From a virus: a DNA stretch of 64,000 nt. The translations under genes were made by a program, and so were the position numbers. The stretch lies in the IMG/VR virus record IMGVR_UViG_3300042402_004628, positions 6,831 to 70,830 of that record; one strand, written 5' to 3'. Position 1 is the first letter of the stretch. Every line of letters starts with the position of its first letter. This document shows, piece by piece, positions 1 to 64,000 of this stretch. Under the pieces are notes generated by a model. It was given only the letters and a program-made list of their open reading frames with translations, made no database searches and had not been told where the DNA came from.

Positions 1-378
1 GCTATTCCAGATAAAACCGTTTCATCGTAAAATTCGATTTCAACCAATCCGTTATTTTGAATGGCCTGTTTTATCACATCCTCATCACCATCTGCGATAT
101 AAGTGGAAAATAAGAATTTTCTAGCATCATCGAAATAACGATCCAAATGAATTCTTTGACCAGGTTTAATAACCAAGCCCCTGTTTGAGATGTAATTACC
201 GTTTAATTTTATTTTCGCTAAAACCGAAATTGTTTTCGGATTAAATACCTCGATCTCAAATTGATCTTGGTTGTCAAGATAAACAACACCATCGTGCTGT
301 TTGATTCTGTTTTTGCCTTTTGTGATGTAGGCTTCTGGGTTCGGGTTTAAACCGAACGAATAGTTTGTTGTGTACATT
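1..378 (-). CDS. hypothetical protein, 3' part (start codon at 376-378; the gene runs off the window start)
   Basis: Reverse translation from ATG at 378 (MYTTNYSFGLNPNPEAYITKGKNRIK...) stays open to position 1. Confidence 0.5.
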
Positions 379-508
379 TTTTTTCTCGTTTTATTTTTAT
401 TATACTAACCTTTTTGTCGCTCATCACGACTCAAGGGCAACAAGTACCCAAGGTTAATAGCCACACGAGGCTTTCATATAAATATATGAAGCTTTAAAAT
501 GTAATCAA

Positions 509-1111
509 TTAATATTCAAAAATAATTTTATTTGGTTGTAATCTACCGCTGATGGCTTGAGTATAAAAAGCATCGCCACTTTCATAAGTTCTATTAGATT
601 CAAATACAACCTCAGTATCCATTGATGGAATTTCAATATTTTTTCCACCCAAATCCATAGTCCCACTTAAAGTGTTTGTTTTTAAACCACTTCTATCGAA
701 CTCTAATTCAAAGTCTTTCTCAAAAGAATCATCATCACCAGTTAATTCCAATGAGCCATAAATCAAAACACTAATAGGTGATAAATAAACATCTTTAATA
801 CCATATGACCTGTATTCTATTTCAATTGAATAGTTGGCAACGGCCCCACGAAATGTTATATATGTGTCATACTCAACACCATCCACAATCACAGTTGCCC
901 CCCTTGTCCCTGGTTTTGCTATGTTTTTAAATAAAGCTTCCATATCGATATCTAGATCAATATCGGAACCACTTTTCAATTCGTTTCTAAAAACATTATT
1001 AGATGCGTCAGCCTCATTCATATTAGCTGATTCGTTAGATTGTTTGTCTTTTTGTTTTTTACTGAGTATGGCAGCAAATTGAGTTTCAGATATTCTATAT
1101 GTTTTTTTCAT
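509..1111 (-). CDS. hypothetical protein
   Basis: ORF track 200 aa; no recognisable motif. Confidence 0.5.
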   Translation of the reverse strand: MKKTYRISETQFAAILSKKQKDKQSNESANMNEADASNNVFRNELKSGSDIDLDIDMEALFKNIAKPGTRGATVIVDGVEYDTYITFRGAVANYSIEIEYRSYGIKDVYLSPISVLIYGSLELTGDDDSFEKDFELEFDRSGLKTNTLSGTMDLGGKNIEIPSMDTEVVFESNRTYESGDAFYTQAISGRLQPNKIIFEY

Positions 1112-1137
1112 ACTTTTTTACATATAAATATCAACAA

Positions 1138-1710
1138 CTACGATATAAGTTCAATAAAGTCACCCAAATTCGAAGATATTGGTGTTAATCTTTCAAACCC
1201 GTAAAAACCAGATTTACCCCTCGCTTTATAATAATCCGAAACCAATAAGTCAGATCTGGAATACATATCAATTATATTTGGTGTACCCACACCACATATA
1301 TAAAAATCGGTCTTACTTAACATACAGATAAAAATCGATTTCCGATATGTCTTTTTATAGACCATAGGGAATAATCCATAATTGAATGTGACAACATCTA
1401 TATTTTTTTTGGGTGCAGCTTGATTTAAAAACGAAATTCGATTATCATCAAAAATTTTGTCGTAATCAACTATATTGTATAAACCAAGATGTTGTTCTAA
1501 AACCAAATCACCTGCGGTTTGCATGTAAGTTTTACGATAAATCGTAATTTCTTGCTCAAATAATTTTCTACCTTTGGATTTTTCTCGCTCCTTTATGCGG
1601 TTTCCAATAACAGTCGCTAACTTTGTGCGTCTATCGGTATCAAGGGTCACCTTAGCAAACTTATTGACATAAGGTGTAAAATAATTATCGTATGTAAAAA
1701 TTGAACTCAT
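1138..1710 (-). CDS. hypothetical protein
   Basis: ORF track 190 aa; tightly spaced with the 509-1111 gene. Confidence 0.5.
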   Translation of the reverse strand: MSSIFTYDNYFTPYVNKFAKVTLDTDRRTKLATVIGNRIKEREKSKGRKLFEQEITIYRKTYMQTAGDLVLEQHLGLYNIVDYDKIFDDNRISFLNQAAPKKNIDVVTFNYGLFPMVYKKTYRKSIFICMLSKTDFYICGVGTPNIIDMYSRSDLLVSDYYKARGKSGFYGFERLTPISSNLGDFIELIS

Positions 1711-1780
1711 GGGACAAAATTAATAAAAGGTTTGGTAATAACCAAATTTTTTCATACCTTTGTAGAAAATTAGGTAGAAT

Positions 1781-3166
1781 ATGAGCAAATACACCGAGGA
1801 ACAACTTAAATTTATTAACTATAACGGGAACGATTCTGTTATATTGTCCGCAACCGCTGGTTCAGGTAAAACACACTCAACTGTTGGTAGGTTGAATAAA
1901 ATGATTGAAGATGGAGTCGATCCCAGTCGAATTATCTTCTTTAGTTTCACGAACGATGCTGTTAATGAGCTAAGATCGAGGATAAAACATGACGTTAAAA
2001 TAACCACAATTCATAGCTTCACAAGCTCAATTTTGGGTAAAATGGGGCTTTTTAAGCCAATTGTGACCTTTTATGAGTTTACTAACTGGTATAAGGACAA
2101 ATACAAACCACACCCAAAGGATCCGATGAAAATTAAAATGGATTACGCCAGAAATGTAGATAGATTCTACGAAGAGGGTGCTCAGATATCCGCTGGGTTT
2201 TCAGCTTATAAATTGCAAAATGCGGATAACATCAAAGTCATGAAACCTAGTTTTTATGATGAATATTCGGCTTTCATTAAAGAAACTAAGAGTCGAGATT
2301 TTTCTGATATGTTAATTGATACCGAGAAGTATTCAAGAAATGCTAAATATAAAGGATATTTTGAGAATTTGTATGATTATATTTTCGTTGACGAATACCA
2401 AGACACGTCAACACTTCAAATGAAGATACTATTGGCGATTAAAGCCAAGCAATATCATTTGATTGGTGATAAGAACCAATCAATATATGGGTTTTCTGGT
2501 GCGAATTGTGAAGAAATTGAGAATTTATTAATGAAAAACTCAACAGTAACTCAAATGACACTAACCAAGAATTTCAGGTCAACAAAAAAAATAGTTGAAA
2601 ACTCAAATCGATATAGTAGTCTAGTAGCGGTTCCACATCACGAAGAAGATGGCTACATACATGATAATCTAATCAACGATGTTATGATGTATAACATGAT
2701 GAATGACGGCAAACCTTTAACGGTATTGGCTAGAACAAACAATGTGATAAAAGAAATTGAAAAAGAATGCCTTAAGAAAAAAATTAAAATGCGTTATTTT
2801 AATTTTATATCACCTCAAGACATTGAAAAGATTAATGAGGGTAAAGTTAACCCATCATTAAAGAAAAAAATTGATTCGGTTTCGCCTTACTACGGAAACA
2901 CCTTTAATTTGATTAATTTTATTAAGGAAAATCAAGAATCAGATGTTTTTGTAACTAGTATTCACAAAAGTAAAGGTCGTGAATTCCCAAGATGTATTAT
3001 CATCAATTCAATCGACCCTGATATGTTGGCTGAAACGGACTATGATTTCGAAGAATATAGTTTTTTAACAAATAGTGGTGAGATTAATCAGGAAGCTAAA
3101 AATGTCCACTATGTGGCTGTTACCAGACCAAAAGAAGAATTATACTTCCTAGTGTACGAAAATTAA
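1781..3166 (+). CDS. UvrD/Rep/PcrA-family SF1 DNA helicase
   Basis: Walker A 'SATAGSGKTHS', motif II 'VDEYQDTS', C-terminal 'TSIHKSKGREFP' and 'VHYVAVTRPKEEL' typical of UvrD-like helicases; hairpin terminator follows. Confidence 0.8.
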   Translation: MSKYTEEQLKFINYNGNDSVILSATAGSGKTHSTVGRLNKMIEDGVDPSRIIFFSFTNDAVNELRSRIKHDVKITTIHSFTSSILGKMGLFKPIVTFYEFTNWYKDKYKPHPKDPMKIKMDYARNVDRFYEEGAQISAGFSAYKLQNADNIKVMKPSFYDEYSAFIKETKSRDFSDMLIDTEKYSRNAKYKGYFENLYDYIFVDEYQDTSTLQMKILLAIKAKQYHLIGDKNQSIYGFSGANCEEIENLLMKNSTVTQMTLTKNFRSTKKIVENSNRYSSLVAVPHHEEDGYIHDNLINDVMMYNMMNDGKPLTVLARTNNVIKEIEKECLKKKIKMRYFNFISPQDIEKINEGKVNPSLKKKIDSVSPYYGNTFNLINFIKENQESDVFVTSIHKSKGREFPRCIIINSIDPDMLAETDYDFEEYSFLTNSGEINQEAKNVHYVAVTRPKEELYFLVYEN

Positions 3167-3195
3167 AATGGGGGTTAAAAACCCCCATTTATTAT
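3165..3195 (+). terminator. hairpin terminator after the helicase gene
   Basis: AATGGGGG-TTAAAAA-CCCCCATT. Confidence 0.5.
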
Positions 3196-3349
3196 CTTCT
3201 TCCCTGTCCAGCGTACCTTTTTTTATAATTTTTTGACGCCTTATGTTTGCTTGCTTTTGTTTTTGAGTGAACGCCAGGTCTTTTTCTTTTTGGGTTAGAC
3301 CTAAAAAGTTTTGCGTTTGAAGTTGATCCCCCTTTTTTAGCTGCCATAA

Positions 3350-4525
3350 TTAAATGTAATTAATAATCTTTTTAAATCTATTAATCGCCTCGTTAAGTTT
3401 CTCATCTTCTTCGTAAACTTTACCTTCAGCACCAGCTCTCATTTTCATAAAAGAACCCTCTTCTTTAACTTCTTCCTGACCACCCTCTTCCATTGGCTTA
3501 TCTTCACCTTCAGCAAAAGTACCGTCTTCTCTTACAGCGCCCGATTCAATATCATCCATACTTGGTACAGCGTATTTGTTAGTCTCTTGTTCTTCGTAAT
3601 CTTTTATCATAGCTTCAATCTCATCAACACCATCTTGAGCGTTTTTGGTGAAACCTGTTAGTCTGCTATAAGCATTACTCAACCACTGTTTAACTTTTCC
3701 GAACATTTCTTCAACACCCTCAAAAACTTTCGAACCATCAATCTTTAATTGGCCTTTAACCTTTGAGGCTACTTTAGAGTTTTCTAAAATTTGTTCAAGA
3801 ACTTTTCTAGTGTTCTCGTTAACTTTTGTTAACGCAGTCTCAAACGCATCTTTATATGATGTTGTTAATTTTTCAGATTCCTGGATTATTTCAACCAACA
3901 TCTCATCTATTGAAATTTTTAGTTTTTCGGCACCTTGGGTCTGACCTTTAAATGCATCCATAACCTCTGGAACCAAAGCGCTTTTTTGTGTTTCCAAATC
4001 AGCTATTGATTCTTTATAAGTTTTTAACGCCTCATCTAATTGAGTTTGAATTGTTTTTAATTCAGCTATTTTTTGGTTAATTGTATTTTCCATATTTTCA
4101 TTTATATTTTTTTTATCGTCATTGGTTTTAACACCAATCTTGGTGGTTTTACCCCAAACTGATGTTCTTATTTTACCCTGTTTGTTTTTTAATGTCACCT
4201 CAACTTTTCCACTCGGCGTTTTAGCCCCACTTGAAACTGAAACTATTTCTTCACCACTGGTAATTATATCACCCTTTTTTAAGTATTGGGCTTCTTTTCG
4301 ATCAACACCTTCCTGTAAACTTTTTTCATCTTTATCAATACCCATGGCAACTCTAAAATCATTATAATCGTAAGCCAAGTCGGTTGCATATCTGTAAACG
4401 GCTATATCAATTTTACCGTCTGGGTATTTACCCCAGCAATACACCCATTTCTCACCACCCATTTCAAATGGCGTTTCATCTCTGTATGGTTTGTAATATT
4501 CAACAACATCCATAGTACTTCTCAT
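3350..4525 (-). CDS. coiled-coil protein (possible scaffold or structural role)
   Basis: 391 aa; long heptad-like K/E-rich central region; no enzymatic motif. Confidence 0.5.
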   Translation of the reverse strand: MRSTMDVVEYYKPYRDETPFEMGGEKWVYCWGKYPDGKIDIAVYRYATDLAYDYNDFRVAMGIDKDEKSLQEGVDRKEAQYLKKGDIITSGEEIVSVSSGAKTPSGKVEVTLKNKQGKIRTSVWGKTTKIGVKTNDDKKNINENMENTINQKIAELKTIQTQLDEALKTYKESIADLETQKSALVPEVMDAFKGQTQGAEKLKISIDEMLVEIIQESEKLTTSYKDAFETALTKVNENTRKVLEQILENSKVASKVKGQLKIDGSKVFEGVEEMFGKVKQWLSNAYSRLTGFTKNAQDGVDEIEAMIKDYEEQETNKYAVPSMDDIESGAVREDGTFAEGEDKPMEEGGQEEVKEEGSFMKMRAGAEGKVYEEDEKLNEAINRFKKIINYI

Positions 4526-5002
4526 AATGTGATATTTTAATGATAAATAGTTTGCTTTTAATTAAAGTTTCGTATATTTACATATAAATAAACCTTACCA
4601 CTATGACGTATTTTTTTTATTCAAAAAATGACAAAAAAAGAGAACCGATTAAAACTTTAAATAATATTGGTTCAAGGCTAGCTGCGGCAAAATATTTTTC
4701 AGAGTTAAAAAAATTATCTCTTAAAGAGTTTTTGAAAGTTTTTTCTATTTCCAGGTAAAATGGGTTTTAATAAAAGGCATATAGATTTTGAAAGGATAAA
4801 AAGTCATTACAAGCAAGATGGTATTGAATCTTTAAAACTTTTATTCTCTCCTAAAGTTGATGCTTATATTTTTTCGGATATGATTTCTCACAAAATTTAT
4901 GAAATGTTTGAGAATAAAGAATATAGAAAAATATCGTGCCTTATCAGAATTGATTAAAAATCTTTTACTAAACGGTGATATATTTATTCCAAAAATAAAT
5001 AA

Positions 5003-5239
5003 ATGCACGGAAAAACCATAAAACAACTTTTAGCATTAAAAGAAGAACTCAATTCAATTTTAGAAACTCGTAGTGAGAAATTATTAGAATCAACCAAATC
5101 ATCTTATCTTCAAGAAGAATTACAAAGAAACATTGTCGATTACATCTCAGAAACAATTGACCAGATCGATATGATTATGGACAACATCGAAGGTGGTGAA
5201 TATGATGAGAACGATAATGAAGAGTTAGATGATTATTAA
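5003..5239 (+). CDS. small acidic protein
   Basis: 78 aa, D/E-rich C-terminus; terminator hairpin at 5285-5314. Confidence 0.45.
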   Translation: MHGKTIKQLLALKEELNSILETRSEKLLESTKSSYLQEELQRNIVDYISETIDQIDMIMDNIEGGEYDENDNEELDDY

Positions 5240-5284
5240 GATATTCCACCTTAGAGTGGTATTTTAGGATCGTTCATGGTTATG

Positions 5285-5314
5285 GACAAACTAAGGTCGG
5301 AATTCGCTACTCCG
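5285..5314 (+). terminator. intrinsic terminator
   Basis: GGTCGGAATTCGCTACTCCGACC + T6. Confidence 0.6.
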
Positions 5315-5359
5315 ACCTTTTTTATTTGCGCTGGATATTTATCTAAGTAACACATTTCA

Positions 5360-5977
5360 ATGAATCATCATATCGAAGACGAATTAAAACAAAAGTACCC
5401 AGACATCAGGTTTGAGTTATACCCAAATGAAAAGCACAAAAGGATATATCTCACTGGATTTATGGTTCCACCTAACATGCGTGGAACTGGTATTGGTACT
5501 TCTTTTATGAACGATTTAACAAGTCTTGCTGATCAACACGGTTATAAATTAACATTAACACCATCAAGCAGTTATGGTGGAAATGTGAACAGATTGAAAG
5601 ATTTCTACCAGAGATTTGGTTTTGTTTTTAATAAAGGTGATAATCGTGATTTCACACACAAGGAAGATATGTACAGGGATCCTAAGATTAATGAAGAGGA
5701 TTCGTCAAGCACATCGAGCACATCAAGTGGTTCAAGTGGTGGGACATCAGCCTCAAATAGTCCAGTACCAGATAGAGTTAAAAAAGGAAAAGCAAATCCA
5801 ATATCAAATACTGGTAAATACGAATTTGGTACAACCAGAGGAAAAGCAAATCCAATATCAAATACTGGTGCTTATGACTTTGGAACAAATCGTGGCCCAG
5901 CAAACCCAATATCAGAAAATAAAAATAATCGCCTGGATGAGGCGATTATTAATATGAAAAAATTGATTAATTTTTAA
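5360..5977 (+). CDS. GNAT-like N-acetyltransferase domain protein with three C-terminal tandem peptide repeats
   Basis: GNAT motif A-like 'MRGTGIGTSFM'; three ~18-aa repeats 'KANPISNTG.Y.FGT.RG' encoded by a 54-nt period at 5786-5920. Confidence 0.5.
   Translation: MNHHIEDELKQKYPDIRFELYPNEKHKRIYLTGFMVPPNMRGTGIGTSFMNDLTSLADQHGYKLTLTPSSSYGGNVNRLKDFYQRFGFVFNKGDNRDFTHKEDMYRDPKINEEDSSSTSSTSSGSSGGTSASNSPVPDRVKKGKANPISNTGKYEFGTTRGKANPISNTGAYDFGTNRGPANPISENKNNRLDEAIINMKKLINF
5786..5920 (+). repeat. three tandem 54-nt coding repeats inside the GNAT-like gene
   Basis: GGAAAAGCAAATCCAATATCAAATACTGGT repeated at 5786 and 5840; diverged third copy at 5894. Confidence 0.8.
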
Positions 5978-5978
5978 T

Positions 5979-7073
5979 TTAAGACCATTTGTTTAACATT
6001 TGGTAATTGTGAACTTCGTTCCATTTATTTGCGTCATAATTACCCCCTTTCCAATATTGGAATGAACCTATTCTTATATCACCCCCAGCTGTTAAGCCCA
6101 ATCTGAAAATATTATCAAATATCAGTTCAGTTGTTCCAACTTGTTGTACATAATTTTCATTACTATCATCAGCAATAAATAGTTGACCAGCATCGTTTCT
6201 ACCAAAAATAAGGGTTATCCAAGTATTAACTTGTGCACTCATTGATACGGTATCAGCACCCATAGTAAATTGGTATACGTTTGTAGCAATATCATATCTA
6301 AGTCTCGTAATCCCCCCATCAGCATAAATTATTGCTGGTGAATTACTGGCCTGCGGTGTGAATCTGAGCCTCAACGCAAACATAAAAGACTCACCAGATG
6401 AAGTATTAAGGGGTGCTATATATGAAGCCGCATTGGATGAATCTAAATCTATGTATAAATTTGCCGCATTAAATCTTCTATTATAAGTTGAATTATCGCC
6501 CGCGGTTTGTATTGATGTGGAGATATTTCCAGCGACATTTTTTGTAAACCATCTTTCTATTACACCATCAGTTGCTTGAACCAAATCGTAACATTTTGTT
6601 AAATTAGTCTCAAGAATGTCGCAATTAAGATTACCGAAATCAATATTTAACATTAAATTAGGGGTGTCAGCGTATTTGTATTTTGATAAATCAGCCAAAA
6701 AATGATTTAAATTTTCATTTTCAATAACGTATCTTTTGGCAACATCCACGTCACTATAATACGTGCCATCAATTTTTATTGAATGCAAACTATTAATTAT
6801 GTGTACAATTTCCGCATTGGTTTTACCAGTGACGTGATATGTTGGAATCGTGGGCTCACCGCCAACACCTTCTACATTTCCTCTTGATACGATATAATAT
6901 TTTTCGCCACCAAAATTACCCGCAGGATAACCTGGTCTCCAAGTAAGACCCGTTGAATTTCCGTCTTGAAAATTAAACCCTTCATTAATGTGGCCATAGC
7001 AATATTTACCAATTCTATGATATTGATCAATCGTTGGTGCGGTACCGTATTGTATAGTTACTGGAACTGACAT
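5979..7073 (-). CDS. hypothetical protein (possible virion or fibre protein)
   Basis: 364 aa, G/N/T/S-rich beta-type composition; divergent from the 7137 gene. Confidence 0.45.
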   Translation of the reverse strand: MSVPVTIQYGTAPTIDQYHRIGKYCYGHINEGFNFQDGNSTGLTWRPGYPAGNFGGEKYYIVSRGNVEGVGGEPTIPTYHVTGKTNAEIVHIINSLHSIKIDGTYYSDVDVAKRYVIENENLNHFLADLSKYKYADTPNLMLNIDFGNLNCDILETNLTKCYDLVQATDGVIERWFTKNVAGNISTSIQTAGDNSTYNRRFNAANLYIDLDSSNAASYIAPLNTSSGESFMFALRLRFTPQASNSPAIIYADGGITRLRYDIATNVYQFTMGADTVSMSAQVNTWITLIFGRNDAGQLFIADDSNENYVQQVGTTELIFDNIFRLGLTAGGDIRIGSFQYWKGGNYDANKWNEVHNYQMLNKWS

Positions 7074-7136
7074 AATTTAATATTTTACAATAAATAGTAT
7101 TAAAGTTTAAAATAACTCGAGATATTTATATTATAT

Positions 7137-7850
7137 ATGAATTTAAACGAGCAGATATTAAGAATGAAAACCATGATCGGTTTATCCGAGGTTACCATTC
7201 CACAATCAATTAAAAAATCGGTTGGTGATGTTTTGTTTGGTTCAAATCCAATAATTGCAAAAATTCAAAACAAACCAATTGAAAAGAATACCCCATACGA
7301 GGATAACCTGGTTGACAAAATAAAGGATTGGACATTTCAATCAACAGAAAAATCCGAGATGGGCGTTGTATCAACAATATCCGATTTAATTAAACTAAAA
7401 AAATATTTTCCAGAGGTTCTCAACCCACCGTATGGTGAAAAAGTTTACAGAGGAACATCGGTTAAATTACCAGAGCTATCCAAATTCATAAAAGAAAACC
7501 CAGAACATGATGTTTTGGATAACGGTGCGGTTAAATTTAAAACACCCTACCAGTATACCCCAAAAAGAGAAGTTAGTAGTTGGAGTGCATCCTTGTTCTA
7601 CGCATCATCATTTCAGGGCAAATCATTCGAGAGTGCTGTGAATGTCCCAGTTATTTTTGAAACAACTGTCGATGACACATTCATTATGAATCCAAAAGTT
7701 ATGAACATCATATTTAAATCAACGGGCGGTGTTCACCAGGATTTTATAAGGGACGAGGACGAGATTATGAAGTACAACCCGAGTGGTACTTACCATCTAA
7801 TTTTGTCAGAAGACGAATACGAAATATTCGCACCAAATGCCGAGGTCTAA
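7137..7850 (+). CDS. hypothetical protein; member of the shared N-terminal leader family
   Basis: N-terminus 'MNLNEQILRMKTMIGLSE' matches leaders of the 9075-9692, 10065-11639 and 12454-13137 genes. Confidence 0.6.
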   Translation: MNLNEQILRMKTMIGLSEVTIPQSIKKSVGDVLFGSNPIIAKIQNKPIEKNTPYEDNLVDKIKDWTFQSTEKSEMGVVSTISDLIKLKKYFPEVLNPPYGEKVYRGTSVKLPELSKFIKENPEHDVLDNGAVKFKTPYQYTPKREVSSWSASLFYASSFQGKSFESAVNVPVIFETTVDDTFIMNPKVMNIIFKSTGGVHQDFIRDEDEIMKYNPSGTYHLILSEDEYEIFAPNAEV

Positions 7851-7937
7851 AACCGCCGAAGGCGGTTGCGAAAAAATTTTTCTTTTAAATGAATTTTTCT
7901 TATTTTTGTGATATATATGTAAAATAATCAGAATATA

Positions 7938-8120
7938 ATGTCGATGACCAACGAAGAAATAGCAGAAGAAATCTACCACCAAGCGTTTGATCTCGGATTT
8001 ATCGATTTACTTCGTGAAAAGGTTGGTTATATTTACAAAACAACGCATGTGAAAGATCACAGTGATGTTGTGCAAAAAGCATATAATTTATTGGTTACAG
8101 AAGGTTTGATACAACTATGA
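7938..8120 (+). CDS. small hypothetical protein
   Basis: 60 aa ORF followed by hairpin+T-run at 8167-8197. Confidence 0.45.
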   Translation: MSMTNEEIAEEIYHQAFDLGFIDLLREKVGYIYKTTHVKDHSDVVQKAYNLLVTEGLIQL

Positions 8121-8166
8121 GATTCAGAAGAAAATACAATAACAATAATAATAAAATAGTAATTGG

Positions 8167-8197
8167 AAATCCTGTCATTTGACAGGATTTTTTTTTG
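8167..8197 (+). terminator. intrinsic terminator
   Basis: AATCCTGTCATTTGACAGGATT + T9. Confidence 0.65.
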
Positions 8198-9040
8198 CGC
8201 CAAAAATTAAACAAAAAAAAACAAATGAAAAACACAGAAACTTACAATGAACTCGTGCAGAAGATGCGCAAATTCTTTCTTGAAAGAGGATTCAAGGAAG
8301 TGCCAACACAATCAAGATTATCAATTCTCGCGGCTTGTGAGAACCCACACTCGGTTAAAACGTTCGAGTATGGTGGTTTGATCTGGCCGTTGCCACAGAC
8401 TGGACAGATGTGGCTTGAGTATGAGTTGTTAAAGAATCCAGAATGGAATGGCGTATTTTGCGTATCAACATCGTACAGAGAAGAAAAGAACCCAATCCCA
8501 GGAAGGCATGAGCTTATCTTCCCAATGTTTGAGTTTGAGTCAAAGGGAACCATGGAGGATTTAATCAAAATGGAAGGCGACCTTTTGGCTTATCTTGGAT
8601 TTGGTGATGAGATGGTTCAAGTTAAATACGATGATGTGTGTGAGGAATACGGTGGGGTACCAATTCTTGAGGATGAGCATGAATCCAGAATGTGGAATGA
8701 AAAGGGTAATGTTGTTTCATTACAACACTTCCCAATCAGAACAAATCCATTCTGGAACATGAAACACAATAACGATGGGATTTTCAACAAGGTTGATGTG
8801 ATTCTTTACGGACAGGAAACAATTGGATCCGCCGAGAGAAGCTGCGATGTTGAGAAGATGAGAGAAATGTTTTATGCTATTGAGAACGGTGCGTATTGCG
8901 CCAAGTTGTTCGAGTTATTCGGAAAAGAAAGGGTTGAGGCTGAGCTTGAGGAATTCTTGAAGCACAATTTCTTCCCAAGATATGGTGGTGGAATCGGGAT
9001 GACCAGAATGGCCAGAGCGTATGAGTTATTAAAGAAATAA
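8195..9040 (+). CDS. class II aminoacyl-tRNA synthetase catalytic-core-like / asparagine synthetase A (AsnA)-like protein
   Basis: motif-2-like 'STSYREEKNPIPGRHELIFPMFEFES' and motif-3-like 'GGGIGMTRMARAYELL' (compare AsnA 'GGGIGQSRL'); 281 aa with no anticodon-binding domain. Confidence 0.55.
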   Translation: MRQKLNKKKQMKNTETYNELVQKMRKFFLERGFKEVPTQSRLSILAACENPHSVKTFEYGGLIWPLPQTGQMWLEYELLKNPEWNGVFCVSTSYREEKNPIPGRHELIFPMFEFESKGTMEDLIKMEGDLLAYLGFGDEMVQVKYDDVCEEYGGVPILEDEHESRMWNEKGNVVSLQHFPIRTNPFWNMKHNNDGIFNKVDVILYGQETIGSAERSCDVEKMREMFYAIENGAYCAKLFELFGKERVEAELEEFLKHNFFPRYGGGIGMTRMARAYELLKK

Positions 9041-9070
9041 AAAAAGGGGCGAAAGCCCCTTTTTCTTTTT
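9041..9070. terminator. bidirectional terminator between convergent genes
   Basis: A-run GGGGCGAAAGCCCC T-run. Confidence 0.65.
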
Positions 9071-9074
9071 ATCT

Positions 9075-9692
9075 TTAATCTTCTCCGCCCCAATCTTTAT
9101 AATCACCAAATCTTTCGTTGTCTTCATAACCAGCGTTGTACGCTTCGATTTCTTCTGGTGTTAAATCGGTGATTCTCTCACCTTTGTAAGTTCCTTCTGG
9201 ATACTTATGTGGGCTCTTGGGTCTTCTGTAATATGAATCGGCGTGACCGCGATCATATGGTGATCCGTGCGAATCATCGTATTTCTCACTTCTACCCTCC
9301 TGAAATATTTCAGTTCTTGGTTCATCGTAATGATCCAACTTACCTATTGGGTAACGTTCGCCCGTCTCAGCGTTGTATTTAATGATTATCTTACCATCAT
9401 CACTATCACCTATAAAATAATGTACATTATCATCAGCTAAACTATAATATAATGGTCTGTCATAATCATCAAACTCTCTTTGAACAACTTTTTCACCACT
9501 TGCGGATTCGATCGCGGCTTTTTCGAAATCGAAATCACTTTCCATTTCCTCGCCACCTCTTTCGGAATTATAGTTAAAAATATCATCGGTGTATGCATTT
9601 GGATTATCCACCTTTGATAGATCAATTTCTTCATTAAGACCCATTATTTTGCGGAGTCTCGCAATTTCTTCATTTAATGTATTCTTTTTCAT
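9075..9692 (-). CDS. acidic hypothetical protein; shared N-terminal leader family (start moved to second ATG)
   Basis: 'MKKNTLNEEIARLRKIMGLNEE' leader; D/E/Y-rich body; ORF track start 9749 is an upstream extension. Confidence 0.55.
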   Translation of the reverse strand: MKKNTLNEEIARLRKIMGLNEEIDLSKVDNPNAYTDDIFNYNSERGGEEMESDFDFEKAAIESASGEKVVQREFDDYDRPLYYSLADDNVHYFIGDSDDGKIIIKYNAETGERYPIGKLDHYDEPRTEIFQEGRSEKYDDSHGSPYDRGHADSYYRRPKSPHKYPEGTYKGERITDLTPEEIEAYNAGYEDNERFGDYKDWGGED

Positions 9693-9741
9693 AGAAAAAA
9701 ACAATTTATTGATAAATAGTTTGTCAAATCCAAAAATATTT

Positions 9742-10056
9742 ATGAACATGGTAAAACTTTTTGAGAGAATACATATCCCATTGTGGATCGCAAAGGATAT
9801 GTTCTGGATGTTGGGTCAGGGCGAACTCTCATTGGCTTTCGCGATACCAACCATAATATTATCAACAATACTCATAACAGTAAAACAGGGGTCGGAAAGG
9901 TGGCTCGAGATGATGATGGCCTTTTGGTTATCAGCCAATACCTTATGGATGTCCCACGAGCTTTTTCATACGGACACAAAAGAAATTGCATTAACCTGTT
10001 TTTTATTTGGCATTTTAACAATTCCAATCTATTTATTAAAGATAAAAGAAGAATAA
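9742..10056 (+). CDS. small multi-pass membrane protein
   Basis: In-frame ATG at 9742 inside track ORF 9589-10056; three hydrophobic segments. Confidence 0.45.
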   Translation: MNMVKLFERIHIPLWIAKDMFWMLGQGELSLAFAIPTIILSTILITVKQGSERWLEMMMAFWLSANTLWMSHELFHTDTKEIALTCFLFGILTIPIYLLKIKEE

Positions 10057-10064
10057 AACTAGTT

Positions 10065-11639
10065 ATGAAACTAACTGAGGAAATAAAGAAAATGCAATCC
10101 ATGATGGGCATTATGTCCGAGGATGTGAAAATATACGCAAACGGTGTTGGATCTGAGGTGTTTAATGATAACGAACATTACGGAAAGGTTGATGATATTA
10201 ATTTAAATGACACCATAGCAAATGAACCGTTTAAGGATATGGAATACATGGATAAAAGTTCCAATGTCGATGATATGGTTCAAGCCTTGAAATCTGGTGA
10301 AGAGCTGCCACCAATACTTGTTATTCAACACCCCTTCGACCAATCAAAATATTTGGTTGTCGATGGAAACCATAGAAGATACGCATATGACCGCGCAGGT
10401 GCTGATAAGATTCCAGCCGTTGTGATTAAACCAGAGGATGTTTTGTTAATGCAATCCGATTGGGGTGATCCAGAGGAAAAGGCGATCAGATTATCTGATG
10501 TTATATCCGATCCAGAGTTGTTTGCTCGAGAAAACACAAGAATGTTAATTGACAAGTATTTTGTTAAACCAGACGGATCACATGAGTTCGAATTGAATGA
10601 AAATTTATATGAGGAAAAGAAAAAAGCCGATCGTTGTTTAAGAATAGCGAGAAGAAAATACAGCAAACCATCAGCATATAGATCTGGTGCAATCGTTCAA
10701 TGCAGAAGAGGAAAGATATGGAGAGGTTTGAAGGAAGAGGAGATCCAAATGATTGACAACGCACCAGAGGAAATGCAAGGTTTGATCGCCAAGGCTCACG
10801 ATGCTTTGACGTGGAAGAGGGGTCGAAAAGAATATGCTCCAGATTTTAATGAACTTCAAACATGGGTGGATGCTTATTTGGAGACTGACGGTGGAATGCA
10901 TGAAGCGAAGAAAACCGATTTCTCAAAGGAGAAAAAGAGCGGACTTCACGGATGGTTTTCAAGAAGAGGTGGTGGCGGAAGCAAAGGATGGGTTGATTGC
11001 AACACATGCAGAAAAGTTGACGGAAAGAAAAAATGCAAGGCTTGTGGAAGACAAAAGGGTGAGGTGAGAGCCAAGTACCCATCATGCAGACCAACACCAG
11101 CATCATGCGGAACACCAGGAAAGGGAAAATCTTGGGGCAAGACAAAGGAAGAGGGTTACAGCTTGAATGAAGCCAAGGAGATGAAGAGAGTTGCTTTGCT
11201 TTTCATTGTGATTGACAACGAAGCGTTGTTGTTCAAGAGAAGCGAAGACGAAACAACAAATCCAGGAAAATACGGAATGCTTGGTGGTGGAATTGAAAAG
11301 AATGAAACGCCAGAGGAAGCAATCGTGAGAGAGATCAGAGAAGAAGCTGGTGTTGAGTTGAAATCATTCAAACCACTGAAGAAATATATTTACAACAACG
11401 AGTGTGAATTAAACGTATTCTACACAAACGAATTTCCAATTGATGATGTTGTGCTTGACAAGAACGAACACACATCGTACAAATATTTCACGATGGAACA
11501 ATTGATAGATATGGATCCAAAGGATATGATTGGTTCCAACAAAGAAATCGCGAAGGATTACAACGAGATCGCAAACAAGAAAAAGAAATTGGAAGAAGAG
11601 ATAGAGAGAATAAAAGCTACGATGAAGATTCTTATTTAA
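10065..11639 (+). CDS. ParB/Srx-like nuclease domain + Cys-rich linker + Nudix hydrolase fusion; shared N-terminal leader family
   Basis: 'LVVDGNHRRYA' ParB-type motif; Nudix box 'GGGIEKNETPEEAIVREIREEAGV'; Cys cluster CNTC..CKAC..C..C; N-terminus 'MKLTEEIKKMQSMMGIMSE'; the track ORF start 9783 overlaps the membrane gene. Confidence 0.7.
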   Translation: MKLTEEIKKMQSMMGIMSEDVKIYANGVGSEVFNDNEHYGKVDDINLNDTIANEPFKDMEYMDKSSNVDDMVQALKSGEELPPILVIQHPFDQSKYLVVDGNHRRYAYDRAGADKIPAVVIKPEDVLLMQSDWGDPEEKAIRLSDVISDPELFARENTRMLIDKYFVKPDGSHEFELNENLYEEKKKADRCLRIARRKYSKPSAYRSGAIVQCRRGKIWRGLKEEEIQMIDNAPEEMQGLIAKAHDALTWKRGRKEYAPDFNELQTWVDAYLETDGGMHEAKKTDFSKEKKSGLHGWFSRRGGGGSKGWVDCNTCRKVDGKKKCKACGRQKGEVRAKYPSCRPTPASCGTPGKGKSWGKTKEEGYSLNEAKEMKRVALLFIVIDNEALLFKRSEDETTNPGKYGMLGGGIEKNETPEEAIVREIREEAGVELKSFKPLKKYIYNNECELNVFYTNEFPIDDVVLDKNEHTSYKYFTMEQLIDMDPKDMIGSNKEIAKDYNEIANKKKKLEEEIERIKATMKILI

Positions 11640-11734
11640 CCTTCGCAAAGACAAACGCTACCTTCACATTCTGGGCAGCAAGTTCCTGGTTCAACCACGG
11701 GTAAAAACATTAAAGACAATTTTTATTATAGAAA

Positions 11735-11765
11735 AAAAAGGATCGATTAGTTCGATCCATTTTCA
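11735..11765. terminator. bidirectional terminator
   Basis: A8-GGATCGATTAGTTCGATCC-T4. Confidence 0.55.
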
Positions 11766-12298
11766 TTTATATTCTTTTCAACATTCTGTTTCATCCCGCG
11801 AACCATTTTAAGAAGACTGGAGTTATCGGTCTTAACGATGGTTGTCACCTGTGGTTCAGGTTCACGTGGCATTATCATGGCTGATACCTCACCGTCCCCA
11901 GAACCAGAACCGCCAGTTTCCATGCGAAGAGTTCTTTCGAAACGAACTGGTGAGCTGGTTGAGGTTGAAACAACTTTATTATGTGTCTTTTGAGCTTCAC
12001 TCTCCATATTGGTCAACATCTCAAGAATTTCCTTCTCACGAGATATGAATCTGTCCGTGCAAACGGTTTGATTGCTGATAACAATATCATTAAGTTCATT
12101 CACCCTGTCACTAAGGCTCTTTATCATAACCTTTTGGTTTTCCACCTTGTGTAATAATTCCTCATTATCTTGGGTAAGACCTTCGATAAGCTTAGGGCCA
12201 ATTGAGATAATCACAATGGACAAAAGAACAATCCCAAGAGCAGCAAGACGCTGTTTCATGGAGATCTTTGAGATGATTTCTGAAATATATTTAAACAT
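11747..12298 (-). CDS. membrane-anchored coiled-coil protein
   Basis: N-terminal TM 'LAALGIVLLSIVIISIG' then coiled coil; palindrome 32-56 nt upstream. Confidence 0.5.
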   Translation of the reverse strand: MFKYISEIISKISMKQRLAALGIVLLSIVIISIGPKLIEGLTQDNEELLHKVENQKVMIKSLSDRVNELNDIVISNQTVCTDRFISREKEILEMLTNMESEAQKTHNKVVSTSTSSPVRFERTLRMETGGSGSGDGEVSAMIMPREPEPQVTTIVKTDNSSLLKMVRGMKQNVEKNINENGSN

Positions 12299-12329
12299 GT
12301 CTCTATTTGTTTAAATATAAATATTCGTG

Positions 12330-12354
12330 TTTACAGTAAATTGTTTACTGTAAA
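12330..12354. promoter_or_regulatory. perfect 11-bp inverted repeat with a 3-bp spacer (operator-like palindrome)
   Basis: TTTACAGTAAA-TTG-TTTACTGTAAA, 32-56 nt upstream of the 12298 start codon. Confidence 0.45.
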
Positions 12355-12453
12355 CTAAATTAAAAGCAACGGGGGTAAAAATTACCATAATGTGTCACCA
12401 TCCCCAGGAGGGTGTTCGGAATAAAGGGTTTGTAAAAATTGTGGGGTTATGAA

Positions 12454-13137
12454 TTATATTCCAACGGTTGGTGAGTCCATGTTCTCACTTAAACCATAAT
12501 GTTTCTCAACCAAAGTTTCAAAGTAATTTAAAAGTCCTTCTTTACCAATACCACTTTCTTTGGCTTTCGCAATGAAGTCATCAGCACTAGCACCAATTCC
12601 ACCTTGAATCCAGTCCACATCAGCAGCTGTGATTATTTTTTCATTGATTGGTTCCTCACTCATTCTATTTAAAAAACTATTTAATTTTCCATTACTATAA
12701 GTTAAACCAAGTTCTTTGGTTAACTTTTCAAGTACTCTAACCACTTGAGTTTTATATGGGTCTGAATAAGCTCTAACAAAAGATCCAGAGCCACGATTAA
12801 ACATGAAACCGTATATTCTTTGATCTATTTGACTAATCACATATTTTTTCTTCTCTTCTGGTTCTGTTGGTATTGACCCAGTATATTTTTGGTCTGACTC
12901 AACAAAATCGGTTACCAGTTTATTAAAAGCTTCCACAAATTCTTTTGCTTTTGTTGGATTTTCTTGCCAAGAATCATTACGAGCACTATTATTAATTGAT
13001 AAACCTTTAATTATTGGTTCCATACGTCCAAAGCCATCATCAATTATTTTAACGGAATCAACGAACTCGTTTAGATTCTCATTAAGGCCCATCATCTGGC
13101 GTATTCTTAAAACTTCTTCATTTAAGGTATTATTCAT
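12454..13137 (-). CDS. hypothetical protein; shared N-terminal leader family
   Basis: 'MNNTLNEEVLRIRQMMGLNE' leader. Confidence 0.6.
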   Translation of the reverse strand: MNNTLNEEVLRIRQMMGLNENLNEFVDSVKIIDDGFGRMEPIIKGLSINNSARNDSWQENPTKAKEFVEAFNKLVTDFVESDQKYTGSIPTEPEEKKKYVISQIDQRIYGFMFNRGSGSFVRAYSDPYKTQVVRVLEKLTKELGLTYSNGKLNSFLNRMSEEPINEKIITAADVDWIQGGIGASADDFIAKAKESGIGKEGLLNYFETLVEKHYGLSENMDSPTVGI

Positions 13138-13190
13138 GGTAAAATCAATTAATTTACTATAAATATCTGAAAAATGGATAAAAAAAACAC

Positions 13191-13243
13191 CCCCAGAAAT
13201 TTTTTGAGAAAACGATTTGAAAATAAAACAAGGGTCACTTTTT
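13191..13243. repeat. left copy of a ~50-bp direct repeat flanking gene 13217-13840
   Basis: CCCCAGAAATTTTTTGA.AAAA.GATT...ACAAGGGTC..TTTT shared with 13853-13903. Confidence 0.7.
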
Positions 13244-13840
13244 AGTTTATGGTTTTTTTATTACTTTTGTTTTATGATATTACAGAACACAAATACCGAG
13301 GATAAACTTTCATATTGCAAGGAAGCATCGGATGTACAAGAACCAGCGTTTGTTGAGTTCATAAACGGGTTGAATGGATTGGTTACATTGAAGATTAATC
13401 CAGATAAGGAATTTGATCCATACACACACGATTTGGTTGTGAATGGAGCCCCAGGAGATCTTAAGACACAAGACACACCATTCTTTAAATCTGAGACGCT
13501 TTACGATATCGATCCTCAGTGGGCCATCACATATAACCATAAGGATTACCTGAGGTACAAGAAGAAGTACACAAGCGTTGGAAAGAACGTTGTATTGTTC
13601 TTTGACGTGACAAGAAAGGATGAGGTTAAATACGATGTGAAGACATTCCCCATGAGGGCCATCTTTTACACAAAGGCATCAGACATTGAAAAGATGATTG
13701 AGAACAAAGAGGTTCCCCTTCATGAGTACCTTAACAGAAAGAATGACGACCAGGGAAACGCAAAGAGCAGTTATGTGATCGATGTCAGACGCTTTAACAT
13801 GATATACTATTCAGGAAAAGGATTCAGGTTGAAAATCTGA
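13217..13840 (+). CDS. hypothetical protein flanked by ~50-bp direct repeats (alternative start 13274)
   Basis: ORF track 207 aa; the first ATG lies inside the upstream direct-repeat copy. Confidence 0.5.
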   Translation: MKIKQGSLFSLWFFYYFCFMILQNTNTEDKLSYCKEASDVQEPAFVEFINGLNGLVTLKINPDKEFDPYTHDLVVNGAPGDLKTQDTPFFKSETLYDIDPQWAITYNHKDYLRYKKKYTSVGKNVVLFFDVTRKDEVKYDVKTFPMRAIFYTKASDIEKMIENKEVPLHEYLNRKNDDQGNAKSSYVIDVRRFNMIYYSGKGFRLKI

Positions 13841-13852
13841 GAAAAAAAAATT

Positions 13853-13940
13853 CCCCAGAAATTTTTTGAAAAAATGATTCCCCACAGAACAAGGGTCGAT
13901 TTTCCAGAAAAAAGTACCCCCAGAAATTTTTTTCAGAAAT
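13853..13940. repeat. right copy of the direct repeat plus a partial third copy (13916-13940)
   Basis: See the left copy. Confidence 0.7.
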
Positions 13941-13957
13941 ACTTCATTTAGATATTT

Positions 13958-14030
13958 GAGCCCCCCTTTGCCCCCCATAAACGGGGGGTAGGGAGGGGGA
14001 TACGGGAGGGGGGAGGGTGTACCACCCCCT
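13958..14030. other. GC-rich structured element at the convergent A/B junction: C6/G6 hairpin followed by a G-tract run (G-quadruplex candidate)
   Basis: GAGCCCCCCTTTGCCCCCCATAAACGGGGGGTAGGGAGGGGGATACGGGAGGGGGGAGGGTGTACCACCCCC in an otherwise AT-rich window. Confidence 0.6.
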
Positions 14031-14124
14031 ATACTGCTATTTTCTTTTAATGTGCAAGTTTATATAAAACAAAGTTATCCACACTTGTGATGTGGATAAC
14101 ATTATTTGTTTATGTGGTTAAAGG

Positions 14125-14646
14125 TTATCCGAAGATAACCTTTTCCCCACACTTGATATTCTCAATACCCTCAACCTTGATAGTACGGATAACAATATCA
14201 TTATCCAAACCTTGATTGATTGCCTTGCTTGGCTTTTGTTTGAACTGCTTGATAACCTCAACTTGTTCAGCGTTTGCCTCAACCCCGTCAACGAAGTATT
14301 TAAGCGTTTTAGAAGTGTTACAAGCGAACTTTAAGTACTCACACGATAGGTCGCTTTTCTTTGCTACGATAGAGCCGTTAAAGCCGTCATTTACGGGCGT
14401 AAACCAATTTTCTTTGGCTACGAAGTCAGCCTCTTTACCCTCACGAATACGGGCGTTATTCACCATATTTTGATAGTTAGCGTTTAACAACATATTGTAG
14501 TCAACTAACTTGGTGATAACGGCACTACGCAAAGGGTTGCCCGTCTTTAACATTTTTTGTTCAACCACTGCTAATACTTGGGCGAACTTTGCACTGCCTC
14601 CGTCATTGATAAGGCTTGCGATTACTTGTGATTTTTTGTTTTGCAT
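14125..14646 (-). CDS. hypothetical protein, paralog A of a duplicated family
   Basis: ~50% identical over full length to the 24502-25017 protein (shared NDGGSA, KTGNPLR, REGKEADF, YFVDG.EA.AE.VE.IK.FK blocks). Confidence 0.65.
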   Translation of the reverse strand: MQNKKSQVIASLINDGGSAKFAQVLAVVEQKMLKTGNPLRSAVITKLVDYNMLLNANYQNMVNNARIREGKEADFVAKENWFTPVNDGFNGSIVAKKSDLSCEYLKFACNTSKTLKYFVDGVEANAEQVEVIKQFKQKPSKAINQGLDNDIVIRTIKVEGIENIKCGEKVIFG

Positions 14647-14670
14647 ATCTGTTTGTTTTGATTTGATGAT

Positions 14671-14702
14671 ACAAATGTAGGTGTAATTTTTTTAACCCGC
14701 AA
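14671..14702 (-). promoter_or_regulatory. cassette promoter (TTTG-N20-TAnnTTTG) for paralog A
   Basis: TTTGCGGGTTAAAAAAATTACACCTACATTTG. Confidence 0.6.
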
Positions 14703-14835
14703 ATTTTAACGCAAATTTTTTTATCTTTTTTTTTGTTTAACTTTTCGGGCAAAACATTAAACACAAAAAGTATCGTGTAGGTTGGAGTATACTCTCCCGA
14801 CTTGTTCAGCCCGCCCGTTGTCTTTAACAACAATA

Positions 14836-14867
14836 CAAAGGTAAATGAAATAAATTTAACTTGCAAA
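14836..14867 (-). promoter_or_regulatory. cassette promoter with no ORF downstream (candidate sRNA unit)
   Basis: Consensus copy; ~135 nt non-coding before promoter 14671-14702. Confidence 0.5.
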
Positions 14868-14981
14868 CTTTAACACAAATTTCTTTGTTTTTTTTTTGAC
14901 TCATTTTAAGCCGTTTTAAGACACTCTAACAACTAAACCATACGAACATATACCTTTGTTCCTTTCGTTTAATCTGAGCAT

Positions 14982-15006
14982 AAAAAAAGGGGCGATTTGC
15001 CCCTTT
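14982..15006 (-). terminator. cassette terminator (one of about 35 similar GGGGA..TCCCC hairpins with a T-run in module B)
   Basis: GGGGCGATTTGCCCC flanked by A7 on + (a T-run on the transcribed strand). Confidence 0.6.
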
Positions 15007-15024
15007 CTTTGTTTCTTGTTTACC

Positions 15025-15258
15025 TTACCAAACCAAAACCGCTGGGTCTTCCGTTTGGGCGATTTGTTCCGCCTTTGTTTTTAACTCGGTCATTTGAGCG
15101 ATTAAAACCTCATAGGTCGGTCTTTGATTTGTTTTGTAACCCAAAATTCGTTTGGCACAATCCCTCGCTGAAATTCGGCTCATTTTCATTCCTGTTTTTT
15201 TCTCGAACTCTAAGCCGCGAAGGCATACTACGATTTGAAAAAGTGATGTTGTTGTCAT
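15025..15258 (-). CDS. hypothetical small protein
   Basis: First ATG after the cassette promoter; the track's extra 'MNYQNKQT' is a promoter/leader read-through artefact; terminator downstream. Confidence 0.55.
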   Translation of the reverse strand: MTTTSLFQIVVCLRGLEFEKKTGMKMSRISARDCAKRILGYKTNQRPTYEVLIAQMTELKTKAEQIAQTEDPAVLVW

Positions 15259-15279
15259 TGTTTGTTTGTTTTGATAGTT

Positions 15280-15311
15280 CAAAGATAAACGAAATAAATT
15301 TAACTTGCAAA
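15280..15311 (-). promoter_or_regulatory. cassette promoter for CDS start 15258
   Basis: TTTGCAAGTTAAATTTATTTCGTTTATCTTTG. Confidence 0.65.
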
Positions 15312-15320
15312 TTTTAACAT

Positions 15321-15347
15321 AAAAAAAAGGGGAATTTCTTCCCCTTT
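15321..15347 (-). terminator. cassette terminator
   Basis: GGGGAATTTCTTCCCC + T8 on the minus strand. Confidence 0.65.
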
Positions 15348-15365
15348 CTTTGTTTCTTGTTTACC

Positions 15366-15506
15366 TTAAAAATTTCTTCCCGAAATTTTATATTTGTCTT
15401 CTTTTGGATTACCCCAAAACCAATTGTTAAGTTTACGAACTATAACTATTGATAGCCAAATGGTAAGAAAAAATATGGGCAATCCGATAATAAAGAAATC
15501 TTTCAT
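15366..15506 (-). CDS. small membrane protein (46 aa)
   Basis: MKDFFIIGLPIFFLTIWLSIVIV... after an inverted-core cassette promoter. Confidence 0.45.
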   Translation of the reverse strand: MKDFFIIGLPIFFLTIWLSIVIVRKLNNWFWGNPKEDKYKISGRNF

Positions 15507-15528
15507 AGGTTTGTTTGTTTTGTTGATA

Positions 15529-15560
15529 TAAAGATAAGTTAAATTTATTTCATTTGCAAG
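15529..15560 (-). promoter_or_regulatory. cassette promoter, inverted-core variant, for CDS start 15506
   Basis: Flanks conserved; central 17-mer present as its reverse complement. Confidence 0.5.
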
Positions 15561-15615
15561 TTTTAACATAAAAAAAGGGGAATTTCTTCCCCTTTGTTTG
15601 CATTAGCACTTTTGT

Positions 15616-15681
15616 TTACATTAGCACAGCCATGATTAACAAAGCACCGCAAAAAAGCGTTAAGACGAATAGAATACTCAT
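15616..15681 (-). CDS. candidate 21-aa hydrophobic micro-peptide MSILFVLTLFCGALLIMAVLM
   Basis: Only ORF between cassette promoter 15704-15735 and the next terminator. Confidence 0.25.
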   Translation of the reverse strand: MSILFVLTLFCGALLIMAVLM

Positions 15682-15703
15682 TGTTTATTTTGATTTGTTG
15701 ATA

Positions 15704-15735
15704 CAAAGATAAGTTAAATTTATTTCATTTGCAAG
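15704..15735 (-). promoter_or_regulatory. cassette promoter, inverted-core variant (micro-ORF or sRNA unit)
   Basis: As above. Confidence 0.5.
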
Positions 15736-15798
15736 TTTTAACATAAAAAAAAGGGAACTTTTTTTGTTCCCTCTCTTTTGATCCACAACCCTATTCTT

Positions 15799-16350
15799 TT
15801 AATATGAACAACCTTTTGATTTAACAAAGGGAATAAAAACCCCGAAGTTTGCACTAACTTGTTTTTGTGTGTTTATATCAACCCTAACCCAACCAACATA
15901 ATAGTTAAGATACAAACCCCCAACCAAAGTGTTTATGTTTTTGCGACAACTTAAAACGCTGAACTCCCCGACACTTGTTTTTGTGTAGTTTGTGTATGTT
16001 TCTCTTTGATTAAAGTTTAACCCTGCGTGAACCCCAACCCGAACTGCGTTATCATTGTTCAACACTTTACCAACCAACAACTTTGTGTTTGTTTCTTTTG
16101 TTGATATGTTTCTAACCTCGTAATTGTTGTATTGTGGGTGTTGTTCGGGTGCAACATAATCATATTGAAACAAAGGTGCTTGTTCCCCTTGTTTAATACA
16201 ACCATAAGAAACTGAACCATAGTAACCCCAATTGTTTGCGTCAACCCCCAGGGTTATATCGTTTAACTTTGTGTTTGTTCCTACCAACATTTGTCCGTTT
16301 GCAACCATTGAAGAAACTCCGAGTGCGATTGAGAAAATTAACTTTTTCAT
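15799..16350 (-). CDS. secreted beta-rich protein (signal peptide; outer-membrane-like)
   Basis: MKKLIFSIALGVSSMVANGQ signal; alternating aromatic/polar pattern. Confidence 0.55.
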   Translation of the reverse strand: MKKLIFSIALGVSSMVANGQMLVGTNTKLNDITLGVDANNWGYYGSVSYGCIKQGEQAPLFQYDYVAPEQHPQYNNYEVRNISTKETNTKLLVGKVLNNDNAVRVGVHAGLNFNQRETYTNYTKTSVGEFSVLSCRKNINTLVGGLYLNYYVGWVRVDINTQKQVSANFGVFIPFVKSKGCSY

Positions 16351-16374
16351 TTGTTTTGTTTGATTTGATAACAC

Positions 16375-16405
16375 AAAGATATGTTAAATTTATTTCATTT
16401 GCAAA
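16375..16405 (-). promoter_or_regulatory. cassette promoter, inverted-core variant, for CDS start 16350
   Basis: As above. Confidence 0.5.
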
Positions 16406-16524
16406 TTTTAACATAAAAAAAGGGGACTTTTTTGTCCCCCTTTTTTGTTCGGTTAATCTAACTTGTTGCTGACAAACGAACCGATAGCAACAAGAATTAA
16501 AGCTATTAATAGTCCCATAGTTTT

Positions 16525-16737
16525 TTATATGTTATTTGTTTGACAAAACCTATCAAAATAGGCTTCTTCTTGGGCTTGAACATAACGAGATTCATCCGTT
16601 ATTGTTTCACTTGGGGAATAACTTGGGTGGTACGCTAATTTACGATTTACATCATAAACAATTGTGTCCCCCTTTTGTAGTCTTTTACCACTTGCGGCAC
16701 ATTTGCTACTGAATTTGGCTACGATTATTTTTAACAT
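16525..16737 (-). CDS. hypothetical small protein
   Basis: Cassette promoter + first ATG (MLKIIVAKF...). Confidence 0.5.
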   Translation of the reverse strand: MLKIIVAKFSSKCAASGKRLQKGDTIVYDVNRKLAYHPSYSPSETITDESRYVQAQEEAYFDRFCQTNNI

Positions 16738-16758
16738 TGTTTGTTTGTTTTGATAGTT

Positions 16759-16790
16759 CAAAGATAAACGAAATAAATTTAACTTGCAAA
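16759..16790 (-). promoter_or_regulatory. cassette promoter for start 16737
   Basis: Consensus copy. Confidence 0.65.
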
Positions 16791-16851
16791 TTTTAACATA
16801 AAAAAAGGGTAAATTTCTTTACCCCCTTTTCAAACATTATGAACAACAAAT

Positions 16852-17079
16852 TTATTTTATCTTTTCCGCGAAATAGTTTACAACATCGGGAATGTGTTTT
16901 TTGTAGTACGGCTGATTTTCCATGCACCACTTTTTAACCTCTTCTTTTGTTGTGAAACCTTTGTTACCCCAACTTGAAGCGTTTGATTGAATTTGATTGA
17001 ATGTTGGCTCCAAGTCGTTGATGAAGTCGCGAACTGTCCAACCCTCCCAAATGTGTTTGTCTAAATTTACTTTTGCCAT
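16852..17079 (-). CDS. hypothetical small protein
   Basis: Cassette promoter + first ATG (MAKVNLDKHIWEGW...). Confidence 0.5.
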   Translation of the reverse strand: MAKVNLDKHIWEGWTVRDFINDLEPTFNQIQSNASSWGNKGFTTKEEVKKWCMENQPYYKKHIPDVVNYFAEKIK

Positions 17080-17100
17080 TGTTTGTTTGATTTGTTGATG

Positions 17101-17132
17101 CAAAGATAAATGAAATAAATTTAACTTGCAAA
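17101..17132 (-). promoter_or_regulatory. cassette promoter for start 17079
   Basis: Consensus copy; abuts a terminator. Confidence 0.65.
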
Positions 17133-17133
17133 T

Positions 17134-17157
17134 AAAAAGGGGAATTTCTTCCCCTTT
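17134..17157 (-). terminator. cassette terminator
   Basis: GGGGAATTTCTTCCCC. Confidence 0.6.
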
Positions 17158-17163
17158 CTTTTT

Positions 17164-17352
17164 TTAGTTATAAGCATCGCAAGTGTGGTGCTTGTGTCTT
17201 TCAGGTTTAATCGGTGCATAGTGTGTTTTGTACGCATCGCACTGAACATACTTTGTGCGTTTTTTATGTTTCTTTAACTTGATACCATCGTTTGCAAAAC
17301 TTGTTCCCGTTGCCATAACTGAAACCAACAATAAAATAAATAACTTTTTCAT
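17164..17352 (-). CDS. small secreted His/Lys-rich protein
   Basis: Signal peptide MKKLFILLLVSVMATGTSFA; 62 aa. Confidence 0.5.
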   Translation of the reverse strand: MKKLFILLLVSVMATGTSFANDGIKLKKHKKRTKYVQCDAYKTHYAPIKPERHKHHTCDAYN

Positions 17353-17465
17353 AGGGTTTGTTTTTGATTATGATGTAAAAGTATATAGATTAAATTTAAT
17401 GTGCAAATTTTTTGCAAAAAAAAAGGAAGAAATTTCTTTCTTCCAATTTTCGTATCAAATCAAAC

Positions 17466-17843
17466 TTAATCTTTCGTTACTTGCATTGTCTTTTCAAGCA
17501 ACAATATTCGTGGTACAATGTACTCAACATATTCGGGTGTAAGTTGTTTGTTGTATATCTCCATAACAAAATCAACCGAAGGTGTTGCACCATAGAATGT
17601 TCCCAGCAAAACATTTGTTTCTTTGTGTCTTATCTCGGTGTAACTTTCCTTTGTGGTTTTCGCCACTTTAATATCAAAGACACAACAAAATTCGGGGTCG
17701 GACTGCAAAGCGTTTAGTTTGGCTATATCCGTTTCGTTTGTGTAGTGAACCTCCAAAACAAGTTTGGGCTCTTTCGGGTTTGTACTCGCTTTAACTCCAA
17801 CAAAGGTAGTTAAGCAAATGAGTGTTAAAAGTATTTGTTTCAT
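17466..17843 (-). CDS. secreted hypothetical protein
   Basis: Signal peptide MKQILLTLICLTTFVGVKAS; leaderless start 4 nt after the -7 element. Confidence 0.55.
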   Translation of the reverse strand: MKQILLTLICLTTFVGVKASTNPKEPKLVLEVHYTNETDIAKLNALQSDPEFCCVFDIKVAKTTKESYTEIRHKETNVLLGTFYGATPSVDFVMEIYNKQLTPEYVEYIVPRILLLEKTMQVTKD

Positions 17844-17847
17844 ACTA

Positions 17848-17879
17848 CAAATATAAACATTTTATTTTTAATATGCAAA
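17848..17879 (-). promoter_or_regulatory. cassette promoter (leaderless) for start 17843
   Basis: TTTGCATATTAAAAATAAAATGTTTATATTTG. Confidence 0.6.
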
Positions 17880-18056
17880 TTAAACTCTCCCCTCAATGAT
17901 TGCCGCGAACCAAAGTGATGCGTAAAGAAACGCAGACATAAAAATCATAAAGGCGACTGAACCATAAAACTCTTTCGGATCTTCCTTGCGAAAATCATTC
18001 AGCGTGATGAACATTTCTTTAATATCTTTCATTGTTTGTTTGTTTTTGTTGATACA

Positions 18057-18088
18057 AAGATAAGTGAAATAAATTTAACTTGCAAATT
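18057..18088 (-). promoter_or_regulatory. cassette promoter for the frameshifted small ORF 17880-18033
   Basis: Consensus copy. Confidence 0.6.
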
Positions 18089-18259
18089 TTAATTCAAAAA
18101 AAGGGGAAATTTCTTTCCCCAATTAAATGCATTTTGCCTTTTTCTGTTTATTGACGGATTACAAAAGACAAACGTCATCCGTTCTCACCCACCTTATAAA
18201 TCCTTCCCGTGCACGAAACAAGAAACTGGGGCGGGATTGTTTCTACTTGTTATTTAATA

Positions 18260-18291
18260 CAAAGATAAACGAAATAAATTTAATGTGCAAA
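18260..18291 (-). promoter_or_regulatory. cassette promoter with no ORF downstream (candidate sRNA unit 18115-18255)
   Basis: Consensus copy; terminator 18100-18122. Confidence 0.5.
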
Positions 18292-18295
18292 TTTT

Positions 18296-18493
18296 TTACC
18301 AAGTGAAATCATTTTTATTCGCATTCAAAGAAAGGAATAAAATGAATAGAAACAATAAACCTGTTCCGAAGAAGAATGCAAACTCTTCGTTCTTGATGTA
18401 ACCCTTTGATTGCAGGGCAAGTCCAACGCTTACTCCAATGGTTATCAAACCAAGGATTGAAAGCACGAATGGGATAACTTTAACTTTTTTCAT
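18296..18493 (-). CDS. two-TM membrane mini-protein
   Basis: MKKVKVIPFVLSILGLITIGVSVGLAL...; track 'MQVKFISFIF' prefix removed. Confidence 0.5.
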   Translation of the reverse strand: MKKVKVIPFVLSILGLITIGVSVGLALQSKGYIKNEEFAFFFGTGLLFLFILFLSLNANKNDFTW

Positions 18494-18513
18494 ATTTTTT
18501 TGTTTTGATAGTT

Positions 18514-18545
18514 CAAAGATAAACGAAATAAATTTAACTTGCAAA
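18514..18545 (-). promoter_or_regulatory. cassette promoter for start 18493
   Basis: Consensus copy. Confidence 0.65.
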
Positions 18546-18677
18546 CTTTTGTTTAAGTTTTTTTCGGTTATATGTTTTACCCGAAGGTTTGCTCCTTGTT
18601 ATCATATTCCTACGAATGATTTGAGCAATGTGTCTTTCTGACAAACCTTGTTTCCAATCTTGTGTTTCGTTTTTCAT
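18534..18677 (-). CDS. candidate small basic protein (47 aa)
   Basis: ATG right after promoter 18682-18713; its stop lies inside the next promoter (QKFAS*). Confidence 0.3.
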   Translation of the reverse strand: MKNETQDWKQGLSERHIAQIIRRNMITRSKPSGKTYNRKKLKQKFAS

Positions 18678-18681
18678 AACA

Positions 18682-18713
18682 CAAAGATAAATGAAATAAA
18701 TTTAATGTGCAAA
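18682..18713 (-). promoter_or_regulatory. cassette promoter for start 18677
   Basis: Consensus copy. Confidence 0.6.
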
Positions 18714-18715
18714 TT

Positions 18716-19057
18716 TTATTCTGCAAAATTATCTTTACCACATTCAGGACAAACTTTTTCCTCATACAAAGTATGGTCTTGTGGATTATGTTCGTTGTCA
18801 ACCATTACCGATTTCAACTCATCCTTACCACCAATCCAACCACAATTTTCGCAATAAAGGTCGTATTCAATTTCAATAACCTCATCAAAAATTTCCTTGT
18901 ATTCAGTAACCAATTCTTTATCGGTGAAATTCGCATACCCTTTCATCCCGTATTCAAATATACTGGCAACATAACTATTGTCACCTCGTTCGTGTTCCGA
19001 TATGATTGTGTTGATGTCGTTATCTACCAACTTGTCTATGATTTCCTGTCTTTTCAT
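18716..19057 (-). CDS. Zn-ribbon protein
   Basis: C-terminal CENCGW...CPECGK pair of CxxC. Confidence 0.55.
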   Translation of the reverse strand: MKRQEIIDKLVDNDINTIISEHERGDNSYVASIFEYGMKGYANFTDKELVTEYKEIFDEVIEIEYDLYCENCGWIGGKDELKSVMVDNEHNPQDHTLYEEKVCPECGKDNFAE

Positions 19058-19139
19058 AACTTAAAAGTTTTTCTTATATTGTACTCATCGCCAACCTTGT
19101 TTAACTATTACGTTCTTTCTACCTTGCTTTCGCCATATT

Positions 19140-19250
19140 TTAGTTATATCGTTGTTTACAAATCACCCAAATGCTATAAAGAATAAGTGGTGAAAAAAGA
19201 ATTAATTGCCCCAAACAAACCATTCTTTGTCTTGCTGTTAATCTTTTCAT
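19140..19250 (-). CDS. candidate small membrane protein (36 aa)
   Basis: Leaderless ATG abutting promoter 19254-19286; hydrophobic core. Confidence 0.3.
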   Translation of the reverse strand: MKRLTARQRMVCLGQLILFSPLILYSIWVICKQRYN

Positions 19251-19253
19251 AGT

Positions 19254-19286
19254 TTAAAGATAAGTTAAATAAATTTAACTTGCAAA
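19254..19286 (-). promoter_or_regulatory. cassette promoter for start 19250 and the Zn-ribbon gene
   Basis: Consensus copy. Confidence 0.6.
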
Positions 19287-19429
19287 CTTTGTTTCAATTT
19301 TTTTATCCCCAACAAAGTTATACCCAGAGTTAAACCACCATAGGGCCAAACGGATTGACCAGTAAATGCTTCGTTTTTGTTTCCTTCCATTCAGATAGCA
19401 TTCCCACGCTTTCCGAATTCTAAACTTGT

Positions 19430-19648
19430 TTATTCGCATAATTCAACCTCAATGATTTCACAATAGTTTTCCAACTCGTCTAACGGAATTCTACCATAGT
19501 TCGTTGATGAATAGTAACCTTGAAACTCGTAACGCTTCTTCCATTCAGTTAAGGCGTTCTTTGCTTCCTCAACACTATTGTAAGTGTCGCTGAAATGAAT
19601 GCTAAACCCATCGGGACTTAACACATCGTATTGCTTGTTTGATTTCAT
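19430..19648 (-). CDS. hypothetical small protein
   Basis: Cassette promoter 19654-19684 upstream. Confidence 0.5.
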   Translation of the reverse strand: MKSNKQYDVLSPDGFSIHFSDTYNSVEEAKNALTEWKKRYEFQGYYSSTNYGRIPLDELENYCEIIEVELCE

Positions 19649-19653
19649 AGTTC

Positions 19654-19684
19654 AAAGATAAGTGAAATAAATTTAACTTGCAAA
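19654..19684 (-). promoter_or_regulatory. cassette promoter for start 19648
   Basis: Consensus copy. Confidence 0.65.
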
Positions 19685-19693
19685 TTTTAATAC

Positions 19694-19722
19694 AAAAAAA
19701 AGGGGCAGATTTCTCCGCCCAC
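19694..19722 (-). terminator. cassette terminator
   Basis: GGGGCAGATTTCTCCGCCC. Confidence 0.6.
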
Positions 19723-19751
19723 CTTTTTCAAATATGAAAACAAATCAAGTT

Positions 19752-20126
19752 CTATGAAAAGTAAGGTTGTATAACCTCTTTGTCGCTCAAATTAGCTCTC
19801 ATCTTTGCATACGCTTCCGCTTCTTTATCATCTTTGTTATAGATGAAATCAACATTGCTTGAAGCGATTGCAAATTGTCCGTTCGCAATACCCCAAAAGT
19901 AATAACGAACATTGTCATTCACATCAACTGCATTCAATGCCCTCTCGCAAACCTCGTTCAGTTCGGGGAATAACTTAACGCTTCCCGTGATACTTGAAAC
20001 GATTGCAAGTTTCATACTGCCGTTGGCGAATTCATCAGCTACCTTGTTCTCACCAATGTTTCTTAAACCCTCAATAAGGATTTGTTTGTAGCTACCCGAA
20101 GGTGCTTTTGGAAATGGATTGTTCAT
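19752..20126 (-). CDS. hypothetical protein
   Basis: Cassette promoter upstream, terminator 19694-19722 downstream. Confidence 0.55.
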   Translation of the reverse strand: MNNPFPKAPSGSYKQILIEGLRNIGENKVADEFANGSMKLAIVSSITGSVKLFPELNEVCERALNAVDVNDNVRYYFWGIANGQFAIASSNVDFIYNKDDKEAEAYAKMRANLSDKEVIQPYFS

Positions 20127-20148
20127 ATCGTTTTGTTTTTTGATACAG

Positions 20149-20180
20149 CAAAGATAAGTGTAATAAATTTAACTCGCAAG
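20149..20180 (-). promoter_or_regulatory. cassette promoter for start 20126
   Basis: Consensus copy. Confidence 0.65.
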
Positions 20181-20339
20181 TATTTTTTTAATTTCTTTTA
20201 ATCGATCCAAAACTTTATCCATTTCTTTTGAAATCTTTGTGTGGGTTCTATGTTTGCTATTAGGTTCCCACAACTCGGACAAAGTTTTATATCGTTCTTT
20301 GAGCCGTATCTCCTCAACAATCAATACCGAATGTTCCAT
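20169..20339 (-). CDS. hypothetical small protein (start corrected to MEHSV)
   Basis: Starts 2 nt after the stop of the 20342-20545 gene; bicistronic cassette. Confidence 0.45.
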   Translation of the reverse strand: MEHSVLIVEEIRLKERYKTLSELWEPNSKHRTHTKISKEMDKVLDRLKEIKKILAS

Positions 20340-20341
20340 TG

Positions 20342-20545
20342 TTAATTCAGTATTGATTGGTAAGGGATTGGAAATTCCAAGAAAGGTGCGGACAACCATT
20401 TGTCAATTTTGATTGTCTTGTCGGTAATCTTTTCCTTTCGGTAAACCTTTACGCAAGTTTCCAAGTTTTCATCAGCGAATATGGTTTCGGTGCTTTCATC
20501 ATCATTTGTGCGAAATACCTCGTACCAAGTTTTTGTGTTTTCCAT
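20342..20545 (-). CDS. hypothetical small protein
   Basis: Cassette promoter 20573-20604. Confidence 0.5.
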   Translation of the reverse strand: MENTKTWYEVFRTNDDESTETIFADENLETCVKVYRKEKITDKTIKIDKWLSAPFLEFPIPYQSILN

Positions 20546-20572
20546 TTTTTCTTTTTCCTAATTTTGTGAGTG

Positions 20573-20604
20573 CAAAGGTATATATAATAAATTTAACTCA
20601 CAAG
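20573..20604 (-). promoter_or_regulatory. cassette promoter for start 20545
   Basis: -7 TACCTTTG. Confidence 0.55.
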
Positions 20605-20618
20605 TTTTCAACACATTT

Positions 20619-20939
20619 TTACCAAGTTTTTGGATATTTGTCCAATGTTTCTTGCGGATATAAAACTTCGTTTCCGTTGTTCAAAACATCTTCCCACCAA
20701 CGAATACCAATCTGCAATCGTGGTACTGCGAACTTCATAACATCTTCATCGTGGACACGAAAGAACAAATCGTTTCTTCCACCTGTTCCCTCTTCGCCAG
20801 GTGTTGGCAAAGTTAAAACTTCTTCGCAATAAACTCCGCGAACATTAAACTCTTCTTTGAGCCAATTTTCAAAATCTTTGGCACAACTCTTTCCAACAAT
20901 TGTTCCGTGCCAAACACATACTTGATTAAAATTTTCCAT
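20619..20939 (-). CDS. hypothetical protein
   Basis: First ATG after promoter 20960-20991 (MENFNQVCVWHG...). Confidence 0.55.
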   Translation of the reverse strand: MENFNQVCVWHGTIVGKSCAKDFENWLKEEFNVRGVYCEEVLTLPTPGEEGTGGRNDLFFRVHDEDVMKFAVPRLQIGIRWWEDVLNNGNEVLYPQETLDKYPKTW

Positions 20940-20959
20940 TTGTTTTGTTTTTGATATAA

Positions 20960-20991
20960 CAAAAATAAATGAAATAAATTTAATGTGCAAA
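20960..20991 (-). promoter_or_regulatory. cassette promoter for start 20939
   Basis: TTTGCACATTAAATTTATTTCATTTATTTTTG. Confidence 0.65.
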
Positions 20992-21027
20992 TAAAAAGGG
21001 GAATTTCTTCCCCTTTCTTATCCACAA

Positions 21028-21432
21028 TTAGCGGTCAAAATATGTTTCTTTGATACCTTGTTTCTTTTCCATTGACTGCGACATAAGGTACATTGTTTCC
21101 CCCATTGGTTTATCGTGGTGAGAAATAACAACTTCAATGATACCCTTGTTGTCGGTCGGGTGAAACAACATTGTAAACTCCCCAGTGTTCGGTGCAAGTT
21201 TACGGATTAAAGTTTCTGCACTATCCGTTTCAAATTCGGTGTACCCTGCAACATTTCTCCAAGTCAAAGAAAGTCCGTAACAAAAGAATTTCTTTGTACG
21301 CATTTTCTTCATCATTGTTTTTACTTCGTACACAAAATCTTCCCAATAGATTTGTGCTTCCATTTCATCTTCAACTTCGGGCATATCCCAACCCGCTAAA
21401 ATTCTTTTTGTTTCTTTGATTAAAGTTTCCAT
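21028..21432 (-). CDS. hypothetical protein
   Basis: First ATG after promoter (METLIKETKRILAGWDMPE...). Confidence 0.55.
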   Translation of the reverse strand: METLIKETKRILAGWDMPEVEDEMEAQIYWEDFVYEVKTMMKKMRTKKFFCYGLSLTWRNVAGYTEFETDSAETLIRKLAPNTGEFTMLFHPTDNKGIIEVVISHHDKPMGETMYLMSQSMEKKQGIKETYFDR

Positions 21433-21445
21433 TTGCTTGTTTGTT

Positions 21446-21477
21446 TTTGTTGATACAAATATAAATGAAATAAATTT
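21446..21477 (-). promoter_or_regulatory. cassette promoter for start 21432
   Basis: Consensus copy. Confidence 0.65.
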
Positions 21478-21543
21478 AACTTGCAAATTTTAACACAAAA
21501 AAAAAGGGCGGATTTCTCCACCCCTTTTTTCAATCGGAAAGAA

Positions 21544-21900
21544 TTAAAGTTTATAGAATGTTATGACACACTTATTTTTTTTGTTGTCAATATCGGGTGC
21601 TGAACTATTATATTTACTACCCTTTGGTTGCCACCTTTCATAATAATAGTTTATGTAGTTTTTAACCAACTCAATATCACTTTCTGCCAAATGCTTTGTG
21701 AATGTAGCAACTAATGTTCCGTTACTTGCGTTCCTTGAAATTGTCATTTCTTCGGAAATGTTTGTTGGCAAAGTAAGTTTGTTTTGTGCTAACTTTGAGC
21801 AAGTTTCAAGGGTGTCAACAACATCAACCTTGTTGGTTGTTTGTGCTTTTGCGGTTGTTACTCCGAACAACACAACTGCGATAAAGAATACTTTTTTCAT
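21544..21900 (-). CDS. secreted hypothetical protein
   Basis: Signal peptide MKKVFFIAVVLFGVTTAKAQ. Confidence 0.55.
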   Translation of the reverse strand: MKKVFFIAVVLFGVTTAKAQTTNKVDVVDTLETCSKLAQNKLTLPTNISEEMTISRNASNGTLVATFTKHLAESDIELVKNYINYYYERWQPKGSKYNSSAPDIDNKKNKCVITFYKL

Positions 21901-21923
21901 CTTGTTTATTTTTGATTATGATA

Positions 21924-21955
21924 CAAAGATAAATGAAATAAATTTAACTTGCAAA
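21924..21955 (-). promoter_or_regulatory. cassette promoter for start 21900
   Basis: Consensus copy. Confidence 0.65.
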
Positions 21956-21962
21956 TTTTACC

Positions 21963-22238
21963 TCAAAAATCTTCGGTTGAAAAATCAATGTTAAGTTCGC
22001 TAACCATTTGTATTGTTTCAAACTCCGTTTTAAGTTCATTAACTTCTTCGTTGATAAGACACATCTCAAAGTCCAGTGCGTGTACTTTCATAAGACAAAG
22101 AATAGGGTGTATGTGCCCGTTCTCCAACTTAAACATCAATGTTGTTTTCTCACCCAAAATTTCTGTTGCTCGGTCATTAAACTTAACCAACTTACTCTTT
22201 AGCTCCATTAAACGAATGTCCGTTTGCTTGATTGCCAT
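21963..22238 (-). CDS. hypothetical small protein
   Basis: MAIKQTDIRL... after a cassette promoter. Confidence 0.5.
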   Translation of the reverse strand: MAIKQTDIRLMELKSKLVKFNDRATEILGEKTTLMFKLENGHIHPILCLMKVHALDFEMCLINEEVNELKTEFETIQMVSELNIDFSTEDF

Positions 22239-22258
22239 TTTGTTTGTTTTTGTTGATA

Positions 22259-22290
22259 CAAAGATAAATGAAATAAATTTAACTTGCAAA
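22259..22290 (-). promoter_or_regulatory. cassette promoter for start 22238
   Basis: Consensus copy. Confidence 0.65.
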
Positions 22291-22325
22291 TTTCAGGGAT
22301 CTAAGTTATCCACATTGTTATAAAC

Positions 22326-22353
22326 AAAAAAGGGTGGGGATTTCCCCCACCCA
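22326..22353 (-). terminator. cassette terminator
   Basis: GGGTGGGGATTTCCCCCACCC. Confidence 0.65.
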
Positions 22354-22378
22354 ATCATCAAATAAACAAACAAGCAAT

Positions 22379-22618
22379 TTAACAAATCAATGATACTTCC
22401 ATACTTTGAAGTTTTTTGATAAACTTCTCTTCATCGGTATCAACCATAAGTTTAATTGTTGGATTGATACTTTGGGCATAACCCCATTTTTGTTTTACCG
22501 CCTCAAAGTAATTTCTTGCGGTTTTCAGTTGCAAAAAGTTGTTACAACTGCTCAACACTTTGAATGCCCTTTCTCGGTCATCGTGGTAATCTTTTGCGAA
22601 GTCGGTTACTTTTAACAT
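22379..22618 (-). CDS. hypothetical small protein
   Basis: MLKVTDFAKDYHD... after a cassette promoter. Confidence 0.5.
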   Translation of the reverse strand: MLKVTDFAKDYHDDRERAFKVLSSCNNFLQLKTARNYFEAVKQKWGYAQSINPTIKLMVDTDEEKFIKKLQSMEVSLIC

Positions 22619-22639
22619 ATTTGTTTGTTTTTGTTGATA

Positions 22640-22671
22640 CAAAGATATGTGTAATAAATTTAACTCGCAAG
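22640..22671 (-). promoter_or_regulatory. cassette promoter for start 22618
   Basis: Consensus copy. Confidence 0.65.
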
Positions 22672-22675
22672 TTTT

Positions 22676-23026
22676 TTAGTTAAATTGTGCAGCCCATCGG
22701 TCGCAAGTGGCTTTGTCCACCCAAATAACCATTGCTTCCAATTCTTCTTTTGTTGTGATTGGCTCGGTGCTTTCGCCATCATCATCAGTACCTTGTAAGA
22801 TAGCGTTTCCTACAATAGGGTATTGCCAGTCCGCCATCATAAACCCACCATCAAACGGATGATACAACCCCTCATCATCGGTGTAGATTGTGTCGTTGTT
22901 CTCGAATGTTACAGGACAAGCGAAGGTTTCGCAACCATTACCAATAGCAGGTGCAATGTCTTTCCAATCGTTGATTTCAATTTCTTCGATTTTGCGGTCA
23001 GCGGTGTTAATCTTAAATGCTTTCAT
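22676..23026 (-). CDS. hypothetical protein
   Basis: Cassette promoter 23047-23078. Confidence 0.5.
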   Translation of the reverse strand: MKAFKINTADRKIEEIEINDWKDIAPAIGNGCETFACPVTFENNDTIYTDDEGLYHPFDGGFMMADWQYPIVGNAILQGTDDDGESTEPITTKEELEAMVIWVDKATCDRWAAQFN

Positions 23027-23046
23027 ATCGTTTCGTTTTGTTGATA

Positions 23047-23078
23047 CAAAGATAAATGTAATTTATTTAACCTGCAAA
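23047..23078 (-). promoter_or_regulatory. cassette promoter for start 23026
   Basis: Consensus copy. Confidence 0.6.
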
Positions 23079-23293
23079 TTTTCATTCAATTTATTTGCAA
23101 AGTTTTCAGCACTTTGTTTATCGTGAAACCAATAGTTAGCCAAGTCCTTACCTCTATAAGGTTTTAAGGTTTTGTGGCTTACCACTTGCCCTCGTTCGTT
23201 GGTAACATAATAGTATGTCGCACACATAGGCATACCACTCGGTGTGCTTTTACCCTTACGGGGTATGTATTGATTTGATTGTACTTGAAACAT
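23063..23293 (-). CDS. hypothetical small basic protein
   Basis: Leaderless: the ATG abuts the -7 element. Confidence 0.5.
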   Translation of the reverse strand: MFQVQSNQYIPRKGKSTPSGMPMCATYYYVTNERGQVVSHKTLKPYRGKDLANYWFHDKQSAENFANKLNENLQVK

Positions 23294-23298
23294 AATGC

Positions 23299-23329
23299 AA
23301 ATATAAGTATAATAAATTTAACTCGCAAA
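23299..23329 (-). promoter_or_regulatory. cassette promoter (leaderless) for start 23293
   Basis: Consensus copy. Confidence 0.6.
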
Positions 23330-23533
23330 TGGTTTCCAACTTAATGGTTCATCGGTTGAAAGGTCGCAAGCAATTTCAATGTTGTTTAAGTGTGTCCAAC
23401 ACTCGTCAGCCATTCCCGTTGGTTGCTCAAATTGTTTTGCCAACCCGTTCTCATAGATAAACTTTCGGATAACATCCAAGTCATCTTTAACCATTGCAAG
23501 GCGGTGCTTTAATTGATCGATTTCGTTTTCCAT
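23318..23533 (-). CDS. hypothetical small protein
   Basis: Leaderless cassette. Confidence 0.5.
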   Translation of the reverse strand: MENEIDQLKHRLAMVKDDLDVIRKFIYENGLAKQFEQPTGMADECWTHLNNIEIACDLSTDEPLSWKPFAS

Positions 23534-23537
23534 ATCA

Positions 23538-23569
23538 CAAAGATAAACGAAATAAATTTAATGTGCAAA
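23538..23569 (-). promoter_or_regulatory. cassette promoter (leaderless) for start 23533
   Basis: Consensus copy. Confidence 0.6.
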
Positions 23570-23869
23570 TTAATCAACAACTCCGTTCCCGTAGTAAAGG
23601 TCAAACGATTTCTTTTTATAGTCATCGGACTTTAACCACGCTTGGTACTTTTGTTCCCACTCGTTGTCTTGAAACTTGTAATAACTCCCGTTGCAATATC
23701 TTAAACGATTATTCAGTTTATAGAATTGTTCAAACAAACCTATCTCGGTTATGTCCGCAATTTCCTTTGTACTGGTGATAACCGATGTCTTATCAAGGTA
23801 ACAAAAACCCGTTTCGGTTACAACCGTTTCGTTTCTTGGGTTCCAATAGTTCAATGTCGCTTTGTGCAT
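23570..23869 (-). CDS. hypothetical protein
   Basis: Cassette promoter 23889-23920. Confidence 0.5.
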   Translation of the reverse strand: MHKATLNYWNPRNETVVTETGFCYLDKTSVITSTKEIADITEIGLFEQFYKLNNRLRYCNGSYYKFQDNEWEQKYQAWLKSDDYKKKSFDLYYGNGVVD

Positions 23870-23888
23870 ATCGTTTGATTTCTTGATA

Positions 23889-23920
23889 CAAAGATAAGTG
23901 TAGTTTTTTTAACTTGCAAA
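23889..23920 (-). promoter_or_regulatory. cassette promoter for start 23869
   Basis: Consensus copy. Confidence 0.6.
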
Positions 23921-23922
23921 TT

Positions 23923-24240
23923 TTATTTCAAAATAATACCATCAACAATCAACACTCGGTCATACTTTAAAATCTTAATATCAGCCAATAGTTTAGTTGT
24001 TTTACGAAGATACTCCGCTTCAGTCATATTAGAATACTCCAATTCATTTTCAATCTTACTTAACTTATTTTGACTTCTTTCGGCTTTTTTAACCATTTCG
24101 TGGTAAAGTTCGGAAAGGGTTTCCTTTGTGTCGCTTGGACTACCTGCGATAATATCTGTTTGTTGGTGGCGAACGCTTGAATAGTCGGTGTCATAAACTC
24201 CAACGCAGGTGTAGTCTGTTTTTAATCCGATTAATAACAT
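23923..24240 (-). CDS. hypothetical protein
   Basis: MLLIGLKTDYT... first ATG after a cassette promoter. Confidence 0.5.
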   Translation of the reverse strand: MLLIGLKTDYTCVGVYDTDYSSVRHQQTDIIAGSPSDTKETLSELYHEMVKKAERSQNKLSKIENELEYSNMTEAEYLRKTTKLLADIKILKYDRVLIVDGIILK

Positions 24241-24263
24241 ATTGTTTGTTTGTTTTGTTGATA

Positions 24264-24295
24264 CAAAGATAAACAAAATAAATTTAACTTGCAAA
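24264..24295 (-). promoter_or_regulatory. cassette promoter for start 24240
   Basis: Consensus copy. Confidence 0.65.
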
Positions 24296-24335
24296 CTTTA
24301 TCACAAAAAAAAGATAAAAAAAACTTACATTAAAG

Positions 24336-24367
24336 TTTGCACATTAAAAAAAATACATTTACCTTTG
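24336..24367 (+). promoter_or_regulatory. plus-strand cassette promoter inside the minus arm; drives an ORF-less structured transcript (24368-24465)
   Basis: TTTGCACATTAAAAAAAATACATTTACCTTTG on the + strand; hairpin+T-run at 24466-24490. Confidence 0.5.
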
Positions 24368-24501
24368 TATTGTCCAATTAAGGAAGGGCGGGCACTCAAA
24401 AGGTGGCTGGGGTGTTCTAAGGGAACCTGCCCTTTACTCTCGTATTATGTTAAATAAAAAAAAAGGGGATTGCTCCCCTTTTCTTGTTTCGGCTTTCTCG
24501 C

Positions 24502-25017
24502 TTACTTGAAAGCGATTACATTCTTGTTGGCTCTCACTTCCTTAATGCCCTCAATCTTGATTGTGCGGAAGATTACTTCATCTGCAACACCTTGATTTGC
24601 GGCACTTGAAACTCGCTTAAAGTTCTTGATGATTTCCACTTCTTCTGCGGTGGCTTCTTTGCCATCAACAAAGTATTGCAACACTTCTGCACTTTCAACA
24701 ATGCCCGACAAATACATTTTGTCTTGTGCTTTCTTGCTTCTTACGATTGCACCATTCTTGCTATCGTAAACTTTCTCGTGCCAATTACTTTTGGCTTGAA
24801 AATCGGCTTCTTTGCCCTCACGAACACGCTGATTGTTTACTGCATTTTGGTACACAGCATTAAGCAAAAACTTGTAGTTTACAAGTTTGGTAACATTCGC
24901 CTTACGCAAAGGATTACCTGTTTTTACCATGTCTTGTTCAACATTGGCAATGATTGTTGCGAAGGTGGCACTTCCGCCATCGTTAATCGCATTGAAGATG
25001 ATTTGTTCTTTGTTCAT
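24502..25017 (-). CDS. hypothetical protein, paralog B (matches the 14125-14646 gene)
   Basis: Full-length similarity to paralog A; own promoter 25040-25071 and a bidirectional hairpin at 24466-24490. Confidence 0.65.
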   Translation of the reverse strand: MNKEQIIFNAINDGGSATFATIIANVEQDMVKTGNPLRKANVTKLVNYKFLLNAVYQNAVNNQRVREGKEADFQAKSNWHEKVYDSKNGAIVRSKKAQDKMYLSGIVESAEVLQYFVDGKEATAEEVEIIKNFKRVSSAANQGVADEVIFRTIKIEGIKEVRANKNVIAFK

Positions 25018-25039
25018 ATTGTATCGTTTTTTGATGATG

Positions 25040-25071
25040 CAAATATAAGTGCAATAAATTTAACTTGCAAA
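25040..25071 (-). promoter_or_regulatory. cassette promoter for paralog B
   Basis: Consensus copy. Confidence 0.65.
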
Positions 25072-25093
25072 TTTTACTGCAAAAAAATTAAAA

Positions 25094-25411
25094 TTATTCT
25101 TCAAGCAATTCCGTAACCTCAAATTCCTTTTCCTCAATCATCTTCAACAAACAAATAAGTTGGTCGGTTGAAAGGTCTTGCAAAGAAATGGTGTCCATAT
25201 CGTGTCCACTATCAATAAACACTCGTTCATCAAGTGTAACCCCACCAATAACCTCGTTCATTTGGTCATCAATGTAGTTAAAGATAATACCACCATGCAG
25301 GTTTATCTCTTGTGCGTTGTTGCATATCATTTCGGTCTTAATATCCTCAATGATTTCCTTTCGTTGCAATTCAATGCGAAGATTGTGTCGGTATGATTTA
25401 TCTTTGTTCAT
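25094..25411 (-). CDS. hypothetical acidic protein
   Basis: Cassette promoter 25431-25462. Confidence 0.5.
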   Translation of the reverse strand: MNKDKSYRHNLRIELQRKEIIEDIKTEMICNNAQEINLHGGIIFNYIDDQMNEVIGGVTLDERVFIDSGHDMDTISLQDLSTDQLICLLKMIEEKEFEVTELLEE

Positions 25412-25430
25412 AGGTTTGTTTTTGATGATG

Positions 25431-25462
25431 CAAATATAAGTGCAATAAATTTAACTCGCAAG
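25431..25462 (-). promoter_or_regulatory. cassette promoter for start 25411
   Basis: Consensus copy. Confidence 0.6.
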
Positions 25463-25702
25463 TTAAACTTCGATTTCACCACTTTTTATTTTCTCGTCAA
25501 TCAGTTGTTCATACTCGGTTTGTATTTCCTTTGAACACTGGCTAACTTGGATCGCGACAAACTCACCATGAGGTAAACCCTCAAGTGCGTCATCAACGCT
25601 TCCCGCAAAAAACAATTTGTTATCGGACTTCCAACGCAAGGGTTGGTCTGTTCCTCTTTCAAACACCAAATAGGTGTTTTCCTTTTTGTATATGTTGTTC
25701 AT
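25463..25702 (-). CDS. hypothetical small protein
   Basis: ORF track; overlaps the upstream gene by 44 nt. Confidence 0.4.
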   Translation of the reverse strand: MNNIYKKENTYLVFERGTDQPLRWKSDNKLFFAGSVDDALEGLPHGEFVAIQVSQCSKEIQTEYEQLIDEKIKSGEIEV

Positions 25703-25880
25703 ACGCTTGGCGTTCTTCTTTGATTTTTATGAGAGTATTCAACTTGTTCTTTGCACATTCAATCGCTTCTTTCTTCGCACCCTTGTATTCAATAACCCAC
25801 ATTAAGTTTGCTTCTTCTTGGTGAAAGTTATTTGAACTCAAATTTCGCAACCAATAGTCATAGTTTGAATACATACTCAT
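25659..25880 (-). CDS. hypothetical small protein
   Basis: ORF track 73 aa. Confidence 0.45.
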   Translation of the reverse strand: MSMYSNYDYWLRNLSSNNFHQEEANLMWVIEYKGAKKEAIECAKNKLNTLIKIKEERQAYEQHIQKGKHLFGV

Positions 25881-25884
25881 AGCG

Positions 25885-26001
25885 TTATAGTTTAGTTAAT
25901 ATACGAAAGATAAGGGCAATAAAATGTAGTGTTATTACCAACACTCCAAATATCACAACAAAGTAATAAAAGTAATCGTGTGCTGTCCTTTTCAATTTCA
26001 T
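25885..26001 (-). CDS. candidate 38-aa membrane mini-protein
   Basis: First ATG after promoter 25996-26027; hydrophobic FYYFVVIFGVLVITL. Confidence 0.3.
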   Translation of the reverse strand: MKLKRTAHDYFYYFVVIFGVLVITLHFIALIFRILTKL

Positions 26002-26027
26002 AATACAAAGATAAGTGAATTAAATTT
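25996..26027 (-). promoter_or_regulatory. cassette promoter for starts 26001 and 25880
   Basis: Consensus copy. Confidence 0.6.
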
Positions 26028-26038
26028 AATGTGCAAAT

Positions 26039-26287
26039 TTACAAGTGAGTAACATGCCCACAATTTAAGCATTCAATATAAGGTTTTCCACCTTGTGCAA
26101 CAATAACACTTTCTTTGGGAAACAACCACCATTCATTCTCGCCACATTGTTCACATTCTGCATTCTCACTCCCCATTCTCTCGGTCATTGTCATTTGTCC
26201 CTTTCCTTTCAAATGTGGGTACACCAGGTCAAGTACATTTCCATTCACTTCTTGAAGGACTGCTTGATAAAATTTCGGTTTGCTCAT
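26039..26287 (-). CDS. Zn-ribbon protein
   Basis: CEQCGE ... CLNCGH. Confidence 0.55.
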   Translation of the reverse strand: MSKPKFYQAVLQEVNGNVLDLVYPHLKGKGQMTMTERMGSENAECEQCGENEWWLFPKESVIVAQGGKPYIECLNCGHVTHL

Positions 26288-26309
26288 ACTCGTTTTGTTT
26301 TTGATAGTT

Positions 26310-26341
26310 CAAAGATAAGTGAATTAAATTTAATATGCAAA
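26310..26341 (-). promoter_or_regulatory. cassette promoter for start 26287
   Basis: Consensus copy. Confidence 0.65.
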
Positions 26342-26342
26342 T

Positions 26343-26366
26343 AAAAAGGGGACTTTCGCCCCCTTT
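26343..26366 (-). terminator. cassette terminator
   Basis: GGGGACTTTCGCCCCC. Confidence 0.6.
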
Positions 26367-26387
26367 TTTTACCCACAGTTTTATGGT

Positions 26388-27044
26388 TTAATCATCACTA
26401 TCACTATACTCGTAAACCTCACAATCAACATACAACTTCACATACAACTTGCCCTCTTGTTCAACAACCTCTAAACCATTCTCGCCCTCATCTTCTGCCG
26501 TATTGTAGTTTACGCTATCATCAGTAATTTCGCCCTTGTGTTCGGGTGTCCAATCGTTTGCACAATCTTGGAAACTTTCGTGCAACTGCTCAATCATTTG
26601 TTCGTTTTCTTCGGTAAGAATGAAATCCTTTTTGTAGTCAGTATTCTTTCCGTTCCAATTAGTGTGCGACATACCACCAATGTATTCAGTTAGAAAGTCG
26701 GCTTGTTCCTTTGTAACCTCACAAAGTACATTACCACTATACCTTTCGCACCACTCCGATTGAGCCGATTTTGAGTAAGTGAAATCATCTTCTTCATCAC
26801 TCAATTCAATACGGACAATACCACTTTCGCCCATATAGTGTCCGTCAGACGCTTCATAAAACTGAACTTGGTTGTAAACCTCATTGTCAAAGTAGTCAGT
26901 TAAACCACTTTCATCATTCACAATCTCGCCCTTTTTATCGTGGAACAAAAGGTTTGTGTCATTCATACTATCGCCACCACAACTGAAATGAAATTCAGCG
27001 AAAGCGATTTTTTGGGCTTTCCATTTTTCAATAATTTCTTGCAT
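26388..27044 (-). CDS. acidic hypothetical protein
   Basis: MQEIIEKWKAQKIAFAEFHFSCGGDS...; D/E-rich C-terminus. Confidence 0.55.
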   Translation of the reverse strand: MQEIIEKWKAQKIAFAEFHFSCGGDSMNDTNLLFHDKKGEIVNDESGLTDYFDNEVYNQVQFYEASDGHYMGESGIVRIELSDEEDDFTYSKSAQSEWCERYSGNVLCEVTKEQADFLTEYIGGMSHTNWNGKNTDYKKDFILTEENEQMIEQLHESFQDCANDWTPEHKGEITDDSVNYNTAEDEGENGLEVVEQEGKLYVKLYVDCEVYEYSDSDD

Positions 27045-27067
27045 ATCGTTTTTGTTTTTGATTGGTA

Positions 27068-27099
27068 CAAAGATAAATGAAATAAATTTAACTTGCAAG
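27068..27099 (-). promoter_or_regulatory. cassette promoter for start 27044
   Basis: Consensus copy. Confidence 0.65.
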
Positions 27100-27504
27100 T
27101 TCTTCGTTCTCTTTTCTTAATTTATCCAAGAAAACATTTGCAGTTTCAATACTTTCGGGGTTGTCCACCAACTTAACCCCATTGTGTATCCAATCGGGCA
27201 AATCAAAGTGTTTAAGATAGTCCTGTGCAGTCGGCACAAACTTCATACGGAAATCTTCCAAGATATGCAACATAGCAATATCAATCGTGTCTACACTTCT
27301 ACCACTTGAATTGGTTATATTGTAACCAAACACCTTTGGAATGATTGTGTAAGCAAACCAAGTATTGTGTGTTAATACCCTTGCTGAATTGTTGTTCATA
27401 GTCGCTTTCGGACTATCAATAAGTTCGTGGATAGCCAAGTAATCTTCCACTTTACCACCCCAACGCTTAACGCTGGACTTTGAATGAATTAACGGATTAG
27501 CCAT
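27088..27504 (-). CDS. hypothetical protein
   Basis: Cassette promoter 27527-27558; its stop overlaps the next promoter. Confidence 0.5.
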   Translation of the reverse strand: MANPLIHSKSSVKRWGGKVEDYLAIHELIDSPKATMNNNSARVLTHNTWFAYTIIPKVFGYNITNSSGRSVDTIDIAMLHILEDFRMKFVPTAQDYLKHFDLPDWIHNGVKLVDNPESIETANVFLDKLRKENEELAS

Positions 27505-27526
27505 ATTGTTTTGTTTTTTGATATTG

Positions 27527-27558
27527 CAAATGTAAGTGTAATAAATTTAACTCGCAAA
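27527..27558 (-). promoter_or_regulatory. cassette promoter for start 27504
   Basis: -7 TACATTTG. Confidence 0.6.
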
Positions 27559-27627
27559 TTTTAACACAAAAAAAGGGGGAAATTTCTTTCCACCCTCTTT
27601 TCTTTATCAAATAAACAAACAAAATCC

Positions 27628-27897
27628 TCAATCCCAAATTCGTGTAACTTGTTGGCTGAATGGGTTGTACTCAACTTGTTTACCCATTTTCCAATCCCCT
27701 TTGTCCACTAACAAGGTTTTGTGTTCGTTACTCCACGCACCATTCGGTTTTTCGTGTTTCAGTTCACTATCCTCTTTGACAAGGACTTCGGGGAAATCGG
27801 TTTTCTCTTGCAAGTCCATAGCGAAATTGCCATAGAGTGTGTGTTGGTTTGTTCCCTCGCCCACCAACAAAGTGTGCTTTGTTAAACTCTTTTTCAT
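27628..27897 (-). CDS. hypothetical small protein
   Basis: MKKSLTKHTLLVGEG... Confidence 0.5.
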   Translation of the reverse strand: MKKSLTKHTLLVGEGTNQHTLYGNFAMDLQEKTDFPEVLVKEDSELKHEKPNGAWSNEHKTLLVDKGDWKMGKQVEYNPFSQQVTRIWD

Positions 27898-27921
27898 ATC
27901 ATTTATGTTTTTGATTGGTAC

Positions 27922-27952
27922 AAAGATAAGTATAATTTTTTTAATGTGCAAG
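27922..27952 (-). promoter_or_regulatory. cassette promoter for start 27897
   Basis: Consensus copy. Confidence 0.6.
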
Positions 27953-27959
27953 TATTTTT

Positions 27960-28637
27960 TTAACTTTCTGCAACAAGTAATGTTTTGTACTCTTTCTCGG
28001 TCAAGTGTCTTGCACTACCCAAAGATTGGTATTTACCCTTTGGTTTAATCATAATACAATCCCCTTGTCGGATAATCTTCTCAATCTTACCCATTGGAAT
28101 ATCGGTTTGGATAGTCCACGCAATACATTGTATAGCGTTTACTTTCTTTTTGTCAAACTTCCACATATCCCCCAAATCGTTTGTGCGATATACGGACTGC
28201 AAATCAACCCAAATAAGATATTCTCTATCGGTGCTTGTATCTTTGCAACGGACATAATGACAACTTTCCATACCCCTACCATTCAACCCCTCGTTAAAAT
28301 AACTACCCTCAACCTCGTACAATTCATAAGTATCGTTAAACTTGTGTTCAACCAATTTACCATTGGTATCAACCCAAGTGGTTGATTTTTTGAGTGTTTT
28401 TTTGGATAACAATTTTGGGTTTACATCAGCGACAATTTTGTCCAAACCCAAATGTAAAACACCAATTCGCCTTTGTTCAAGGTTGTTTAATCGTGCAATC
28501 TCATTGAAAGACAAGGGAACAATATCGTTCCAAAAATCTTCAAGTTGTTCCATTGGACAATCCTCTTTGTGTTTCAGTTTTAGAACACGACACCCCAAGT
28601 CAAAGGGGAACTCTACATTGTTGATTACTAATTTCAT
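27960..28637 (-). CDS. hypothetical protein (225 aa)
   Basis: MKLVINNVEF... after promoter 28659-28690. Confidence 0.55.
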   Translation of the reverse strand: MKLVINNVEFPFDLGCRVLKLKHKEDCPMEQLEDFWNDIVPLSFNEIARLNNLEQRRIGVLHLGLDKIVADVNPKLLSKKTLKKSTTWVDTNGKLVEHKFNDTYELYEVEGSYFNEGLNGRGMESCHYVRCKDTSTDREYLIWVDLQSVYRTNDLGDMWKFDKKKVNAIQCIAWTIQTDIPMGKIEKIIRQGDCIMIKPKGKYQSLGSARHLTEKEYKTLLVAES

Positions 28638-28658
28638 ATTGTTTCGTTTTTGATAGTG

Positions 28659-28690
28659 CAAATGTAAGTGTAATAAATTTAACTTGCAAG
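28659..28690 (-). promoter_or_regulatory. cassette promoter for start 28637
   Basis: Consensus copy. Confidence 0.6.
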
Positions 28691-28785
28691 TATTCACAAA
28701 AAATAATTTGAAATACTTTTCTTTTCTCTGGCAATCAAGTTAAAAAGAAAAAGGGGACTTTCGCCCCCTTATCTTGTTCATACTT

Positions 28786-29613
28786 TTAGTTATTCCAACA
28801 AGCGTTGAAAAATTCAAGGTAATCTTCTTTGCGACCATAGGTTTTTCCGTTAAAGTCGCGTTTCTTCATACCCCTTTTAATACATTCAATAAACTTGTTT
28901 TGGCTCTTGTAGTATTTCTCAACTCCCAAGTTACCCATAAAGTTAATCAACCCCGTTGTCGCATATTGACTGCGAACAAACCCCGTTGCATTGTAGAAGA
29001 AATCAATCGCATTGATACGCTTAATTGCTTCTTGCATATCAACAACTTTGAAACTCCCGTTTATGATTTGCTTCTTTGCCAAAGCGGTGGTTGAATTTGT
29101 GAGCAAAGCGGCAATCGTTGTGTGGGTGAGAGAGAAATCCTCCGTTAATTGACTAATAACTTTTACATCTTTGTTGAAATCCGACCAACCACAAATAAAG
29201 TCGGATATACCCCAATTACGAGAACTGCTATTTAATTTCGTTACAACAATCAACGCTTCCTTTTCGTCTTTCACCTCAATAAGTTTGCAACGAATAGGTA
29301 ATTCAACACCCTTTAAGGCGGTGGTTAAATGTTGTCCATCAGCCACATTGTAAGACATACCGATTTTAACAACAACCACATCACGAAGAACTGCACCTAA
29401 TTGTGTAACGCTTGAAGCCATTTTTTGGACATGAGAAGGTGATACTTTTCGGTTAAACTTTAATAGTTTTAACAACTCATAATTAGTTGTTTCAACAATC
29501 GCAGGGTAACAAATTACATTACCATTCACATCATACTCAATCGTTTCTTTGAGTAAGGTTTTGAACGCAAAATTCCTTGAATTTTTACGCCCGATTTTCT
29601 CTGTTTTTTTCAT
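28786..29613 (-). CDS. DUF262 / ParB-like nuclease-domain protein
   Basis: 'VADGQHLTTAL' resembles the DUF262 DGQQR-T signature of GmrSD/ParB-like N-terminal domains. Confidence 0.5.
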   Translation of the reverse strand: MKKTEKIGRKNSRNFAFKTLLKETIEYDVNGNVICYPAIVETTNYELLKLLKFNRKVSPSHVQKMASSVTQLGAVLRDVVVVKIGMSYNVADGQHLTTALKGVELPIRCKLIEVKDEKEALIVVTKLNSSSRNWGISDFICGWSDFNKDVKVISQLTEDFSLTHTTIAALLTNSTTALAKKQIINGSFKVVDMQEAIKRINAIDFFYNATGFVRSQYATTGLINFMGNLGVEKYYKSQNKFIECIKRGMKKRDFNGKTYGRKEDYLEFFNACWNN

Positions 29614-29642
29614 AAAGAATTATTTTTTGTTTTTGATTGGTG

Positions 29643-29674
29643 CAAATATGAGTGTAATTTTTTTAACTCGCAAA
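29643..29674 (-). promoter_or_regulatory. cassette promoter for start 29613
   Basis: -7 CATATTTG variant. Confidence 0.55.
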
Positions 29675-29785
29675 TTTTATCACAAAAAAATTTAAAAAAC
29701 TTTTCAAACCTGGTGGATCCATAAAAAGAAAGGGGCAATGTTTCCACCGCCCCCTATTGTTGTAATCAAAAAACGCAACAATATA

Positions 29786-30391
29786 TTATTCTGTAAGGTC
29801 AAAAATGAACTCTGTATATCCTTTCGGTATTCTATTTCCAACCGAAATTGAATGACGAGCCCAAACTCCAACCTGCCCTCTTTCATCCCCTCTAAAATCT
29901 CCACCGCCTCGCCCGTTGCCCTCGCAAGTTAGCAAAGGTAAAGGGTGAATTGTGAACGGCCACTTTTTCCCGTTCTTATCTTCCCAATAATCGCTAACGG
30001 GTACTTTTGTTTTATCAACATACTGCTTTTTGGTATGGTTGATAATGTACTGATACCTTGAACGATTAACACGGGTAGGTGCGAGCTCGTTATCATCATC
30101 GCAAAGGTCGTAAAGATTAACCTCTCTAACTTTCCCCTCTTCGTCTTGGTGAGTTAAACCTTTTTCCCCGTCTGCATAATCACCAGCCCAAACTACACGG
30201 GCTTTGTTAAACTTTCCTCTCGGTGATAACAACTTTTCAAAAGTGTTCACAAAATCGTTACGCATCCACGAGTGCTCCATAAGTTTGAGCCCGTTGTTGT
30301 ACTTGTGTGAATACATCCACCCTAAGACCGTTTCTTTTTCATCATCGCCCGTCTTTTCAGCGAGAATACAAGGTTTGTAATACTGTCCCAT
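29786..30391 (-). CDS. hypothetical protein (201 aa)
   Basis: Promoter 30412-30443; terminator 29735-29760. Confidence 0.55.
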   Translation of the reverse strand: MGQYYKPCILAEKTGDDEKETVLGWMYSHKYNNGLKLMEHSWMRNDFVNTFEKLLSPRGKFNKARVVWAGDYADGEKGLTHQDEEGKVREVNLYDLCDDDNELAPTRVNRSRYQYIINHTKKQYVDKTKVPVSDYWEDKNGKKWPFTIHPLPLLTCEGNGRGGGDFRGDERGQVGVWARHSISVGNRIPKGYTEFIFDLTE

Positions 30392-30411
30392 ATCTGTTTT
30401 GATTTATGAAT

Positions 30412-30443
30412 ACAAAGGTAAGTGTAATTTTTTTAATGTGCAA
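30412..30443 (-). promoter_or_regulatory. cassette promoter for start 30391
   Basis: -7 TACCTTTG. Confidence 0.6.
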
Positions 30444-30447
30444 ATTT

Positions 30448-30609
30448 TAATTCAATAATTTTATCCAACCTTGTGAGTGTGCTTCATTTATAAGATACTC
30501 ATCACTAACACTATTATAGTTCTCATCACCTTGGGAACGCAAAAACTCTACCATTGCTTCATCACCTTTATAGGTAATCCCTGTGTTATTGTCTATCCAA
30601 ATGTTCATC
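30448..30609 (-). CDS. candidate 53-aa protein
   Basis: ATG immediately after the stop of the 30608-30841 gene. Confidence 0.3.
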
Positions 30610-30841
30610 ATTGCCACCCTTGTTTTATTATTACATTTTTTTTACCCTGTTTAATCCAGTGTTCAAACCATTCGCCCCATTCACCTCTCCTGTGTCGGTA
30701 AACGCAAATGTATTCATCAAAACTATCGTTCATAAATGCATTCATACGCTTCTTAACTTCTGCGTATGTATTCACCCTCAAAGAAACATCTTTTCCTTGT
30801 TGGTTTCTATAACTCACCGAAGGTTTAAATGCTTTTGCCAT
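30608..30841 (-). CDS. hypothetical small basic protein
   Basis: ORF track. Confidence 0.45.
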   Translation of the reverse strand: MAKAFKPSVSYRNQQGKDVSLRVNTYAEVKKRMNAFMNDSFDEYICVYRHRRGEWGEWFEHWIKQGKKNVIIKQGWQ

Positions 30842-30842
30842 A

Positions 30843-31193
30843 TTACTTCCACAAATTTTCGTAAGACATCAATGAAGCGGTAATCCTTTCAATAAACAAA
30901 TCACCCCACTCAACATCACTCATCGTTCCGATACCCTTTTGGTTTTTGTAATCTTTCAAATCATTGTTCATTTCAAACAAAATAGTTTTACAAGCAATTA
31001 ACCTTTCGGGTATTTCAAAATCGGTGCTTTCGTTACTCTCTCTGCGATAATACTCCGCAATGTTGATAACCTCATCAACCAATTGTTCATCGGACATCTT
31101 CGCATACTTAACCATATCTTGCGGTGTTTCGATTTCATCCCCCGCCATATCCACAATGGCGTCTATTAGTTTTTCTCTCATTGTTTGTTTCAT
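30843..31193 (-). CDS. hypothetical acidic protein
   Basis: Leaderless after promoter 31198-31229. Confidence 0.5.
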   Translation of the reverse strand: MKQTMREKLIDAIVDMAGDEIETPQDMVKYAKMSDEQLVDEVINIAEYYRRESNESTDFEIPERLIACKTILFEMNNDLKDYKNQKGIGTMSDVEWGDLFIERITASLMSYENLWK

Positions 31194-31197
31194 AGTA

Positions 31198-31229
31198 CAA
31201 AGATAAGTGTAATAAATTTAATGTGCAAA
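31198..31229 (-). promoter_or_regulatory. cassette promoter (leaderless) for start 31193
   Basis: Consensus copy. Confidence 0.6.
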
Positions 31230-31286
31230 TTTTTTTACAAAAAAAAGGGATAATTTCTTATCCCCTTTGTATTCAATCGTTACGGA

Positions 31287-31802
31287 TTAATAAGCGTATT
31301 CAACTTCCCAACCCGCATTTGTTTTCTTCTTCTGCAAGAAAGGTTTAAGGTCTTTAATGAACTTCTTTTCCGCCTCGCTATCAAAGAATGAACCCAAAGC
31401 ACTCTTAACCACTTCAAGTATCGGTGTGTTGGTTGTTGTATCAGCGAATGTGCAATACAAATCAGCACTCCAATCTTTTGGTATTGAGCCGTGTTCTTGG
31501 TGTGATACCTTTGCTTTCTTCAAACCTCTCTCAATACGAACAATCGGTGTTTCGTAAATGTCGGTCATATCATCGTACCAATCAATTTCGCTGAATGATA
31601 CTGACATTGACAACAACTTTTTGGTCTTGATTGACTTCCAAAAGTTTTCAACTTCCTCAGCAATTCGTTTCTCGTTCACATACAACTGCGACTTGCGTGA
31701 TGAACCCGAATAGTCCGAACTGATACATAAACGGATTTTGTTTTCATTCAATCGGTTCACGCTAACCGAAAGCGACTCCTTGGTGAAAAGATTTTTTATC
31801 AT
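31287..31802 (-). CDS. hypothetical protein
   Basis: MIKNLFTKESLSVSVNRL... Confidence 0.55.
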   Translation of the reverse strand: MIKNLFTKESLSVSVNRLNENKIRLCISSDYSGSSRKSQLYVNEKRIAEEVENFWKSIKTKKLLSMSVSFSEIDWYDDMTDIYETPIVRIERGLKKAKVSHQEHGSIPKDWSADLYCTFADTTTNTPILEVVKSALGSFFDSEAEKKFIKDLKPFLQKKKTNAGWEVEYAY

Positions 31803-31825
31803 ATCTTGTTTTGTTTTTGTTGATG

Positions 31826-31857
31826 CAAAGATAAGTACAATAAATTTAATGTGCAAA
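31826..31857 (-). promoter_or_regulatory. cassette promoter for start 31802
   Basis: Consensus copy. Confidence 0.65.
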
Positions 31858-31866
31858 TTTTAAGAT

Positions 31867-31893
31867 AAAAAAAAGGGGAATTTCTTCCCCTTT
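31867..31893 (-). terminator. cassette terminator
   Basis: GGGGAATTTCTTCCCC. Confidence 0.65.
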
Positions 31894-31908
31894 CTTTTCA
31901 ATGTTTTA

Positions 31909-32241
31909 TTACTCAACCACTTCTTCTTCTTTTGTTTCAATGTTGCTGAACAACTCTCCGATGTCGTGTGTGATTGCATTCACATAATGTGATGCATCAA
32001 AATCGGCATCATCAATCTCAATCTCGTTTCCGTTGGTAATTCGGAATGTAGTGCGGTATCCACTGATTTCAATATCACTTGGATCCGCTTCCTCAACGAT
32101 CGCGATAACTCTTTCGCGTAACTCGTTAAGGTCTACCGAACTTTCACCCTCAACCTTGTTAATAAGATTGATGACATCTTCCTTTGTGAACAATGAACCT
32201 GCGGACTCGTTCACTAACTTAATAACTTCATTTTTTTTCAT
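31909..32241 (-). CDS. hypothetical acidic protein
   Basis: MKKNEVIKLVNESAG... Confidence 0.5.
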   Translation of the reverse strand: MKKNEVIKLVNESAGSLFTKEDVINLINKVEGESSVDLNELRERVIAIVEEADPSDIEISGYRTTFRITNGNEIEIDDADFDASHYVNAITHDIGELFSNIETKEEEVVE

Positions 32242-32267
32242 AGGTATTATATGTTTTTGATTATGAT

Positions 32268-32300
32268 ACAAATATAAGTGCAATAAATTTAATGTGCAAA
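32268..32300 (-). promoter_or_regulatory. cassette promoter for start 32241
   Basis: Consensus copy. Confidence 0.65.
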
Positions 32301-32302
32301 TT

Positions 32303-32773
32303 TTAACCCAAAAACTTTGGGTTTAATTTGAACTCCAATTTGTATGTAGGGTTATAGCGACCACCCGAACAAAAACCGCAAGAAGATGTATTGCGTGTTG
32401 CTCTATGTTTCTTATGAGTATGACCACAACCCGAACAAACTGCAATATAGCGTGATTCGGGCGTTGTAACACTCTTACCACTATAACATCTATCGCCTGA
32501 GCAACCAATTTCTTGTGCTTTGGCTTTCCATACTCTATCGTGGTGATGACCTGGTGTGAGGGCGTGTGCAATCTCGTGTAGGATTGTATTTCTAACTTCT
32601 TTTTCATCGTTCAAATGTGTTAAATACTTTGATAATGTAATTACCTTTGCTCGGTACTTGCAACAACCAAATCTGCGTCTTGCGTTGTCAAAGGTGAAAC
32701 GCCAACCTTGTTGTTTGATACCATGCTTTTGCATGAGTTCGTTTGCGAGTGTTTGTGCTTTGTATAAGTCCAT
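32303..32773 (-). CDS. SprT-like zinc metallopeptidase-domain protein with C-terminal Cys-rich Zn-binding region
   Basis: 'RRRFGCCKY...ILHEIAHAL...GHHHDRVWK' (HExxH plus downstream His) characteristic of SprT-like domains; CSGCGH..CGFC cluster. Confidence 0.7.
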   Translation of the reverse strand: MDLYKAQTLANELMQKHGIKQQGWRFTFDNARRRFGCCKYRAKVITLSKYLTHLNDEKEVRNTILHEIAHALTPGHHHDRVWKAKAQEIGCSGDRCYSGKSVTTPESRYIAVCSGCGHTHKKHRATRNTSSCGFCSGGRYNPTYKLEFKLNPKFLG

Positions 32774-32794
32774 TGCTTTGTTTTTTGATGATGC

Positions 32795-32825
32795 AAATAT
32801 AAGTGTGATAAATTTAACTTGCAAA
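32795..32825 (-). promoter_or_regulatory. cassette promoter for the SprT-like gene (last of the minus arm)
   Basis: Consensus copy; about 35 bp from the first plus-arm promoter. Confidence 0.65.
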
Positions 32826-32849
32826 TTTTACTGTAAAAAAAATTTTTTT

Positions 32850-32888
32850 GTAAAAAAGTTTGCGGGTTAAAAATATTGTATGTACATT
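32850..32888 (+). repeat. 39-bp exact direct repeat, copy 1 (promoter region of the first plus-arm gene)
   Basis: GTAAAAAAGTTTGCGGGTTAAAAATATTGTATGTACATT; second copy at 33080-33118. Confidence 0.8.
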
Positions 32889-32890
32889 TG
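32859..32890 (+). promoter_or_regulatory. first plus-arm cassette promoter
   Basis: TTTGCGGGTTAAAAATATTGTATGTACATTTG. Confidence 0.6.
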
Positions 32891-32908
32891 TATTACAAAA
32901 CAATTAAA

Positions 32909-33100
32909 ATGGATTTAAATCAAAAATCATCAGCAGACCACATTATCGAACATCTATTAGCTATTGATGTGGATGGGGAAACAATGGAATATATCATCAA
33001 TGGGGTTTGTATGGATGAACAGGTATTCAGACAATTATTTCTTAAAGCATCGCTCTCGCAAATTAATCAGTTGATGGATGTAAAAAAGTTTGCGGGTTAA
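32909..33100 (+). CDS. hypothetical small protein (first gene of the plus arm)
   Basis: ATG after promoter 32859-32890. Confidence 0.45.
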   Translation: MDLNQKSSADHIIEHLLAIDVDGETMEYIINGVCMDEQVFRQLFLKASLSQINQLMDVKKFAG

Positions 33101-33118
33101 AAATATTGTATGTACATT
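33080..33118 (+). repeat. 39-bp exact direct repeat, copy 2
   Basis: Identical to 32850-32888. Confidence 0.8.
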
Positions 33119-33120
33119 CG
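33089..33120 (+). promoter_or_regulatory. duplicated copy of the first plus-arm promoter (degenerate -7 TACATTCG)
   Basis: 39-bp exact repeat of 32850-32888. Confidence 0.5.
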
Positions 33121-33124
33121 CAAC

Positions 33125-33424
33125 ATGAAAACAAAAGACATAAACACGAGTATCGGTCTGTCAATCTATAAAGGTGATTGGGACGGGGCTGAATGGACGA
33201 TAACGGGCTTTCCCAAAGCCGAGGTCATCGGACATAAATATGAAAGTGCATACGATTTCGAAGAAGCCGTTAAACGCAATGTGAATTGTAGCGGTATTAA
33301 GTTTGATAGTGAGATGTGCCAGTTCTTTGCATACGCCAAAACCAAAGCAAGGTTGGTTAGTTTCGCGAAGCAAATTGAGAAGCACTACGCTAAAGCGAAT
33401 GAGTTGAAAGAAAAAATGTTTTAA
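33125..33424 (+). CDS. hypothetical protein
   Basis: After the duplicated promoter copy 33089-33120. Confidence 0.5.
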   Translation: MKTKDINTSIGLSIYKGDWDGAEWTITGFPKAEVIGHKYESAYDFEEAVKRNVNCSGIKFDSEMCQFFAYAKTKARLVSFAKQIEKHYAKANELKEKMF

Positions 33425-33426
33425 TA

Positions 33427-33458
33427 CTTGCACATTAAATTTATTTCATTTACATTTG
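33427..33458 (+). promoter_or_regulatory. cassette promoter for start 33478
   Basis: CTTGCACATTAAATTTATTTCATTTACATTTG. Confidence 0.65.
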
Positions 33459-33477
33459 CCTCCAAATCAAAAACGCA

Positions 33478-33693
33478 ATGGAAGATATTATTAAAATCAA
33501 CAAGTTGGAACTCGCAAGTGAGTTAGCCAACGAAGCCACAAAGGATGAGATGTTCTCAAAGGGTCTTATCGTGGATGAGGATGAAATGTATCGTGAGGAC
33601 AATGGTTGCTCAATCTATACAGAGGAAGCACAAGACATCTTCAACGATTACTACGATTATTTCTTAACCAAGATTGAGGAGGTTGCGATATGA
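33478..33693 (+). CDS. small acidic protein
   Basis: Cassette promoter 33427-33458. Confidence 0.5.
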   Translation: MEDIIKINKLELASELANEATKDEMFSKGLIVDEDEMYREDNGCSIYTEEAQDIFNDYYDYFLTKIEEVAI

Positions 33694-33884
33694 GTAAGGT
33701 AGCAAAACTGGTTACAATATCCCTGATGACAAGAGTCATCGTGGATGAGAATGCAAGTGAGGAAGAGATTTTGAATTCTGCCAGACCTAAATTCATTCAG
33801 AAGGTTCAGGAAGAACTGAATGAAAACATCGAGGAAATTTGGTACGACAATGAATGTCCCTACGACCCTGAATTCGACAATTAA
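33690..33884 (+). CDS. small acidic protein
   Basis: ATGA overlap with the preceding gene. Confidence 0.5.
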   Translation: MSKVAKLVTISLMTRVIVDENASEEEILNSARPKFIQKVQEELNENIEEIWYDNECPYDPEFDN

Positions 33885-33902
33885 AATCTTTTTGTATTCA
33901 AA

Positions 33903-33934
33903 TTTGCACATTAAAAAAATTATACTTATCTTTG
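33903..33934 (+). promoter_or_regulatory. cassette promoter (leaderless) for start 33939
   Basis: Consensus. Confidence 0.6.
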
Positions 33935-33938
33935 CTGT

Positions 33939-34259
33939 ATGGAAAAATCAATGAGAACAGCGGCTGTATGTTCAAACTACGCCCTGAAAATAAAAGAAGC
34001 CCTTGTTCAAATGGCTGTTGAGGATAAACTCCCAATGGATATGACCACTTTGAATACGGATGAATTCGAAAACATTCTCGAACCGCTTGTTCGCAAGGTT
34101 GTCCGTGACGAGGACGAGAATGCAATCCCTGAGAGCATTCAGGTTGGTGTTTACTACTATGAGGATGATGAAACAGGGAAGCCTGTGTTTGATACTGATA
34201 GTATGATGGATGAATTCGAAAATGAGTTGAAAAAACTTGAAGACAAGTTTGCGAGTTAA
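33939..34259 (+). CDS. small acidic protein
   Basis: Leaderless after promoter 33903-33934. Confidence 0.5.
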   Translation: MEKSMRTAAVCSNYALKIKEALVQMAVEDKLPMDMTTLNTDEFENILEPLVRKVVRDEDENAIPESIQVGVYYYEDDETGKPVFDTDSMMDEFENELKKLEDKFAS

Positions 34260-34279
34260 ATTAAATTCACTTATATTTG
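34248..34279 (+). promoter_or_regulatory. cassette promoter for start 34289
   Basis: Consensus. Confidence 0.6.
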
Positions 34280-34288
34280 CATAACACA

Positions 34289-34591
34289 ATGACAAACTAT
34301 ACTGATTTCAATGAAGAGGTTGGCAAGATTCGGGTGAGGCTAGCCCAACAAACCGAAGCTTTACTTAAGCCCGCGATTCCGCCAGCCATTTACAACTGCA
34401 AGAACGAAGGCATTGCCATATCGACAGCAGAAGGTACGATGAAAGTTGAAACCATTGGTTACGACAACGGCGGAGTATTCGTTAAAACCGAAACAGGTGA
34501 GGTATGGGATTACATGGATTTGGACACTGATGATATGGTCGCGATTTACGAGCATGTTTGGTACCAAATTAATTCCGCACCTATGAGGTGA
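34289..34591 (+). CDS. hypothetical small protein
   Basis: Second ATG; the first lies inside the -7 element. Confidence 0.5.
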   Translation: MTNYTDFNEEVGKIRVRLAQQTEALLKPAIPPAIYNCKNEGIAISTAEGTMKVETIGYDNGGVFVKTETGEVWDYMDLDTDDMVAIYEHVWYQINSAPMR

Positions 34592-34688
34592 GTCTTTGTG
34601 TGATGTTTTGTTTTGATGATGAAGAGGAGACCTAGTGTCTCCTTTTCTGATTATACCAGGATCAACAGCAAAAAAAGTTGATTTCAGA

Positions 34689-34720
34689 TTTGCACATTAA
34701 ATTTAATTCATTTATATTTG
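34689..34720 (+). promoter_or_regulatory. cassette promoter for start 34739
   Basis: Consensus. Confidence 0.65.
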
Positions 34721-34738
34721 CATTCAAAACAAAACGAA

Positions 34739-34954
34739 ATGGCTAAACCAAAATTTTACGAGTGTGTGATTTCATTTACATACGAAGCGGAGAACCCAAC
34801 AGACGCCGCGAGGCAGTTTATCGCAAACATTCAGAACAATCCAAACTGGAATGTACTGGTGAAAGATTGTGAGAACTTTGAGAACACCTTTAATGTTGAT
34901 ACGGAAACAGGTGAGTGTGAAACCAATTCAATCGAGGATTATGACGACCTGTAA
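34739..34954 (+). CDS. hypothetical small acidic protein
   Basis: MAKPKFYECVISF... Confidence 0.5.
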   Translation: MAKPKFYECVISFTYEAENPTDAARQFIANIQNNPNWNVLVKDCENFENTFNVDTETGECETNSIEDYDDL

Positions 34955-35153
34955 AGCCCTGACAGCACATATTGTTGAAGAAGGAAACCTGATCGACAGG
35001 TGGCCCTGTGATGTTAACGAAGAGAATGAGATGCAATCAAACGGGTCTCAGGAATTTCTTTATGAATATAACGGGAACAAGTACTGTGTCTGGATGGACT
35101 GGAACGACAATCCAATCCTACCTGGTGAAATTTTATCACCAATTCCTGAATAA
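34941..35153 (+). CDS. hypothetical small protein
   Basis: MTTCKAL...; overlaps the upstream stop. Confidence 0.4.
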   Translation: MTTCKALTAHIVEEGNLIDRWPCDVNEENEMQSNGSQEFLYEYNGNKYCVWMDWNDNPILPGEILSPIPE

Positions 35154-35155
35154 AA

Positions 35156-35187
35156 TTTGCAGGTTAAAAAAATTATACTTATATTTG
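35156..35187 (+). promoter_or_regulatory. cassette promoter for start 35209
   Basis: Consensus. Confidence 0.6.
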
Positions 35188-35208
35188 CATCATTAAATCA
35201 AAACAAAT

Positions 35209-35493
35209 ATGTCAAAGCCCACAGCAAAAGAAACGGTAGAAACCGTAACCAATTACCTGAACAGTTTCTCGAGCAAAGAGAAGGAATTCATTGAGGAAAT
35301 GAACAGGGAACATCGCACACTTCAACAGTCATTCACAAAACTATGTCTGGCATGGCTTGAGAACTGCGCCAATGAAGAATATCGTTTTGATGGAAGGAAT
35401 GAAGCGAGTCACACTGTATCGAAGGAACTCGTTGAGAACTTCAAGTGGAACAAGGATGGTTTCAAACCATCTGAATTCTTACCCTGTATATAA
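35209..35493 (+). CDS. hypothetical small protein
   Basis: Promoter 35156-35187; bidirectional hairpin 35492-35530. Confidence 0.5.
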   Translation: MSKPTAKETVETVTNYLNSFSSKEKEFIEEMNREHRTLQQSFTKLCLAWLENCANEEYRFDGRNEASHTVSKELVENFKWNKDGFKPSEFLPCI

Positions 35494-35530
35494 AAAAAAG
35501 AGGGGACTTTTACATCCCCTCATTTTTTAT
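35492..35530. terminator. bidirectional terminator between the + gene and the antisense lipoprotein gene
   Basis: A8-GAGGGGACTTTTACATCCCCTC-T6. Confidence 0.6.
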
Positions 35531-35697
35531 TGTACCGAGTCTGTGGTTGTGGAAACATTCGTAGTGTCTACGCTTGTGGTATCGGTAACAACAGCGGTTG
35601 AGTCCGTAGCTGTTGTTGACTCGGTGGATTCCGATCCGCAAGATACAACTGTCAACATTGAAGCGACAATTGCAAGTGTCATGAGAATTCTTTTCAT
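35527..35697 (-). CDS. Ser/Thr-rich mini-lipoprotein (opposite strand inside the plus arm)
   Basis: MKRILMTLAIVASMLTVVSCGSES... lipobox VVSC then T/S-rich tail. Confidence 0.45.
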   Translation of the reverse strand: MKRILMTLAIVASMLTVVSCGSESTESTTATDSTAVVTDTTSVDTTNVSTTTDSVQ

Positions 35698-35753
35698 GTC
35701 CACAATATTAAACAAAAAATAGATAAATGTCAAGCAAATTAGACAAAAAAAAA

Positions 35754-35785
35754 TTTGCAGGTTAAAAAAATTACATTTACATTTG
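35754..35785 (+). promoter_or_regulatory. cassette promoter for start 35804
   Basis: Consensus. Confidence 0.6.
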
Positions 35786-35803
35786 TATTCAAAATCAAAA
35801 GCA

Positions 35804-36148
35804 ATGAAATATAAACAGCAAGCTCCAATTGATGATTGGTCAGACATCGACAAGTGCATCAAGAATTCTGAAATCAACCTGAAACATTTACAGGACATTG
35901 ACAAAGCTCAGGAAGCCAAAGGTGAACCCTTACTTTACCGTTACTTTTACAGGCCTGTCGCTGACGGTCGAGCTTGGTATCAGGTGACGAAGGTTACATC
36001 TAGAACAGCTACCGTCACATGGTGCGCAGGGATTTGTCTTGACGACTATGTTGATATGATGTTGGGTGAGGAAGCTACGATATCTCGCGGCATGATTGAG
36101 AACATGGTGAATGGAAGAATTGCACTTGAAAAATTATTTGCACATTAA
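35804..36148 (+). CDS. hypothetical protein
   Basis: MKYKQQAPIDDWSDIDK... Confidence 0.5.
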   Translation: MKYKQQAPIDDWSDIDKCIKNSEINLKHLQDIDKAQEAKGEPLLYRYFYRPVADGRAWYQVTKVTSRTATVTWCAGICLDDYVDMMLGEEATISRGMIENMVNGRIALEKLFAH

Positions 36149-36168
36149 ATTTTTTCCATTTATATTTG
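36137..36168 (+). promoter_or_regulatory. cassette promoter for start 36194
   Basis: Consensus. Confidence 0.65.
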
Positions 36169-36193
36169 TATTCATAAATCAAAAACAAAATAT

Positions 36194-36817
36194 ATGCACA
36201 AAGGAGTAATCTTATTAGTAAAAGCGGATGACCGCGATGACGCCATTGGCCAAGCCAACGAGTTTCTTGACCACTATGGGGATGGCGATGTATGGGATTG
36301 GTTCGTAATCGGTGGCCGTTGGAGCGGTAACCTGAACACCCTATCGAAAACTTTCTACGAGAAAGCAAAGGTTCTTTTCGAACAAGCATATCCAAATGAG
36401 GATAGCCCATTCTTGTCAACCAAAATGGTTGAGGAGCAAGCACAGGGTTTGCAAGAGATTTGGGAAAGCATTGGCGGGAAAGGTCAGAACCCATATTCTC
36501 GCAGCAGTTATATCAGTGACGGATTTGAGGATGATTGTCTCCCGTTGACTGATTGCATTCCCGTCATTCAGGATTGGAAGAAAGATATGGTGGCGGAGGC
36601 TGAAACCATTTGGAATAAAATGATTGAGGCCAAGAAAGATAGTGCGGACAAGTACGATATGTCAGGGTACTACGCAGGTATCTATCGTGACTTAAAGTAT
36701 GATAATTTCTCTTTCGAGAGTAATGTCTACGATGTCGTCAATCACACGAACGACCCCTCGCAGGCTTTGGAGAACCCCGAGCAGTGGTGGGCGGTTCAAA
36801 TTGATATGCACAATTAA
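36194..36817 (+). CDS. hypothetical protein (207 aa)
   Basis: Promoter 36137-36168; terminator 36840-36873. Confidence 0.55.
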   Translation: MHKGVILLVKADDRDDAIGQANEFLDHYGDGDVWDWFVIGGRWSGNLNTLSKTFYEKAKVLFEQAYPNEDSPFLSTKMVEEQAQGLQEIWESIGGKGQNPYSRSSYISDGFEDDCLPLTDCIPVIQDWKKDMVAEAETIWNKMIEAKKDSADKYDMSGYYAGIYRDLKYDNFSFESNVYDVVNHTNDPSQALENPEQWWAVQIDMHN

Positions 36818-36839
36818 TATTCCTCTTATCATTCCACAA

Positions 36840-36873
36840 AGGGGAGGTTTTTAAAATCTCCCTTTTTTTTTAT
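36840..36873 (+). terminator. intrinsic terminator
   Basis: GGGGAGGTTTTTAAAATCTCCC + T10. Confidence 0.65.
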
Positions 36874-36905
36874 CACATTTGTAAAATCAATTAATAACAG
36901 AGCAT

Positions 36906-37013
36906 ATGTCTAAGTCAGTAAAAGTAAAAATCACGAAGAGTACATTCAAGTATGTAAGCAAACCAACAACTAAACAGGGCCGTGTGCCAAAACCCTCATC
37001 CAAAAAAAGATAG
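36906..37013 (+). CDS. candidate 35-aa lysine-rich peptide
   Basis: MSKSVKVKITKSTFKYVSKPTTKQGRVPKPSSKKR between a terminator and the next promoter. Confidence 0.25.
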   Translation: MSKSVKVKITKSTFKYVSKPTTKQGRVPKPSSKKR

Positions 37014-37020
37014 ATTCACA

Positions 37021-37052
37021 TTTGCAAGTTAAAAAAATTATACTTATCTTTG
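37021..37052 (+). promoter_or_regulatory. cassette promoter for start 37074
   Basis: Consensus. Confidence 0.65.
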
Positions 37053-37073
37053 TCCCAATCAAAACAAAATAAT

Positions 37074-37328
37074 ATGGAACTTTTAGTTGGAACCAACCTT
37101 GAGGTTATGAGTAGGACAATTTACATCGCCGTTGATGTACAATTTGACAAGAACGGTGAAACCTACGAGGCTAATCTCACCTGTTGTTTATCGGAAGATA
37201 TAAACATTGGATTTGATTCCTGGGATATCACAATTGCAAACGAGGAAGAACTTCCTGAGTTAACGGCGGAAGAAACTGAGCAACTTAAAGAATTTGCAAA
37301 AAAATATGCCCAAGTACTTGCAAATTAA
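37074..37328 (+). CDS. hypothetical small acidic protein
   Basis: MELLVGTNLEV... Confidence 0.5.
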   Translation: MELLVGTNLEVMSRTIYIAVDVQFDKNGETYEANLTCCLSEDINIGFDSWDITIANEEELPELTAEETEQLKEFAKKYAQVLAN

Positions 37329-37348
37329 ATTTATTACACTTATATTTG
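37317..37348 (+). promoter_or_regulatory. cassette promoter for start 37368
   Basis: Consensus. Confidence 0.6.
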
Positions 37349-37367
37349 TAACCTAAATCAAAACAAT

Positions 37368-37982
37368 ATGTCAAAAGTATTCAAAGTAACTTCAGGTACA
37401 ATGGTGTGTTCCGACCCTTGTTACGAAATCCCGACTTGGTGTCAGGGTATCGTGAGTAATGTGAAAAACGGAAATTGGGAAGCGGGTATTGAAACTTCCG
37501 ATGAAGGCTCTTGGGGTGAGCGTATCGCTCGTCTTTGGGTTTACAACTTGGAAGCGGCTATCAAAGACCCAAGTATAGTTAAAGCCATTGAGAATGGTGG
37601 TGGACACGAAATGCCTTTCAGTGCGGGTGTTGATAGTGGTCAGTTCGGTTTCTTCGACCACGCCAACTATCGCAAAGATGATAGTGCGAAAGATTTACCA
37701 CAATACGACTTCGGTGGTGACTTTGGAATGGGTACTAACGAGGGTGATGCTTGGTATGGTGCTTGTTGTCATTTAACACTTGGTGAAGAAAATTGGGGTG
37801 TCCTACCAAATGGTGTTGTTTCTTCTTCAGGATATGGTGATGGCTCTTATGCAGTCACAGGTATCAAGAACGATGAGGGTGAGTATGTTGCGTTCTGCAT
37901 TGTCTTTATCGGTAACGATGATGAGGAGGATAACGATGATTTGGATTGGGGTGATTGGAACGAAACTACCGATGAGGATTAA
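37368..37982 (+). CDS. hypothetical protein with poly-acidic C-terminus
   Basis: 204 aa; ends NDDEEDNDDLDWGDWNETTDED. Confidence 0.55.
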   Translation: MSKVFKVTSGTMVCSDPCYEIPTWCQGIVSNVKNGNWEAGIETSDEGSWGERIARLWVYNLEAAIKDPSIVKAIENGGGHEMPFSAGVDSGQFGFFDHANYRKDDSAKDLPQYDFGGDFGMGTNEGDAWYGACCHLTLGEENWGVLPNGVVSSSGYGDGSYAVTGIKNDEGEYVAFCIVFIGNDDEEDNDDLDWGDWNETTDED

Positions 37983-38042
37983 ATTGGGTTTTTAGGTTGG
38001 AGCCTCCTGATCAATTCAGGGGGCTTTTTTTTTCTTAAAAAA

Positions 38043-38074
38043 TTTGCATATTAAATTTATTTCATTTATCTTTG
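38043..38074 (+). promoter_or_regulatory. cassette promoter for start 38097
   Basis: TTTGCATATTAAATTTATTTCATTTATCTTTG. Confidence 0.65.
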
Positions 38075-38096
38075 CATTCATAAAATCAAAAACAAA

Positions 38097-38675
38097 ATGA
38101 ATATTTTACCAAAATCAATTACTGACCGAGTGTCAATCAAGAATGTGAAAGAAAACTTCGGACACGACTTGGGTGGTTTCTTCTGCGACATCTACTTCGA
38201 CAACAAGAAAGTAGGTTACCTGAACAATGATGGTTGGGGTGGTTGCCCTGACATTCGTACCTATGGTTTCGATGCAAAGCACAAAGCGATGATGAAATCA
38301 TTTGAGGACTTCCTGACCGAGCAGAACTTCGCCCAGTTTGTTGCTGATGATTACAACAAACCGCACCCGCAAATGCCCAATGGTAAGAATGATTGGGTTG
38401 CTGATGATTTCAGGTTTGACAGCCAAGTTGAATTCCTTTGTGAACGCCTGAACTTTATGAAAAGTATTGAACGCCAAACAAAGAAAGCAATCCTTTATGG
38501 TAACCCTCGTTCAACCAATTACAAGATAGTATCTTGGAAAGGTGCAAAGACACTTGAAGATGTTGTGAAGAGTATCGGTAATGCTCGTTTCAAGGTTGTT
38601 GTTGATGGTATCAAAGCCAAACTTGTTGAGGGGGAAATGATTTACAACACAAACCTCGAAAAGTTTTTGCAATAA
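38097..38675 (+). CDS. hypothetical protein
   Basis: Cassette promoter 38043-38074. Confidence 0.55.
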   Translation: MNILPKSITDRVSIKNVKENFGHDLGGFFCDIYFDNKKVGYLNNDGWGGCPDIRTYGFDAKHKAMMKSFEDFLTEQNFAQFVADDYNKPHPQMPNGKNDWVADDFRFDSQVEFLCERLNFMKSIERQTKKAILYGNPRSTNYKIVSWKGAKTLEDVVKSIGNARFKVVVDGIKAKLVEGEMIYNTNLEKFLQ

Positions 38676-38677
38676 AA

Positions 38678-38709
38678 TTTGCACATTAAATTTATTTCAC
38701 TTATCTTTG
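38678..38709 (+). promoter_or_regulatory. cassette promoter for start 38732
   Basis: Consensus. Confidence 0.65.
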
Positions 38710-38731
38710 TACCAACAAAATCAAAAAACAT

Positions 38732-39349
38732 ATGGGATATTCAACCGATTTCTTTGGCTCATTGTCTTTGAGCCGACCAGCGACCATCGTAGAGAAGAAC
38801 TACTTGGATAAACTCGCTGACACTCGCAGAATGAAACGCGATGTTAACAAACTCATGGAACTCTACAAAGGGGAACATGGCAATCCATTTGCTAAAGACA
38901 AGAACAACCCTGACGATATCTATGGTTTCAAAGGGGAATACTTTGTTGGGGCAGATGGTTTCAAGGGTCAGAATGGCGATGATAGTGTTATCGACCACAA
39001 CAGCGCCAGTGGCGAGATTGGATGGGGAGAATACAAAGGCGATTGGGTTTTGCGTGATAAATTACAAACCGAACTCAACGCTGATAAAATCAAACAGCCA
39101 GGTCTTTGGTTGCAATGGGTGCTTAACGAGGATGGTACTGAACTATCATGGGATGGTAACGAAAAGTTTTACCACTACACCGAATGGTTGCAGTATCTTA
39201 TCGCCCATTTCTTTGAGCCATGGGGTATCAAACTCAATGGCGAGATTGAATGGGTTGGCGAGGACAGCAATGACCGAGGAAAGATTGTTGTGTCCGACAA
39301 CCATGTTGAAATTCTTGACGCTGTTATAGGATATCAGAAGAGGGGTTAA
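38732..39349 (+). CDS. hypothetical protein
   Basis: Cassette promoter 38678-38709; terminator 39340-39362. Confidence 0.55.
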   Translation: MGYSTDFFGSLSLSRPATIVEKNYLDKLADTRRMKRDVNKLMELYKGEHGNPFAKDKNNPDDIYGFKGEYFVGADGFKGQNGDDSVIDHNSASGEIGWGEYKGDWVLRDKLQTELNADKIKQPGLWLQWVLNEDGTELSWDGNEKFYHYTEWLQYLIAHFFEPWGIKLNGEIEWVGEDSNDRGKIVVSDNHVEILDAVIGYQKRG

Positions 39350-39399
39350 TCCCCTCTTTTCCTGAATTCTGGATCGGATCAAAAAAAAATGTAAAAAAG

Positions 39400-39431
39400 T
39401 TTGCGTATTAAATTTATTCCACTTATCTTTG
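39400..39431 (+). promoter_or_regulatory. cassette promoter for start 39457
   Basis: Consensus. Confidence 0.65.
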
Positions 39432-39456
39432 TATCATAATTAAAAACCAAAATAAA

Positions 39457-40269
39457 ATGTACGAACTCGAAAAAATCAAAGAACTTGCACCTGCGGCTTT
39501 CCGTATGCCTGAAGACGGTGCTCAGGACGGTGTGTCAAAGCACTACCAATTCATGACCACCGCTGAAATCATTGACGGTCTTGGTGGAATGGGTTGGGAT
39601 GTTCACTCGGCTATGCAACAAAAGTCGAAGAAGAACCCTGAAACCACAAAGCACATGTTGCGCTTCCGTAATGACAACTACGGTTCACTGGGTGTTAAGG
39701 GGAATGTTCCTGAAATCCTGTTAGTGAATTCTCACGACCGCACAACCTCATTGAACTTTCATGTGGGTATCTTCCGCATCATCTGTTCGAACGGCTTGGT
39801 GGTTGCTGATGAAACATTCAACAAGTTCCGTATTCGTCACATGGGTACAACATTCGATGAGGTTAAGGGATTAATCAACAACATCACTGAGAACCTACCA
39901 ACTGTGTTCAATACAATCAACCGCTTCGAGGGTGTGATTATGAGTGAGGAGGCACAAACCGAGTTCGCTATGCGAGCATTCGCTATCCGCTTCCCTGAGT
40001 ACATCAACCCAAAGACAAACGCTTTGGACACCAAGAAAGTAATGAAGAATGTATCAGTTGATGAAATCCTGAAAGCAGTTCGTCCTGAGGACAATGGCCC
40101 TGACTTGTGGAGAGTTTACAACCGAGTTCAGGAGAAACTCATCAAGGGTGGCTTCCAACATCAAGGCGAGGGGCAGAAGCCTCGTGCTTCACGCCCTATC
40201 AGCAACATTCGTATGAATGTCCTGATTAACAAAGGCCTGTGGAACTTGGCGGAGGAGTTCGCTAACTAA
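39457..40269 (+). CDS. DUF932-like (phage/plasmid-associated) protein
   Basis: 'ILLVNSHDRTTSLNFHVG' resembles the conserved NSHDGS block of the DUF932/TIGR03299 family. Confidence 0.4.
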   Translation: MYELEKIKELAPAAFRMPEDGAQDGVSKHYQFMTTAEIIDGLGGMGWDVHSAMQQKSKKNPETTKHMLRFRNDNYGSLGVKGNVPEILLVNSHDRTTSLNFHVGIFRIICSNGLVVADETFNKFRIRHMGTTFDEVKGLINNITENLPTVFNTINRFEGVIMSEEAQTEFAMRAFAIRFPEYINPKTNALDTKKVMKNVSVDEILKAVRPEDNGPDLWRVYNRVQEKLIKGGFQHQGEGQKPRASRPISNIRMNVLINKGLWNLAEEFAN

Positions 40270-40289
40270 CTCACAATACACTTGAAAGA

Positions 40290-40318
40290 AAGGGGGAAGA
40301 AATTCCCTCTTTTTTTTT
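40290..40318 (+). terminator. intrinsic terminator
   Basis: GGGGGAAGAAATTCCCTC + T9. Confidence 0.6.
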
Positions 40319-40347
40319 GCACATTAAATTTAATTTACTTATCTTTG
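40316..40347 (+). promoter_or_regulatory. cassette promoter for start 40371
   Basis: Consensus. Confidence 0.65.
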
Positions 40348-40370
40348 TTATCGAAATCAAAAACAATAAT

Positions 40371-40940
40371 ATGAAGTTACTTAATTTTGTGATGGTCGCC
40401 AAACACCTGACAGGTGACAGCGAAGTTTATTTCTTTCCTACAAAGGAGGAAGCAAGAACATTCTACAACAACAGAGTTAAACCGCTGTTGGATATTTGTA
40501 TGAAGAACGAATTGGAGGAAGATGAGGCGTACTCATTCGGACAAACCAAAGATTGTGTTCGTTTCGATTGTGGTTACGATGAGGAACTTGATGCGATGCT
40601 TAACGAGTGTAATCATTACTATCGTGTGGACAGCGTTGAAGTTCCTGAAAATGTTACACACTATGTGGCTGACTTTTCCGAGTGGGTTGATGAGAGTGTT
40701 ATCGAGTTCCACACCGAACAACAGGCAAAGGAAGTTTGGAACGATAAGATTGATGAGGAAATCAGGTTGGCTTCCGAGTATCATGGGATTGAGATTAGCA
40801 GACATCACCAAGAAACTTGGGAAGATAAATCAGGTATGACCTTGTTTCAGGAAACACATTACAGCGATATGTATTCCGATGCTTACTTTGGTCATTCAAT
40901 GGATATGACTTGGACATTCAGGATTGGACAAATAAATTAA
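40371..40940 (+). CDS. hypothetical acidic protein
   Basis: MKLLNFVMVAKHL...; track 'MHIKFNLLIF' prefix is a promoter artefact. Confidence 0.55.
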   Translation: MKLLNFVMVAKHLTGDSEVYFFPTKEEARTFYNNRVKPLLDICMKNELEEDEAYSFGQTKDCVRFDCGYDEELDAMLNECNHYYRVDSVEVPENVTHYVADFSEWVDESVIEFHTEQQAKEVWNDKIDEEIRLASEYHGIEISRHHQETWEDKSGMTLFQETHYSDMYSDAYFGHSMDMTWTFRIGQIN

Positions 40941-40944
40941 TCTT

Positions 40945-41172
40945 ATGGCGATAAAAATCATTTACTACTCGGAGGTTATAGATAACTGGGGTAGAACAGA
41001 AAGTTCAATGAAAGGTGATATCATCTTCGCGGCCCTGAACAATGTTGAGGACTGGACTGACGATATGATGTTCGAGGGTGATGACGGTCGCAAGTATTCA
41101 ATAGATGAGCTTGCAGGTAAAGAAGTTTGTGTACCAGACATCGGGATATTCACCGTACCAGAAGAAGAATAA
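40945..41172 (+). CDS. hypothetical small protein
   Basis: ORF track; terminator 41175-41205. Confidence 0.45.
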   Translation: MAIKIIYYSEVIDNWGRTESSMKGDIIFAALNNVEDWTDDMMFEGDDGRKYSIDELAGKEVCVPDIGIFTVPEEE

Positions 41173-41229
41173 TTAACGGGGCTTAAAAGCCCCTTTATTT
41201 TTTTATCTGGGACGTTATATTTATCATGG

Positions 41230-41712
41230 ATGGTGAAGTCCCAGATTTTAAATGAGAGATCTTTTGATATAACAGACGGTGAACGATATTTAATTGTCGT
41301 GATCACCCCAGATAGATCGTACTCAGTTTTCACCAGAAAGTACCAGAGCAAACCAGTTGTCTCTGTGGAATTCAAAGAAGCAAAACTTTATAAGGAGCTG
41401 AAGACAGCTCAGAATGTTGTGAAGGAAATCTTCCAGAACAATGAACACTACCAGGAATCTGTAATAAAGATATTCCAGGTGAAGGATCTATTCGAACCCA
41501 GATATTTTGTACAGTATATTAAAAAAGCTTACATGAATTCTCCTGAGCTTAAGTGTTACATCGACTGGTACGTGATCGGCGAGAACCAGGTTGATACTTA
41601 TCTGGATTACAGCGAAGCTCAAAAACATCTGGACAAATACAAACGCGATCTACTTGAATTCTATTACAGCCAGATCATGAACATCAGGAGCTTCGACTTA
41701 AAAAAAATATAA
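41230..41712 (+). CDS. hypothetical protein (in a compositionally distinct block)
   Basis: No cassette promoter; higher GC and different codon usage. Confidence 0.45.
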   Translation: MVKSQILNERSFDITDGERYLIVVITPDRSYSVFTRKYQSKPVVSVEFKEAKLYKELKTAQNVVKEIFQNNEHYQESVIKIFQVKDLFEPRYFVQYIKKAYMNSPELKCYIDWYVIGENQVDTYLDYSEAQKHLDKYKRDLLEFYYSQIMNIRSFDLKKI

Positions 41713-41768
41713 AAAAAAACGGCTCCATTTCTGGAACCGTCTCTTCACCACTAAATCAAAAACAAAAA

Positions 41769-42035
41769 TCAATACTGGTAGTATGTGTATTCAATTGTGT
41801 CCCCCACCCTGTAACGGGCATGTTGAGGATCAACTGTAACTGGAGCTGTGCTGTCCCAGAATTCATATCGGTAGCGCTTCTTGTAATTCAGTGTTGTTGG
41901 ATCGTACTGTTCGATCGTGTCAACTTTCTTAATCACATGTGGCACCACATGAATTGACTTCGGTGGTCTCTGGACACACCCTGTCACCAGGACAGTGAAT
42001 ACAAATATTAGTTTACGCACCTTTGGTAAATACAT
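41769..42035 (-). CDS. lipoprotein
   Basis: MYLPKVRKLIFVFTVLVTGC lipobox. Confidence 0.45.
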   Translation of the reverse strand: MYLPKVRKLIFVFTVLVTGCVQRPPKSIHVVPHVIKKVDTIEQYDPTTLNYKKRYRYEFWDSTAPVTVDPQHARYRVGDTIEYTYYQY

Positions 42036-42246
42036 CTGGGTTTTCAAAATCAGTTTCAGTATCCAGAAACATGAATGAATCCTCCAACTCCTCATCGGTG
42101 AGTTTAACATCTTCCGACAAAGAATTCAGAAAGTCCATTGCTTCCCGTTTGCTGTTGAAATACTTGTAGTCTGTGTTGTCCTCATTCATAAGGTACTCCA
42201 AACCATTTAACGATATGCCCTCAATGGGTCTTCCAATTATTATCAT
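42013..42246 (-). CDS. hypothetical small acidic protein
   Basis: Promoter 42249-42280 (minus). Confidence 0.45.
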   Translation of the reverse strand: MIIIGRPIEGISLNGLEYLMNEDNTDYKYFNSKREAMDFLNSLSEDVKLTDEELEDSFMFLDTETDFENPDVFTKGA

Positions 42247-42248
42247 AT

Positions 42249-42280
42249 GACAAAGGTAATTTAAATTTATTTAATATGCA
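42249..42280 (-). promoter_or_regulatory. minus-strand cassette promoter for start 42246
   Basis: -7 TACCTTTG. Confidence 0.5.
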
Positions 42281-42324
42281 AGAAACTGGGGAAGTTTTTT
42301 TCTCCCCCAGTTAATTTTATTACA

Positions 42325-43170
42325 TTATTCCCAAGGTGTATCAAAGTTATCGAATGGGTTTTCTGGGAAGCAAGAGTTCTCATCATTCCATTCTTCTTCC
42401 GAAATTACATTTCCGTCCTCACCAACATAAACTCTTTGTTCAACATTGTAGTTATATACAACGCCATCCAAAACATATTCTGGTTCACCCTCCGCTAACA
42501 TAAGTTCACCATCCTCGCTGTAAGCACAACCCGCGAACCAGTTTCCAGTTTCCATAAACACCAGTTTGAAGTTCAAGTTCGGAAACATTTTGATAACTTT
42601 TCCCAACCAGTTGATTGGTGGCGACCAGGCGGAGTTGAAGTTAATTGTAATATAGTTTTCGTTATCTGTATCGAAACCCATTTCCTCTGACGAGCAATCC
42701 CACTTTGTTCCCCAGTTCATAACATTCCAGTCGTACCAGTTGTCAGTCCCATACTCTTCAATAAGAGCCTCTCGCTTCTCTTCTGTACCATTGGCACATT
42801 CAATTAGTTCTGGAATTTCAATTGGTATCTTTGCTTCATTCAATTGGTTGTTGATGAAGTCCCTGTCGGTTTTGTCTGTGGTCTCCAGAAGTTTTTTCTC
42901 CAGATCAGCGATCAACTCTTGTTGTTTCTCGATACGATTTTTTGCGTGGTTCACATCCCACTCGTTCACCCATTCACAATCACGAGGTGGTGATATGGTT
43001 CTGGAAAGTGGTTCTGGTGTCGGTAAGTAGTTCGACATTCTCCAGACAAGTTCTGTTTCACCTGTTTTGCTGTAACGCACAGGTTCTTCGGTAATTCCCA
43101 TTGCAAGGAATTGTTTGAATTCTTTGGTATCACCCGATACCTCTAAACGATTTTCGCACCAGTTTGGCAT
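42325..43170 (-). CDS. hypothetical protein starting MPNWCENRL (possibly DUF1281-like)
   Basis: Start moved to the first ATG after promoter 43196-43227; N-terminal MPNWC motif recalled from DUF1281-type proteins (low certainty). Confidence 0.45.
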   Translation of the reverse strand: MPNWCENRLEVSGDTKEFKQFLAMGITEEPVRYSKTGETELVWRMSNYLPTPEPLSRTISPPRDCEWVNEWDVNHAKNRIEKQQELIADLEKKLLETTDKTDRDFINNQLNEAKIPIEIPELIECANGTEEKREALIEEYGTDNWYDWNVMNWGTKWDCSSEEMGFDTDNENYITINFNSAWSPPINWLGKVIKMFPNLNFKLVFMETGNWFAGCAYSEDGELMLAEGEPEYVLDGVVYNYNVEQRVYVGEDGNVISEEEWNDENSCFPENPFDNFDTPWE

Positions 43171-43195
43171 AGTATATTGTTTTTGATTTCGAGAG

Positions 43196-43227
43196 CAAAT
43201 ATACACCATATATTTTTAACTCGCAAA
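43196..43227 (-). promoter_or_regulatory. minus-strand cassette promoter for start 43170
   Basis: TTTGCGAGTTAAAAATATATGGTGTATATTTG. Confidence 0.55.
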
Positions 43228-43257
43228 CTTTATCACAAAAAACTTTTTTCATTTTTA

Positions 43258-43289
43258 TTTGCACATTAAATTTATTGCACTTATCTTTG
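43258..43289 (+). promoter_or_regulatory. cassette promoter for start 43313
   Basis: Consensus. Confidence 0.65.
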
Positions 43290-43312
43290 TGTCGAAATCA
43301 AAAATAAAAATC

Positions 43313-44056
43313 ATGTTTAATCTAGGGTACACGTACAAGAAGCCTACCACACTGTTTGGTACGCAGAATGCAAAGACAAAGAAAGGTGAAAAACTGGGGT
43401 ATACAACCTATATCCTGTATATGTCACCAGAAAAACAAAACACGCTTGGCAAGAACATTTGCCCGAAAGCCACAGCAGGCTGTTCGAAGTCATGTCTCTT
43501 CACAGCGGGTCGTGGCAAGTTTAGCAATGTCATGAAAGGTCGTCTGAATAAGACTGAATACTTTCTTCGTGACAAGGTGAACTTCATGGACGATGTTGTT
43601 AAGGAAATTAAAAAGGGTATTAAAAAACATGGTGCGGGTGCAATGTGCGTTCGTCTCAATGGTACCTCTGATATTCCTTACGAGAACATTCCAGTGGGTG
43701 GTTTTAAAAATGTCATGGAAATGTTTCCTGATGTGCAATTTTACGATTACACAAAGATCTATTCAAGGTTGACAAAGCAATTGCCTGCGAACTATCACCT
43801 TACCTTTTCCAGGGCGGAGACAGAGGACAACCAACGCGAAGCGGACAAAGCACTCGCACTTGGTTTCAATGTCGCTGTTGTTTTCGCTGTTAAGGACGAG
43901 ACAGAACTTCCCGCTGAATACAACAATGCAAAGGTTATCAATGGTGACGAGCACGATCTTACTTTCTTACATGGCAATGGTGTTGTCGTGGGGTTGAAAG
44001 CAAAGGGTGAAGCAAAGAAAGATGATACAGGTTTCGTAGTAAGGGGTTGTAACTAA
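43313..44056 (+). CDS. hypothetical protein (248 aa)
   Basis: MFNLGYTYKKPTT...; promoter 43258-43289; terminator 44041-44072. Confidence 0.55.
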   Translation: MFNLGYTYKKPTTLFGTQNAKTKKGEKLGYTTYILYMSPEKQNTLGKNICPKATAGCSKSCLFTAGRGKFSNVMKGRLNKTEYFLRDKVNFMDDVVKEIKKGIKKHGAGAMCVRLNGTSDIPYENIPVGGFKNVMEMFPDVQFYDYTKIYSRLTKQLPANYHLTFSRAETEDNQREADKALALGFNVAVVFAVKDETELPAEYNNAKVINGDEHDLTFLHGNGVVVGLKAKGEAKKDDTGFVVRGCN

Positions 44057-44072
44057 CCCCTTATTTTTTTTT
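44041..44072 (+). terminator. intrinsic terminator
   Basis: AAGGGGTTGTAACTAACCCCTT + T9. Confidence 0.65.
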
Positions 44073-44081
44073 GCATTCAGA

Positions 44082-44113
44082 CTTGCAAGTTAAATTAAAT
44101 TCATATACCTTTG
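44082..44113 (+). promoter_or_regulatory. cassette promoter for start 44118
   Basis: CTTGCAAGTTAAATTAAATTCATATACCTTTG. Confidence 0.55.
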
Positions 44114-44117
44114 TCAT

Positions 44118-44435
44118 ATGAAAGCAAAACAAAACAATTATCCAAAGTTTATCATCCGTTGGAACGGTCGATTCCATAAGGGTCTGATAACCGAAGACTT
44201 CGTCTTCTACTGTAACTACCAGGAAGGAGATGATAACGGCAATGTTGAGATGTATCGCAGGGTTGAATCTAACCCGCATGACAGGGACAACAGCGGGCTA
44301 GAATTGGTATCGAACAATTACTTTGCTAGCGTTGGTCTCTTCGAAGCGCTCGAGGCGGGCGTCTGGGAATACATCTCACCAACCATGAAACTGAATTATA
44401 AACTAGCAAAAGAAGCGGGACAATTCGATGAGTAA
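44118..44435 (+). CDS. hypothetical protein
   Basis: Promoter 44082-44113. Confidence 0.5.
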   Translation: MKAKQNNYPKFIIRWNGRFHKGLITEDFVFYCNYQEGDDNGNVEMYRRVESNPHDRDNSGLELVSNNYFASVGLFEALEAGVWEYISPTMKLNYKLAKEAGQFDE

Positions 44436-44739
44436 GAAAGAAAGAAAAATATACGAGACCTCTGTAATATACAGAGGGTACCAGACATTTAAACTGTGCT
44501 GGGCCACCTCATATGCTGAAGCTGCCAGGATCTTGGATGTGGCCCCTAGTTACCTTAAGAATTACGGCCTGTCTTATAAACGCGATCGGGATTTTGACTT
44601 CGAGGGTTGTTATGGGTATATCGATTCAGGTGAGATCATCTTTGGTGAACCAGGACGACCTGATCTGATGAGAAAACTTATGCCATGGGCGGAGTTGACG
44701 GAGATCGTTGATACTTATATTAAAGAGAAATACGAATGA
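44428..44739 (+). CDS. hypothetical protein
   Basis: Overlapping start/stop chain; elevated GC. Confidence 0.45.
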   Translation: MSKKERKIYETSVIYRGYQTFKLCWATSYAEAARILDVAPSYLKNYGLSYKRDRDFDFEGCYGYIDSGEIIFGEPGRPDLMRKLMPWAELTEIVDTYIKEKYE

Positions 44740-45101
44740 GACCAGAATTCAAGATATACAGGAATCTACACAGAGACTGTTTCAGTGTGATGAGATGGAA
44801 CCAGGAGAAGAGAGGGTACCGTCTGTATCAGCATGTCAAGGATCTAGAAGCTTACGGCGTAACGTTCAGGGTATCTCAGGCTGGACGGGCCAGGGTTCTG
44901 GAGACGAAGCAAAAGAATGTACATGCATTCGTATGCTGCCAAGAATTCAAGCTTGCTTCTGGGGCCGCGAACCTGGGTGAGGAGATCTACTACAATCCAT
45001 ACAAGATGGAAACGTTCAGGATCAAGAGCTCGGACGAATCGATTCTGAATGCAGATTCGGTTATCATGACGAATAATAAATGTTATTTAAATGTGATCTG
45101 A
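44736..45101 (+). CDS. hypothetical protein
   Basis: ATGA overlap. Confidence 0.45.
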   Translation: MRPEFKIYRNLHRDCFSVMRWNQEKRGYRLYQHVKDLEAYGVTFRVSQAGRARVLETKQKNVHAFVCCQEFKLASGAANLGEEIYYNPYKMETFRIKSSDESILNADSVIMTNNKCYLNVI

Positions 45102-45105
45102 ATTC

Positions 45106-45657
45106 ATGGGCGGAGATGAGAGAAGCGCGATAGAAGTGATCGCTGAATTCACGTCACCATTTGAGGATTCACTTAACGTGTTAATCCTAGGTGATCATAT
45201 AGATGATCTTGAGGCTGCTGAAGTAAAGGCGGCGTTCGATCGAACCAGGAATGAATTCCTGAGTCTGCCATCGGTGGACGAGGAGAAGATGGCCCCGATC
45301 AAATATATTAAAATTAATACATCCGAATTTTTCAGGGGGAAGATCAGTAATAAAATTAAGAAGGAACCCTGTGTTGTATATCTGGATCACGAGCTCAGCA
45401 AAAATGCTTTGAACATCCTCACCAATAATAACAGTGAGGTGGATGATCTGGAGGAAATGCTTCTGGAGAAATATCTTTTCGGGATCAACCAGGAAAAATT
45501 TATTCTGGATCTCACCAGCTGTCTGGATGAAAGGATCGAACTTCTCATGAGTGCCATGGACGCCAGAGCTGGGGAATTCAATTATGTTCTGGTGGAAAAG
45601 TATCTGGCGATCTGGATATATGCGCTTGACGAATTCGCCCCATTTCAGTTCGATTAA
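45106..45657 (+). CDS. hypothetical acidic protein
   Basis: 183 aa. Confidence 0.45.
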   Translation: MGGDERSAIEVIAEFTSPFEDSLNVLILGDHIDDLEAAEVKAAFDRTRNEFLSLPSVDEEKMAPIKYIKINTSEFFRGKISNKIKKEPCVVYLDHELSKNALNILTNNNSEVDDLEEMLLEKYLFGINQEKFILDLTSCLDERIELLMSAMDARAGEFNYVLVEKYLAIWIYALDEFAPFQFD

Positions 45658-45684
45658 AAAAAAGATAAAAAAAGTTTCAAAAAA

Positions 45685-45716
45685 ACTTGCATAATAAAAA
45701 AAGTTGTATTACATTT
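45685..45716 (+). promoter_or_regulatory. cassette promoter with no ORF downstream; leads into an inverted repeat and the GAATTCA repeat array
   Basis: CTTGCATAATAAAAAAAGTTGTATTACATTTG. Confidence 0.5.
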
Positions 45717-45735
45717 GTAGTCCTTAAGAGTTCAG

Positions 45736-45794
45736 GCCTGGGAGGCAACCCTTTCTCTCTGTTTTGTTTTTGATTTCAAAAAGTCCTCCCAGGT
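45736..45794 (+). other. long-range inverted repeat (CCTGGGAGG ... CCTCCCAGG) downstream of the ORF-less promoter
   Basis: 9-bp arms about 40 nt apart. Confidence 0.5.
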
Positions 45795-45803
45795 TCTGTT
45801 CTC

Positions 45804-45942
45804 GAATTCAAGTTTAAGTTTCTACTAGAATTCAACCCCGTATAATTTTTAGAATTCATATTGCTGGATCTTCCAGAATTCATATCCGTAACTTTTTTAG
45901 AATTCATATATAAATAAAAAAGGTGAACCCTTTTAGAATTCA
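45804..45942. repeat. array of six (T)AGAATTCA repeats (iteron-like), the first three on a 24-bp register
   Basis: GAATTCA at about 45804, 45828, 45852, 45886, 45900, 45936. Confidence 0.65.
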
Positions 45943-45957
45943 CCTTTCAGTTTTTTT
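45920..45957 (+). terminator. hairpin + T-run closing the ORF-less transcript from promoter 45685
   Basis: GGTGAACCCTTTTAGAATTCACC ... T7. Confidence 0.5.
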
Positions 45958-45967
45958 ATGTATTCAC

Positions 45968-46225
45968 TTATTCGTCATCCGCTTCTTTCTTGCGTCTGGT
46001 CTTTCTGGTTGGTAAACCTCTTTTCTCACGTATCCTGTCCCTGAGTTCCATCACCTTCAGGATGGCTGTGATCACCGCGATGAAAAGACCGAGGATCACA
46101 CCGATCAATTGTAGGAGATCTGTTGCACTCATGGTGATTGATAACATTGATGATAATATTCCGTATTCAGGTTTTTTAGTTAGTGTATCCGTTAATTGGG
46201 TGATGAGTGTGTCCTTCATTTTCAA
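45968..46225 (-). CDS. holin-like small membrane protein (one TM plus a highly charged C-terminus)
   Basis: 'LLQLIGVILGLFIAVITAILKV' then RDRIREKRGLPTRKTRRKKEADDE. Confidence 0.4.
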   Translation of the reverse strand: MKMKDTLITQLTDTLTKKPEYGILSSMLSITMSATDLLQLIGVILGLFIAVITAILKVMELRDRIREKRGLPTRKTRRKKEADDE

Positions 46226-46321
46226 TACTGTTTTTGTTTATTTTTTTGTATACAAATAAATAGTATGAATGAATAGAAAACGCCCGTTGTTAACTCGAAT
46301 ACATTATTTTTTTTTAAAAAA

Positions 46322-46353
46322 ATTTGCACATTAAATTTTAATGTGTTATCTTT
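46322..46353 (+). promoter_or_regulatory. cassette promoter for start 46371
   Basis: Consensus. Confidence 0.6.
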
Positions 46354-46370
46354 GATTAAATTAAAATAAT

Positions 46371-46664
46371 ATGAATGCAATAAATACAGCCTATACATTG
46401 GGTTTGGTCGCCATGTATTTTATCATGGGCGGAGAATTCACATTCTGGGTGTTCATGACCTCGGTCTTGATCGCACTGATTCCACTGACAACTTCGAACC
46501 TGTTATTCGCGACCCCGATCGTGGTTCTGATCTGGTGTTTCTTTTTCACCAGCAGTACAGTTTACGATTCCGACTTCGCGTGGTTATGCATCCTGTATGC
46601 ACCCTTCCATTACACCTCATTCATATCCCATGTCATAGACGCCATCGAGGGCATTTTCGATTAA
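46371..46664 (+). CDS. multi-pass membrane protein
   Basis: Three hydrophobic helices; promoter 46322-46353. Confidence 0.5.
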   Translation: MNAINTAYTLGLVAMYFIMGGEFTFWVFMTSVLIALIPLTTSNLLFATPIVVLIWCFFFTSSTVYDSDFAWLCILYAPFHYTSFISHVIDAIEGIFD

Positions 46665-46742
46665 ATTTACGCCGTTTTTTTAATAATTTAAAAAAAATAT
46701 ATCGAAAACTGTCGAGGGGCTCAAATTTTTTTCACTTGTTCC

Positions 46743-46792
46743 TGGGTGGGAAATGGGATTTTGTGGGGGTAAGTGGGGGATTGTGGGAAATA
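46743..46792. repeat. G-run repeats (GTGGGAAAT / GTGGGGG) in the 280-bp non-coding spacer at the convergent C/D junction
   Basis: GGGTGGGAAATGGGATTTTGTGGGGGTAAGTGGGGGATTGTGGGAAAT. Confidence 0.6.
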
Positions 46793-46941
46793 GTGTAAGT
46801 AACTGATTATCAGGTAATTCAGTGACTGTCAGTGAGTTATCTGAATGCACTCATTTTCAGTCAGTTGCGGGTATGTGTGTTTCTCGGCAGAATTCACATG
46901 GGATCCTGGGCAATATAATGTAAAATGAATGCATTTTAAGG

Positions 46942-47238
46942 CTATTTAAGCGCACTTCGTGCTGCTGTGGTAGCCTCTATCATTTTATTGTATTCAATCC
47001 ACTGAAGGTATGTTTTCTCCTCGAATACTCTGGTGTATTTATTACAGTTTTTCACTCCGTACTTCCATACAACCTTCATGATATTTTCATCCTCAGCCAG
47101 AGAGCTGTACCATGTGAGTATTCTTTTTTTACCCTTCATGTATACAAACTCATCTCCTTCTTTCAGACTGTGAATTCCATTCTCAAGCTCCTGAAGAATG
47201 AATACACCTTTCATATGATTCACTCTTATTGTATTCAC
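46942..47238 (-). CDS. hypothetical protein
   Basis: ORF track 98 aa. Confidence 0.45.
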   Translation of the reverse strand: MNTIRVNHMKGVFILQELENGIHSLKEGDEFVYMKGKKRILTWYSSLAEDENIMKVVWKYGVKNCNKYTRVFEEKTYLQWIEYNKMIEATTAARSALK

Positions 47239-47465
47239 TTCTTCTGTACGATATCAATATATTCTTTTAATCTATTCGCAGCCCTCTGACTCGGTTTTCC
47301 ATTCTCAACCGTGAACAAATACTTCTCAAAGAAATACCTCAGCGCTTCCACGTCCGATAGTTTTGCATCTGGCAATGTTTCCTTGTTCGATTCCTTACAT
47401 TCTCCTGTGCAAGATTCCCCACAACTGTAAAGACATCCTTGCGTTCCTGAATAACCTATACCCAT
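47235..47465 (-). CDS. small Cys-rich protein
   Basis: GTQGCLYSCGESCTGEC. Confidence 0.45.
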   Translation of the reverse strand: MGIGYSGTQGCLYSCGESCTGECKESNKETLPDAKLSDVEALRYFFEKYLFTVENGKPSQRAANRLKEYIDIVQKK

Positions 47466-47605
47466 ATCTTATTATTTTACATTGGATGTATTTCATTTAT
47501 TATAGCTTTAACAAGTAATCCATAAGTTATAATTAATGATATAACTATAATTATCTCAAATAGATTTTGCCACTTTTTTGGTGTTTTTCTTACCCACATA
47601 ATTTT

Positions 47606-47884
47606 TTAATATTCGGTTATTGTATAATTGTTGCAGACGATGCGTTTAATTCCAAATCCATCCTTAAAGGTAATGCACCCGCTCTTTTCATCCCTGGTAT
47701 ATTCTCTGGTGAAATATGTCTCCATGGTTTGAAAATTGTTCACGCTTACCTGATACAAGGTTTCGTTTGACTTGACCCCCTTGTAAATAAAATATGCTCT
47801 GGAGCCCACCAAAGCAATCACGGCGATGATCGTGAATACCATAATCATCTTAATCAACGAATGTGTTCTGTCGTATGTTCTCAT
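47606..47884 (-). CDS. membrane-anchored small protein
   Basis: N-terminal TM. Confidence 0.45.
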   Translation of the reverse strand: MRTYDRTHSLIKMIMVFTIIAVIALVGSRAYFIYKGVKSNETLYQVSVNNFQTMETYFTREYTRDEKSGCITFKDGFGIKRIVCNNYTITEY

Positions 47885-47901
47885 TGTTTTTATTTATTTT
47901 T

Positions 47902-48198
47902 TTAATCCATTGGAATCTCAAGAACTCTCCCCCCAGAAATATCAACCCAGGTTTTGCATACAATCAGATCCAATCCAATCATATAACCCCTGACATGATT
48001 ATCTTTGCTGAACACCTTCTTCGCCACCCATGGGCCAGTTGGTTTTCCAACCGCAAGATATGGTTTTACCCAGATACCCAGTTCATATTCCTTTCTGAGT
48101 TTCCATACGGTGTAATTATCCATACCCTTGTTCTTCTCCCACCTGTGTCTCAACACAAAGGTCATTCTAAACCACTTTGTTCTTATTCTTCCAATCAT
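47902..48198 (-). CDS. hypothetical protein
   Basis: ORF track. Confidence 0.4.
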   Translation of the reverse strand: MIGRIRTKWFRMTFVLRHRWEKNKGMDNYTVWKLRKEYELGIWVKPYLAVGKPTGPWVAKKVFSKDNHVRGYMIGLDLIVCKTWVDISGGRVLEIPMD

Positions 48199-48201
48199 CC
48201 T

Positions 48202-48450
48202 TTATTGTTTCATTCCATACACACCCATCACCAACAACATCAAGATCAACCCAGCCGTCACCAACATTGATAATACGGATATCTTCTCGCTATCCTCAAC
48301 TTGTTGTGGTGTTCTTCCTTGGTACTCCACGGTGTTATCCTTTGGTTTATTATTGTCAACCAGACTGCGAACCTTTTCACCCAATTCGGAATCATTTGGT
48401 GTCTCCCACACCATCTCCGTTAATTTCTTCATTAATTCTTGATTATCCAT
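48202..48450 (-). CDS. small protein with C-terminal TM
   Basis: ...LSMLVTAGLILMLLVMGVYG. Confidence 0.45.
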   Translation of the reverse strand: MDNQELMKKLTEMVWETPNDSELGEKVRSLVDNNKPKDNTVEYQGRTPQQVEDSEKISVLSMLVTAGLILMLLVMGVYGMKQ

Positions 48451-48456
48451 GTGTTT

Positions 48457-48687
48457 TTATTTTTTATCTATTTTAATATTTTGACTGAAATAATATTTTC
48501 CGCAAGTATCAATAAACTCATCTCTGTATGGCAAACCAACCTTAACCCATTGAACCACCATGTATTCGCATTGGTTGTCACCAATATCTTTGATTCCAAC
48601 AACCTCCCACGGTTTATTCGGGTCTGGTTGCGAACAGGAAACCAAGAACAAAATTAATAACGATGCAAATTTTTTTGTCATAACCAA
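48457..48687 (-). CDS. lipoprotein
   Basis: MVMTKKFASLLILFLVSCSQPD. Confidence 0.5.
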   Translation of the reverse strand: MVMTKKFASLLILFLVSCSQPDPNKPWEVVGIKDIGDNQCEYMVVQWVKVGLPYRDEFIDTCGKYYFSQNIKIDKK

Positions 48688-48691
48688 ATTT

Positions 48692-48961
48692 TTATTGTTT
48701 TACTTTTACCATATGATCGTTGAAACTATCCACATCCACAAACTCCCGCTCAAGATATTCAATCACCTCACGCATTGCCTTGGCATCATTGTCAGAACTC
48801 TTTATTGTCAGAGCGACTGCACCAGCCAGAATCATTCTTATCTCATGAAGAGTTAATTCATCCTGTTCTTTGGGTTGTACAATATTAAAATAAGACATCC
48901 CATCCCTTCGTGTCATCTGAACAACAACCGTCCGTGTCGTTTCATCGAATTTACTGTCCAT
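48692..48961 (-). CDS. hypothetical protein
   Basis: ORF track. Confidence 0.45.
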   Translation of the reverse strand: MDSKFDETTRTVVVQMTRRDGMSYFNIVQPKEQDELTLHEIRMILAGAVALTIKSSDNDAKAMREVIEYLEREFVDVDSFNDHMVKVKQ

Positions 48962-48964
48962 GTT

Positions 48965-49135
48965 TTATTTATTGTTCAAACGTTTTTGCTTCTCGTAATA
49001 AATCGAATCGTGCTTTCCTTTCCAAGCCACCCATTGCACATCACCCCTCTTTATATCCCTGTGCGTTTTCCTCGCACCAAGATAACTCAACCCCACGATG
49101 AAACCAATTCCAATTTTAAACCATAGCGCTGCCAT
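48965..49135 (-). CDS. small membrane protein
   Basis: MAALWFKIGIGFIVGLSYLG...; start corrected to avoid the upstream lipoprotein gene. Confidence 0.4.
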   Translation of the reverse strand: MAALWFKIGIGFIVGLSYLGARKTHRDIKRGDVQWVAWKGKHDSIYYEKQKRLNNK

Positions 49136-49137
49136 AA

Positions 49138-49365
49138 TTATTTCCTTAAATGTTCTGGGTGAATGGGATTCTTGCAATTACCCTTATGTTCAAAGATCGC
49201 CCCCCTATCATAATCAGCAAAGAAATATTCACAACCCTCAATCTCAACAATGTTTAATTTGGAATGTCCGTTGTTGATCACAATGTTTGTTTGTCTCTTC
49301 TCAACCGTTGATTGTGTGCAAGAAACCAATCCGATTAAAATCACCGCAATTAATATCTTTCTCAT
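49138..49365 (-). CDS. lipoprotein
   Basis: MRKILIAVILIGLVSCTQS. Confidence 0.5.
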   Translation of the reverse strand: MRKILIAVILIGLVSCTQSTVEKRQTNIVINNGHSKLNIVEIEGCEYFFADYDRGAIFEHKGNCKNPIHPEHLRK

Positions 49366-50222
49366 GCTGTTTCCCTTTCCGCATTAAGAGACTTCAATTT
49401 CAATCCTGGTGTGGACAACCATTTGATGATTTCCTCAGCGGTGTACCAACCAAAGTTATCATCATCGTCAGAGTAGTTCACCCAAAACATAATATCATAC
49501 TCCGTGTTCGCTTTTCTCTTCTTCTCTTCCCTCGCAACAGCATCCTTATAATCAATCCACCTCGGTGAACAAGCCATAAAATACTTATTACCTTTGTAAC
49601 CACTGTTACGTCTTGTCTCCTCCTTCAACTTGGTGACGCCAATCTCTTTCTCATACTCAATGAGATCATATGCTTCCTTATCCACGTTGTACATCTCATC
49701 CAATACGTCTTGTGGCAACTTATCCAGAATGAGAACGGACAATGATGAATTTGAGAACGCTGGCACCTCAGACTTTAGAAATGTGATGGCGATGTTCTTA
49801 TTCTTGAACGCCTCATACAACTCCCTCATCTTAGGGAAATCTTCCTTGTTCTTGCTAGCGATACAAAAGTCACCCTCGTCCCAAGCGCACTCAAGGTCGT
49901 TGTAAACATTCTTAATGTCATAGCCCAAAAGATCCTTGGCCTTATACTTCTCCTTCAACCCATATGGTCTTTCAGATGTCAACACACAAAGGTCTTTATC
50001 TTCTTTGAACAGAACCTCACCGATTGTCATTCTTCGGTTATCAATCCCAAGCAATGGTTTCTTAATCCCCAAGATGTTTGTCTTGTCGGACTTCAATCCA
50101 AACTTGTTTTTGATTCCCCTGATTCCCCATTCGTGTTCCGATGTGAAATCCCAACCGAGTGATACCCCATAAAAGTTATCACCCTCAACGATGAACGATA
50201 CGTTTTGATATGCTCTTCTCAT
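49362..50222 (-). CDS. hypothetical protein (286 aa)
   Basis: ORF track; first large gene of module D behind promoter 50407-50438. Confidence 0.55.
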   Translation of the reverse strand: MRRAYQNVSFIVEGDNFYGVSLGWDFTSEHEWGIRGIKNKFGLKSDKTNILGIKKPLLGIDNRRMTIGEVLFKEDKDLCVLTSERPYGLKEKYKAKDLLGYDIKNVYNDLECAWDEGDFCIASKNKEDFPKMRELYEAFKNKNIAITFLKSEVPAFSNSSLSVLILDKLPQDVLDEMYNVDKEAYDLIEYEKEIGVTKLKEETRRNSGYKGNKYFMACSPRWIDYKDAVAREEKKRKANTEYDIMFWVNYSDDDDNFGWYTAEEIIKWLSTPGLKLKSLNAERETA

Positions 50223-50228
50223 GATATA

Positions 50229-50402
50229 TTATTTTTTTGTGTATTTTTTTAAATCCTTTGCTGAAATATTCAACTCACAATTTCCGTGTGCTTTCAATGA
50301 AACGAAAATTTCGCCACGCTCGGTTATCCAGACATTGGTTGCCTTGGTTTTCACACCATCGATGTAAAAATCCTTATCCTTTATGTTTGTTGCGTCTCGC
50401 AT
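50229..50402 (-). CDS. candidate 57-aa protein
   Basis: ATG right after cassette-type promoter 50407-50438; MRDATNIKDKDFYIDGVK... Confidence 0.35.
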   Translation of the reverse strand: MRDATNIKDKDFYIDGVKTKATNVWITERGEIFVSLKAHGNCELNISAKDLKKYTKK

Positions 50403-50406
50403 GTCG

Positions 50407-50438
50407 CAAATATATAACAGGAATTTTTAATACGCAAA
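50407..50438 (-). promoter_or_regulatory. cassette-type promoter heading the 46.9-50.4 kb part of module D
   Basis: TTTGCGTATTAAAAATTCCTGTTATATATTTG. Confidence 0.5.
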
Positions 50439-50439
50439 T

Positions 50440-50676
50440 TTATTTCGTTAATTTTATAAAGATTCCAGCTGGCCCATGTGATACATGATAACCACAACAT
50501 CTATTGTCCAAAGTCATACCATACGATTTAAGACGAAATATTATCGCGGACTCAGCCTCACCATAAAAAATAGCGTGAACCGTGCTATCAGCGTAATCAA
50601 TTGAAACGCCAATTATTTTATTTATTGCCCAAGATGGGTTTATGTCCAACTCTTCAACTGGTATGTGTACTAACAT
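50440..50676 (-). CDS. hypothetical small protein
   Basis: ORF track. Confidence 0.4.
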   Translation of the reverse strand: MLVHIPVEELDINPSWAINKIIGVSIDYADSTVHAIFYGEAESAIIFRLKSYGMTLDNRCCGYHVSHGPAGIFIKLTK

Positions 50677-51500
50677 TGTATTCTTTTTAATACGTCTAAT
50701 ATTCTTGAGTATGCTTCAACACCAACTGGTATCGACATTAATGAGACCAAAAAGTTACTGATGTATGAGTACATTGCGATGATATCCCCTTGAGATAACT
50801 TGTCAGATGTCTTGATGAAGACAATCAAAGCTGTCACAAGAAATGTATATTTAACCGCATTCACCCAGAACCAATTCTTTCCTTGTAATGTTGAACCGTA
50901 TATCCATAACTTTCTTCTTCTGTTAAAGAAACTTGTTATCTCATCCTTATTGGAACGATTGATAACATCAACTTTTTTCTCATATTGATTGTTCCCAACA
51001 ACAGTTGCTTGTTTTATCTTCTTGTAAAACTTAAACACAATAAACATAATTGGGAACACACAACCCAACACAATGAAACCTGTTATCAAACTTCCCCTCA
51101 TCACAAAAACCAAACTACCCAGAACCGTGACAATAACGGAAATGTAATAATGAACGTAACTCTCGAGAACATCCACAATCTGGTGAGCCATATCTGTCCT
51201 GGCTACCTTAGATGAGTTATCAACATCGGTCTTATGTATAAACTCCATCACGATGTTGTTATATATCTTTGTGTATACCTTTGTGTCATAAACCATTCTC
51301 TTGTATATGAACATGGTTGATCCAGCGTAAACCAGAACCAAACCAATCAACCAATTCCAGTTACCAACCAACAAACCATCAATCGTCTTTCCAAGAAAAT
51401 AGGGTTGCAATAAAAGCAAACCCTCGGCAATTAACATGTAAGTGTATATTAATAATAACTCATACTTATATTGCTTAAATATATTAATCAGATGTTTCAT
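50670..51500 (-). CDS. ABC-exporter-type transmembrane domain protein with no ATPase domain
   Basis: Six-helix layout with 'LLLLQPYFLGKTIDGLL' resembling the ABC_membrane N-terminal helix; no Walker motifs. Confidence 0.45.
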   Translation of the reverse strand: MKHLINIFKQYKYELLLIYTYMLIAEGLLLLQPYFLGKTIDGLLVGNWNWLIGLVLVYAGSTMFIYKRMVYDTKVYTKIYNNIVMEFIHKTDVDNSSKVARTDMAHQIVDVLESYVHYYISVIVTVLGSLVFVMRGSLITGFIVLGCVFPIMFIVFKFYKKIKQATVVGNNQYEKKVDVINRSNKDEITSFFNRRRKLWIYGSTLQGKNWFWVNAVKYTFLVTALIVFIKTSDKLSQGDIIAMYSYISNFLVSLMSIPVGVEAYSRILDVLKRIQC

Positions 51501-52050
51501 CGTTTTCAGTTTCCCCTTTCAGTTTTTCATAATAATCTTTTAGTTCACATAAGCTATACCAGTCCTTATCGAATGTCGGTTCCATTTCCTTTATGTTCTC
51601 AACCAGCTCGGCTTTGTAGCCTCTGTGATATACATAATGTTCTATCGCATCAGCCAAATCCTGAAGATGCTTCGGTGCCCCTATGCTTATTCTCAAATCG
51701 TAATCAGACCATTTAGTTTTATAATCCCACATTCGAATCCCCTTGGTTATTTTTCTCTCAATATTATGTAAGAACCTGTTCCTTACTCTAACGATTGAGT
51801 TATCCGATCCAAATAAATGCAAGAACCTTAGGAACCACCTTGGGCACCACCAGGGTTTGGCTTCAGCATCCATTGCCATTACCAATGCGTGAATCATTCC
51901 ACGCTTCTCGTAAGCATCCTCGAAAGGAACATAGCCTAGGTAGCCATACTTTTCATGGAAATTCTTTGGAAAGAAAACCGCTCGCAGGTCATCCAACCTT
52001 ATATCCATTGTGTGGATCATCCCTTTATTTTTACCCTTGAATATTTTCAT
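51484..52050 (-). CDS. hypothetical protein
   Basis: ORF track 188 aa. Confidence 0.5.
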   Translation of the reverse strand: MKIFKGKNKGMIHTMDIRLDDLRAVFFPKNFHEKYGYLGYVPFEDAYEKRGMIHALVMAMDAEAKPWWCPRWFLRFLHLFGSDNSIVRVRNRFLHNIERKITKGIRMWDYKTKWSDYDLRISIGAPKHLQDLADAIEHYVYHRGYKAELVENIKEMEPTFDKDWYSLCELKDYYEKLKGETENDETSD

Positions 52051-52387
52051 TTCGAATGTTGTTAAATTCTTCTCTTATTCTTCTGATTATTTCAGCATCG
52101 ATATTTCTCATTAGTTCTTCTGTCAATGCTCTGGTCAATTCTTTCTCAACATCTTCATCACATCTAACACGAGTTATTAATTTATCTTTCTCATAAAACC
52201 AAATAACCTTGAATCTTTCATATGAAAAGTTCGATTTGATTTTTGGATATCTAAACTCTTCGGTTTTGGGAAATGGTTCTTCAAGTTCATTGTTGAATAA
52301 AATAACATAATGGTCACCAACATCAATGATATCATCACACAATAGGTAGGTTCCATACTCATCATTTAATAACCATTCTTTAGACAT
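52031..52387 (-). CDS. hypothetical protein
   Basis: ORF track. Confidence 0.45.
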   Translation of the reverse strand: MSKEWLLNDEYGTYLLCDDIIDVGDHYVILFNNELEEPFPKTEEFRYPKIKSNFSYERFKVIWFYEKDKLITRVRCDEDVEKELTRALTEELMRNIDAEIIRRIREEFNNIRNENIQG

Positions 52388-52390
52388 AAA

Positions 52391-52756
52391 TTACTTCTTA
52401 GTGTCATCCTTTATGACAATACTGTAATCCAATTTATTTAGTTCATCAGATAATCTTTTCAAGAAAGTTTCTTCACCATCATCACCAGACAATAACCAAT
52501 CAACACGCTGTGCGTATATCTCAGCAATTCTCAAAATCTTTACAGCATCCCTGAATTTTTTGATGACCTCATCGGGATATTTGTGGTGGGTTCTCTCATC
52601 TGGGTATCTTTCAAAATACTCAACGCCATACCATCTAACCTTTTCTCTGAACTCCTCATCGGTTAAAGGTCTGCCACTTCGTTCTATTTCACTTTCAATG
52701 CTATCAGCAATGTTGCGAATCTTATATTGGTCGTAATCAAATGCTCCTCCACTCAT
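52391..52756 (-). CDS. hypothetical protein
   Basis: ORF track. Confidence 0.45.
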   Translation of the reverse strand: MSGGAFDYDQYKIRNIADSIESEIERSGRPLTDEEFREKVRWYGVEYFERYPDERTHHKYPDEVIKKFRDAVKILRIAEIYAQRVDWLLSGDDGEETFLKRLSDELNKLDYSIVIKDDTKK

Positions 52757-53307
52757 ATTTTATTTGTATAAATTTCTTTTATTGTACCATCTTTATAAAA
52801 AATTCTGCAATCAGGTTTTGTCCACCCATAGAGGTTAGCCATAACTTGCGCATACTGCTCAATGCTATCCAATTTAAGTCTACCAACAACTCTTGTTGAA
52901 CTATATTTATTTTCAACAATTGGTTCAACCAACCAAGTGGCGCCAGGATATTGGCTCTTCAAGTTTTTAATAGCGACATCTTTCTGAATGGTTCCTTTTT
53001 TACCATCGGTCAGCCATTGAGAAACCTCGTAACCATTCCATTTTGTGTTCATCTCCTCGATGTTGGTGGCATAAGATGCTGGGTACCAACGATCGCCACA
53101 GCAAGGGCAATCCATACCCTCATCACAACCATTCCAATAACAACCCAAGTCCTCGGCAATTCTTAGAGCCTCATCCTCCGAAACGGCCTCAATGTACAAT
53201 CTGTGGCATAGTTTATCATCGGTGATGAATGAACCACCACTGTTGTTCTGTGTAATTTCGTAAAATTCGGTTGATTTTGCCTTAATCGCTGATTTTTCGC
53301 TGACCAT
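52753..53307 (-). CDS. hypothetical Cys-cluster protein
   Basis: CYWNGCDEGMDCPCCGD. Confidence 0.45.
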   Translation of the reverse strand: MVSEKSAIKAKSTEFYEITQNNSGGSFITDDKLCHRLYIEAVSEDEALRIAEDLGCYWNGCDEGMDCPCCGDRWYPASYATNIEEMNTKWNGYEVSQWLTDGKKGTIQKDVAIKNLKSQYPGATWLVEPIVENKYSSTRVVGRLKLDSIEQYAQVMANLYGWTKPDCRIFYKDGTIKEIYTNKI

Positions 53308-53372
53308 AATTTTTATTTTAGGTCACAAATATAAAGAAATATTTTTAAATATCCAAATCTTATTGAAACATT

Positions 53373-53633
53373 TTAATCAAAATTATATTTGACTGTAACC
53401 AGATAATTTTTTTTGATATCTTCTGGTATAAAACACCAGACAATATTAATCATCTTGTGGCGCGAAAAAAATGTTGATGGTTTCTCATCTATTTGTTTCA
53501 ACGCATCGGAATTTTCTATAATATGTTTCTCATCGTTTGATATCCAAACGTATTGATCACCGATTCTATTTGGTTTTTTATCATCAACCAAAAGAACCAT
53601 CTTGTCAAGCATTATAAATCTCTCATTCAGCAT
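53373..53633 (-). CDS. hypothetical protein
   Basis: ORF track. Confidence 0.4.
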   Translation of the reverse strand: MLNERFIMLDKMVLLVDDKKPNRIGDQYVWISNDEKHIIENSDALKQIDEKPSTFFSRHKMINIVWCFIPEDIKKNYLVTVKYNFD

Positions 53634-53662
53634 AATCGTATTGAAAATCTAAGTAAAACAAT

Positions 53663-53911
53663 TCACCCCCTTGGGCTGTCCATTGGTTGGACAGCCACTA
53701 AATCTTGTGAAATAAATGTATGCGTAACACCAGTCGCATAAGGCATAAAGATCATGTCATAGTAAACGGAAACGTGTGTACCGAATGTTTCGTAATACCA
53801 AACTACTTTGTGGTTTACACCATCGATTGTGATGTACTCATCACCATCTTTTAATTGATCATCCGTAACAATATAATGATTGCCCTGGTACTTTATGAAC
53901 TCACCAATCAT
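53663..53911 (-). CDS. hypothetical protein
   Basis: ORF track. Confidence 0.4.
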   Translation of the reverse strand: MIGEFIKYQGNHYIVTDDQLKDGDEYITIDGVNHKVVWYYETFGTHVSVYYDMIFMPYATGVTHTFISQDLVAVQPMDSPRG

Positions 53912-54162
53912 ATTGAAATGTCATCATTCTTTGGGGATGCGAAAGTATAATTAGCTGCCATAGCAACTTCAAACTTAGTTAAAAGTTCTTTTATATCAGT
54001 CGCACCCCAACCCGTACCAACCGTTCTGTTTTTTGCGGTGTGTTCGATTGTGTATCGCACAACTCTATCGTGTGTTACACTAACGGACACTCGGAAGTCA
54101 GACCTATCAGTGTATTTCCTTTCAATCTCAGCAACTTTATCCGCTAGTTCAAGTAATGTCAT
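53908..54162 (-). CDS. hypothetical protein
   Basis: ATGA overlap chain. Confidence 0.4.
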   Translation of the reverse strand: MTLLELADKVAEIERKYTDRSDFRVSVSVTHDRVVRYTIEHTAKNRTVGTGWGATDIKELLTKFEVAMAANYTFASPKNDDISI

Positions 54163-54163
54163 A

Positions 54164-54427
54164 TCAGTCCCACTCTGTTATGTCCATATCTCTGTCGTTG
54201 ATCACACAATCTAATGCTCTTTCAATGTCCCAAAAATATGTAACGAAATTACCATCAATCATTGTAATTGTGTTCACACCAAGTGCAGTGTAAAACTTGT
54301 CTGGGTCAATATCGTTATCGACTAACATTGTGACGATCTCATCACTAGTGAAACCGACCTCATATTTTCTTTTGCTATTTTTAATTATTTCTTCTGCCGT
54401 CATATTATTTCTTATTTTTACGAGCAT
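54164..54427 (-). CDS. hypothetical protein
   Basis: ORF track. Confidence 0.4.
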   Translation of the reverse strand: MLVKIRNNMTAEEIIKNSKRKYEVGFTSDEIVTMLVDNDIDPDKFYTALGVNTITMIDGNFVTYFWDIERALDCVINDRDMDITEWD

Positions 54428-54481
54428 TCGGTAGCACCAGGAAAAAATACCATAGTATTACCAGTATCGTTAATGTATGCA

Positions 54482-55087
54482 TTAATTAATTTTTTCTATG
54501 TAACTTAAAACCTCTTCTTTAGTATTAACCCAATCCAATAGTTCGTAGTGTTCGCCTTTGGCGTTTATAAACTCGGCGTTGATTATTTGCAAACTATCTT
54601 CAACATTGTGAATGTTTCCGATGTATCGCTCACGTGCTTCATCGTCATATTCAAAAAGACAACCATCGGAATCTTCCTCAACTCTGATCGTGCTTCCCCA
54701 TTTAACAATGTTCCAGAAAGCGCCACCCTCGGATATTGATGTTGCAAAATCATCCACATCGAATGATTCAGCATCTTCTTTGATTGGCATGTCCCAAGTT
54801 TCTTTCAACATTGGTAGCAACTCGTTCCACCATTTAACATCACCATCAAAATTATCCTCAACGGTAACAACAACCTCGGCAATACCATGCTCTTCTTCAT
54901 CATCCCAGTATAATTCATCACCCTCGGTGGATATCCATTTCTTGGTGAAATCCTCTGAGAATCTGATTGAATCGAGTAGTTCTGTTAAAAATCTAACCCA
55001 CGCTGACTCATCCGATTCTAACTCCTCAAACAAATCGTAATCAGTAATTTTGTAAGTTAATGTGTAGGATACTTTAAACTTTTTCAT
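54482..55087 (-). CDS. acidic hypothetical protein
   Basis: 201 aa, D/E/W-rich. Confidence 0.5.
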   Translation of the reverse strand: MKKFKVSYTLTYKITDYDLFEELESDESAWVRFLTELLDSIRFSEDFTKKWISTEGDELYWDDEEEHGIAEVVVTVEDNFDGDVKWWNELLPMLKETWDMPIKEDAESFDVDDFATSISEGGAFWNIVKWGSTIRVEEDSDGCLFEYDDEARERYIGNIHNVEDSLQIINAEFINAKGEHYELLDWVNTKEEVLSYIEKIN

Positions 55088-55091
55088 TGTA

Positions 55092-56543
55092 TTAAATTTT
55101 AATCTTTATGTTTTCGATAATTAAATCACCAGTGTGAATACCGTTATGTTTATAAATTTCAACATGGTATCTGTTAGATGAGTTGACCTCAAATTCAAAT
55201 TGCATTGTTGGTCTACCGTCAGCGTTGAGTGTTCTACAACAACCCTTTTCACAAGACTCACCAGGCATTTTATGATCGGCTCCGAAGAAAGACATATAAC
55301 CCGCGAAGCTCTCAACCATATTCGGGTGTGCTGTTGTTAATTTATTTCGATTAACGTAAACCTCATAGACACCTTTAGGTATCTTCGTGAATGAAACGGT
55401 TAATACTAATTTAACTCTATTTGGCGCACCTAGCTGGCCACTTGTTGGCGTAACCTGTGTGACAGCATCTGTGATTTGACCATTAATTGGTATGCTGAAA
55501 TTATTGCTATGTAAAACATTGTTGTATGCTCTAGCCATCATCGGTTGATCAGCTTTTTCATATACCTCAACATCATCATAATCATAATCAAGTTTGTATA
55601 TTATCTTTATCACATCTTCCATTGTATAGGTAACTTTCTTACCATTCTCATCGAAGAAAACATAAGACCAGTCAGCTGATTTTAACATCTCCAATGTAAC
55701 TTTCTCCCCATTCGGAGAATTAGTCCATTGCTGCCATAGTCTATCAATGTTTGAGTGATGTGTCCAGAAAACTGGATCAAACCCAGCTGTCGGAACCCAA
55801 CCCATCAACCCTGTCTCACTAATTTTACCAGTGATTGGGTTGTTGAACAACTTACCAGTTTGTACATTACCAGCGCCGATGTAATCGTGCATCGCACCAT
55901 GTGGGGCATTGTTAATCTGCGAGTTAAACATTTCGTATGAGGTGTAACTCATTAATTTATCTGTCTCCAAAGCTCTTTGGATTTCACCTGCAATAGGATA
56001 ACCATAGTTCAAGCTATCAAATCTACAACGTTCATATAGGGATGATTTCGGATCTCTGAATTTTTCTTGTAAAAATTTGTCGTAGTCAAAATTATTTGTG
56101 TAGCCCCAATAAGGTAATGCGAAATCTTTATATCCAGACAATTTTCTAACTATCTTTTCTAAATGGTGAATGTATAATCTATGCCAAACCAAGAAATGAA
56201 TTTTTTCTTTACCACTTGGTGTATGTGTACAATTATCCCAAGCTTCTTTTAAATCGGCTGGGGTCTTATAGCTTGGGCACAGTGGGTTATATAAGATTGT
56301 GTCGGGAACCCAATGAATTGCACCTTGATAATACCAACTCAATGGGTTATCACAAGGCATATTACGCATAATTTTAAAGGCTTTGTCCATGGCTTCAACG
56401 TCCATTTGTGCCTCTGGTGTGTGAATTTCTTTTCGGAGATATCGTTTTCCAACAACATCTCCAACGCTTTCGGTTCTGTCTTTACATGATATTAGCCATA
56501 ATAGGCCAAACATCAAAATGAATAGTATTAATATTTTTTTCAT
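55092..56543 (-). CDS. tyrosinase / polyphenol oxidase (type-3 copper), predicted lipoprotein
   Basis: CuA 'HFLVWHRLYIHHLE', CuB 'HGAMHDYIG...DPVFWTHHSNIDRLWQQW'; N-terminal MKKILILFILMFGLLWLISC lipobox. Confidence 0.8.
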   Translation of the reverse strand: MKKILILFILMFGLLWLISCKDRTESVGDVVGKRYLRKEIHTPEAQMDVEAMDKAFKIMRNMPCDNPLSWYYQGAIHWVPDTILYNPLCPSYKTPADLKEAWDNCTHTPSGKEKIHFLVWHRLYIHHLEKIVRKLSGYKDFALPYWGYTNNFDYDKFLQEKFRDPKSSLYERCRFDSLNYGYPIAGEIQRALETDKLMSYTSYEMFNSQINNAPHGAMHDYIGAGNVQTGKLFNNPITGKISETGLMGWVPTAGFDPVFWTHHSNIDRLWQQWTNSPNGEKVTLEMLKSADWSYVFFDENGKKVTYTMEDVIKIIYKLDYDYDDVEVYEKADQPMMARAYNNVLHSNNFSIPINGQITDAVTQVTPTSGQLGAPNRVKLVLTVSFTKIPKGVYEVYVNRNKLTTAHPNMVESFAGYMSFFGADHKMPGESCEKGCCRTLNADGRPTMQFEFEVNSSNRYHVEIYKHNGIHTGDLIIENIKIKI

Positions 56544-56553
56544 AATTTTTAAT

Positions 56554-56754
56554 TTATTTTACAACATTAAGTAAAAAAAGTGTGATGTAAACCATAGATA
56601 CAACTGTCATAAATTTAATTGTCATGGCGATGATGGGTTTAGTACCGTTAACTTTAGCAACAAGCATGAAGGATCCTGTTGCATAGAACCAAATGATGGT
56701 TATGATCTTAGCAATGTCTAATATGTTCATAGTTTTAATTTTTAAATAAATCAC
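56554..56754 (-). CDS. small two-TM membrane protein
   Basis: ORF track 66 aa, hydrophobic. Confidence 0.4.
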   Translation of the reverse strand: MIYLKIKTMNILDIAKIITIIWFYATGSFMLVAKVNGTKPIIAMTIKFMTVVSMVYITLFLLNVVK

Positions 56755-57298
56755 TCAGGTATTGAAACATTTCAAAGTAAGGTTCGGTGGCATACCAAGT
56801 AAACCCCAACTTAGTCATGAATTCCTCATTTTCTTTTTTATACATCTCAAACATACGACTACCAGTCATCTTAGAGTATTGTACATTAGCGATACGATCA
56901 CATAATTTAACAAATACAGCGCCTTTGGTATTACGAATACCCTCATAGTATTTGTCATTGGCACGTTCCTTACGGTTCTTACCCTTTTCATTGGTTACAG
57001 CATAAATAATCTCAGCCGCTTCCTGACCCAAAATATCTTTAACATCGTTATATGACACACGACAATCTTCGATCAAATCGTGGCCCCAACAAGCAAGCAT
57101 ACATGCGTGTTTAGTCGAAACCTGTGTGGTTGGATTAACAACCACATCACCAGTAAAGTATTCTTTATCGTCTAAAAGATGGTTGTACTTCTCACCGACA
57201 TGGGCCACCATTCTCAAGTGGAACTCATACGGTAAGTATGTGTCGTACATGTGGTTTGTTTCATTGTGCTTCTCAATGCACCATTTTTTCTTATCCAT
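56735..57298 (-). CDS. HD-domain hydrolase, RelA/SpoT-type small alarmone hydrolase (SAH/Mesh1)-like
   Basis: 'AHVGEKYNH ... WGHDLIEDC' (H..H..HD-x-x-ED signature); ~187 aa; own promoter 57316-57347. Confidence 0.6.
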   Translation of the reverse strand: MDKKKWCIEKHNETNHMYDTYLPYEFHLRMVAHVGEKYNHLLDDKEYFTGDVVVNPTTQVSTKHACMLACWGHDLIEDCRVSYNDVKDILGQEAAEIIYAVTNEKGKNRKERANDKYYEGIRNTKGAVFVKLCDRIANVQYSKMTGSRMFEMYKKENEEFMTKLGFTWYATEPYFEMFQYLSDLFKN

Positions 57299-57315
57299 AA
57301 TTTCTCTTGTTGTTA

Positions 57316-57347
57316 CAAAGGTAAGAAAGAAAAATTTAATAACCAAA
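57316..57347 (-). promoter_or_regulatory. cassette-type promoter for the SAH-like gene
   Basis: TTTGGTTATTAAATTTTTCTTTCTTACCTTTG. Confidence 0.5.
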
Positions 57348-57397
57348 AAAAGGGGATAATTATTTCTAATTACCCCCCAGCACTTGACATGGCATGC

Positions 57398-57754
57398 TTA
57401 AGATTTTTTGTAATAGATCGTATCAGGTAAAGACCCAAACACGAACTTGGTTACGTCACATAACCACATTTTAATATCAAATGGTATACCCATGTAAGAC
57501 TCAACCTTATATGTGGCACCAGAACCATTCCCCTCATCATACAACCAACCATCCGAAATTTTTTTGAGCTCCTCAGCACCCTCAAATGGTTTATCGGACA
57601 ATGCTATCCAAATATACCACTCACCTTCACATAGCAAATCAAGCCAGGTGTCAGCACCAAGAACCATTTGTAGATCGGCTTTAGATCCTTCCCATTCTGG
57701 AAGATCAACAAACCAACCATTAAATTCTTTATCAAATCTTAATCTTTGTTTCAT
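57398..57754 (-). CDS. hypothetical protein
   Basis: ORF track. Confidence 0.45.
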   Translation of the reverse strand: MKQRLRFDKEFNGWFVDLPEWEGSKADLQMVLGADTWLDLLCEGEWYIWIALSDKPFEGAEELKKISDGWLYDEGNGSGATYKVESYMGIPFDIKMWLCDVTKFVFGSLPDTIYYKKS

Positions 57755-58137
57755 AAACTACATTTAAACATATAGTTAAATATCTCACAATTTGAATTTA
57801 GTTTAGATAAATCTGGAAAGGTCACATCACCTATATAGTTATTATCTATATGTGATATGTGTAACTCGGTGAACATGTGTGCATATTTTTCATATGTTTT
57901 TTTGCCACCAATGCACCAATCAATAACTTCGATATCTGGATTCCAAAGTCCCCTGGTATCGATTACAACTTCACGACCCTTCAATGGTGGTAACTCTAGT
58001 GATGTGTTGTAGCCAACGAGTAATCTACCACCCATGGTTTTTTCTTTGAAATGTTTGAAATCTTCGGAACTACGCCATAGCATTTTATTACCGATTCCTA
58101 TGAACCCGAGATTATTTACAGCAATTATAGCTTTCAT
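57751..58137 (-). CDS. folA: dihydrofolate reductase
   Basis: 'IIAVNNLGFIGIGNKMLW...DFKHFKEKTMGGRLLVGYNTSLELPPLKGREVVI...IGGKKTYE' matches the DHFR fold motifs. Confidence 0.8.
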   Translation of the reverse strand: MKAIIAVNNLGFIGIGNKMLWRSSEDFKHFKEKTMGGRLLVGYNTSLELPPLKGREVVIDTRGLWNPDIEVIDWCIGGKKTYEKYAHMFTELHISHIDNNYIGDVTFPDLSKLNSNCEIFNYMFKCSL

Positions 58138-58448
58138 TTTGATAATAAATCAATTAGTATGTAAGACAATTTATAACCAGCGAATGCACCTAAAGCTGAT
58201 GGTATTGGAAACACAATTAACTTACCAAGTGATGTAACATACTTCGGTCGGTTAACAATTCTACCCATATAAAAGTAGTAGGTTATATAACCAAGAAGAA
58301 CCGCTAGATCTGTTTTGGTTGCGATAAACACAACCAACATAGCACCGATAAAACCAAACGTAAAATTGTCTCTGGACTCGGTAAAAACCTCACCAGGAGT
58401 TGCATCTTTATATTCTTTAACTATTTGTTTTATCGTTGTCTTGCCCAT
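58134..58448 (-). CDS. membrane protein
   Basis: Three hydrophobic segments. Confidence 0.45.
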   Translation of the reverse strand: MGKTTIKQIVKEYKDATPGEVFTESRDNFTFGFIGAMLVVFIATKTDLAVLLGYITYYFYMGRIVNRPKYVTSLGKLIVFPIPSALGAFAGYKLSYILIDLLSK

Positions 58449-58704
58449 TTTGTTTTATTTTCTCAAGATATTCAATCATAGTTTCGGCGTCTTTTGGGTT
58501 AATGATTATTTCATCAAATGCGCCGTAATTTGACTGTCTACCGAATATATAATCAATAGCATATAAAATCCTATCACGCAATGATTTACGTTTCAAGTGT
58601 GGCTCGATGTATAGCGTATTATCTTCATCATCATACCAAATGGCAAATTGATGTTCGAGCGATTCACATTCACACACCAAGATTTCTCTATTAATCTTTT
58701 CCAT
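58417..58704 (-). CDS. hypothetical protein
   Basis: ORF track. Confidence 0.4.
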   Translation of the reverse strand: MEKINREILVCECESLEHQFAIWYDDEDNTLYIEPHLKRKSLRDRILYAIDYIFGRQSNYGAFDEIIINPKDAETMIEYLEKIKQNGQDNDKTNS

Positions 58705-58921
58705 CTTCTTTTTTAATATCCTCTCGAGTTAATTCTTTTTCAGCTTGGTGCATGAAGATAATCTCTTTTGTTTGTTCATCAACTGTGCAAGCGGCAATTG
58801 GTTTATCAACTCGGTAATGATATTCTTCTCCTAGCATACCAACTTCTCCGTTGACAACTTCAAAGGCATCAAACTCCTCTGGTAGGGTGTTGAGCCACGT
58901 TTTTAATTCTCCTAAATTCAT
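58691..58921 (-). CDS. hypothetical protein
   Basis: ORF track. Confidence 0.4.
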   Translation of the reverse strand: MNLGELKTWLNTLPEEFDAFEVVNGEVGMLGEEYHYRVDKPIAACTVDEQTKEIIFMHQAEKELTREDIKKEDGKD

Positions 58922-59943
58922 ATATCGTAAGGTGTTGTACTGAATGTTATCTTCTCGATACTCAAACAGTTTGTGTTTATTATTTTTTCGATAAACATAA
59001 TAAAATCAGAAACAATATCAAATGATTTTATTTGTTTGTTCAGGTATAGGTTGTAAACCCCAATTTCTTGAAGAACATCTGATTTATTGATTATTAAATC
59101 AGTCACACCGTTGATGTTAATTGCTTTGATCATATCGTCCAAGTCCAACCAATCAACTTGCCTCGGTCTACCAGTTGTTGCACCAAACTCATTACCAACT
59201 TCTCTTATCTTCACAAACAATGGGTCTGCACCTTCAAAGTTTTTGGCACCAACATATGTGCGATAAGCTTTTGCAACGCCGTACACTCTGTCAATTTTTT
59301 GTGCTGGTATTCCATTAAGGATGGCCCCACCAATTGTGCAATGTGATGATGTAACATATGGGTAATCACCCCAATCAATATCCAACTCAAAACCCTGAGC
59401 CCCTTCGCAAAGTATACTACAACCGTCTTGCCCATTAAATAATCCGTATGTATCAACAACCATGTCGGCTAACATAGGAACATCAACAGCTCTAAGACCT
59501 TTTCGATAATACTTATCTCGGTAAGCTGGGCCATTCCCAGTTTTAGTCGTACCGATTTTACTATCCAAACTATCTTCGTGTAGATGTTGCTCGGTGATGA
59601 TGTGAACACGTTTATCAATCAATAAGTTCTCACGAACTTTAAATCCAGCTAATTCGAGTTCATCAATTTCTTGAATAAGTTTGTCTGGGTTGACCACACA
59701 ACCAAGTCCAATAATTGATTTGATTCCATACAATACACCAACTGGTATGAAATGTGTTACATATTTTTCACCATTGTGATATATCGTGTGACCAGCATTA
59801 CCACCACCATTGTAGCGCATAACATAATCATACTCATCTGGCTTCTTAGCCAGAGCGTGGGCAACCTTGCCCTTTCCAGTGTCACCCGCTTGCAGGTCAA
59901 CAATTACATCAGCTTTGCGTATCATAGTGCGTGGTTTTCCCAA
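58918..59943 (-). CDS. purA: adenylosuccinate synthetase (short form)
   Basis: 'GDTGKGK', 'RYNGGGNAGHT', 'GTTKTGNGPAYRDK', 'EGAQGFELDIDWGDYPYVTSS', 'GNEFGATTGRPRQVDWLD' align to PurA motifs; the real start may be the internal MIRKADV. Confidence 0.85.
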   Translation of the reverse strand: MGKPRTMIRKADVIVDLQAGDTGKGKVAHALAKKPDEYDYVMRYNGGGNAGHTIYHNGEKYVTHFIPVGVLYGIKSIIGLGCVVNPDKLIQEIDELELAGFKVRENLLIDKRVHIITEQHLHEDSLDSKIGTTKTGNGPAYRDKYYRKGLRAVDVPMLADMVVDTYGLFNGQDGCSILCEGAQGFELDIDWGDYPYVTSSHCTIGGAILNGIPAQKIDRVYGVAKAYRTYVGAKNFEGADPLFVKIREVGNEFGATTGRPRQVDWLDLDDMIKAININGVTDLIINKSDVLQEIGVYNLYLNKQIKSFDIVSDFIMFIEKIINTNCLSIEKITFSTTPYDI

Positions 59944-60380
59944 TAACCGTTAGGGTAATCAATATTAACATAAAGCATATAAGTTGTGTAACCTTTGCGC
60001 TCATCTTTTTTATAGTGATTCCAGGTAGCATCTTCATCCATAAATGGTCGCAAACCAATAGCTTTGAATTTCTCAACAAACCACTTACAAAGTTCATGGT
60101 GAATGACCATATCTTTTGTCTCGAGTTCAAAACGAACACAAACCCATGGTGTTGTCATATAACCATCGGATCCCCCACCATAACTCAAAAGTTCTGGATA
60201 TAAAACGATACCGATTTTTGGTTTCCATTCGTCATTTTTAGAGTCTGGGTTAATCAAAAAAGGTGTTTTAACTTCCAAGTAATGTTCATCAACCTGTTTA
60301 AAATTTGGGTCGTGTAATTGTAATCGATCAATAATTTGGTCGATTTCTTTGTCGATTTGTTCTCTTATATTTACTAACAT
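59922..60380 (-). CDS. hypothetical protein
   Basis: Start placed at MLVNIREQ, after the flotillin-gene terminator hairpin. Confidence 0.4.
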   Translation of the reverse strand: MLVNIREQIDKEIDQIIDRLQLHDPNFKQVDEHYLEVKTPFLINPDSKNDEWKPKIGIVLYPELLSYGGGSDGYMTTPWVCVRFELETKDMVIHHELCKWFVEKFKAIGLRPFMDEDATWNHYKKDERKGYTTYMLYVNIDYPNGYWENHAL

Positions 60381-60432
60381 AATTTTATTTAAAATAGGAT
60401 TGGGTTGTTTCCAACCCAATCCATTGTTTTAA

Positions 60433-62295
60433 TTATTTTACCTCGGTTACAGTACCCTGTTCAGATTCTTTTTTCTCTTGGATTTGCTTTAACAATTCCA
60501 TTCCAAGTAAGCCATTGATTGGGCTACTATCACCACTACCTGTGATAAGAATCTCAGGGATGATTTTGATACCATTTGTACCAATCATTTCGGTAACTTT
60601 AAGTTTACCAAAGTTTTCAACACCCATAGCTTTAACTTGCTTTTCGTAAGCCTCAGCAGTTGATTTACCAATCGCGGAAATCTTAGATGCTTCAGCATCA
60701 CCAGTCAATTTAATCTGCGTAGCATCAGCTTCAGCGTTCAATTTCTTAGCTTCAGCTTGAGCGGCAGCTTTTAATTTCAAGGCTTGTGCTTCACCCTCAG
60801 ATTTCTTAACAGCGGCCTCAGCTTCACGTTGAGAAATCTCAACCGATTGTTGTGCTGACACCATTTGTCCTTGCATATCGGCAAGTGCTTTAGCCGATTC
60901 AAGCGTCTTACGTTTATCTTGAGCTTTGCGTTGAGTGTCAAATGTTACCTCTTCTTCTTGTGCAATCTTACGGTCAGTAAGAGTTTTCATCAGAGAGTCT
61001 GGTGGTGTGATGTCACCAATAAGCGTATCAACCGCATGCACGTTGTATTCTTCAAGAACCGTGCTGATCTTATCTTTAGCAGCATTCTGTCTTTGTTGAC
61101 GAGTTGATAAGAACGCAATCACATCAGAATCTTGTGCCGAGTTACGGAAATAGTTACCGATGGTTGGTTCAAGAACTTGTGACACAAGGTTCTGCATTGA
61201 GCCGAAACGAGCAATTACTTTAGGCGCTTCGGTTGATGGGATGTGGATAATCTGTGAAACATCCAAATTGAATGGGAAACCGTCTTGTGAACGTACTGTG
61301 ATGGTACTCAAGTTCTTATCAAGATTGTGTGATTCATTACGAGCATTTGCCCAGTTAAGAACCAAGTTTGTTGTTGGTACTATCTCAATCTTCTGTGTAT
61401 AAGGATTGATTGCGTATTTACCTGGATCCAATGGGGTTGCCCACACACCTTTCTGACCTTTTTTAACGATGTTACCGTGTTTAAAATCACTTCCAGTGGT
61501 GTCTTCACCATCTTCACCAACATAAGAGATAACAACACCAACATGACCGATAGGAATGGATGTCATTTCTTTCTTCTCAACTTCGATTGCCCATGGGTTC
61601 AATGAATAAGAACCAGCTTGAATAACTTGGATTTGTAAACCCCTTTGTCCACCATTAGCCAAAAACTTATCAAAGTCTTGGAAATTATTGTGACCGCTAA
61701 CCACAGAACCAGCGATTGAACCAATCTCAAGTGGTGTACCATCAAGTGCTGTAACAACGCCAACCATACCATCTTCAATGTATGTGATGTCAGCGAGGAA
61801 TATCTCGAATAAATGGGTATTAACACGATACACACCGTTGTTTAAATAACCAACTTGTTTACCACGTTGTCCACCTGTTGATAAAAACGCTCTAGCATCT
61901 TGGTAATCATCACAATCAACGTGTCGAGCCAAGATAGCACCCTTTGGTAACTGTGCGCCATCTTTAGCTGATAACAAGCCGATCTTACCTTTAGGTATTG
62001 TTGTTAAAGGGGCTTGTTCGATTTCGAATTGCCATATCCAGTAAGCCCAATATAAACCTGGGGCTAATGTGTCGGCCTGAAAGCCTGGTTCATTGTTTAA
62101 GGCGATAATCTTACCATCGGGTAATTGTTTATTGGGGCCAAAAAGTACAAATTTTTTGGTCACCAAACCAATTTTGTCTTCAGGTATGATAACCATACCA
62201 AAGAACACTCGTAGTACGAACTTGTAGAATACTACCATGAGGATCGGGATTAAAACCCATGCGTAACCCAATACGCTAGTTAATTGTTCTGTCAT
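60433..62295 (-). CDS. flotillin-like SPFH/band-7 protein (YqiK-type) with EA-rich C-terminal coiled coil
   Basis: N-terminal TM, SPFH-like core, 'AEAAVKKSEGEAQALKLKAAAQAEAKKLNAEADA' flotillin-type repeats. Confidence 0.7.
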   Translation of the reverse strand: MTEQLTSVLGYAWVLIPILMVVFYKFVLRVFFGMVIIPEDKIGLVTKKFVLFGPNKQLPDGKIIALNNEPGFQADTLAPGLYWAYWIWQFEIEQAPLTTIPKGKIGLLSAKDGAQLPKGAILARHVDCDDYQDARAFLSTGGQRGKQVGYLNNGVYRVNTHLFEIFLADITYIEDGMVGVVTALDGTPLEIGSIAGSVVSGHNNFQDFDKFLANGGQRGLQIQVIQAGSYSLNPWAIEVEKKEMTSIPIGHVGVVISYVGEDGEDTTGSDFKHGNIVKKGQKGVWATPLDPGKYAINPYTQKIEIVPTTNLVLNWANARNESHNLDKNLSTITVRSQDGFPFNLDVSQIIHIPSTEAPKVIARFGSMQNLVSQVLEPTIGNYFRNSAQDSDVIAFLSTRQQRQNAAKDKISTVLEEYNVHAVDTLIGDITPPDSLMKTLTDRKIAQEEEVTFDTQRKAQDKRKTLESAKALADMQGQMVSAQQSVEISQREAEAAVKKSEGEAQALKLKAAAQAEAKKLNAEADATQIKLTGDAEASKISAIGKSTAEAYEKQVKAMGVENFGKLKVTEMIGTNGIKIIPEILITGSGDSSPINGLLGMELLKQIQEKKESEQGTVTEVK

Positions 62296-62364
62296 TTTTT
62301 TATTTTTTTAAATGTTGTACAAAGGTAAGTTAAAATTTTTAAATCACCAAATTTTTTTATAAAA

Positions 62365-62619
62365 TTATTTAATGGTTTTGTTGAGTGAATCAATCATATG
62401 CATCGCATCATTCCAAGTAACTTCTTTTGAAAGCTGGATTGTGTAATCAGCGGCATTTTCAACATTTACGTTGATGGCTGGTACTCCGTGTGAGTACCTA
62501 CCATCAAGTTCGTATGCTACAACTTTTTTTGGTGATAGAATAAAATAAATCCCAACCGATAGGACTGATGCTACAACTAGCATCAAAAAGTATAACCAAG
62601 ATTTTTCCATTGTGCTCAT
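62365..62619 (-). CDS. small single-TM protein (possible NfeD/YqiJ-like flotillin partner)
   Basis: N-terminal TM; immediately upstream of the flotillin gene. Confidence 0.4.
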   Translation of the reverse strand: MSTMEKSWLYFLMLVVASVLSVGIYFILSPKKVVAYELDGRYSHGVPAINVNVENAADYTIQLSKEVTWNDAMHMIDSLNKTIK

Positions 62620-62620
62620 C

Positions 62621-64000
62621 TTATAATTTATTTAAACGTTCACGAATTTCAGTTAATGTTGTTTGGTTGTGGAACTTACCATCTTCATAAATGGTTTGTA
62701 AGATTCCAGTTCCCTCTTGCTCCCAAGTACATTGAGTTAATACCTCATGGTCTTCAGTTACACAGATCAAACCTTTCAAAGATTTCTTGGTACCATCATC
62801 AGTTACTGGATCTTTGTAGATGTTGTAACCAACCTTTCCTTTTGGAATTAAAGCACTTCCCAAAAGTCCATCGGCTGAAGGTATAGTATCAAACTCCTCA
62901 ACTTCAAACCAAGCACCTTTGGCTGCGAAACCTAAAGTGTCACGGGTATTCATTTGGTAAGTAAATGAACCAACACCCAATACAATGTTTGTTGCCGCAA
63001 ATCCTTTTGCTTCCAATCTCTTGTAGATTTCAATTTGACGGTCTAATGTGATTGAATCTCCGTAGATTGCTCCGATGTGTGGGTCAAGAACCTTGTAACC
63101 TTGTTCATTGATTGTTCCACCAAAGATGTCCCAAAGTAATTCTATTACCCCGACTTCAGCAGGTGTTTTATACTCACCAGGCGCATCGGATAATTGTTCT
63201 TCTCTACCACAAATAATATCAACTGGATCACCAGAGTCAGGACGAATTACTAACTTACCGTCACGAGCCATGATAGCTTCTTTGTTTGCTGGTAAGTATT
63301 CAGTAATCAACTTCCACAAATCAAATGTGTCAGATACAATTGATAGGATTCCATTCGGAAAATCTACCAACCAATCGGCAATCATTTGTTGTTCACCAAC
63401 AGTAAAGATTTTTGTTGTTGATACAGAGTGTTCAGATGCGTTAACCGAGTTAATGCACACTTCGTCTTTTGGTTCATTATAGAAATAACGAGCCCCTGGA
63501 ATACAGATGATTGTATCTGAACCACGGAACGATGTTGCATGTCCCATTCCACTAGTCAACATATCCCATGGTGATAAACCACGTGCTGAAAAGTCATGAC
63601 ACATAAAAGGAATTAACCAAGCTGTTGATGGGTCGGTTTTCATAACCCACTCAACAACATTACGTTTGTATTGCAATGCTATTGTTGCTGATGTGGATGG
63701 TTTCCAAGCCAACGAACTGATAATTGTTTCCAAATACAATGTCAACCACGCAAACCCATCGACAGTATTGATGAAAGTCATGTGTGGAACATTTGGGTTT
63801 GTTTCAATACCTTCAGGTAGTGCTTTAACACGAATAGGTAAGTAACCTAATCTGTGTAGTGCAACGAAGTGTGATGCATCGTAATCCATTCCAAGATACA
63901 ATGACATATCTTTTCCAAAGTTAACCGCAACTTCCTCGGGTAAACTGAAAAAGTTCTCTTGAAATTCATCATGTAACCATTTAACAACCAATTGTTGTCC
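62621..64000 (-). CDS. nadV: nicotinamide phosphoribosyltransferase (NAMPT/NadV), 5' end beyond the window
   Basis: 'IRPDSGDPVD', 'GSDTI', C-terminal 'IYKDPVTDDGTKKSLKGLICV' match NAMPT; the frame stays open to position 64000 (the track start 63991 is a TTG artefact). Confidence 0.8.
   Translation of the reverse strand, partial: GQQLVVKWLHDEFQENFFSLPEEVAVNFGKDMSLYLGMDYDASHFVALHRLGYLPIRVKALPEGIETNPNVPHMTFINTVDGFAWLTLYLETIISSLAWKPSTSATIALQYKRNVVEWVMKTDPSTAWLIPFMCHDFSARGLSPWDMLTSGMGHATSFRGSDTIICIPGARYFYNEPKDEVCINSVNASEHSVSTTKIFTVGEQQMIADWLVDFPNGILSIVSDTFDLWKLITEYLPANKEAIMARDGKLVIRPDSGDPVDIICGREEQLSDAPGEYKTPAEVGVIELLWDIFGGTINEQGYKVLDPHIGAIYGDSITLDRQIEIYKRLEAKGFAATNIVLGVGSFTYQMNTRDTLGFAAKGAWFEVEEFDTIPSADGLLGSALIPKGKVGYNIYKDPVTDDGTKKSLKGLICVTEDHEVLTQCTWEQEGTGILQTIYEDGKFHNQTTLTEIRERLNKL

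Follow-up and report, generated by a model that had tools for sequence, protein, structure and literature searches.

A shuffled array of predicted Bacteroidota-type promoters and small genes in an uncultured phage

In T4-type phages, genes are shuffled in PeSL (promoter-stem-loop) cassettes, and gene shuffling is likewise seen in the promoter-gene array described here. The primary-sigma promoters of Bacteroidota carry TTTG at -33 and TAHHTTTG at -7, the two middle positions never being G, with AT-rich blocks near -28 and -18 (PMC6847099). The array lies in a window of 64,000 nucleotides (the whole stretch of DNA analysed), whose sequence is contained at 100% identity in a 298.8-kb metagenomic contig. 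This source contig (~299 kb) looks like an uncultured freshwater jumbo phage of Bacteroidota.

With a weight matrix derived from the copies, we found 64 promoter copies of 32 nt within 14672-46354, 44 on the minus and 20 on the plus strand, where fewer than one match was expected by chance and shuffled sequence gave none. The original prediction of about 60 near-identical copies holds for the number but overstates the near-identity: in pairwise comparison, copies are on average 79% identical across the 32 nt. Conservation is nevertheless strong also at promoter positions not forced by the search. The copies stand a median of 441 bp apart. A search of the window for the generic pattern TTTG-N20-TAnnTTTG gave 52 occurrences versus 0.7 expected from shuffles; the density of this pattern is 1.82 per kb within the array and 0.22 per kb elsewhere in the window. 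Twenty copies (0 expected) lie within 3 mismatches of the 32-mer originally proposed. The unit conforms to the rules published for primary-sigma promoters of Bacteroidota (PMC6847099), and a looser motif gave single-copy matches in bacterial genomes (Bacteroidota for ~42 of the 48), in agreement with the promoter type first proposed. The repeated unit is predicted to be a near-ideal host-type promoter.

Behind 60 of the 64 copies, an ORF that starts with ATG and encodes at least 20 aa begins within 45 nt; no such ORF was found behind the other four. Twelve copies are leaderless, with the ORF beginning 4 nt past the promoter, and the remaining class has an A/C-rich leader of 16-29 nt between promoter and small ORF, from which a Shine-Dalgarno sequence is absent. 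Many junctions between units are tight, the preceding ORF having its stop codon directly against the next promoter or within it. As predicted, the copies form two divergent arms, with three wrong-strand exceptions. The minus arm (14672-32825) holds 41 minus-strand promoter units plus one plus-strand unit, 24336(+), and the plus arm (32859-46354) holds 19 plus-strand units plus an embedded minus-strand block, 42251(-) and 43196(-). The divergence point (32826-32858) separates the back-to-back promoters 32825(-) and 32859(+) and encloses an A8/T7 palindrome; GC and AT skew both switch sign there.

Units are given below with their weight-matrix (PWM) score and the coordinates and length of the ORF behind them. 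The minus arm starts, on the minus strand, with units 14672-14703 (33.7; ATG 25 nt downstream; 14125-14646, 173 aa) and 15280-15311 (46.9; 15025-15258, 77 aa), followed by three of the CAAATGAAATAAATTTAAC subtype, 15529-15560 (33.3; 15366-15506, 46 aa), 15704-15735 (38.2; 15616-15681, 21 aa) and 16374-16405 (35.6; 15799-16350, 183 aa). Further inward stand 16759-16790 (46.9; 16525-16737, 70 aa), 17101-17132 (48.8; 16852-17079, 75 aa), 17376-17407 (26.1; 17164-17352, 62 aa), 18055-18086 (49.9; 17880-18032, 50 aa), 18514-18545 (46.9; 18296-18493, 65 aa), 20149-20180 (46.4; 19752-20126, 124 aa) and 20573-20604 (29.6; 20342-20545, 67 aa), the last found by the weight matrix only. These are succeeded by 20960-20991 (43.3; 20619-20939, 106 aa), 21456-21487 (47.1; 21028-21432, 134 aa), 21924-21955 (48.8; 21544-21900, 118 aa), 22259-22290 (48.8; 21963-22238, 91 aa), 22640-22671 (42.8; 22379-22618, 79 aa), 23047-23078 (43.7; 22676-23026, 116 aa), 23889-23920 (40.0; 23570-23869, 99 aa; the relocated cassette described below), 24264-24295 (44.3; 23923-24240, 105 aa), 25040-25071 (46.5; 24502-25017, 171 aa) and 25431-25462 (43.8; 25094-25411, 105 aa). 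The arm ends with 26310-26341 (44.5; 26039-26287, 82 aa), 27068-27099 (47.7; 26388-27044, 218 aa), 27527-27558 (44.7; 27088-27504, 138 aa), 27921-27952 (40.2; 27628-27897, 89 aa), 28659-28690 (45.2; 27960-28637, 225 aa), 29643-29674 (33.7; weight matrix only; 28786-29613, 275 aa), 30413-30444 (42.9; 29786-30391, 201 aa), 31826-31857 (44.9; 31287-31802, 171 aa), 32269-32300 (45.9; 31909-32241, 110 aa) and, innermost, 32794-32825 (42.5; 32303-32773, 156 aa). Interspersed are the leaderless units 17848-17879 (29.2; -7 box to ATG 4 nt; 17466-17843, 125 aa), 18682-18713 (48.2; 18534-18677, 47 aa), 19255-19286 (41.2; 19140-19250, 36 aa, then 18716-19057), 19653-19684 (49.9; 19430-19648, 72 aa), 23298-23329 (43.1; 23063-23293, 76 aa), 23538-23569 (46.3; 23318-23533, 71 aa), 26006-26037 (47.0; 25885-26001, 38 aa) and 31198-31229 (48.5; 30843-31193, 116 aa, then 30608-30841 and 30447-30611).

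The plus arm opens, on the plus strand, with its innermost unit, 32859-32890 (31.4; 32909-33100, 63 aa), and continues with the leaderless 33089-33120 (ORF 33125-33424), 33427-33458 (44.3; 33478-33693, 71 aa, then 33690-33884), the leaderless 33903-33934 (41.3; 33939-34259, 106 aa), 34248-34279 (43.0; 34289-34591, 100 aa), 34689-34720 (44.2; 34739-34954, 71 aa), 35156-35187 (38.5; 35209-35493, 94 aa), 35754-35785 (39.0; 35804-36148, 114 aa) and 36137-36168 (39.2; 36194-36817, 207 aa). Beyond these lie 37021-37052 (42.0; 37074-37328, 84 aa), 37317-37348 (45.5; 37368-37982, 204 aa), 38043-38074 (45.7; 38097-38675, 192 aa), 38678-38709 (49.3; 38732-39349, 205 aa), 39400-39431 (42.6; 39457-40269, 270 aa) and 40316-40347 (44.3), which has three ORFs behind it (40371-40940, 40945-41172 and 41230-41712). 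The embedded minus-strand block consists of the leaderless 42251-42282 (33.7; 42013-42246, 77 aa) and 43196-43227 (28.9; 42325-43170, 281 aa), the latter standing back to back with the plus-strand unit 43258-43289 (47.6; 43313-44056, 247 aa). The leaderless 44082-44113 (39.3) precedes four ORFs (44118-44435, 44428-44739, 44736-45101 and 45106-45657), and the last unit is 46323-46354 (25.2; 46371-46664, 97 aa).

The four units without an ORF each stand upstream of a candidate RNA. Unit 14836-14867(-) (47.7) precedes candidate RNA1 (14704-14835, minus strand), which could be non-coding or else form a long, structured leader for ORF 14125-14646. Unit 24336-24367(+) (39.6) precedes candidate RNA2 (24368-24490, plus strand), whose identity in lineages A and B is 97.5%, versus 75-90% for the flanking genes, and unit 18260-18291(-) (46.3) precedes candidate RNA3 (18100-18259, minus strand), whose 3' end is probably the hairpin at 18103-18120(-). 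The weak unit 45686-45717(+) (15.5), at whose equivalent place L031 and L048 have a -7 box, stands upstream of candidate RNA4, a hairpin at 45718-45800(+), and of six same-orientation copies of (T)AGAATTCA 3' of it (45803-45945, plus strand). The RNA4 hairpin, with its predicted promoter, is conserved and covaries between lineages, and its loop shows complementarity to the leader that the cassettes share.

Terminator-like hairpins are more frequent than expected (53 versus 12.8; 23 versus 11.3). The original prediction placed one after every promoter copy, which is not the case: a hairpin lies just upstream of 19 to ~25 of the 64 units (about a third). Since a terminator is missing from about two thirds of the units, the array consists mostly of promoter-ORF units with occasional terminators. 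The hairpin is itself repeated, as a 23-mer (AAGGGGAAGAAATTCCCCTTTTT) with 5 exact and 3 near copies. On the minus strand, a hairpin with a T-run lies at 14985-15007, members of repeat family GGGGAAGAAATTCCCC at 15323-15350 and 15572-15595, other repeat-family members at 17134-17156, 20993-21015 and 31869-31896, near copies at 26343-26365 and 28748-28770, and further terminator hairpins at 15747-15777 (within which the L012 deletion has its crossover zone), 16417-16445, 16802-16829, 17425-17444, 19703-19720, 21499-21530, 22332-22352, 29730-29755 and 31243-31268, as well as at 41713-41746, where plus arm and embedded block converge. Plus-strand hairpins are found at 36838-36866, 37999-38027, 40291-40313 (a repeat-family near copy) and 44038-44065. 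A bidirectional terminator at 24458-24485 is common to ORF 24502-25017 and candidate RNA2, and a hairpin at 35500-35521 has T-runs on both strands. The hairpin at 45918-45948 closes the plus arm, serves as terminator for the minus-strand ORF 45968-46219 and probably also ends the RNA4 and GAATTCA transcript.

The cargo comprises 73 proteins with a median of 104 aa, the majority without a family, so that its description as small orphans was broadly right. The ParB-like (ORF 28786-29613; PHROG match, E 8e-14), SprT-like (32303-32773) and DUF932 (39457-40269) proteins named in that description were found, together with DUF6915 (27088-27504), DUF4241 (37368-37982, a weak match), DUF1281_C (42325-43170) and GP88 family (43313-44056) proteins; ORFs 24502-25017 and 14125-14646 are paralogs. 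Early expression and a role in host takeover or anti-defence may be suggested for these genes.

Comparison with related contigs (lineages A to C and those numbered L) bears out the proposed exchange cassette by cassette: architecture and extended consensus are kept while cassette order has changed, by gain, loss, relocation, inversion and replacement, including the exchange of one allele for another in single cassettes. Cassette 15529 (ORF 15366-15506) is missing from L012 and L027, cassette 16374 (15799-16350) from L012, with the junction within the hairpin-promoter repeat, cassette 16759 (16525-16737) from L053 and ORF 32909-33100 from A and B, which have an extra cassette at the position of unit 22640. 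In L053 and L047 cassette 19255 is replaced between positions 18722 and 19256; ORF 23923-24240 is replaced in L053 (23902 to 24250) and ORF 21544-21900 in L026. Cassette 23889 has moved ~5 kb between lineages, lying in A, B, L005, L013 and L015 between the homologs of ORFs 27960-28637 and 28786-29613, and the homology of this relocated cassette spans promoter to promoter (23925-23538). Cassette 21456 as a whole is 90-100% identical in relative A versus 45-80% for its neighbours, whereas ORF 37074-37328 is 82% identical in L034 versus 90-99%. Nested inversions spanning the divergence point exchange genes between arms: the homolog of ORF 31909-32241 is on the opposite arm in A and B, the SprT-like gene in lineage C, and the homolog of ORF 33939-34259, leaderless here, is on the minus arm with a leader in A and B. 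ORF 19430-19648, also leaderless here, has homologs with leaders in other lineages. Other arrangements are kept, namely the embedded minus-strand block and, in A, B, C and L053, the adjacency of unit 24336(+) to the homolog of ORF 24502-25017.

Breakpoints had been predicted inside the promoter or terminator repeats. The junctions are indeed concentrated in the hairpin-promoter-leader unit, but some insertions and deletions lie instead at start codons or within ORFs, outside the repeats. The inserted ORF 32909-33100 is flanked by a promoter direct repeat (32849-32890 and 33080-33120, plus strand, the right copy containing unit 33089-33120), with 40 of 41 aligned bp identical, and in L059 unit 31198 is present twice, around a 175-bp insert.

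The PeSL analogy is apt because related genomes show cassette-level changes with junctions concentrated in the hairpin-promoter-leader unit. Judged from sequence comparison, we take the array to be a Bacteroidota counterpart of the PeSL shuffling cassettes of T4-type phages.

A weight matrix trained on 61 array copies, which a looser expression had recovered (62 copies in the window, 61 of them inside the array), finds 64 promoter units between 14672 and 46354, where fewer than one is expected and none appears in shuffled sequence. The many-copy promoter repeat of the original prediction is therefore real and lies far above chance. The 32-mer of that prediction has 20 matches in the window at up to 3 mismatches against 0 expected, and the pattern TTTG-N20-TAnnTTTG has 52 exact matches against 0.7 expected. 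The 64 copies (44 minus-strand and 20 plus-strand, with a median spacing of 441 bp) form two divergent arms. Minus-strand copies occupy 14672-32825 and plus-strand copies 32859-46354, with exceptions at 24336 (+), 42251 (-) and 43196 (-), and the sign of both GC skew and AT skew flips near 32 kb. The generic promoter pattern reaches a density of 1.82 per kb in the array vs 0.22 per kb in the remainder of the window.

Conservation of the 32-nt unit (mean pairwise identity of 79%) goes beyond the two boxes that the search had fixed. Only A or G is found at position 6, a purine at position 8 and T at position 9; positions 14-16 are exclusively A/T, and A17, T18-19, C21, A22, Y23 and T24 are conserved. 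Immediately 5' of the unit lies an A-rich stretch, with a T-run farther up. Numbered so that the G of the -7 box is -5, as assigned in Flavobacterium johnsoniae (PMC6847099), the units carry TTAAA at -28 to -24 and ATT at -20 to -18, and none of the 61 copies has a G at either of the two middle positions of the -7 box. F. johnsoniae promoters have a TAnnTTTG box with six near-invariant positions and virtually no G at both middle positions, AT-rich motifs centred on -18 and -28, and transcription starts 4-5 nt 3' of the -7 box (PMC6847099). Because the conserved blocks match these features, the extended consensus can be read as an idealised host promoter. The units thus follow the sigma-ABfr grammar (TTTG at -33, about 20 nt, TAHHTTTG at -7, AT-rich at -18 and -28).

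Within viral and metagenome collections, multi-copy arrays are confined to contigs having cargo genes in common with the window, plus one more distant contig (L160), and the strict extended motif matched no bacterial genome in a set with one genome per species covering 185,579 bacterial and archaeal species. The loose motif occurs at 48 bacterial loci, one match each, about 42 of them in Bacteroidota and with no genus enriched. The architecture and the extended consensus are both conserved in diverged relatives: at about 75% DNA identity these carry 1.3-2.3 units per kb, with the same extended consensus and one promoter per gene. The distant contig, L160 (IMG/VR 3300026549_000030, 242 kb), has about 10 same-strand promoters in 10 kb (positions 600-9300), which follow a consensus of their own, TTTGGATATTAAAtTTATT..CTATCTTTG; it also encodes a DUF932 homolog that is 35% identical. 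Since its array is analogous, this architecture is not confined to the clade of the window. Outside the array, the promoter-like sites of the window (1715-1762, 53326-53357, 57316-57347 and 62320-62351) are of another class, TTTGG..ATTAAAAA...TAnnTTTG, and each stands 5' of a multi-gene block. As these sites form a distinct class, the phage seems to possess at least two versions of a host-type promoter.

The orientation of the unit relative to its ORF is fixed, and the gap between promoter and ATG takes two forms only. In 12 units the ATG lies exactly 4 nt past the -7 box, which predicts leaderless mRNAs and is consistent with transcription starting 4-5 nt past the box, while in 46 units the distance is 16-29 nt. 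The 46 leaders are rich in A (60%) and C (20%) and poor in G (3%), and a Shine-Dalgarno-like motif can be found in one of them; translation without Shine-Dalgarno is the normal state in Bacteroidota (PMC6847099). Several ORFs that are leaderless in the window have a leader in their homologs from other lineages, so the regulatory part and the ORF are separable. At their upstream side the units are often packed tightly against the preceding gene. Eight times, the TAA within the GTTAAA of the promoter doubles as the stop codon of the gene before it, at offset -11 (promoters 18514, 20149, 23298 and 27068 on the minus strand; 33089, 34248, 36137 and 37317 on the plus strand). At promoter 23047 (-) the stop falls inside the promoter at offset -15, and in about 14 more cases it lies 1-8 nt 5' of it. 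Where the stops fall inside the promoter, coding sequence and promoter overlap.

Terminator-like hairpins are enriched (53 vs 12.8 expected, and 23 vs 11.3 expected), and the hairpin is itself a repeat, AAGGGGAAGAAATTCCCCTTTTT (23 nt), with 5 exact and 3 near copies. The proposal that a hairpin accompanies every promoter copy was overstated: a terminator hairpin lies within 75 nt upstream of 19 to about 25 of the 64 units. Because only about a third of the units follow a hairpin, the array is best described as mostly promoter-ORF units with occasional terminators.

In order to compare gene content among relatives, related contigs were oriented as the window, and promoters and homologs of 73 cargo proteins of the window were mapped onto each. 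The original prediction had likened the array to the PeSL promoter-stem-loop cassettes of T4-type phages, with genes exchanged cassette by cassette, and this reading withstood the comparison: cassettes have been gained, lost, moved, replaced and inverted, with junctions concentrated in the units. One gain is next to the divergence point. ORF 32909-33100, which is missing from lineages A and B, is flanked in the window by a 41-bp promoter duplication, a direct repeat (32849-32890 / 33080-33120) in which 40 of 41 aligned positions are identical and which includes the promoter. Further events were found in close relatives, contigs that are 92-100% identical to the window elsewhere. Contig L012 has lost ORF 15799-16350 (junction 15783/16351), the flank of promoter P16405 switching to the P15735 unit within the hairpin, and both L012 and L027 have lost 15352-15508 (junction 15351/15509, with an overlap of about 94 bp). 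The cassette of ORF 16525-16737 is lost in L053 (junction 16522/16740). Replacements can be seen in L053 and L047, where 18723-19255 is exchanged from 9 nt 5' of one promoter into the -7 box of the next (18722/19256), and again in L053, where 23903-24249 is exchanged from within one promoter to the leader of the following unit (23902/24250). In L059 the P31229 unit is duplicated around a 175-bp insert. The deletion junctions have an ambiguous overlap of 40-100 bp inside the hairpin-promoter repeat.

Cassettes have also moved. The cassette of ORF 23570-23869 is displaced by about 5 kb in A, B, L005, L013 and L015, where it sits between homologs of ORFs 27960-28637 and 28786-29613, and the homology of the displaced cassette reaches from one promoter to the next (23925-23538). 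Lineages A and B carry their homologs of ORFs 33939-34259 and 31909-32241 on the other arm with orientation reversed, and in lineage C, ORFs 32303-32773 and 33110-33424 have been exchanged between arms. Inverting [32303 | 33110] in the order of the window gives that of C, and inverting [31909, 33110 | 32303] in C gives that of A and B. Two nested inversions thus connect the three arrangements, and genes are always co-oriented with the arm that carries them. At the level of alleles the array is a mosaic, neighbouring cassettes showing 44-97% amino-acid identity. The cassette of ORF 21028-21432 retains 90-100% DNA identity from its stop codon through its promoter and both its neighbours 45-80%, the identity falling off at its hairpin and promoter edges; conversely, relatives that are 95-99% identical overall contain single cassettes at 80-87%. 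The cassette pool of the sampled loci comprises 96 promoter-proximal ORF families, 38 of which are not in the window. Some differences lie outside the units, namely a 191-bp ORF insertion at a repeated ATGAG (33690) and breakpoints inside ORF 30843-31193.

Cassette differences in contig L022 were discarded, as they coincide with scaffolding runs of 100 N and an assembler break inside a promoter copy. The two gaps of this contig (2687-2786 and 4144-4243, 100 N each) start in a promoter copy and at a gene junction. Because the repeats break short-read assemblies, the cassette content of such phages may be under-reported or mis-joined in public assemblies.

We read the region as a hyperplastic accessory-gene region of some 60 small expression cassettes, and consider it probable that these are strongly and independently expressed small genes, read by the host RNA polymerase, probably just after infection, whose hairpin-promoter-leader units also serve as portable homology for exchange. 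Each cassette opens with a near-ideal match to the promoter of the host primary sigma factor, followed by a leader or a leaderless start and one or two ORFs. Because every cassette has its own host-type promoter, the host RNA polymerase would be able to read each small gene singly, at a high level and without a phage factor; the most likely moment for this is immediately after DNA entry. The units (about 60-110 bp), being repeated every 440 bp or so, would provide the portable homology. Exchange between direct units could delete, duplicate, insert or relocate a single cassette; insertion of a circle carrying one promoter copy would generate the promoter-ORF-promoter arrangement observed; exchange in the two units that flank a cassette would swap one allele for a diverged one; and exchange between inverted units on the two arms would invert the centre, making genes change arm and keep co-orientation with the arm they join. 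The anatomy of the array, its conservation in diverged relatives and the rearrangements of single cassettes with junctions in the units are observed, and promoter activity, timing, recombination pathway and cargo function are inferred.

The main competing view is that the units are strong promoters and nothing else, with illegitimate or microhomology recombination occurring anywhere and selection retaining those products in which units are intact, so that the repeats would not be special substrates. This view can draw on the junction statistics. With a unit defined as the interval from -50 to +62 relative to the promoter's 5' end, a definition that covers 22% of the region, internal homology-block ends fall within a unit in 13 of 19 cases among close relatives (p = 2e-5) and in 71 of 105 among diverged relatives (p = 3e-23), against the 22% expected. 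Alignments run into any promoter copy, pulling their ends to unit edges, and since nearly every gene boundary in the array is a unit, the enrichment at units is inseparable from one at gene boundaries. Some indels, moreover, fall at start codons or inside ORFs. Promoter identity is 79% both within the window and between random window-relative pairs (84% for orthologous pairs), and because the first two values are equal, frequent gene conversion or homogenisation of the copies is not evident. The conservation of the promoters looks more like a shared optimum under selection than like recent copying, and would not by itself require a role in recombination. However, neighbouring promoters resemble each other slightly more than random pairs do (0.81 vs 0.79, p = 0.003), and inversions that preserve co-orientation with the arm fit exchange between inverted repeats. 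A 41-bp promoter duplication that exactly brackets an inserted gene is what homologous exchange predicts and random breakage does not, and neither does the latter predict the 40-100 bp of ambiguous junction overlap in the hairpin-promoter repeat. These two observations are stronger evidence for shuffling than the block-end statistics. The equivalent repeats of T4-type phages have been shown experimentally to recombine (PMC2839356). Taken with this evidence, the promoters-alone view is in our judgement unlikely.

The remaining alternatives concern what recognises the unit. A phage-specific promoter class, served by a phage sigma factor, RNA polymerase or activator and perhaps controlling middle or late genes, would account for conservation running through the entire spacer, for the different class (TTTGG...ATTAAAAA) of the other promoter-like sites in the window and for the consensus variant of the more distant phage. 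Yet each conserved block has a described counterpart in host promoters (TTTG at -33, AT-rich at -28 and -18, TAHHTTTG), the loose motif is present in Bacteroidota chromosomes, and no gene for a sigma factor or RNA polymerase was seen in the ~85 kb of genome examined, which makes such a class very unlikely. It is still harder to credit an integron-like system in which a dedicated recombinase encoded elsewhere recognises the unit or the hairpin. The very high conservation of the unit, the promoter-ORF-promoter insertion signature and the presence of cassettes at new sites and in both orientations would suit it, but there is no recombinase or integrase domain in the window or the 10 kb on either side (~85 kb examined), each cassette starts with the repeat and so has a promoter of its own, whereas an attC-like element would lie at the 3' end, and the junctions vary in position (hairpin, core, leader), a pattern more in keeping with homology than with a single fixed crossover point. 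For integron, CRISPR-like and transposon-like readings of the array in general, which we rejected, no integrase was found in the ~85 kb examined, the repeats are oriented promoters 5' of ORFs, and the would-be spacers are genes. Lastly, the units could be binding sites of an architectural, partition or replication protein and resemble promoters incidentally; a ParB-like protein is encoded in the array, a ParB_N-NUDIX protein adjoins it, and the units contain phased A/T tracts. Against this, the orientation of the unit is strictly that of the downstream ORF, only two ATG spacings exist, both promoter boxes are matched perfectly and the unit changes strand exactly where the genes do, so that we give this last reading practically no weight.

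Four units are followed by regions that contain no ORF. Rfam has no family for them at the gathering score, and a permissive E-value returned only weak matches that are probably due to chance. Because single-sequence folding gives weak z-scores for all four (-0.7 to -1.8), the case for candidate RNAs in these regions is a comparative one. Region 24368-24490 (+) is 97.5% identical in lineages whose flanking genes are 75-90% identical. Region 14704-14835 (-) has a conserved core (GAGRGTATACTCCAACCTACACGATACTTTTT) and shows compensatory changes in 5 of 18 predicted base pairs across three lineages. These two regions adjoin the members of one paralogous pair, ORFs 24502-25017 and 14125-14646. Region 18100-18259 (-), between the promoter unit 18260-18291 and the terminator 18103-18120, is kept in close relatives only, and its single-sequence fold is unremarkable.

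The fourth region, 45718-45800 (+), forms a hairpin 3' of a weak promoter unit (45686-45717), and its stem covaries in three lineages (CCTGGGAGG/CCTCCCAGG, CCTGGGG/CCCCAGG and CCCTGGGAC/GTCCCAGGG). The loop is complementary to the A/C-rich leader common to the cassettes. Against 47 leaders, the region has a mean predicted duplex energy of -12.3 kcal/mol, compared with -6.9 for shuffles (z = -6.6), and 1.3% of random genomic 79-mers score as low; the hairpins of the related contigs L031 and L048, each set against its own leaders, give z = -3.7 and -7.1. Judged from this complementarity, 45718-45800 may encode an RNA that acts in trans against the leaders; the trivial alternative is that it is what remains of an inverted leader. 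After the hairpin and before a bidirectional terminator, 45803-45945 (+) contains six copies of (T)AGAATTCA in the same orientation, 17-40 nt apart. Copies of this (A)GAATTCA type are present in three lineages, 6 to about 10 per lineage and always in the same orientation; in the relatives they run from ~10370 in L031 and on the minus strand in L048, with about 10 copies and no conservation of the sequence between them. Such an array could be bound by a protein, either as DNA, in the manner of iterons or centromeres, or as RNA.

Together, these features allow a more elaborate and doubtful proposal, that the promoter module permits recombinase-free exchange of cassettes and at the same time endows some 50 mRNAs with a common leader 'address' that is read by a small RNA encoded in the array. 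The divergent layout would let inversions carry genes across arms, and the promoter-driven hairpin at 45718-45800, with the GAATTCA array following it, could silence or tune the cassette set in trans.

The median length of the 73 cargo proteins is 104 aa, and 49 do not exceed 120 aa. Crude sequence rules pick out hydrophobic segments in six and CxxC...CxxC motifs in three, and a few have signal-peptide-like starts as judged by eye. Pfam and PHROG searches with about 40 of them mostly returned nothing or families of unknown function, and gene tables added DUF families only. Matches were a SprT-like protein (ORF 32303-32773), a ParB-like protein (ORF 28786-29613, by PHROG), DUF932, DUF1281_C, GP88, L5 gp82 and DUF6915, as well as weak matches to DUF4241 and DUF3846. 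By analogy, a role of the cargo in host takeover or anti-defence is a reasonable guess.

Two NCBI metagenome-assembly contigs match the sequence between 29457 and 50269 at 100% identity, the length of one being 298,814 bp (JBFDGW010002670.1; position x of the window is position x + 171,667 of this contig), and an independent JGI assembly yielded a contig of 298,717 bp. Related pieces are viral by IMG/VR classification, and their sample names resemble freshwater lakes. We take the carrier for an uncultured phage of some 299 kb, the host of which is probably a freshwater member of the Bacteroidota. Because virion and replication hallmark genes were not seen in the ~85 kb of genome examined, the term jumbo phage is based on this length, on gene content and on the IMG/VR class. 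Genes in the flanks fit large phages: they encode a UvrD-type helicase, a ParB_N-NUDIX protein, a dNMP kinase (the sole T4-like hint in the ~85 kb examined), a NAMPT-like enzyme, a ribose-phosphate pyrophosphokinase, adenylosuccinate synthetase, DHFR, SmpB, an SPFH-domain protein and a tyrosinase. GenBank phages gave no megablast match to 30000-46000, and the helicase, the adenylosuccinate synthetase and the GP88-family protein, used as protein queries, found distant phages only (21-47% identity); judging by these searches, the phage has no cultured relative.

Freshwater jumbo phages of Bacteroidota, the moraphages, have genomes of 200-307 kb, and inversions and islands of variable content have been noted in them, the dynamics of which are unexplored (PMC12619734). 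The ~299 kb, the freshwater-type sample names and the Bacteroidota signal of the present phage resemble these, and the moraphage lineage is a plausible home for it; promoter arrays, present here, are not described in PMC12619734, and SAMN11649477, the sample of one related contig, does not appear there.

Some of the cargo in the flanks is unusual for a phage, namely the tyrosinase-domain protein (55092-56543, -), the NAMPT/NAPRTase-family enzyme (62621-63991, -, with the ribose-phosphate pyrophosphokinase just beyond the window), the adenylosuccinate synthetase (58918-59943, -), the ParB_N-NUDIX fusion (9783-11639, +), which adjoins the array, and a fragment like a class II aminoacyl-tRNA synthetase (8195-9040, +). 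No tRNA genes were found. DnaA-box-like 9-mers number 5 in the window against 0.9 expected, a marginal excess that 1 of 100 shuffles reaches; two perfect ones form an inverted pair (TTATCCACA / TGTGGATAA) at 14075-14099, the outer end of the minus arm, and the others are at 21018, 22306 and 61242.

Gene shuffling by promoter repeats, known only from T4-type phages of Proteobacteria, would by these data extend to a jumbo phage of Bacteroidota, whose host has another sigma factor, another promoter grammar and mRNAs without Shine-Dalgarno, suggesting that it is a general strategy of large virulent phages. The array is dense and clean and occurs in many public metagenomes (one protein of the phage is indexed in 123 blocks of a metagenome collection), so exchange rates and junctions could be measured directly in natural populations; such data would bear on the turnover of orphan-gene islands in phages. 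The approximately 64 natural, near-consensus Bacteroidota promoters, each with a leader or a leaderless start, also provide a set of ready parts for genetics in a phylum that has few such tools, and the ~96 small-protein families, individually expressed on this reading, are by analogy candidates for host takeover or anti-defence.

Clusters of strong early promoters before small non-essential genes are found in large virulent phages, as in the early regions of T4 and the host-takeover module of SPO1, where unmodified host RNA polymerase is presumed to transcribe the genes immediately and where many of them target functions of the host. The array shares with these clusters many small genes of unknown function, each with its own strong host-type promoter, but its copies are far more numerous and more regular, and its promoter and translation signals are those of Bacteroidota. 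With integron arrays it has in common a linear series of single-gene cassettes separated by a conserved repeat, with content and order differing among relatives. Unlike them, it has no integrase in the window or the 10 kb on either side, its repeat is a 5' promoter and not a 3' attC, every cassette has its own promoter instead of one shared by all, there are two divergent arms, and the position of the junction varies within the repeat.

The closest parallel is with the PeSLs of T4-type phages, composites of an AT-rich stretch, a stem-loop, an early sigma-70-type promoter, a Shine-Dalgarno sequence and an ATG (Arbiol et al. 2010, PMC2839356; Comeau et al. 2014, PMC4122927). PeSL copies are conserved and concentrated in hyperplastic regions, where insertions, deletions, replacements and displacements distinguish close phages, and PeSL mini-circles have been demonstrated by inverse PCR (PMC2839356; PMC4122927). 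Both systems consist of conserved composite regulatory repeats built on an early-type promoter for the host primary sigma factor, here in its Bacteroidota form, with an AT-rich stretch upstream; the terminator stem-loop that belongs to PeSLs precedes only about a third of the units here. In both, the repeats stand between small orphan ORFs of a hyperplastic region, and single ORFs are inserted, deleted, replaced or displaced beside them among relatives; the promoter-ORF-promoter topology expected of circle integration is also shared, in our case as the 41-bp promoter duplication around an inserted ORF, which is indirect evidence of circles. They differ in that the promoter here is TTTG / TAnnTTTG whereas that of PeSLs follows the sigma-70 grammar, and in that the units have an A/C-rich leader or a leaderless mRNA in place of a Shine-Dalgarno sequence. 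In addition, 64 units follow each other uninterrupted in 32 kb, against a run of six that is highlighted for PeSLs (PMC2839356 / PMC4122927), and they are disposed in two divergent arms that trade genes through inversions spanning the centre. The carriers of PeSLs are T4-type phages, while in the ~85 kb examined of the carrier of the array no virion or replication hallmark genes were seen. We do not class the array as a member of the PeSL family, yet by its sequence it would appear to function as PeSLs do.

Follow-up and report, generated by a model that had tools for sequence, protein, structure and literature searches.

U1 and probably U3, two short transcription units in a 64,000-nucleotide stretch of viral DNA (IMG/VR record IMGVR_UViG_3300042402_004628, positions 6,831 to 70,830; here called the window), are likely to be stand-alone genes for small structured non-coding RNAs of ~65-115 nt. 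These RNAs would belong to a family carried by a clade of uncultured huge phages with contigs of up to ~300 kb and Bacteroidota-type promoters. Each RNA gene would be read from the standard promoter of the phage by the primary sigma factor of the host, and the RNAs would share a layout in which a hairpin flush with the 5' end is followed by a G-rich linker and then by at least one hairpin whose sequence varies. The subtype of U1, type A, would continue with an invariant stretch of ~20 nt (GUAUACUCC-R-ACCU-R-CC), probably single-stranded, and a U-rich end. An earlier note on this DNA had pointed to three units (14705-14867, 18100-18291 and 24336-24490, here U1, U2 and U3) with a consensus promoter and no plausible open reading frame (ORF), and all three are located as it described. 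The roughly 100-135 nt that it allowed before the next terminator or promoter proved too short for U2 (about 160 nt), and U1 has no canonical terminator, ending in a U-rich stretch and running into the next promoter. Its reading of the units as phage small RNAs (sRNAs) is well supported for U1, where a conserved family, covariation and the lack of a conserved ORF come together; for U3 the reading has moderate support, and for U2 it is unsupported either way. Judged by the marks of an sRNA gene, U1, U2 and U3 each have a host-type promoter of their own and no conserved ORF, and covariation is found for U1 and type A. The features concerned are as follows.

14836-14867, minus strand: U1 promoter, with TTTG at -33 and TACCTTTG at -7, the Bacteroidota consensus (PMC7366714).
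~14831-14762, minus strand: U1 RNA, assigned to type A by a model built without U1 (R1), by alignment A8 and by pair counts.
14817-14831, minus strand: U1 hairpin P1, GUUGU-UAAAG-ACAAC, flush with the inferred start; its third pair covaries in the family (U-A, C-G, A-U).
14810-14816, minus strand: GGGCGGG motif of U1, preceding P3.
14799-14811, minus strand: U1 hairpin P3, GGCU-GAACA-AGUC; each of its six pairs shows two-sided changes in A8.
14777-14797, minus strand: conserved module of U1, GGAGAGUAUACUCCAACCUAC (family consensus RRRR-GUAUACUCC-R-ACCU-R-CC).
14762-14776, minus strand: U-rich tail of U1, ACGAUACUUUUUGUG, a likely weak 3' end; other members carry UUAUAUUUUUUU at the same place.
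14735-14762, unstranded: inverted-repeat element GTTTAATG..AGTTAAAC, lying after U1 and ahead of the following promoter; relatives have it after the RNA in either orientation.
14125-14646, minus strand: gene for a 173-aa protein, just downstream of U1, with its own promoter at 14672-14703.
18260-18291, minus strand: U2 promoter; the one at 23538-23569 has the same 32 nt.
18096-18255, minus strand: U2 transcript body and terminator (18096-18120); the body carries CCCGCCCC (18228-18235), the complement of the family motif GGGCGGG.
24336-24367, plus strand: U3 promoter, divergent from the one at 24264-24295 on the minus strand.
24372-~24487, plus strand: U3 RNA, with P1 at 24373-24384, a closing helix (24384-24392 with 24426-24434) and a terminator (24461-24482).
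24393-24414 and 24414-24426, plus strand: inner hairpins of U3, within the closing helix.
24502-25017, minus strand: gene for a 171-aa paralogue, 55% identical to the 173-aa protein and convergent with U3.

The window contains ~60-70 copies of one 31-nt promoter of Bacteroidota type, and from ~14 to 44 kb it is dense with small genes, each preceded by this shared promoter type. The promoter core, TTTGCAAGTTAAATTTATTT, occurs 39 times at ≤3 mismatches against an expectation of 0.09 for the 64-kb window. By scanning with the pattern TTGC-N19-T[AT]NNTTT[GA] we found that true promoters lead to an ATG at +4 (leaderless genes) or at +18 to +27, and that just four copies have no ATG at these spacings, those of U1, U2 and U3 and one at 45687-45717(+). 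Promoters of the Bacteroidota primary sigma factor carry TTTG near -33 and TAnnTTTG at -7, leaders of ~23 nt are typical of the phylum, and both the motif and the leaders of the phage match these features (PMC7366714). Placing the transcription start 5 nt past the TTTG, from the spacing of the leaderless genes, gives inferred starts at G14831(-) for U1, A18255(-) for U2 and G24372(+) for U3. The intrinsic terminators of U2 (minus strand) and U3 (bidirectional) are real; U1 has the U-rich stretch at 14762-14776 instead, and runs on into the promoter at 14672-14703. The promoter at 45687-45717(+), also ORF-less, was absent from the list in the earlier note. Beyond it comes a GC-rich stem of 9 bp, CCUGGGAGG...CCUCCCAGG, with a fold that beats 200 of 200 shuffles (z -3.5), and past this stem there are six copies of TAGAATTCA (45687-45960, plus strand), the next plus-strand gene being at 46371.

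No close DNA match to the window was found among cultured phages, and related DNA came from uncultured viral contigs and metagenomes only. We assign the window to a huge phage with a host of Bacteroidota type because of the promoter type, the size of its uncultured relatives (contigs of 250-306 kb, among them the 305-kb NCBI entry CACVDJ010000001.1) and the DUF932 marker, whose nearest cultured relative is from a Flavobacterium phage (36% identity).

The family was reached through loci related to the 173-aa gene that flanks U1, several of which have an ORF-less promoter unit with a similar transcript beside the gene, and pattern scans showed the same RNA in many more viral contigs, whose lengths reach 270 kb. 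Type A copies keep one order of parts: P1 (GUY...RAC) at the first transcribed base, a linker (GGGC or GGGA, more rarely GUGA or GUUA), P3, whose sequence varies among lineages, the invariant module RRRR-GUAUACUCC-R-ACCU-R-CC, and a U-rich 3' end, usually UUAUAUUUUUUU. A covariance model, R1, built from four distant copies alone (L164a, L178a, L178b and L179), matched U1 at 14763-14828(-) with E=0.00095 in a search of the window, and matched 22 further copies. In the alignment of 21 distinct sequences derived with R1, which is fitted to the model and hence leans to the structure, 92.8% of cells are paired compared to 75.4% in shuffles, eight of the nine pairs change on both sides, and the covariation score (0.316 versus 0.134) was reached by 0 of 500 shuffles. 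Sliding the partners by 1-3 columns brought this score to ≤0.086. By manual count over ten type A copies, in a hand alignment fitted to the proposed helices, P3 has standard pairs in 44 of 44 cases, with every position variable, and P1 in 37 of 37; the manual count and the slid controls agree with the covariation in the R1 alignment. G-U pairs are frequent among them; since the opposite strand would have A-C mismatches at these places, selection appears to act on the sense-strand RNA. We consider it well supported by these comparisons that U1 is a member of a conserved structured RNA family.

The proposal in the earlier note to look for folding or covariation across related phages thus succeeded for type A, U1 included, but not through single-sequence folds, as the folding energies of U1, U2 and U3 are no better than those of shuffles (z -0.7 to -1.3). 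The case for RNA structure therefore rests on comparison with other phages. A plain MAFFT alignment with RNAalifold left the variable hairpins of type A out of register and predicted three uninformative pairs; it was replaced by the four-copy covariance model and the manual count. We also considered a GGAG/CUCC helix within the conserved module and rejected it, the 3' side being invariant and A-C mismatches being present; the module is, to judge from the alignments, conserved as sequence. No conserved AUG-initiated ORF of any length was found in the units, in agreement with the earlier note, and the type A and type B copies are mostly without an AUG. U1 itself has just one AUG frame, of six codons. 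Short inverted repeats (GTTTAA..TTAAAC, GTTATCAACA..TGTTGATAAC and GTTAATAAC) separate RNA genes from the promoter that follows and occur in either orientation, at loci L012, L037, L038, L088 and L102 and at L013, L164, L166, L178 and L179, and may be operator-like sites.

Phage-encoded small structured RNAs are a known kind, and the family described here would be new to Rfam 15 and to the literature that we searched. No Rfam 15 family matched the window at the gathering threshold, and at E up to 10 none fell on the transcribed strand over U1-U3, the sole overlap being with sraA, on the opposite strand at the shared U3 terminator. ARAGORN found no tRNA or tmRNA gene in the window. At the sensitivity of our scans, the RNA and the 173-aa protein are absent from 185,579 species-representative bacterial and archaeal genomes, where matches to the DNA pattern fell in membrane-protein coding sequences only, and neither the RNA nor a homologue of the protein was found in cultured phages. 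Scanning metagenomes with a loose pattern returned mostly chance matches and five real ones. A full-text literature search turned up no paper about small RNAs in huge phages of Bacteroidota. On the evidence of these searches, the family is not in Rfam 15 and is confined, within the collections covered, to uncultured huge phages.

U3 is related to this family more loosely. Type B copies contain GGGCGGGGGUAAGACCACGAAGUAAAUCAGAGGUA, closed by GGGCGG/UUGCCC and followed by a U-run. A model built from type B, R2, finds a further subtype, type D, which is convergent with a 173-aa homologue in L008-L010, and it cross-matches one type A copy (L164b, E=0.007). The type B and D relatives keep P1 and the GGGCGG/UUGCCC closing helix, with 97.6% of positions paired and one-sided G-C/G-U changes only. 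The stem AAGGGC...GCCCTT that the earlier note saw in U3 is present (24384-24392 with 24426-24434), and U3 is indeed a plus-strand unit within a minus-strand arm that ends in a bidirectional hairpin (24461-24482). Its predicted fold is a GC-clamped three-way junction. U3 shares with the family the sequence TTTG TATT GTC just past the promoter, the 5' hairpin, AGGGCGGGC and the 3' strand AACCUGCCC, and it is convergent with the paralogous 171-aa gene as type D is with the 173-aa homologue. Neither covariance model gives a significant match to U3; R2 falls at exactly 24372-24444 with E ~1-4, the same level as ordinary terminators. Global alignments to family members give z 2.3-4.1 for most and 0.45 for L013B. 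Homologues of U3 were found in near-identical relatives only (L001-L003, ~96% identical). Because the RNA body is 96% identical where the flanking DNA is ~82-89% identical (L001-L003 and L021), we suggest that the body is under constraint. In L001-L003 an altered A-run shifts the frame of the 20-codon ORF of U3. Since the resemblance to the family is weak and the homologues are near-identical, we call U3 a probable divergent paralogue.

U2 is a different case. Its transcript, ~160 nt long, has no counterpart in L007, the closest relative covering the region, where the flanks align on either side of the gap, and no homologue was found, an 18-mer scan of IMG/VR returning one chance match. Comparison with the RNA family gave no extended similarity on either strand. 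The motif GGGCGGG occurs three times in the 64 kb, once per unit (14810-14816, 18229-18235 and 24386-24392), in sense orientation in U1 and U3 and in antisense in U2, and in the best fold of U2 the CCCGCCCC stretch pairs with a GGUGGG of its own. The twin of the U2 promoter at 23538-23569 drives a leaderless 71-aa gene, and the identity of the two over 32 nt indicates a recent promoter duplication. We read U2 as a unit specific to this strain: it may be a young RNA gene, or it may have arisen as a by-product of that duplication.

Exactly two members of the 171-173-aa protein family are encoded in the window, one beside U1 and the other beside U3. Given ~120 intergenic slots, such a double adjacency would by a rough estimate arise by chance about once in 1,000. 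RNA and protein genes are also adjacent in L008-L010, L012, L013, L164, L166, L178 and L179, and in L012, L164 and L178 an RNA lies on each side of the protein gene. In 15 further contigs found via the RNA, it has DUF932 or GP88-family genes as neighbours, and no homologue of the 173-aa protein was detected within the few kb fetched. No RNA lies alongside several of the 173-aa homologues, those of the 305-kb NCBI genome among them. The linkage between RNA and protein thus appears limited to one clade. Two type A copies flank a DUF932 gene in L222 (2884-4135) and a GP88-family gene in L207 (767-2191), and a single copy adjoins a DUF932 gene in L213 (4240-5381); RNA genes therefore seem to travel with early or accessory cassettes. 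Part of the predicted fold of the 171-173-aa protein resembles the nucleic-acid-binding barrels of Sm and WYL proteins. The 173-aa protein has no Pfam, PHROG or PADLOC match and no match in the PDB by sequence or by Foldseek, and in BFVD it matches uncharacterised phage proteins only. A 215-aa protein at the same position in L037 and L088 was considered as a member of the 173-aa family and set aside, the similarity being unconvincing.

Direct placement of U1 upstream of the 173-aa gene, on the same strand and with no canonical terminator in between, raises the question whether U1 is a cis-acting 5' leader or attenuator of that gene, operating on read-through from the U1 promoter. A transcript that reads through would allow GGGCG to pair with UGCCC at 14741-14745, and a related pairing is kept in L007. 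We nevertheless regard a leader role as improbable because, unlike in a riboswitch or attenuator leader, a consensus promoter at normal ATG spacing (14672-14703) separates U1 from the gene, and because the family occurs in other orientations: elsewhere the same RNA ends in UUAUAUUUUUUU and lies downstream of genes, convergent to them or beside unrelated ones, and U3 is convergent with its neighbour gene. More improbable still is a cis-antisense role, directed at minus-strand transcripts nearby, which the earlier note had suggested for the plus-strand unit, U3, and which might perhaps extend to the other units. U3 overlaps no minus-strand ORF or leader, being set between the promoter at 24264-24295(-) and the terminator at 24461-24482, and its body resembles a family that elsewhere is co-oriented with its neighbours. 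A comparison of how U1-U3 pair with all 61 initiation regions in the window showed no preference for neighbours, those of U1 and U3 ranking 45-57 of 61. Against this stand the position of U3 as the only plus-strand unit in a minus-strand arm, the bidirectional terminator that it has in common with the 171-aa gene, and the fact that read-through of that gene would be complementary to U3.

The units might instead work at the level of DNA or replication, as origin-type promoters with G-rich priming transcripts or as clusters of protein-binding sites near DnaA-box-like repeats. U1 lies ~650 nt from a conserved G/C-run tract and the perfect inverted repeat at 14074-14100, and similar inverted repeats follow RNA genes in L013, L164, L166, L178 and L179. 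Since the compensatory changes, with their many G-U pairs, point to selection on the sense-strand RNA, and since there are several copies per genome in varied contexts, we think this explanation very unlikely, if slightly less so than the antisense one. Least probable of all is that U2, and possibly U3, are functionless by-products of promoter or terminator duplication, or that the units encode micro-proteins. The missing U2 body in the closest relative, the lack of a homologue and the exact promoter copy at 23538-23569 would fit a by-product, and U2 does contain a 29-codon ATG ORF (18089-18178). This ORF, however, runs through the terminator hairpin and is without the A/C-rich leader of the phage genes, the micro-ORF of U3 is frameshifted in relatives, conservation and covariation exclude U1 from such an account, and the greater identity of the U3 body than of its flanks suggests constraint.

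Stand-alone genes for structured RNAs thus remain our preferred reading of U1 and probably U3, and known systems offer several points of comparison. Small stable or regulatory RNAs of phages include the species 1 and 2 RNAs of T4, OOP of lambda and sar of P22, which are short, ORF-less, promoter-driven and located in early or regulatory regions. U1-U3 share all these traits, but they have no Rfam similarity and overlap no gene in antisense, and the family is multi-copy, with subtypes, in huge uncultured phages. In type III toxin-antitoxin systems (ToxIN, AbiQ-antiQ) an RNA gene is followed by a gene for a protein of ~170 aa, which is the order seen here, whereas the phage RNA is single-copy, the units contain no tandem repeats and the protein gene has its own promoter. 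Nor does the 173-aa protein match the ToxN/AbiQ family of endoribonucleases in PADLOC, Pfam or PHROG. A ToxIN-like system fails because there is neither a tandem RNA array nor a ToxN-like protein. RNA anti-CRISPRs are solitary repeat-like RNAs in phages, and the RNAs described here resemble them in being small hairpin RNAs with a promoter, encoded in accessory regions of phages. GUUG at the start and CAAC or GAAAC at the end make several P1 hairpins similar to many CRISPR repeats, but in our family the conserved module lies outside P1. The Bacteroidota, a phylum without Hfq or ProQ, have intergenic sRNAs of their own, such as GibS, the FopS family (RF04319) and the BTnc RNAs (PMC7366714). They share with the phage units the promoter type (TTTG at -33, TAnnTTTG at -7) and, in the case of U2 and U3, intrinsic terminators, whereas sub-threshold Rfam matches fall on terminators elsewhere in the window and the family is absent from the bacterial and archaeal genomes scanned.

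We suggest that the RNAs act in trans, with the hairpins as a stabilising scaffold and the invariant module as the surface that a protein or a complementary target would recognise; RNAs that act in trans by binding such a partner are, on present sequence evidence, the most likely reading. The complement of the type A module occurs in the window at one site with three mismatches, which is chance level. Among partners in this phage, the product of the neighbouring 171-173-aa genes would be the likeliest; this specific link is more doubtful, and we put it forward as a tentative possibility. It is unlikely, though worth stating, that the RNAs and the proteins with their Sm/WYL-like barrels form an RNA chaperone or decoy system of the phage, with the module serving for recognition and the CCCGCCCC of U2 as a counter-RNA to GGGCGGG. 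If so, the pair would act on host or defence RNAs in a phylum that has neither Hfq nor ProQ. What is known of the huge phages that infect environmental Bacteroidota concerns, to our knowledge, almost exclusively their proteins. A multi-copy family of structured RNAs that covaries clearly and lies outside Rfam 15 suggests that RNA-based functions are present in their early or accessory regions. The RNA genes recur next to those of an uncharacterised family of proteins whose fold may bind RNA, which makes a concrete candidate pair, and the invariant 20-nt module would provide a handle for target finding once the host is known.

Some other parts of the window deserve mention. The segment 13831-14110 forms the border between the promoter-poor left part and the promoter-dense arm and is a candidate origin or genome terminus. 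It holds repeats of the TTCCCCAGAAATTTTTT type, a tract of G/C homopolymer runs (13960-14030) and an orphan -33 box, and at 14074-14100 a perfect inverted repeat with a DnaA-box-like motif, GTTATCCACA-N7-TGTGGATAAC. The G/C-run tract and the adjoining repeats recur in L004/L005, L041, L163, L166, L181 and L182, and the DnaA-box-like motif in L004/L005, L166 and L182. On the minus strand, 58918-59943 encodes a member of the adenylosuccinate synthetase family (Pfam E=4e-82); at 341 aa it is shorter than usual for this enzyme and comparable in size to the PurZ enzymes of phages with 2-aminoadenine genomes. Two further minus-strand genes are unusual cargo for a phage, encoding a tyrosinase-domain protein of 483 aa (55092-56543) and an SPFH/band-7 protein of 620 aa (60433-62295).
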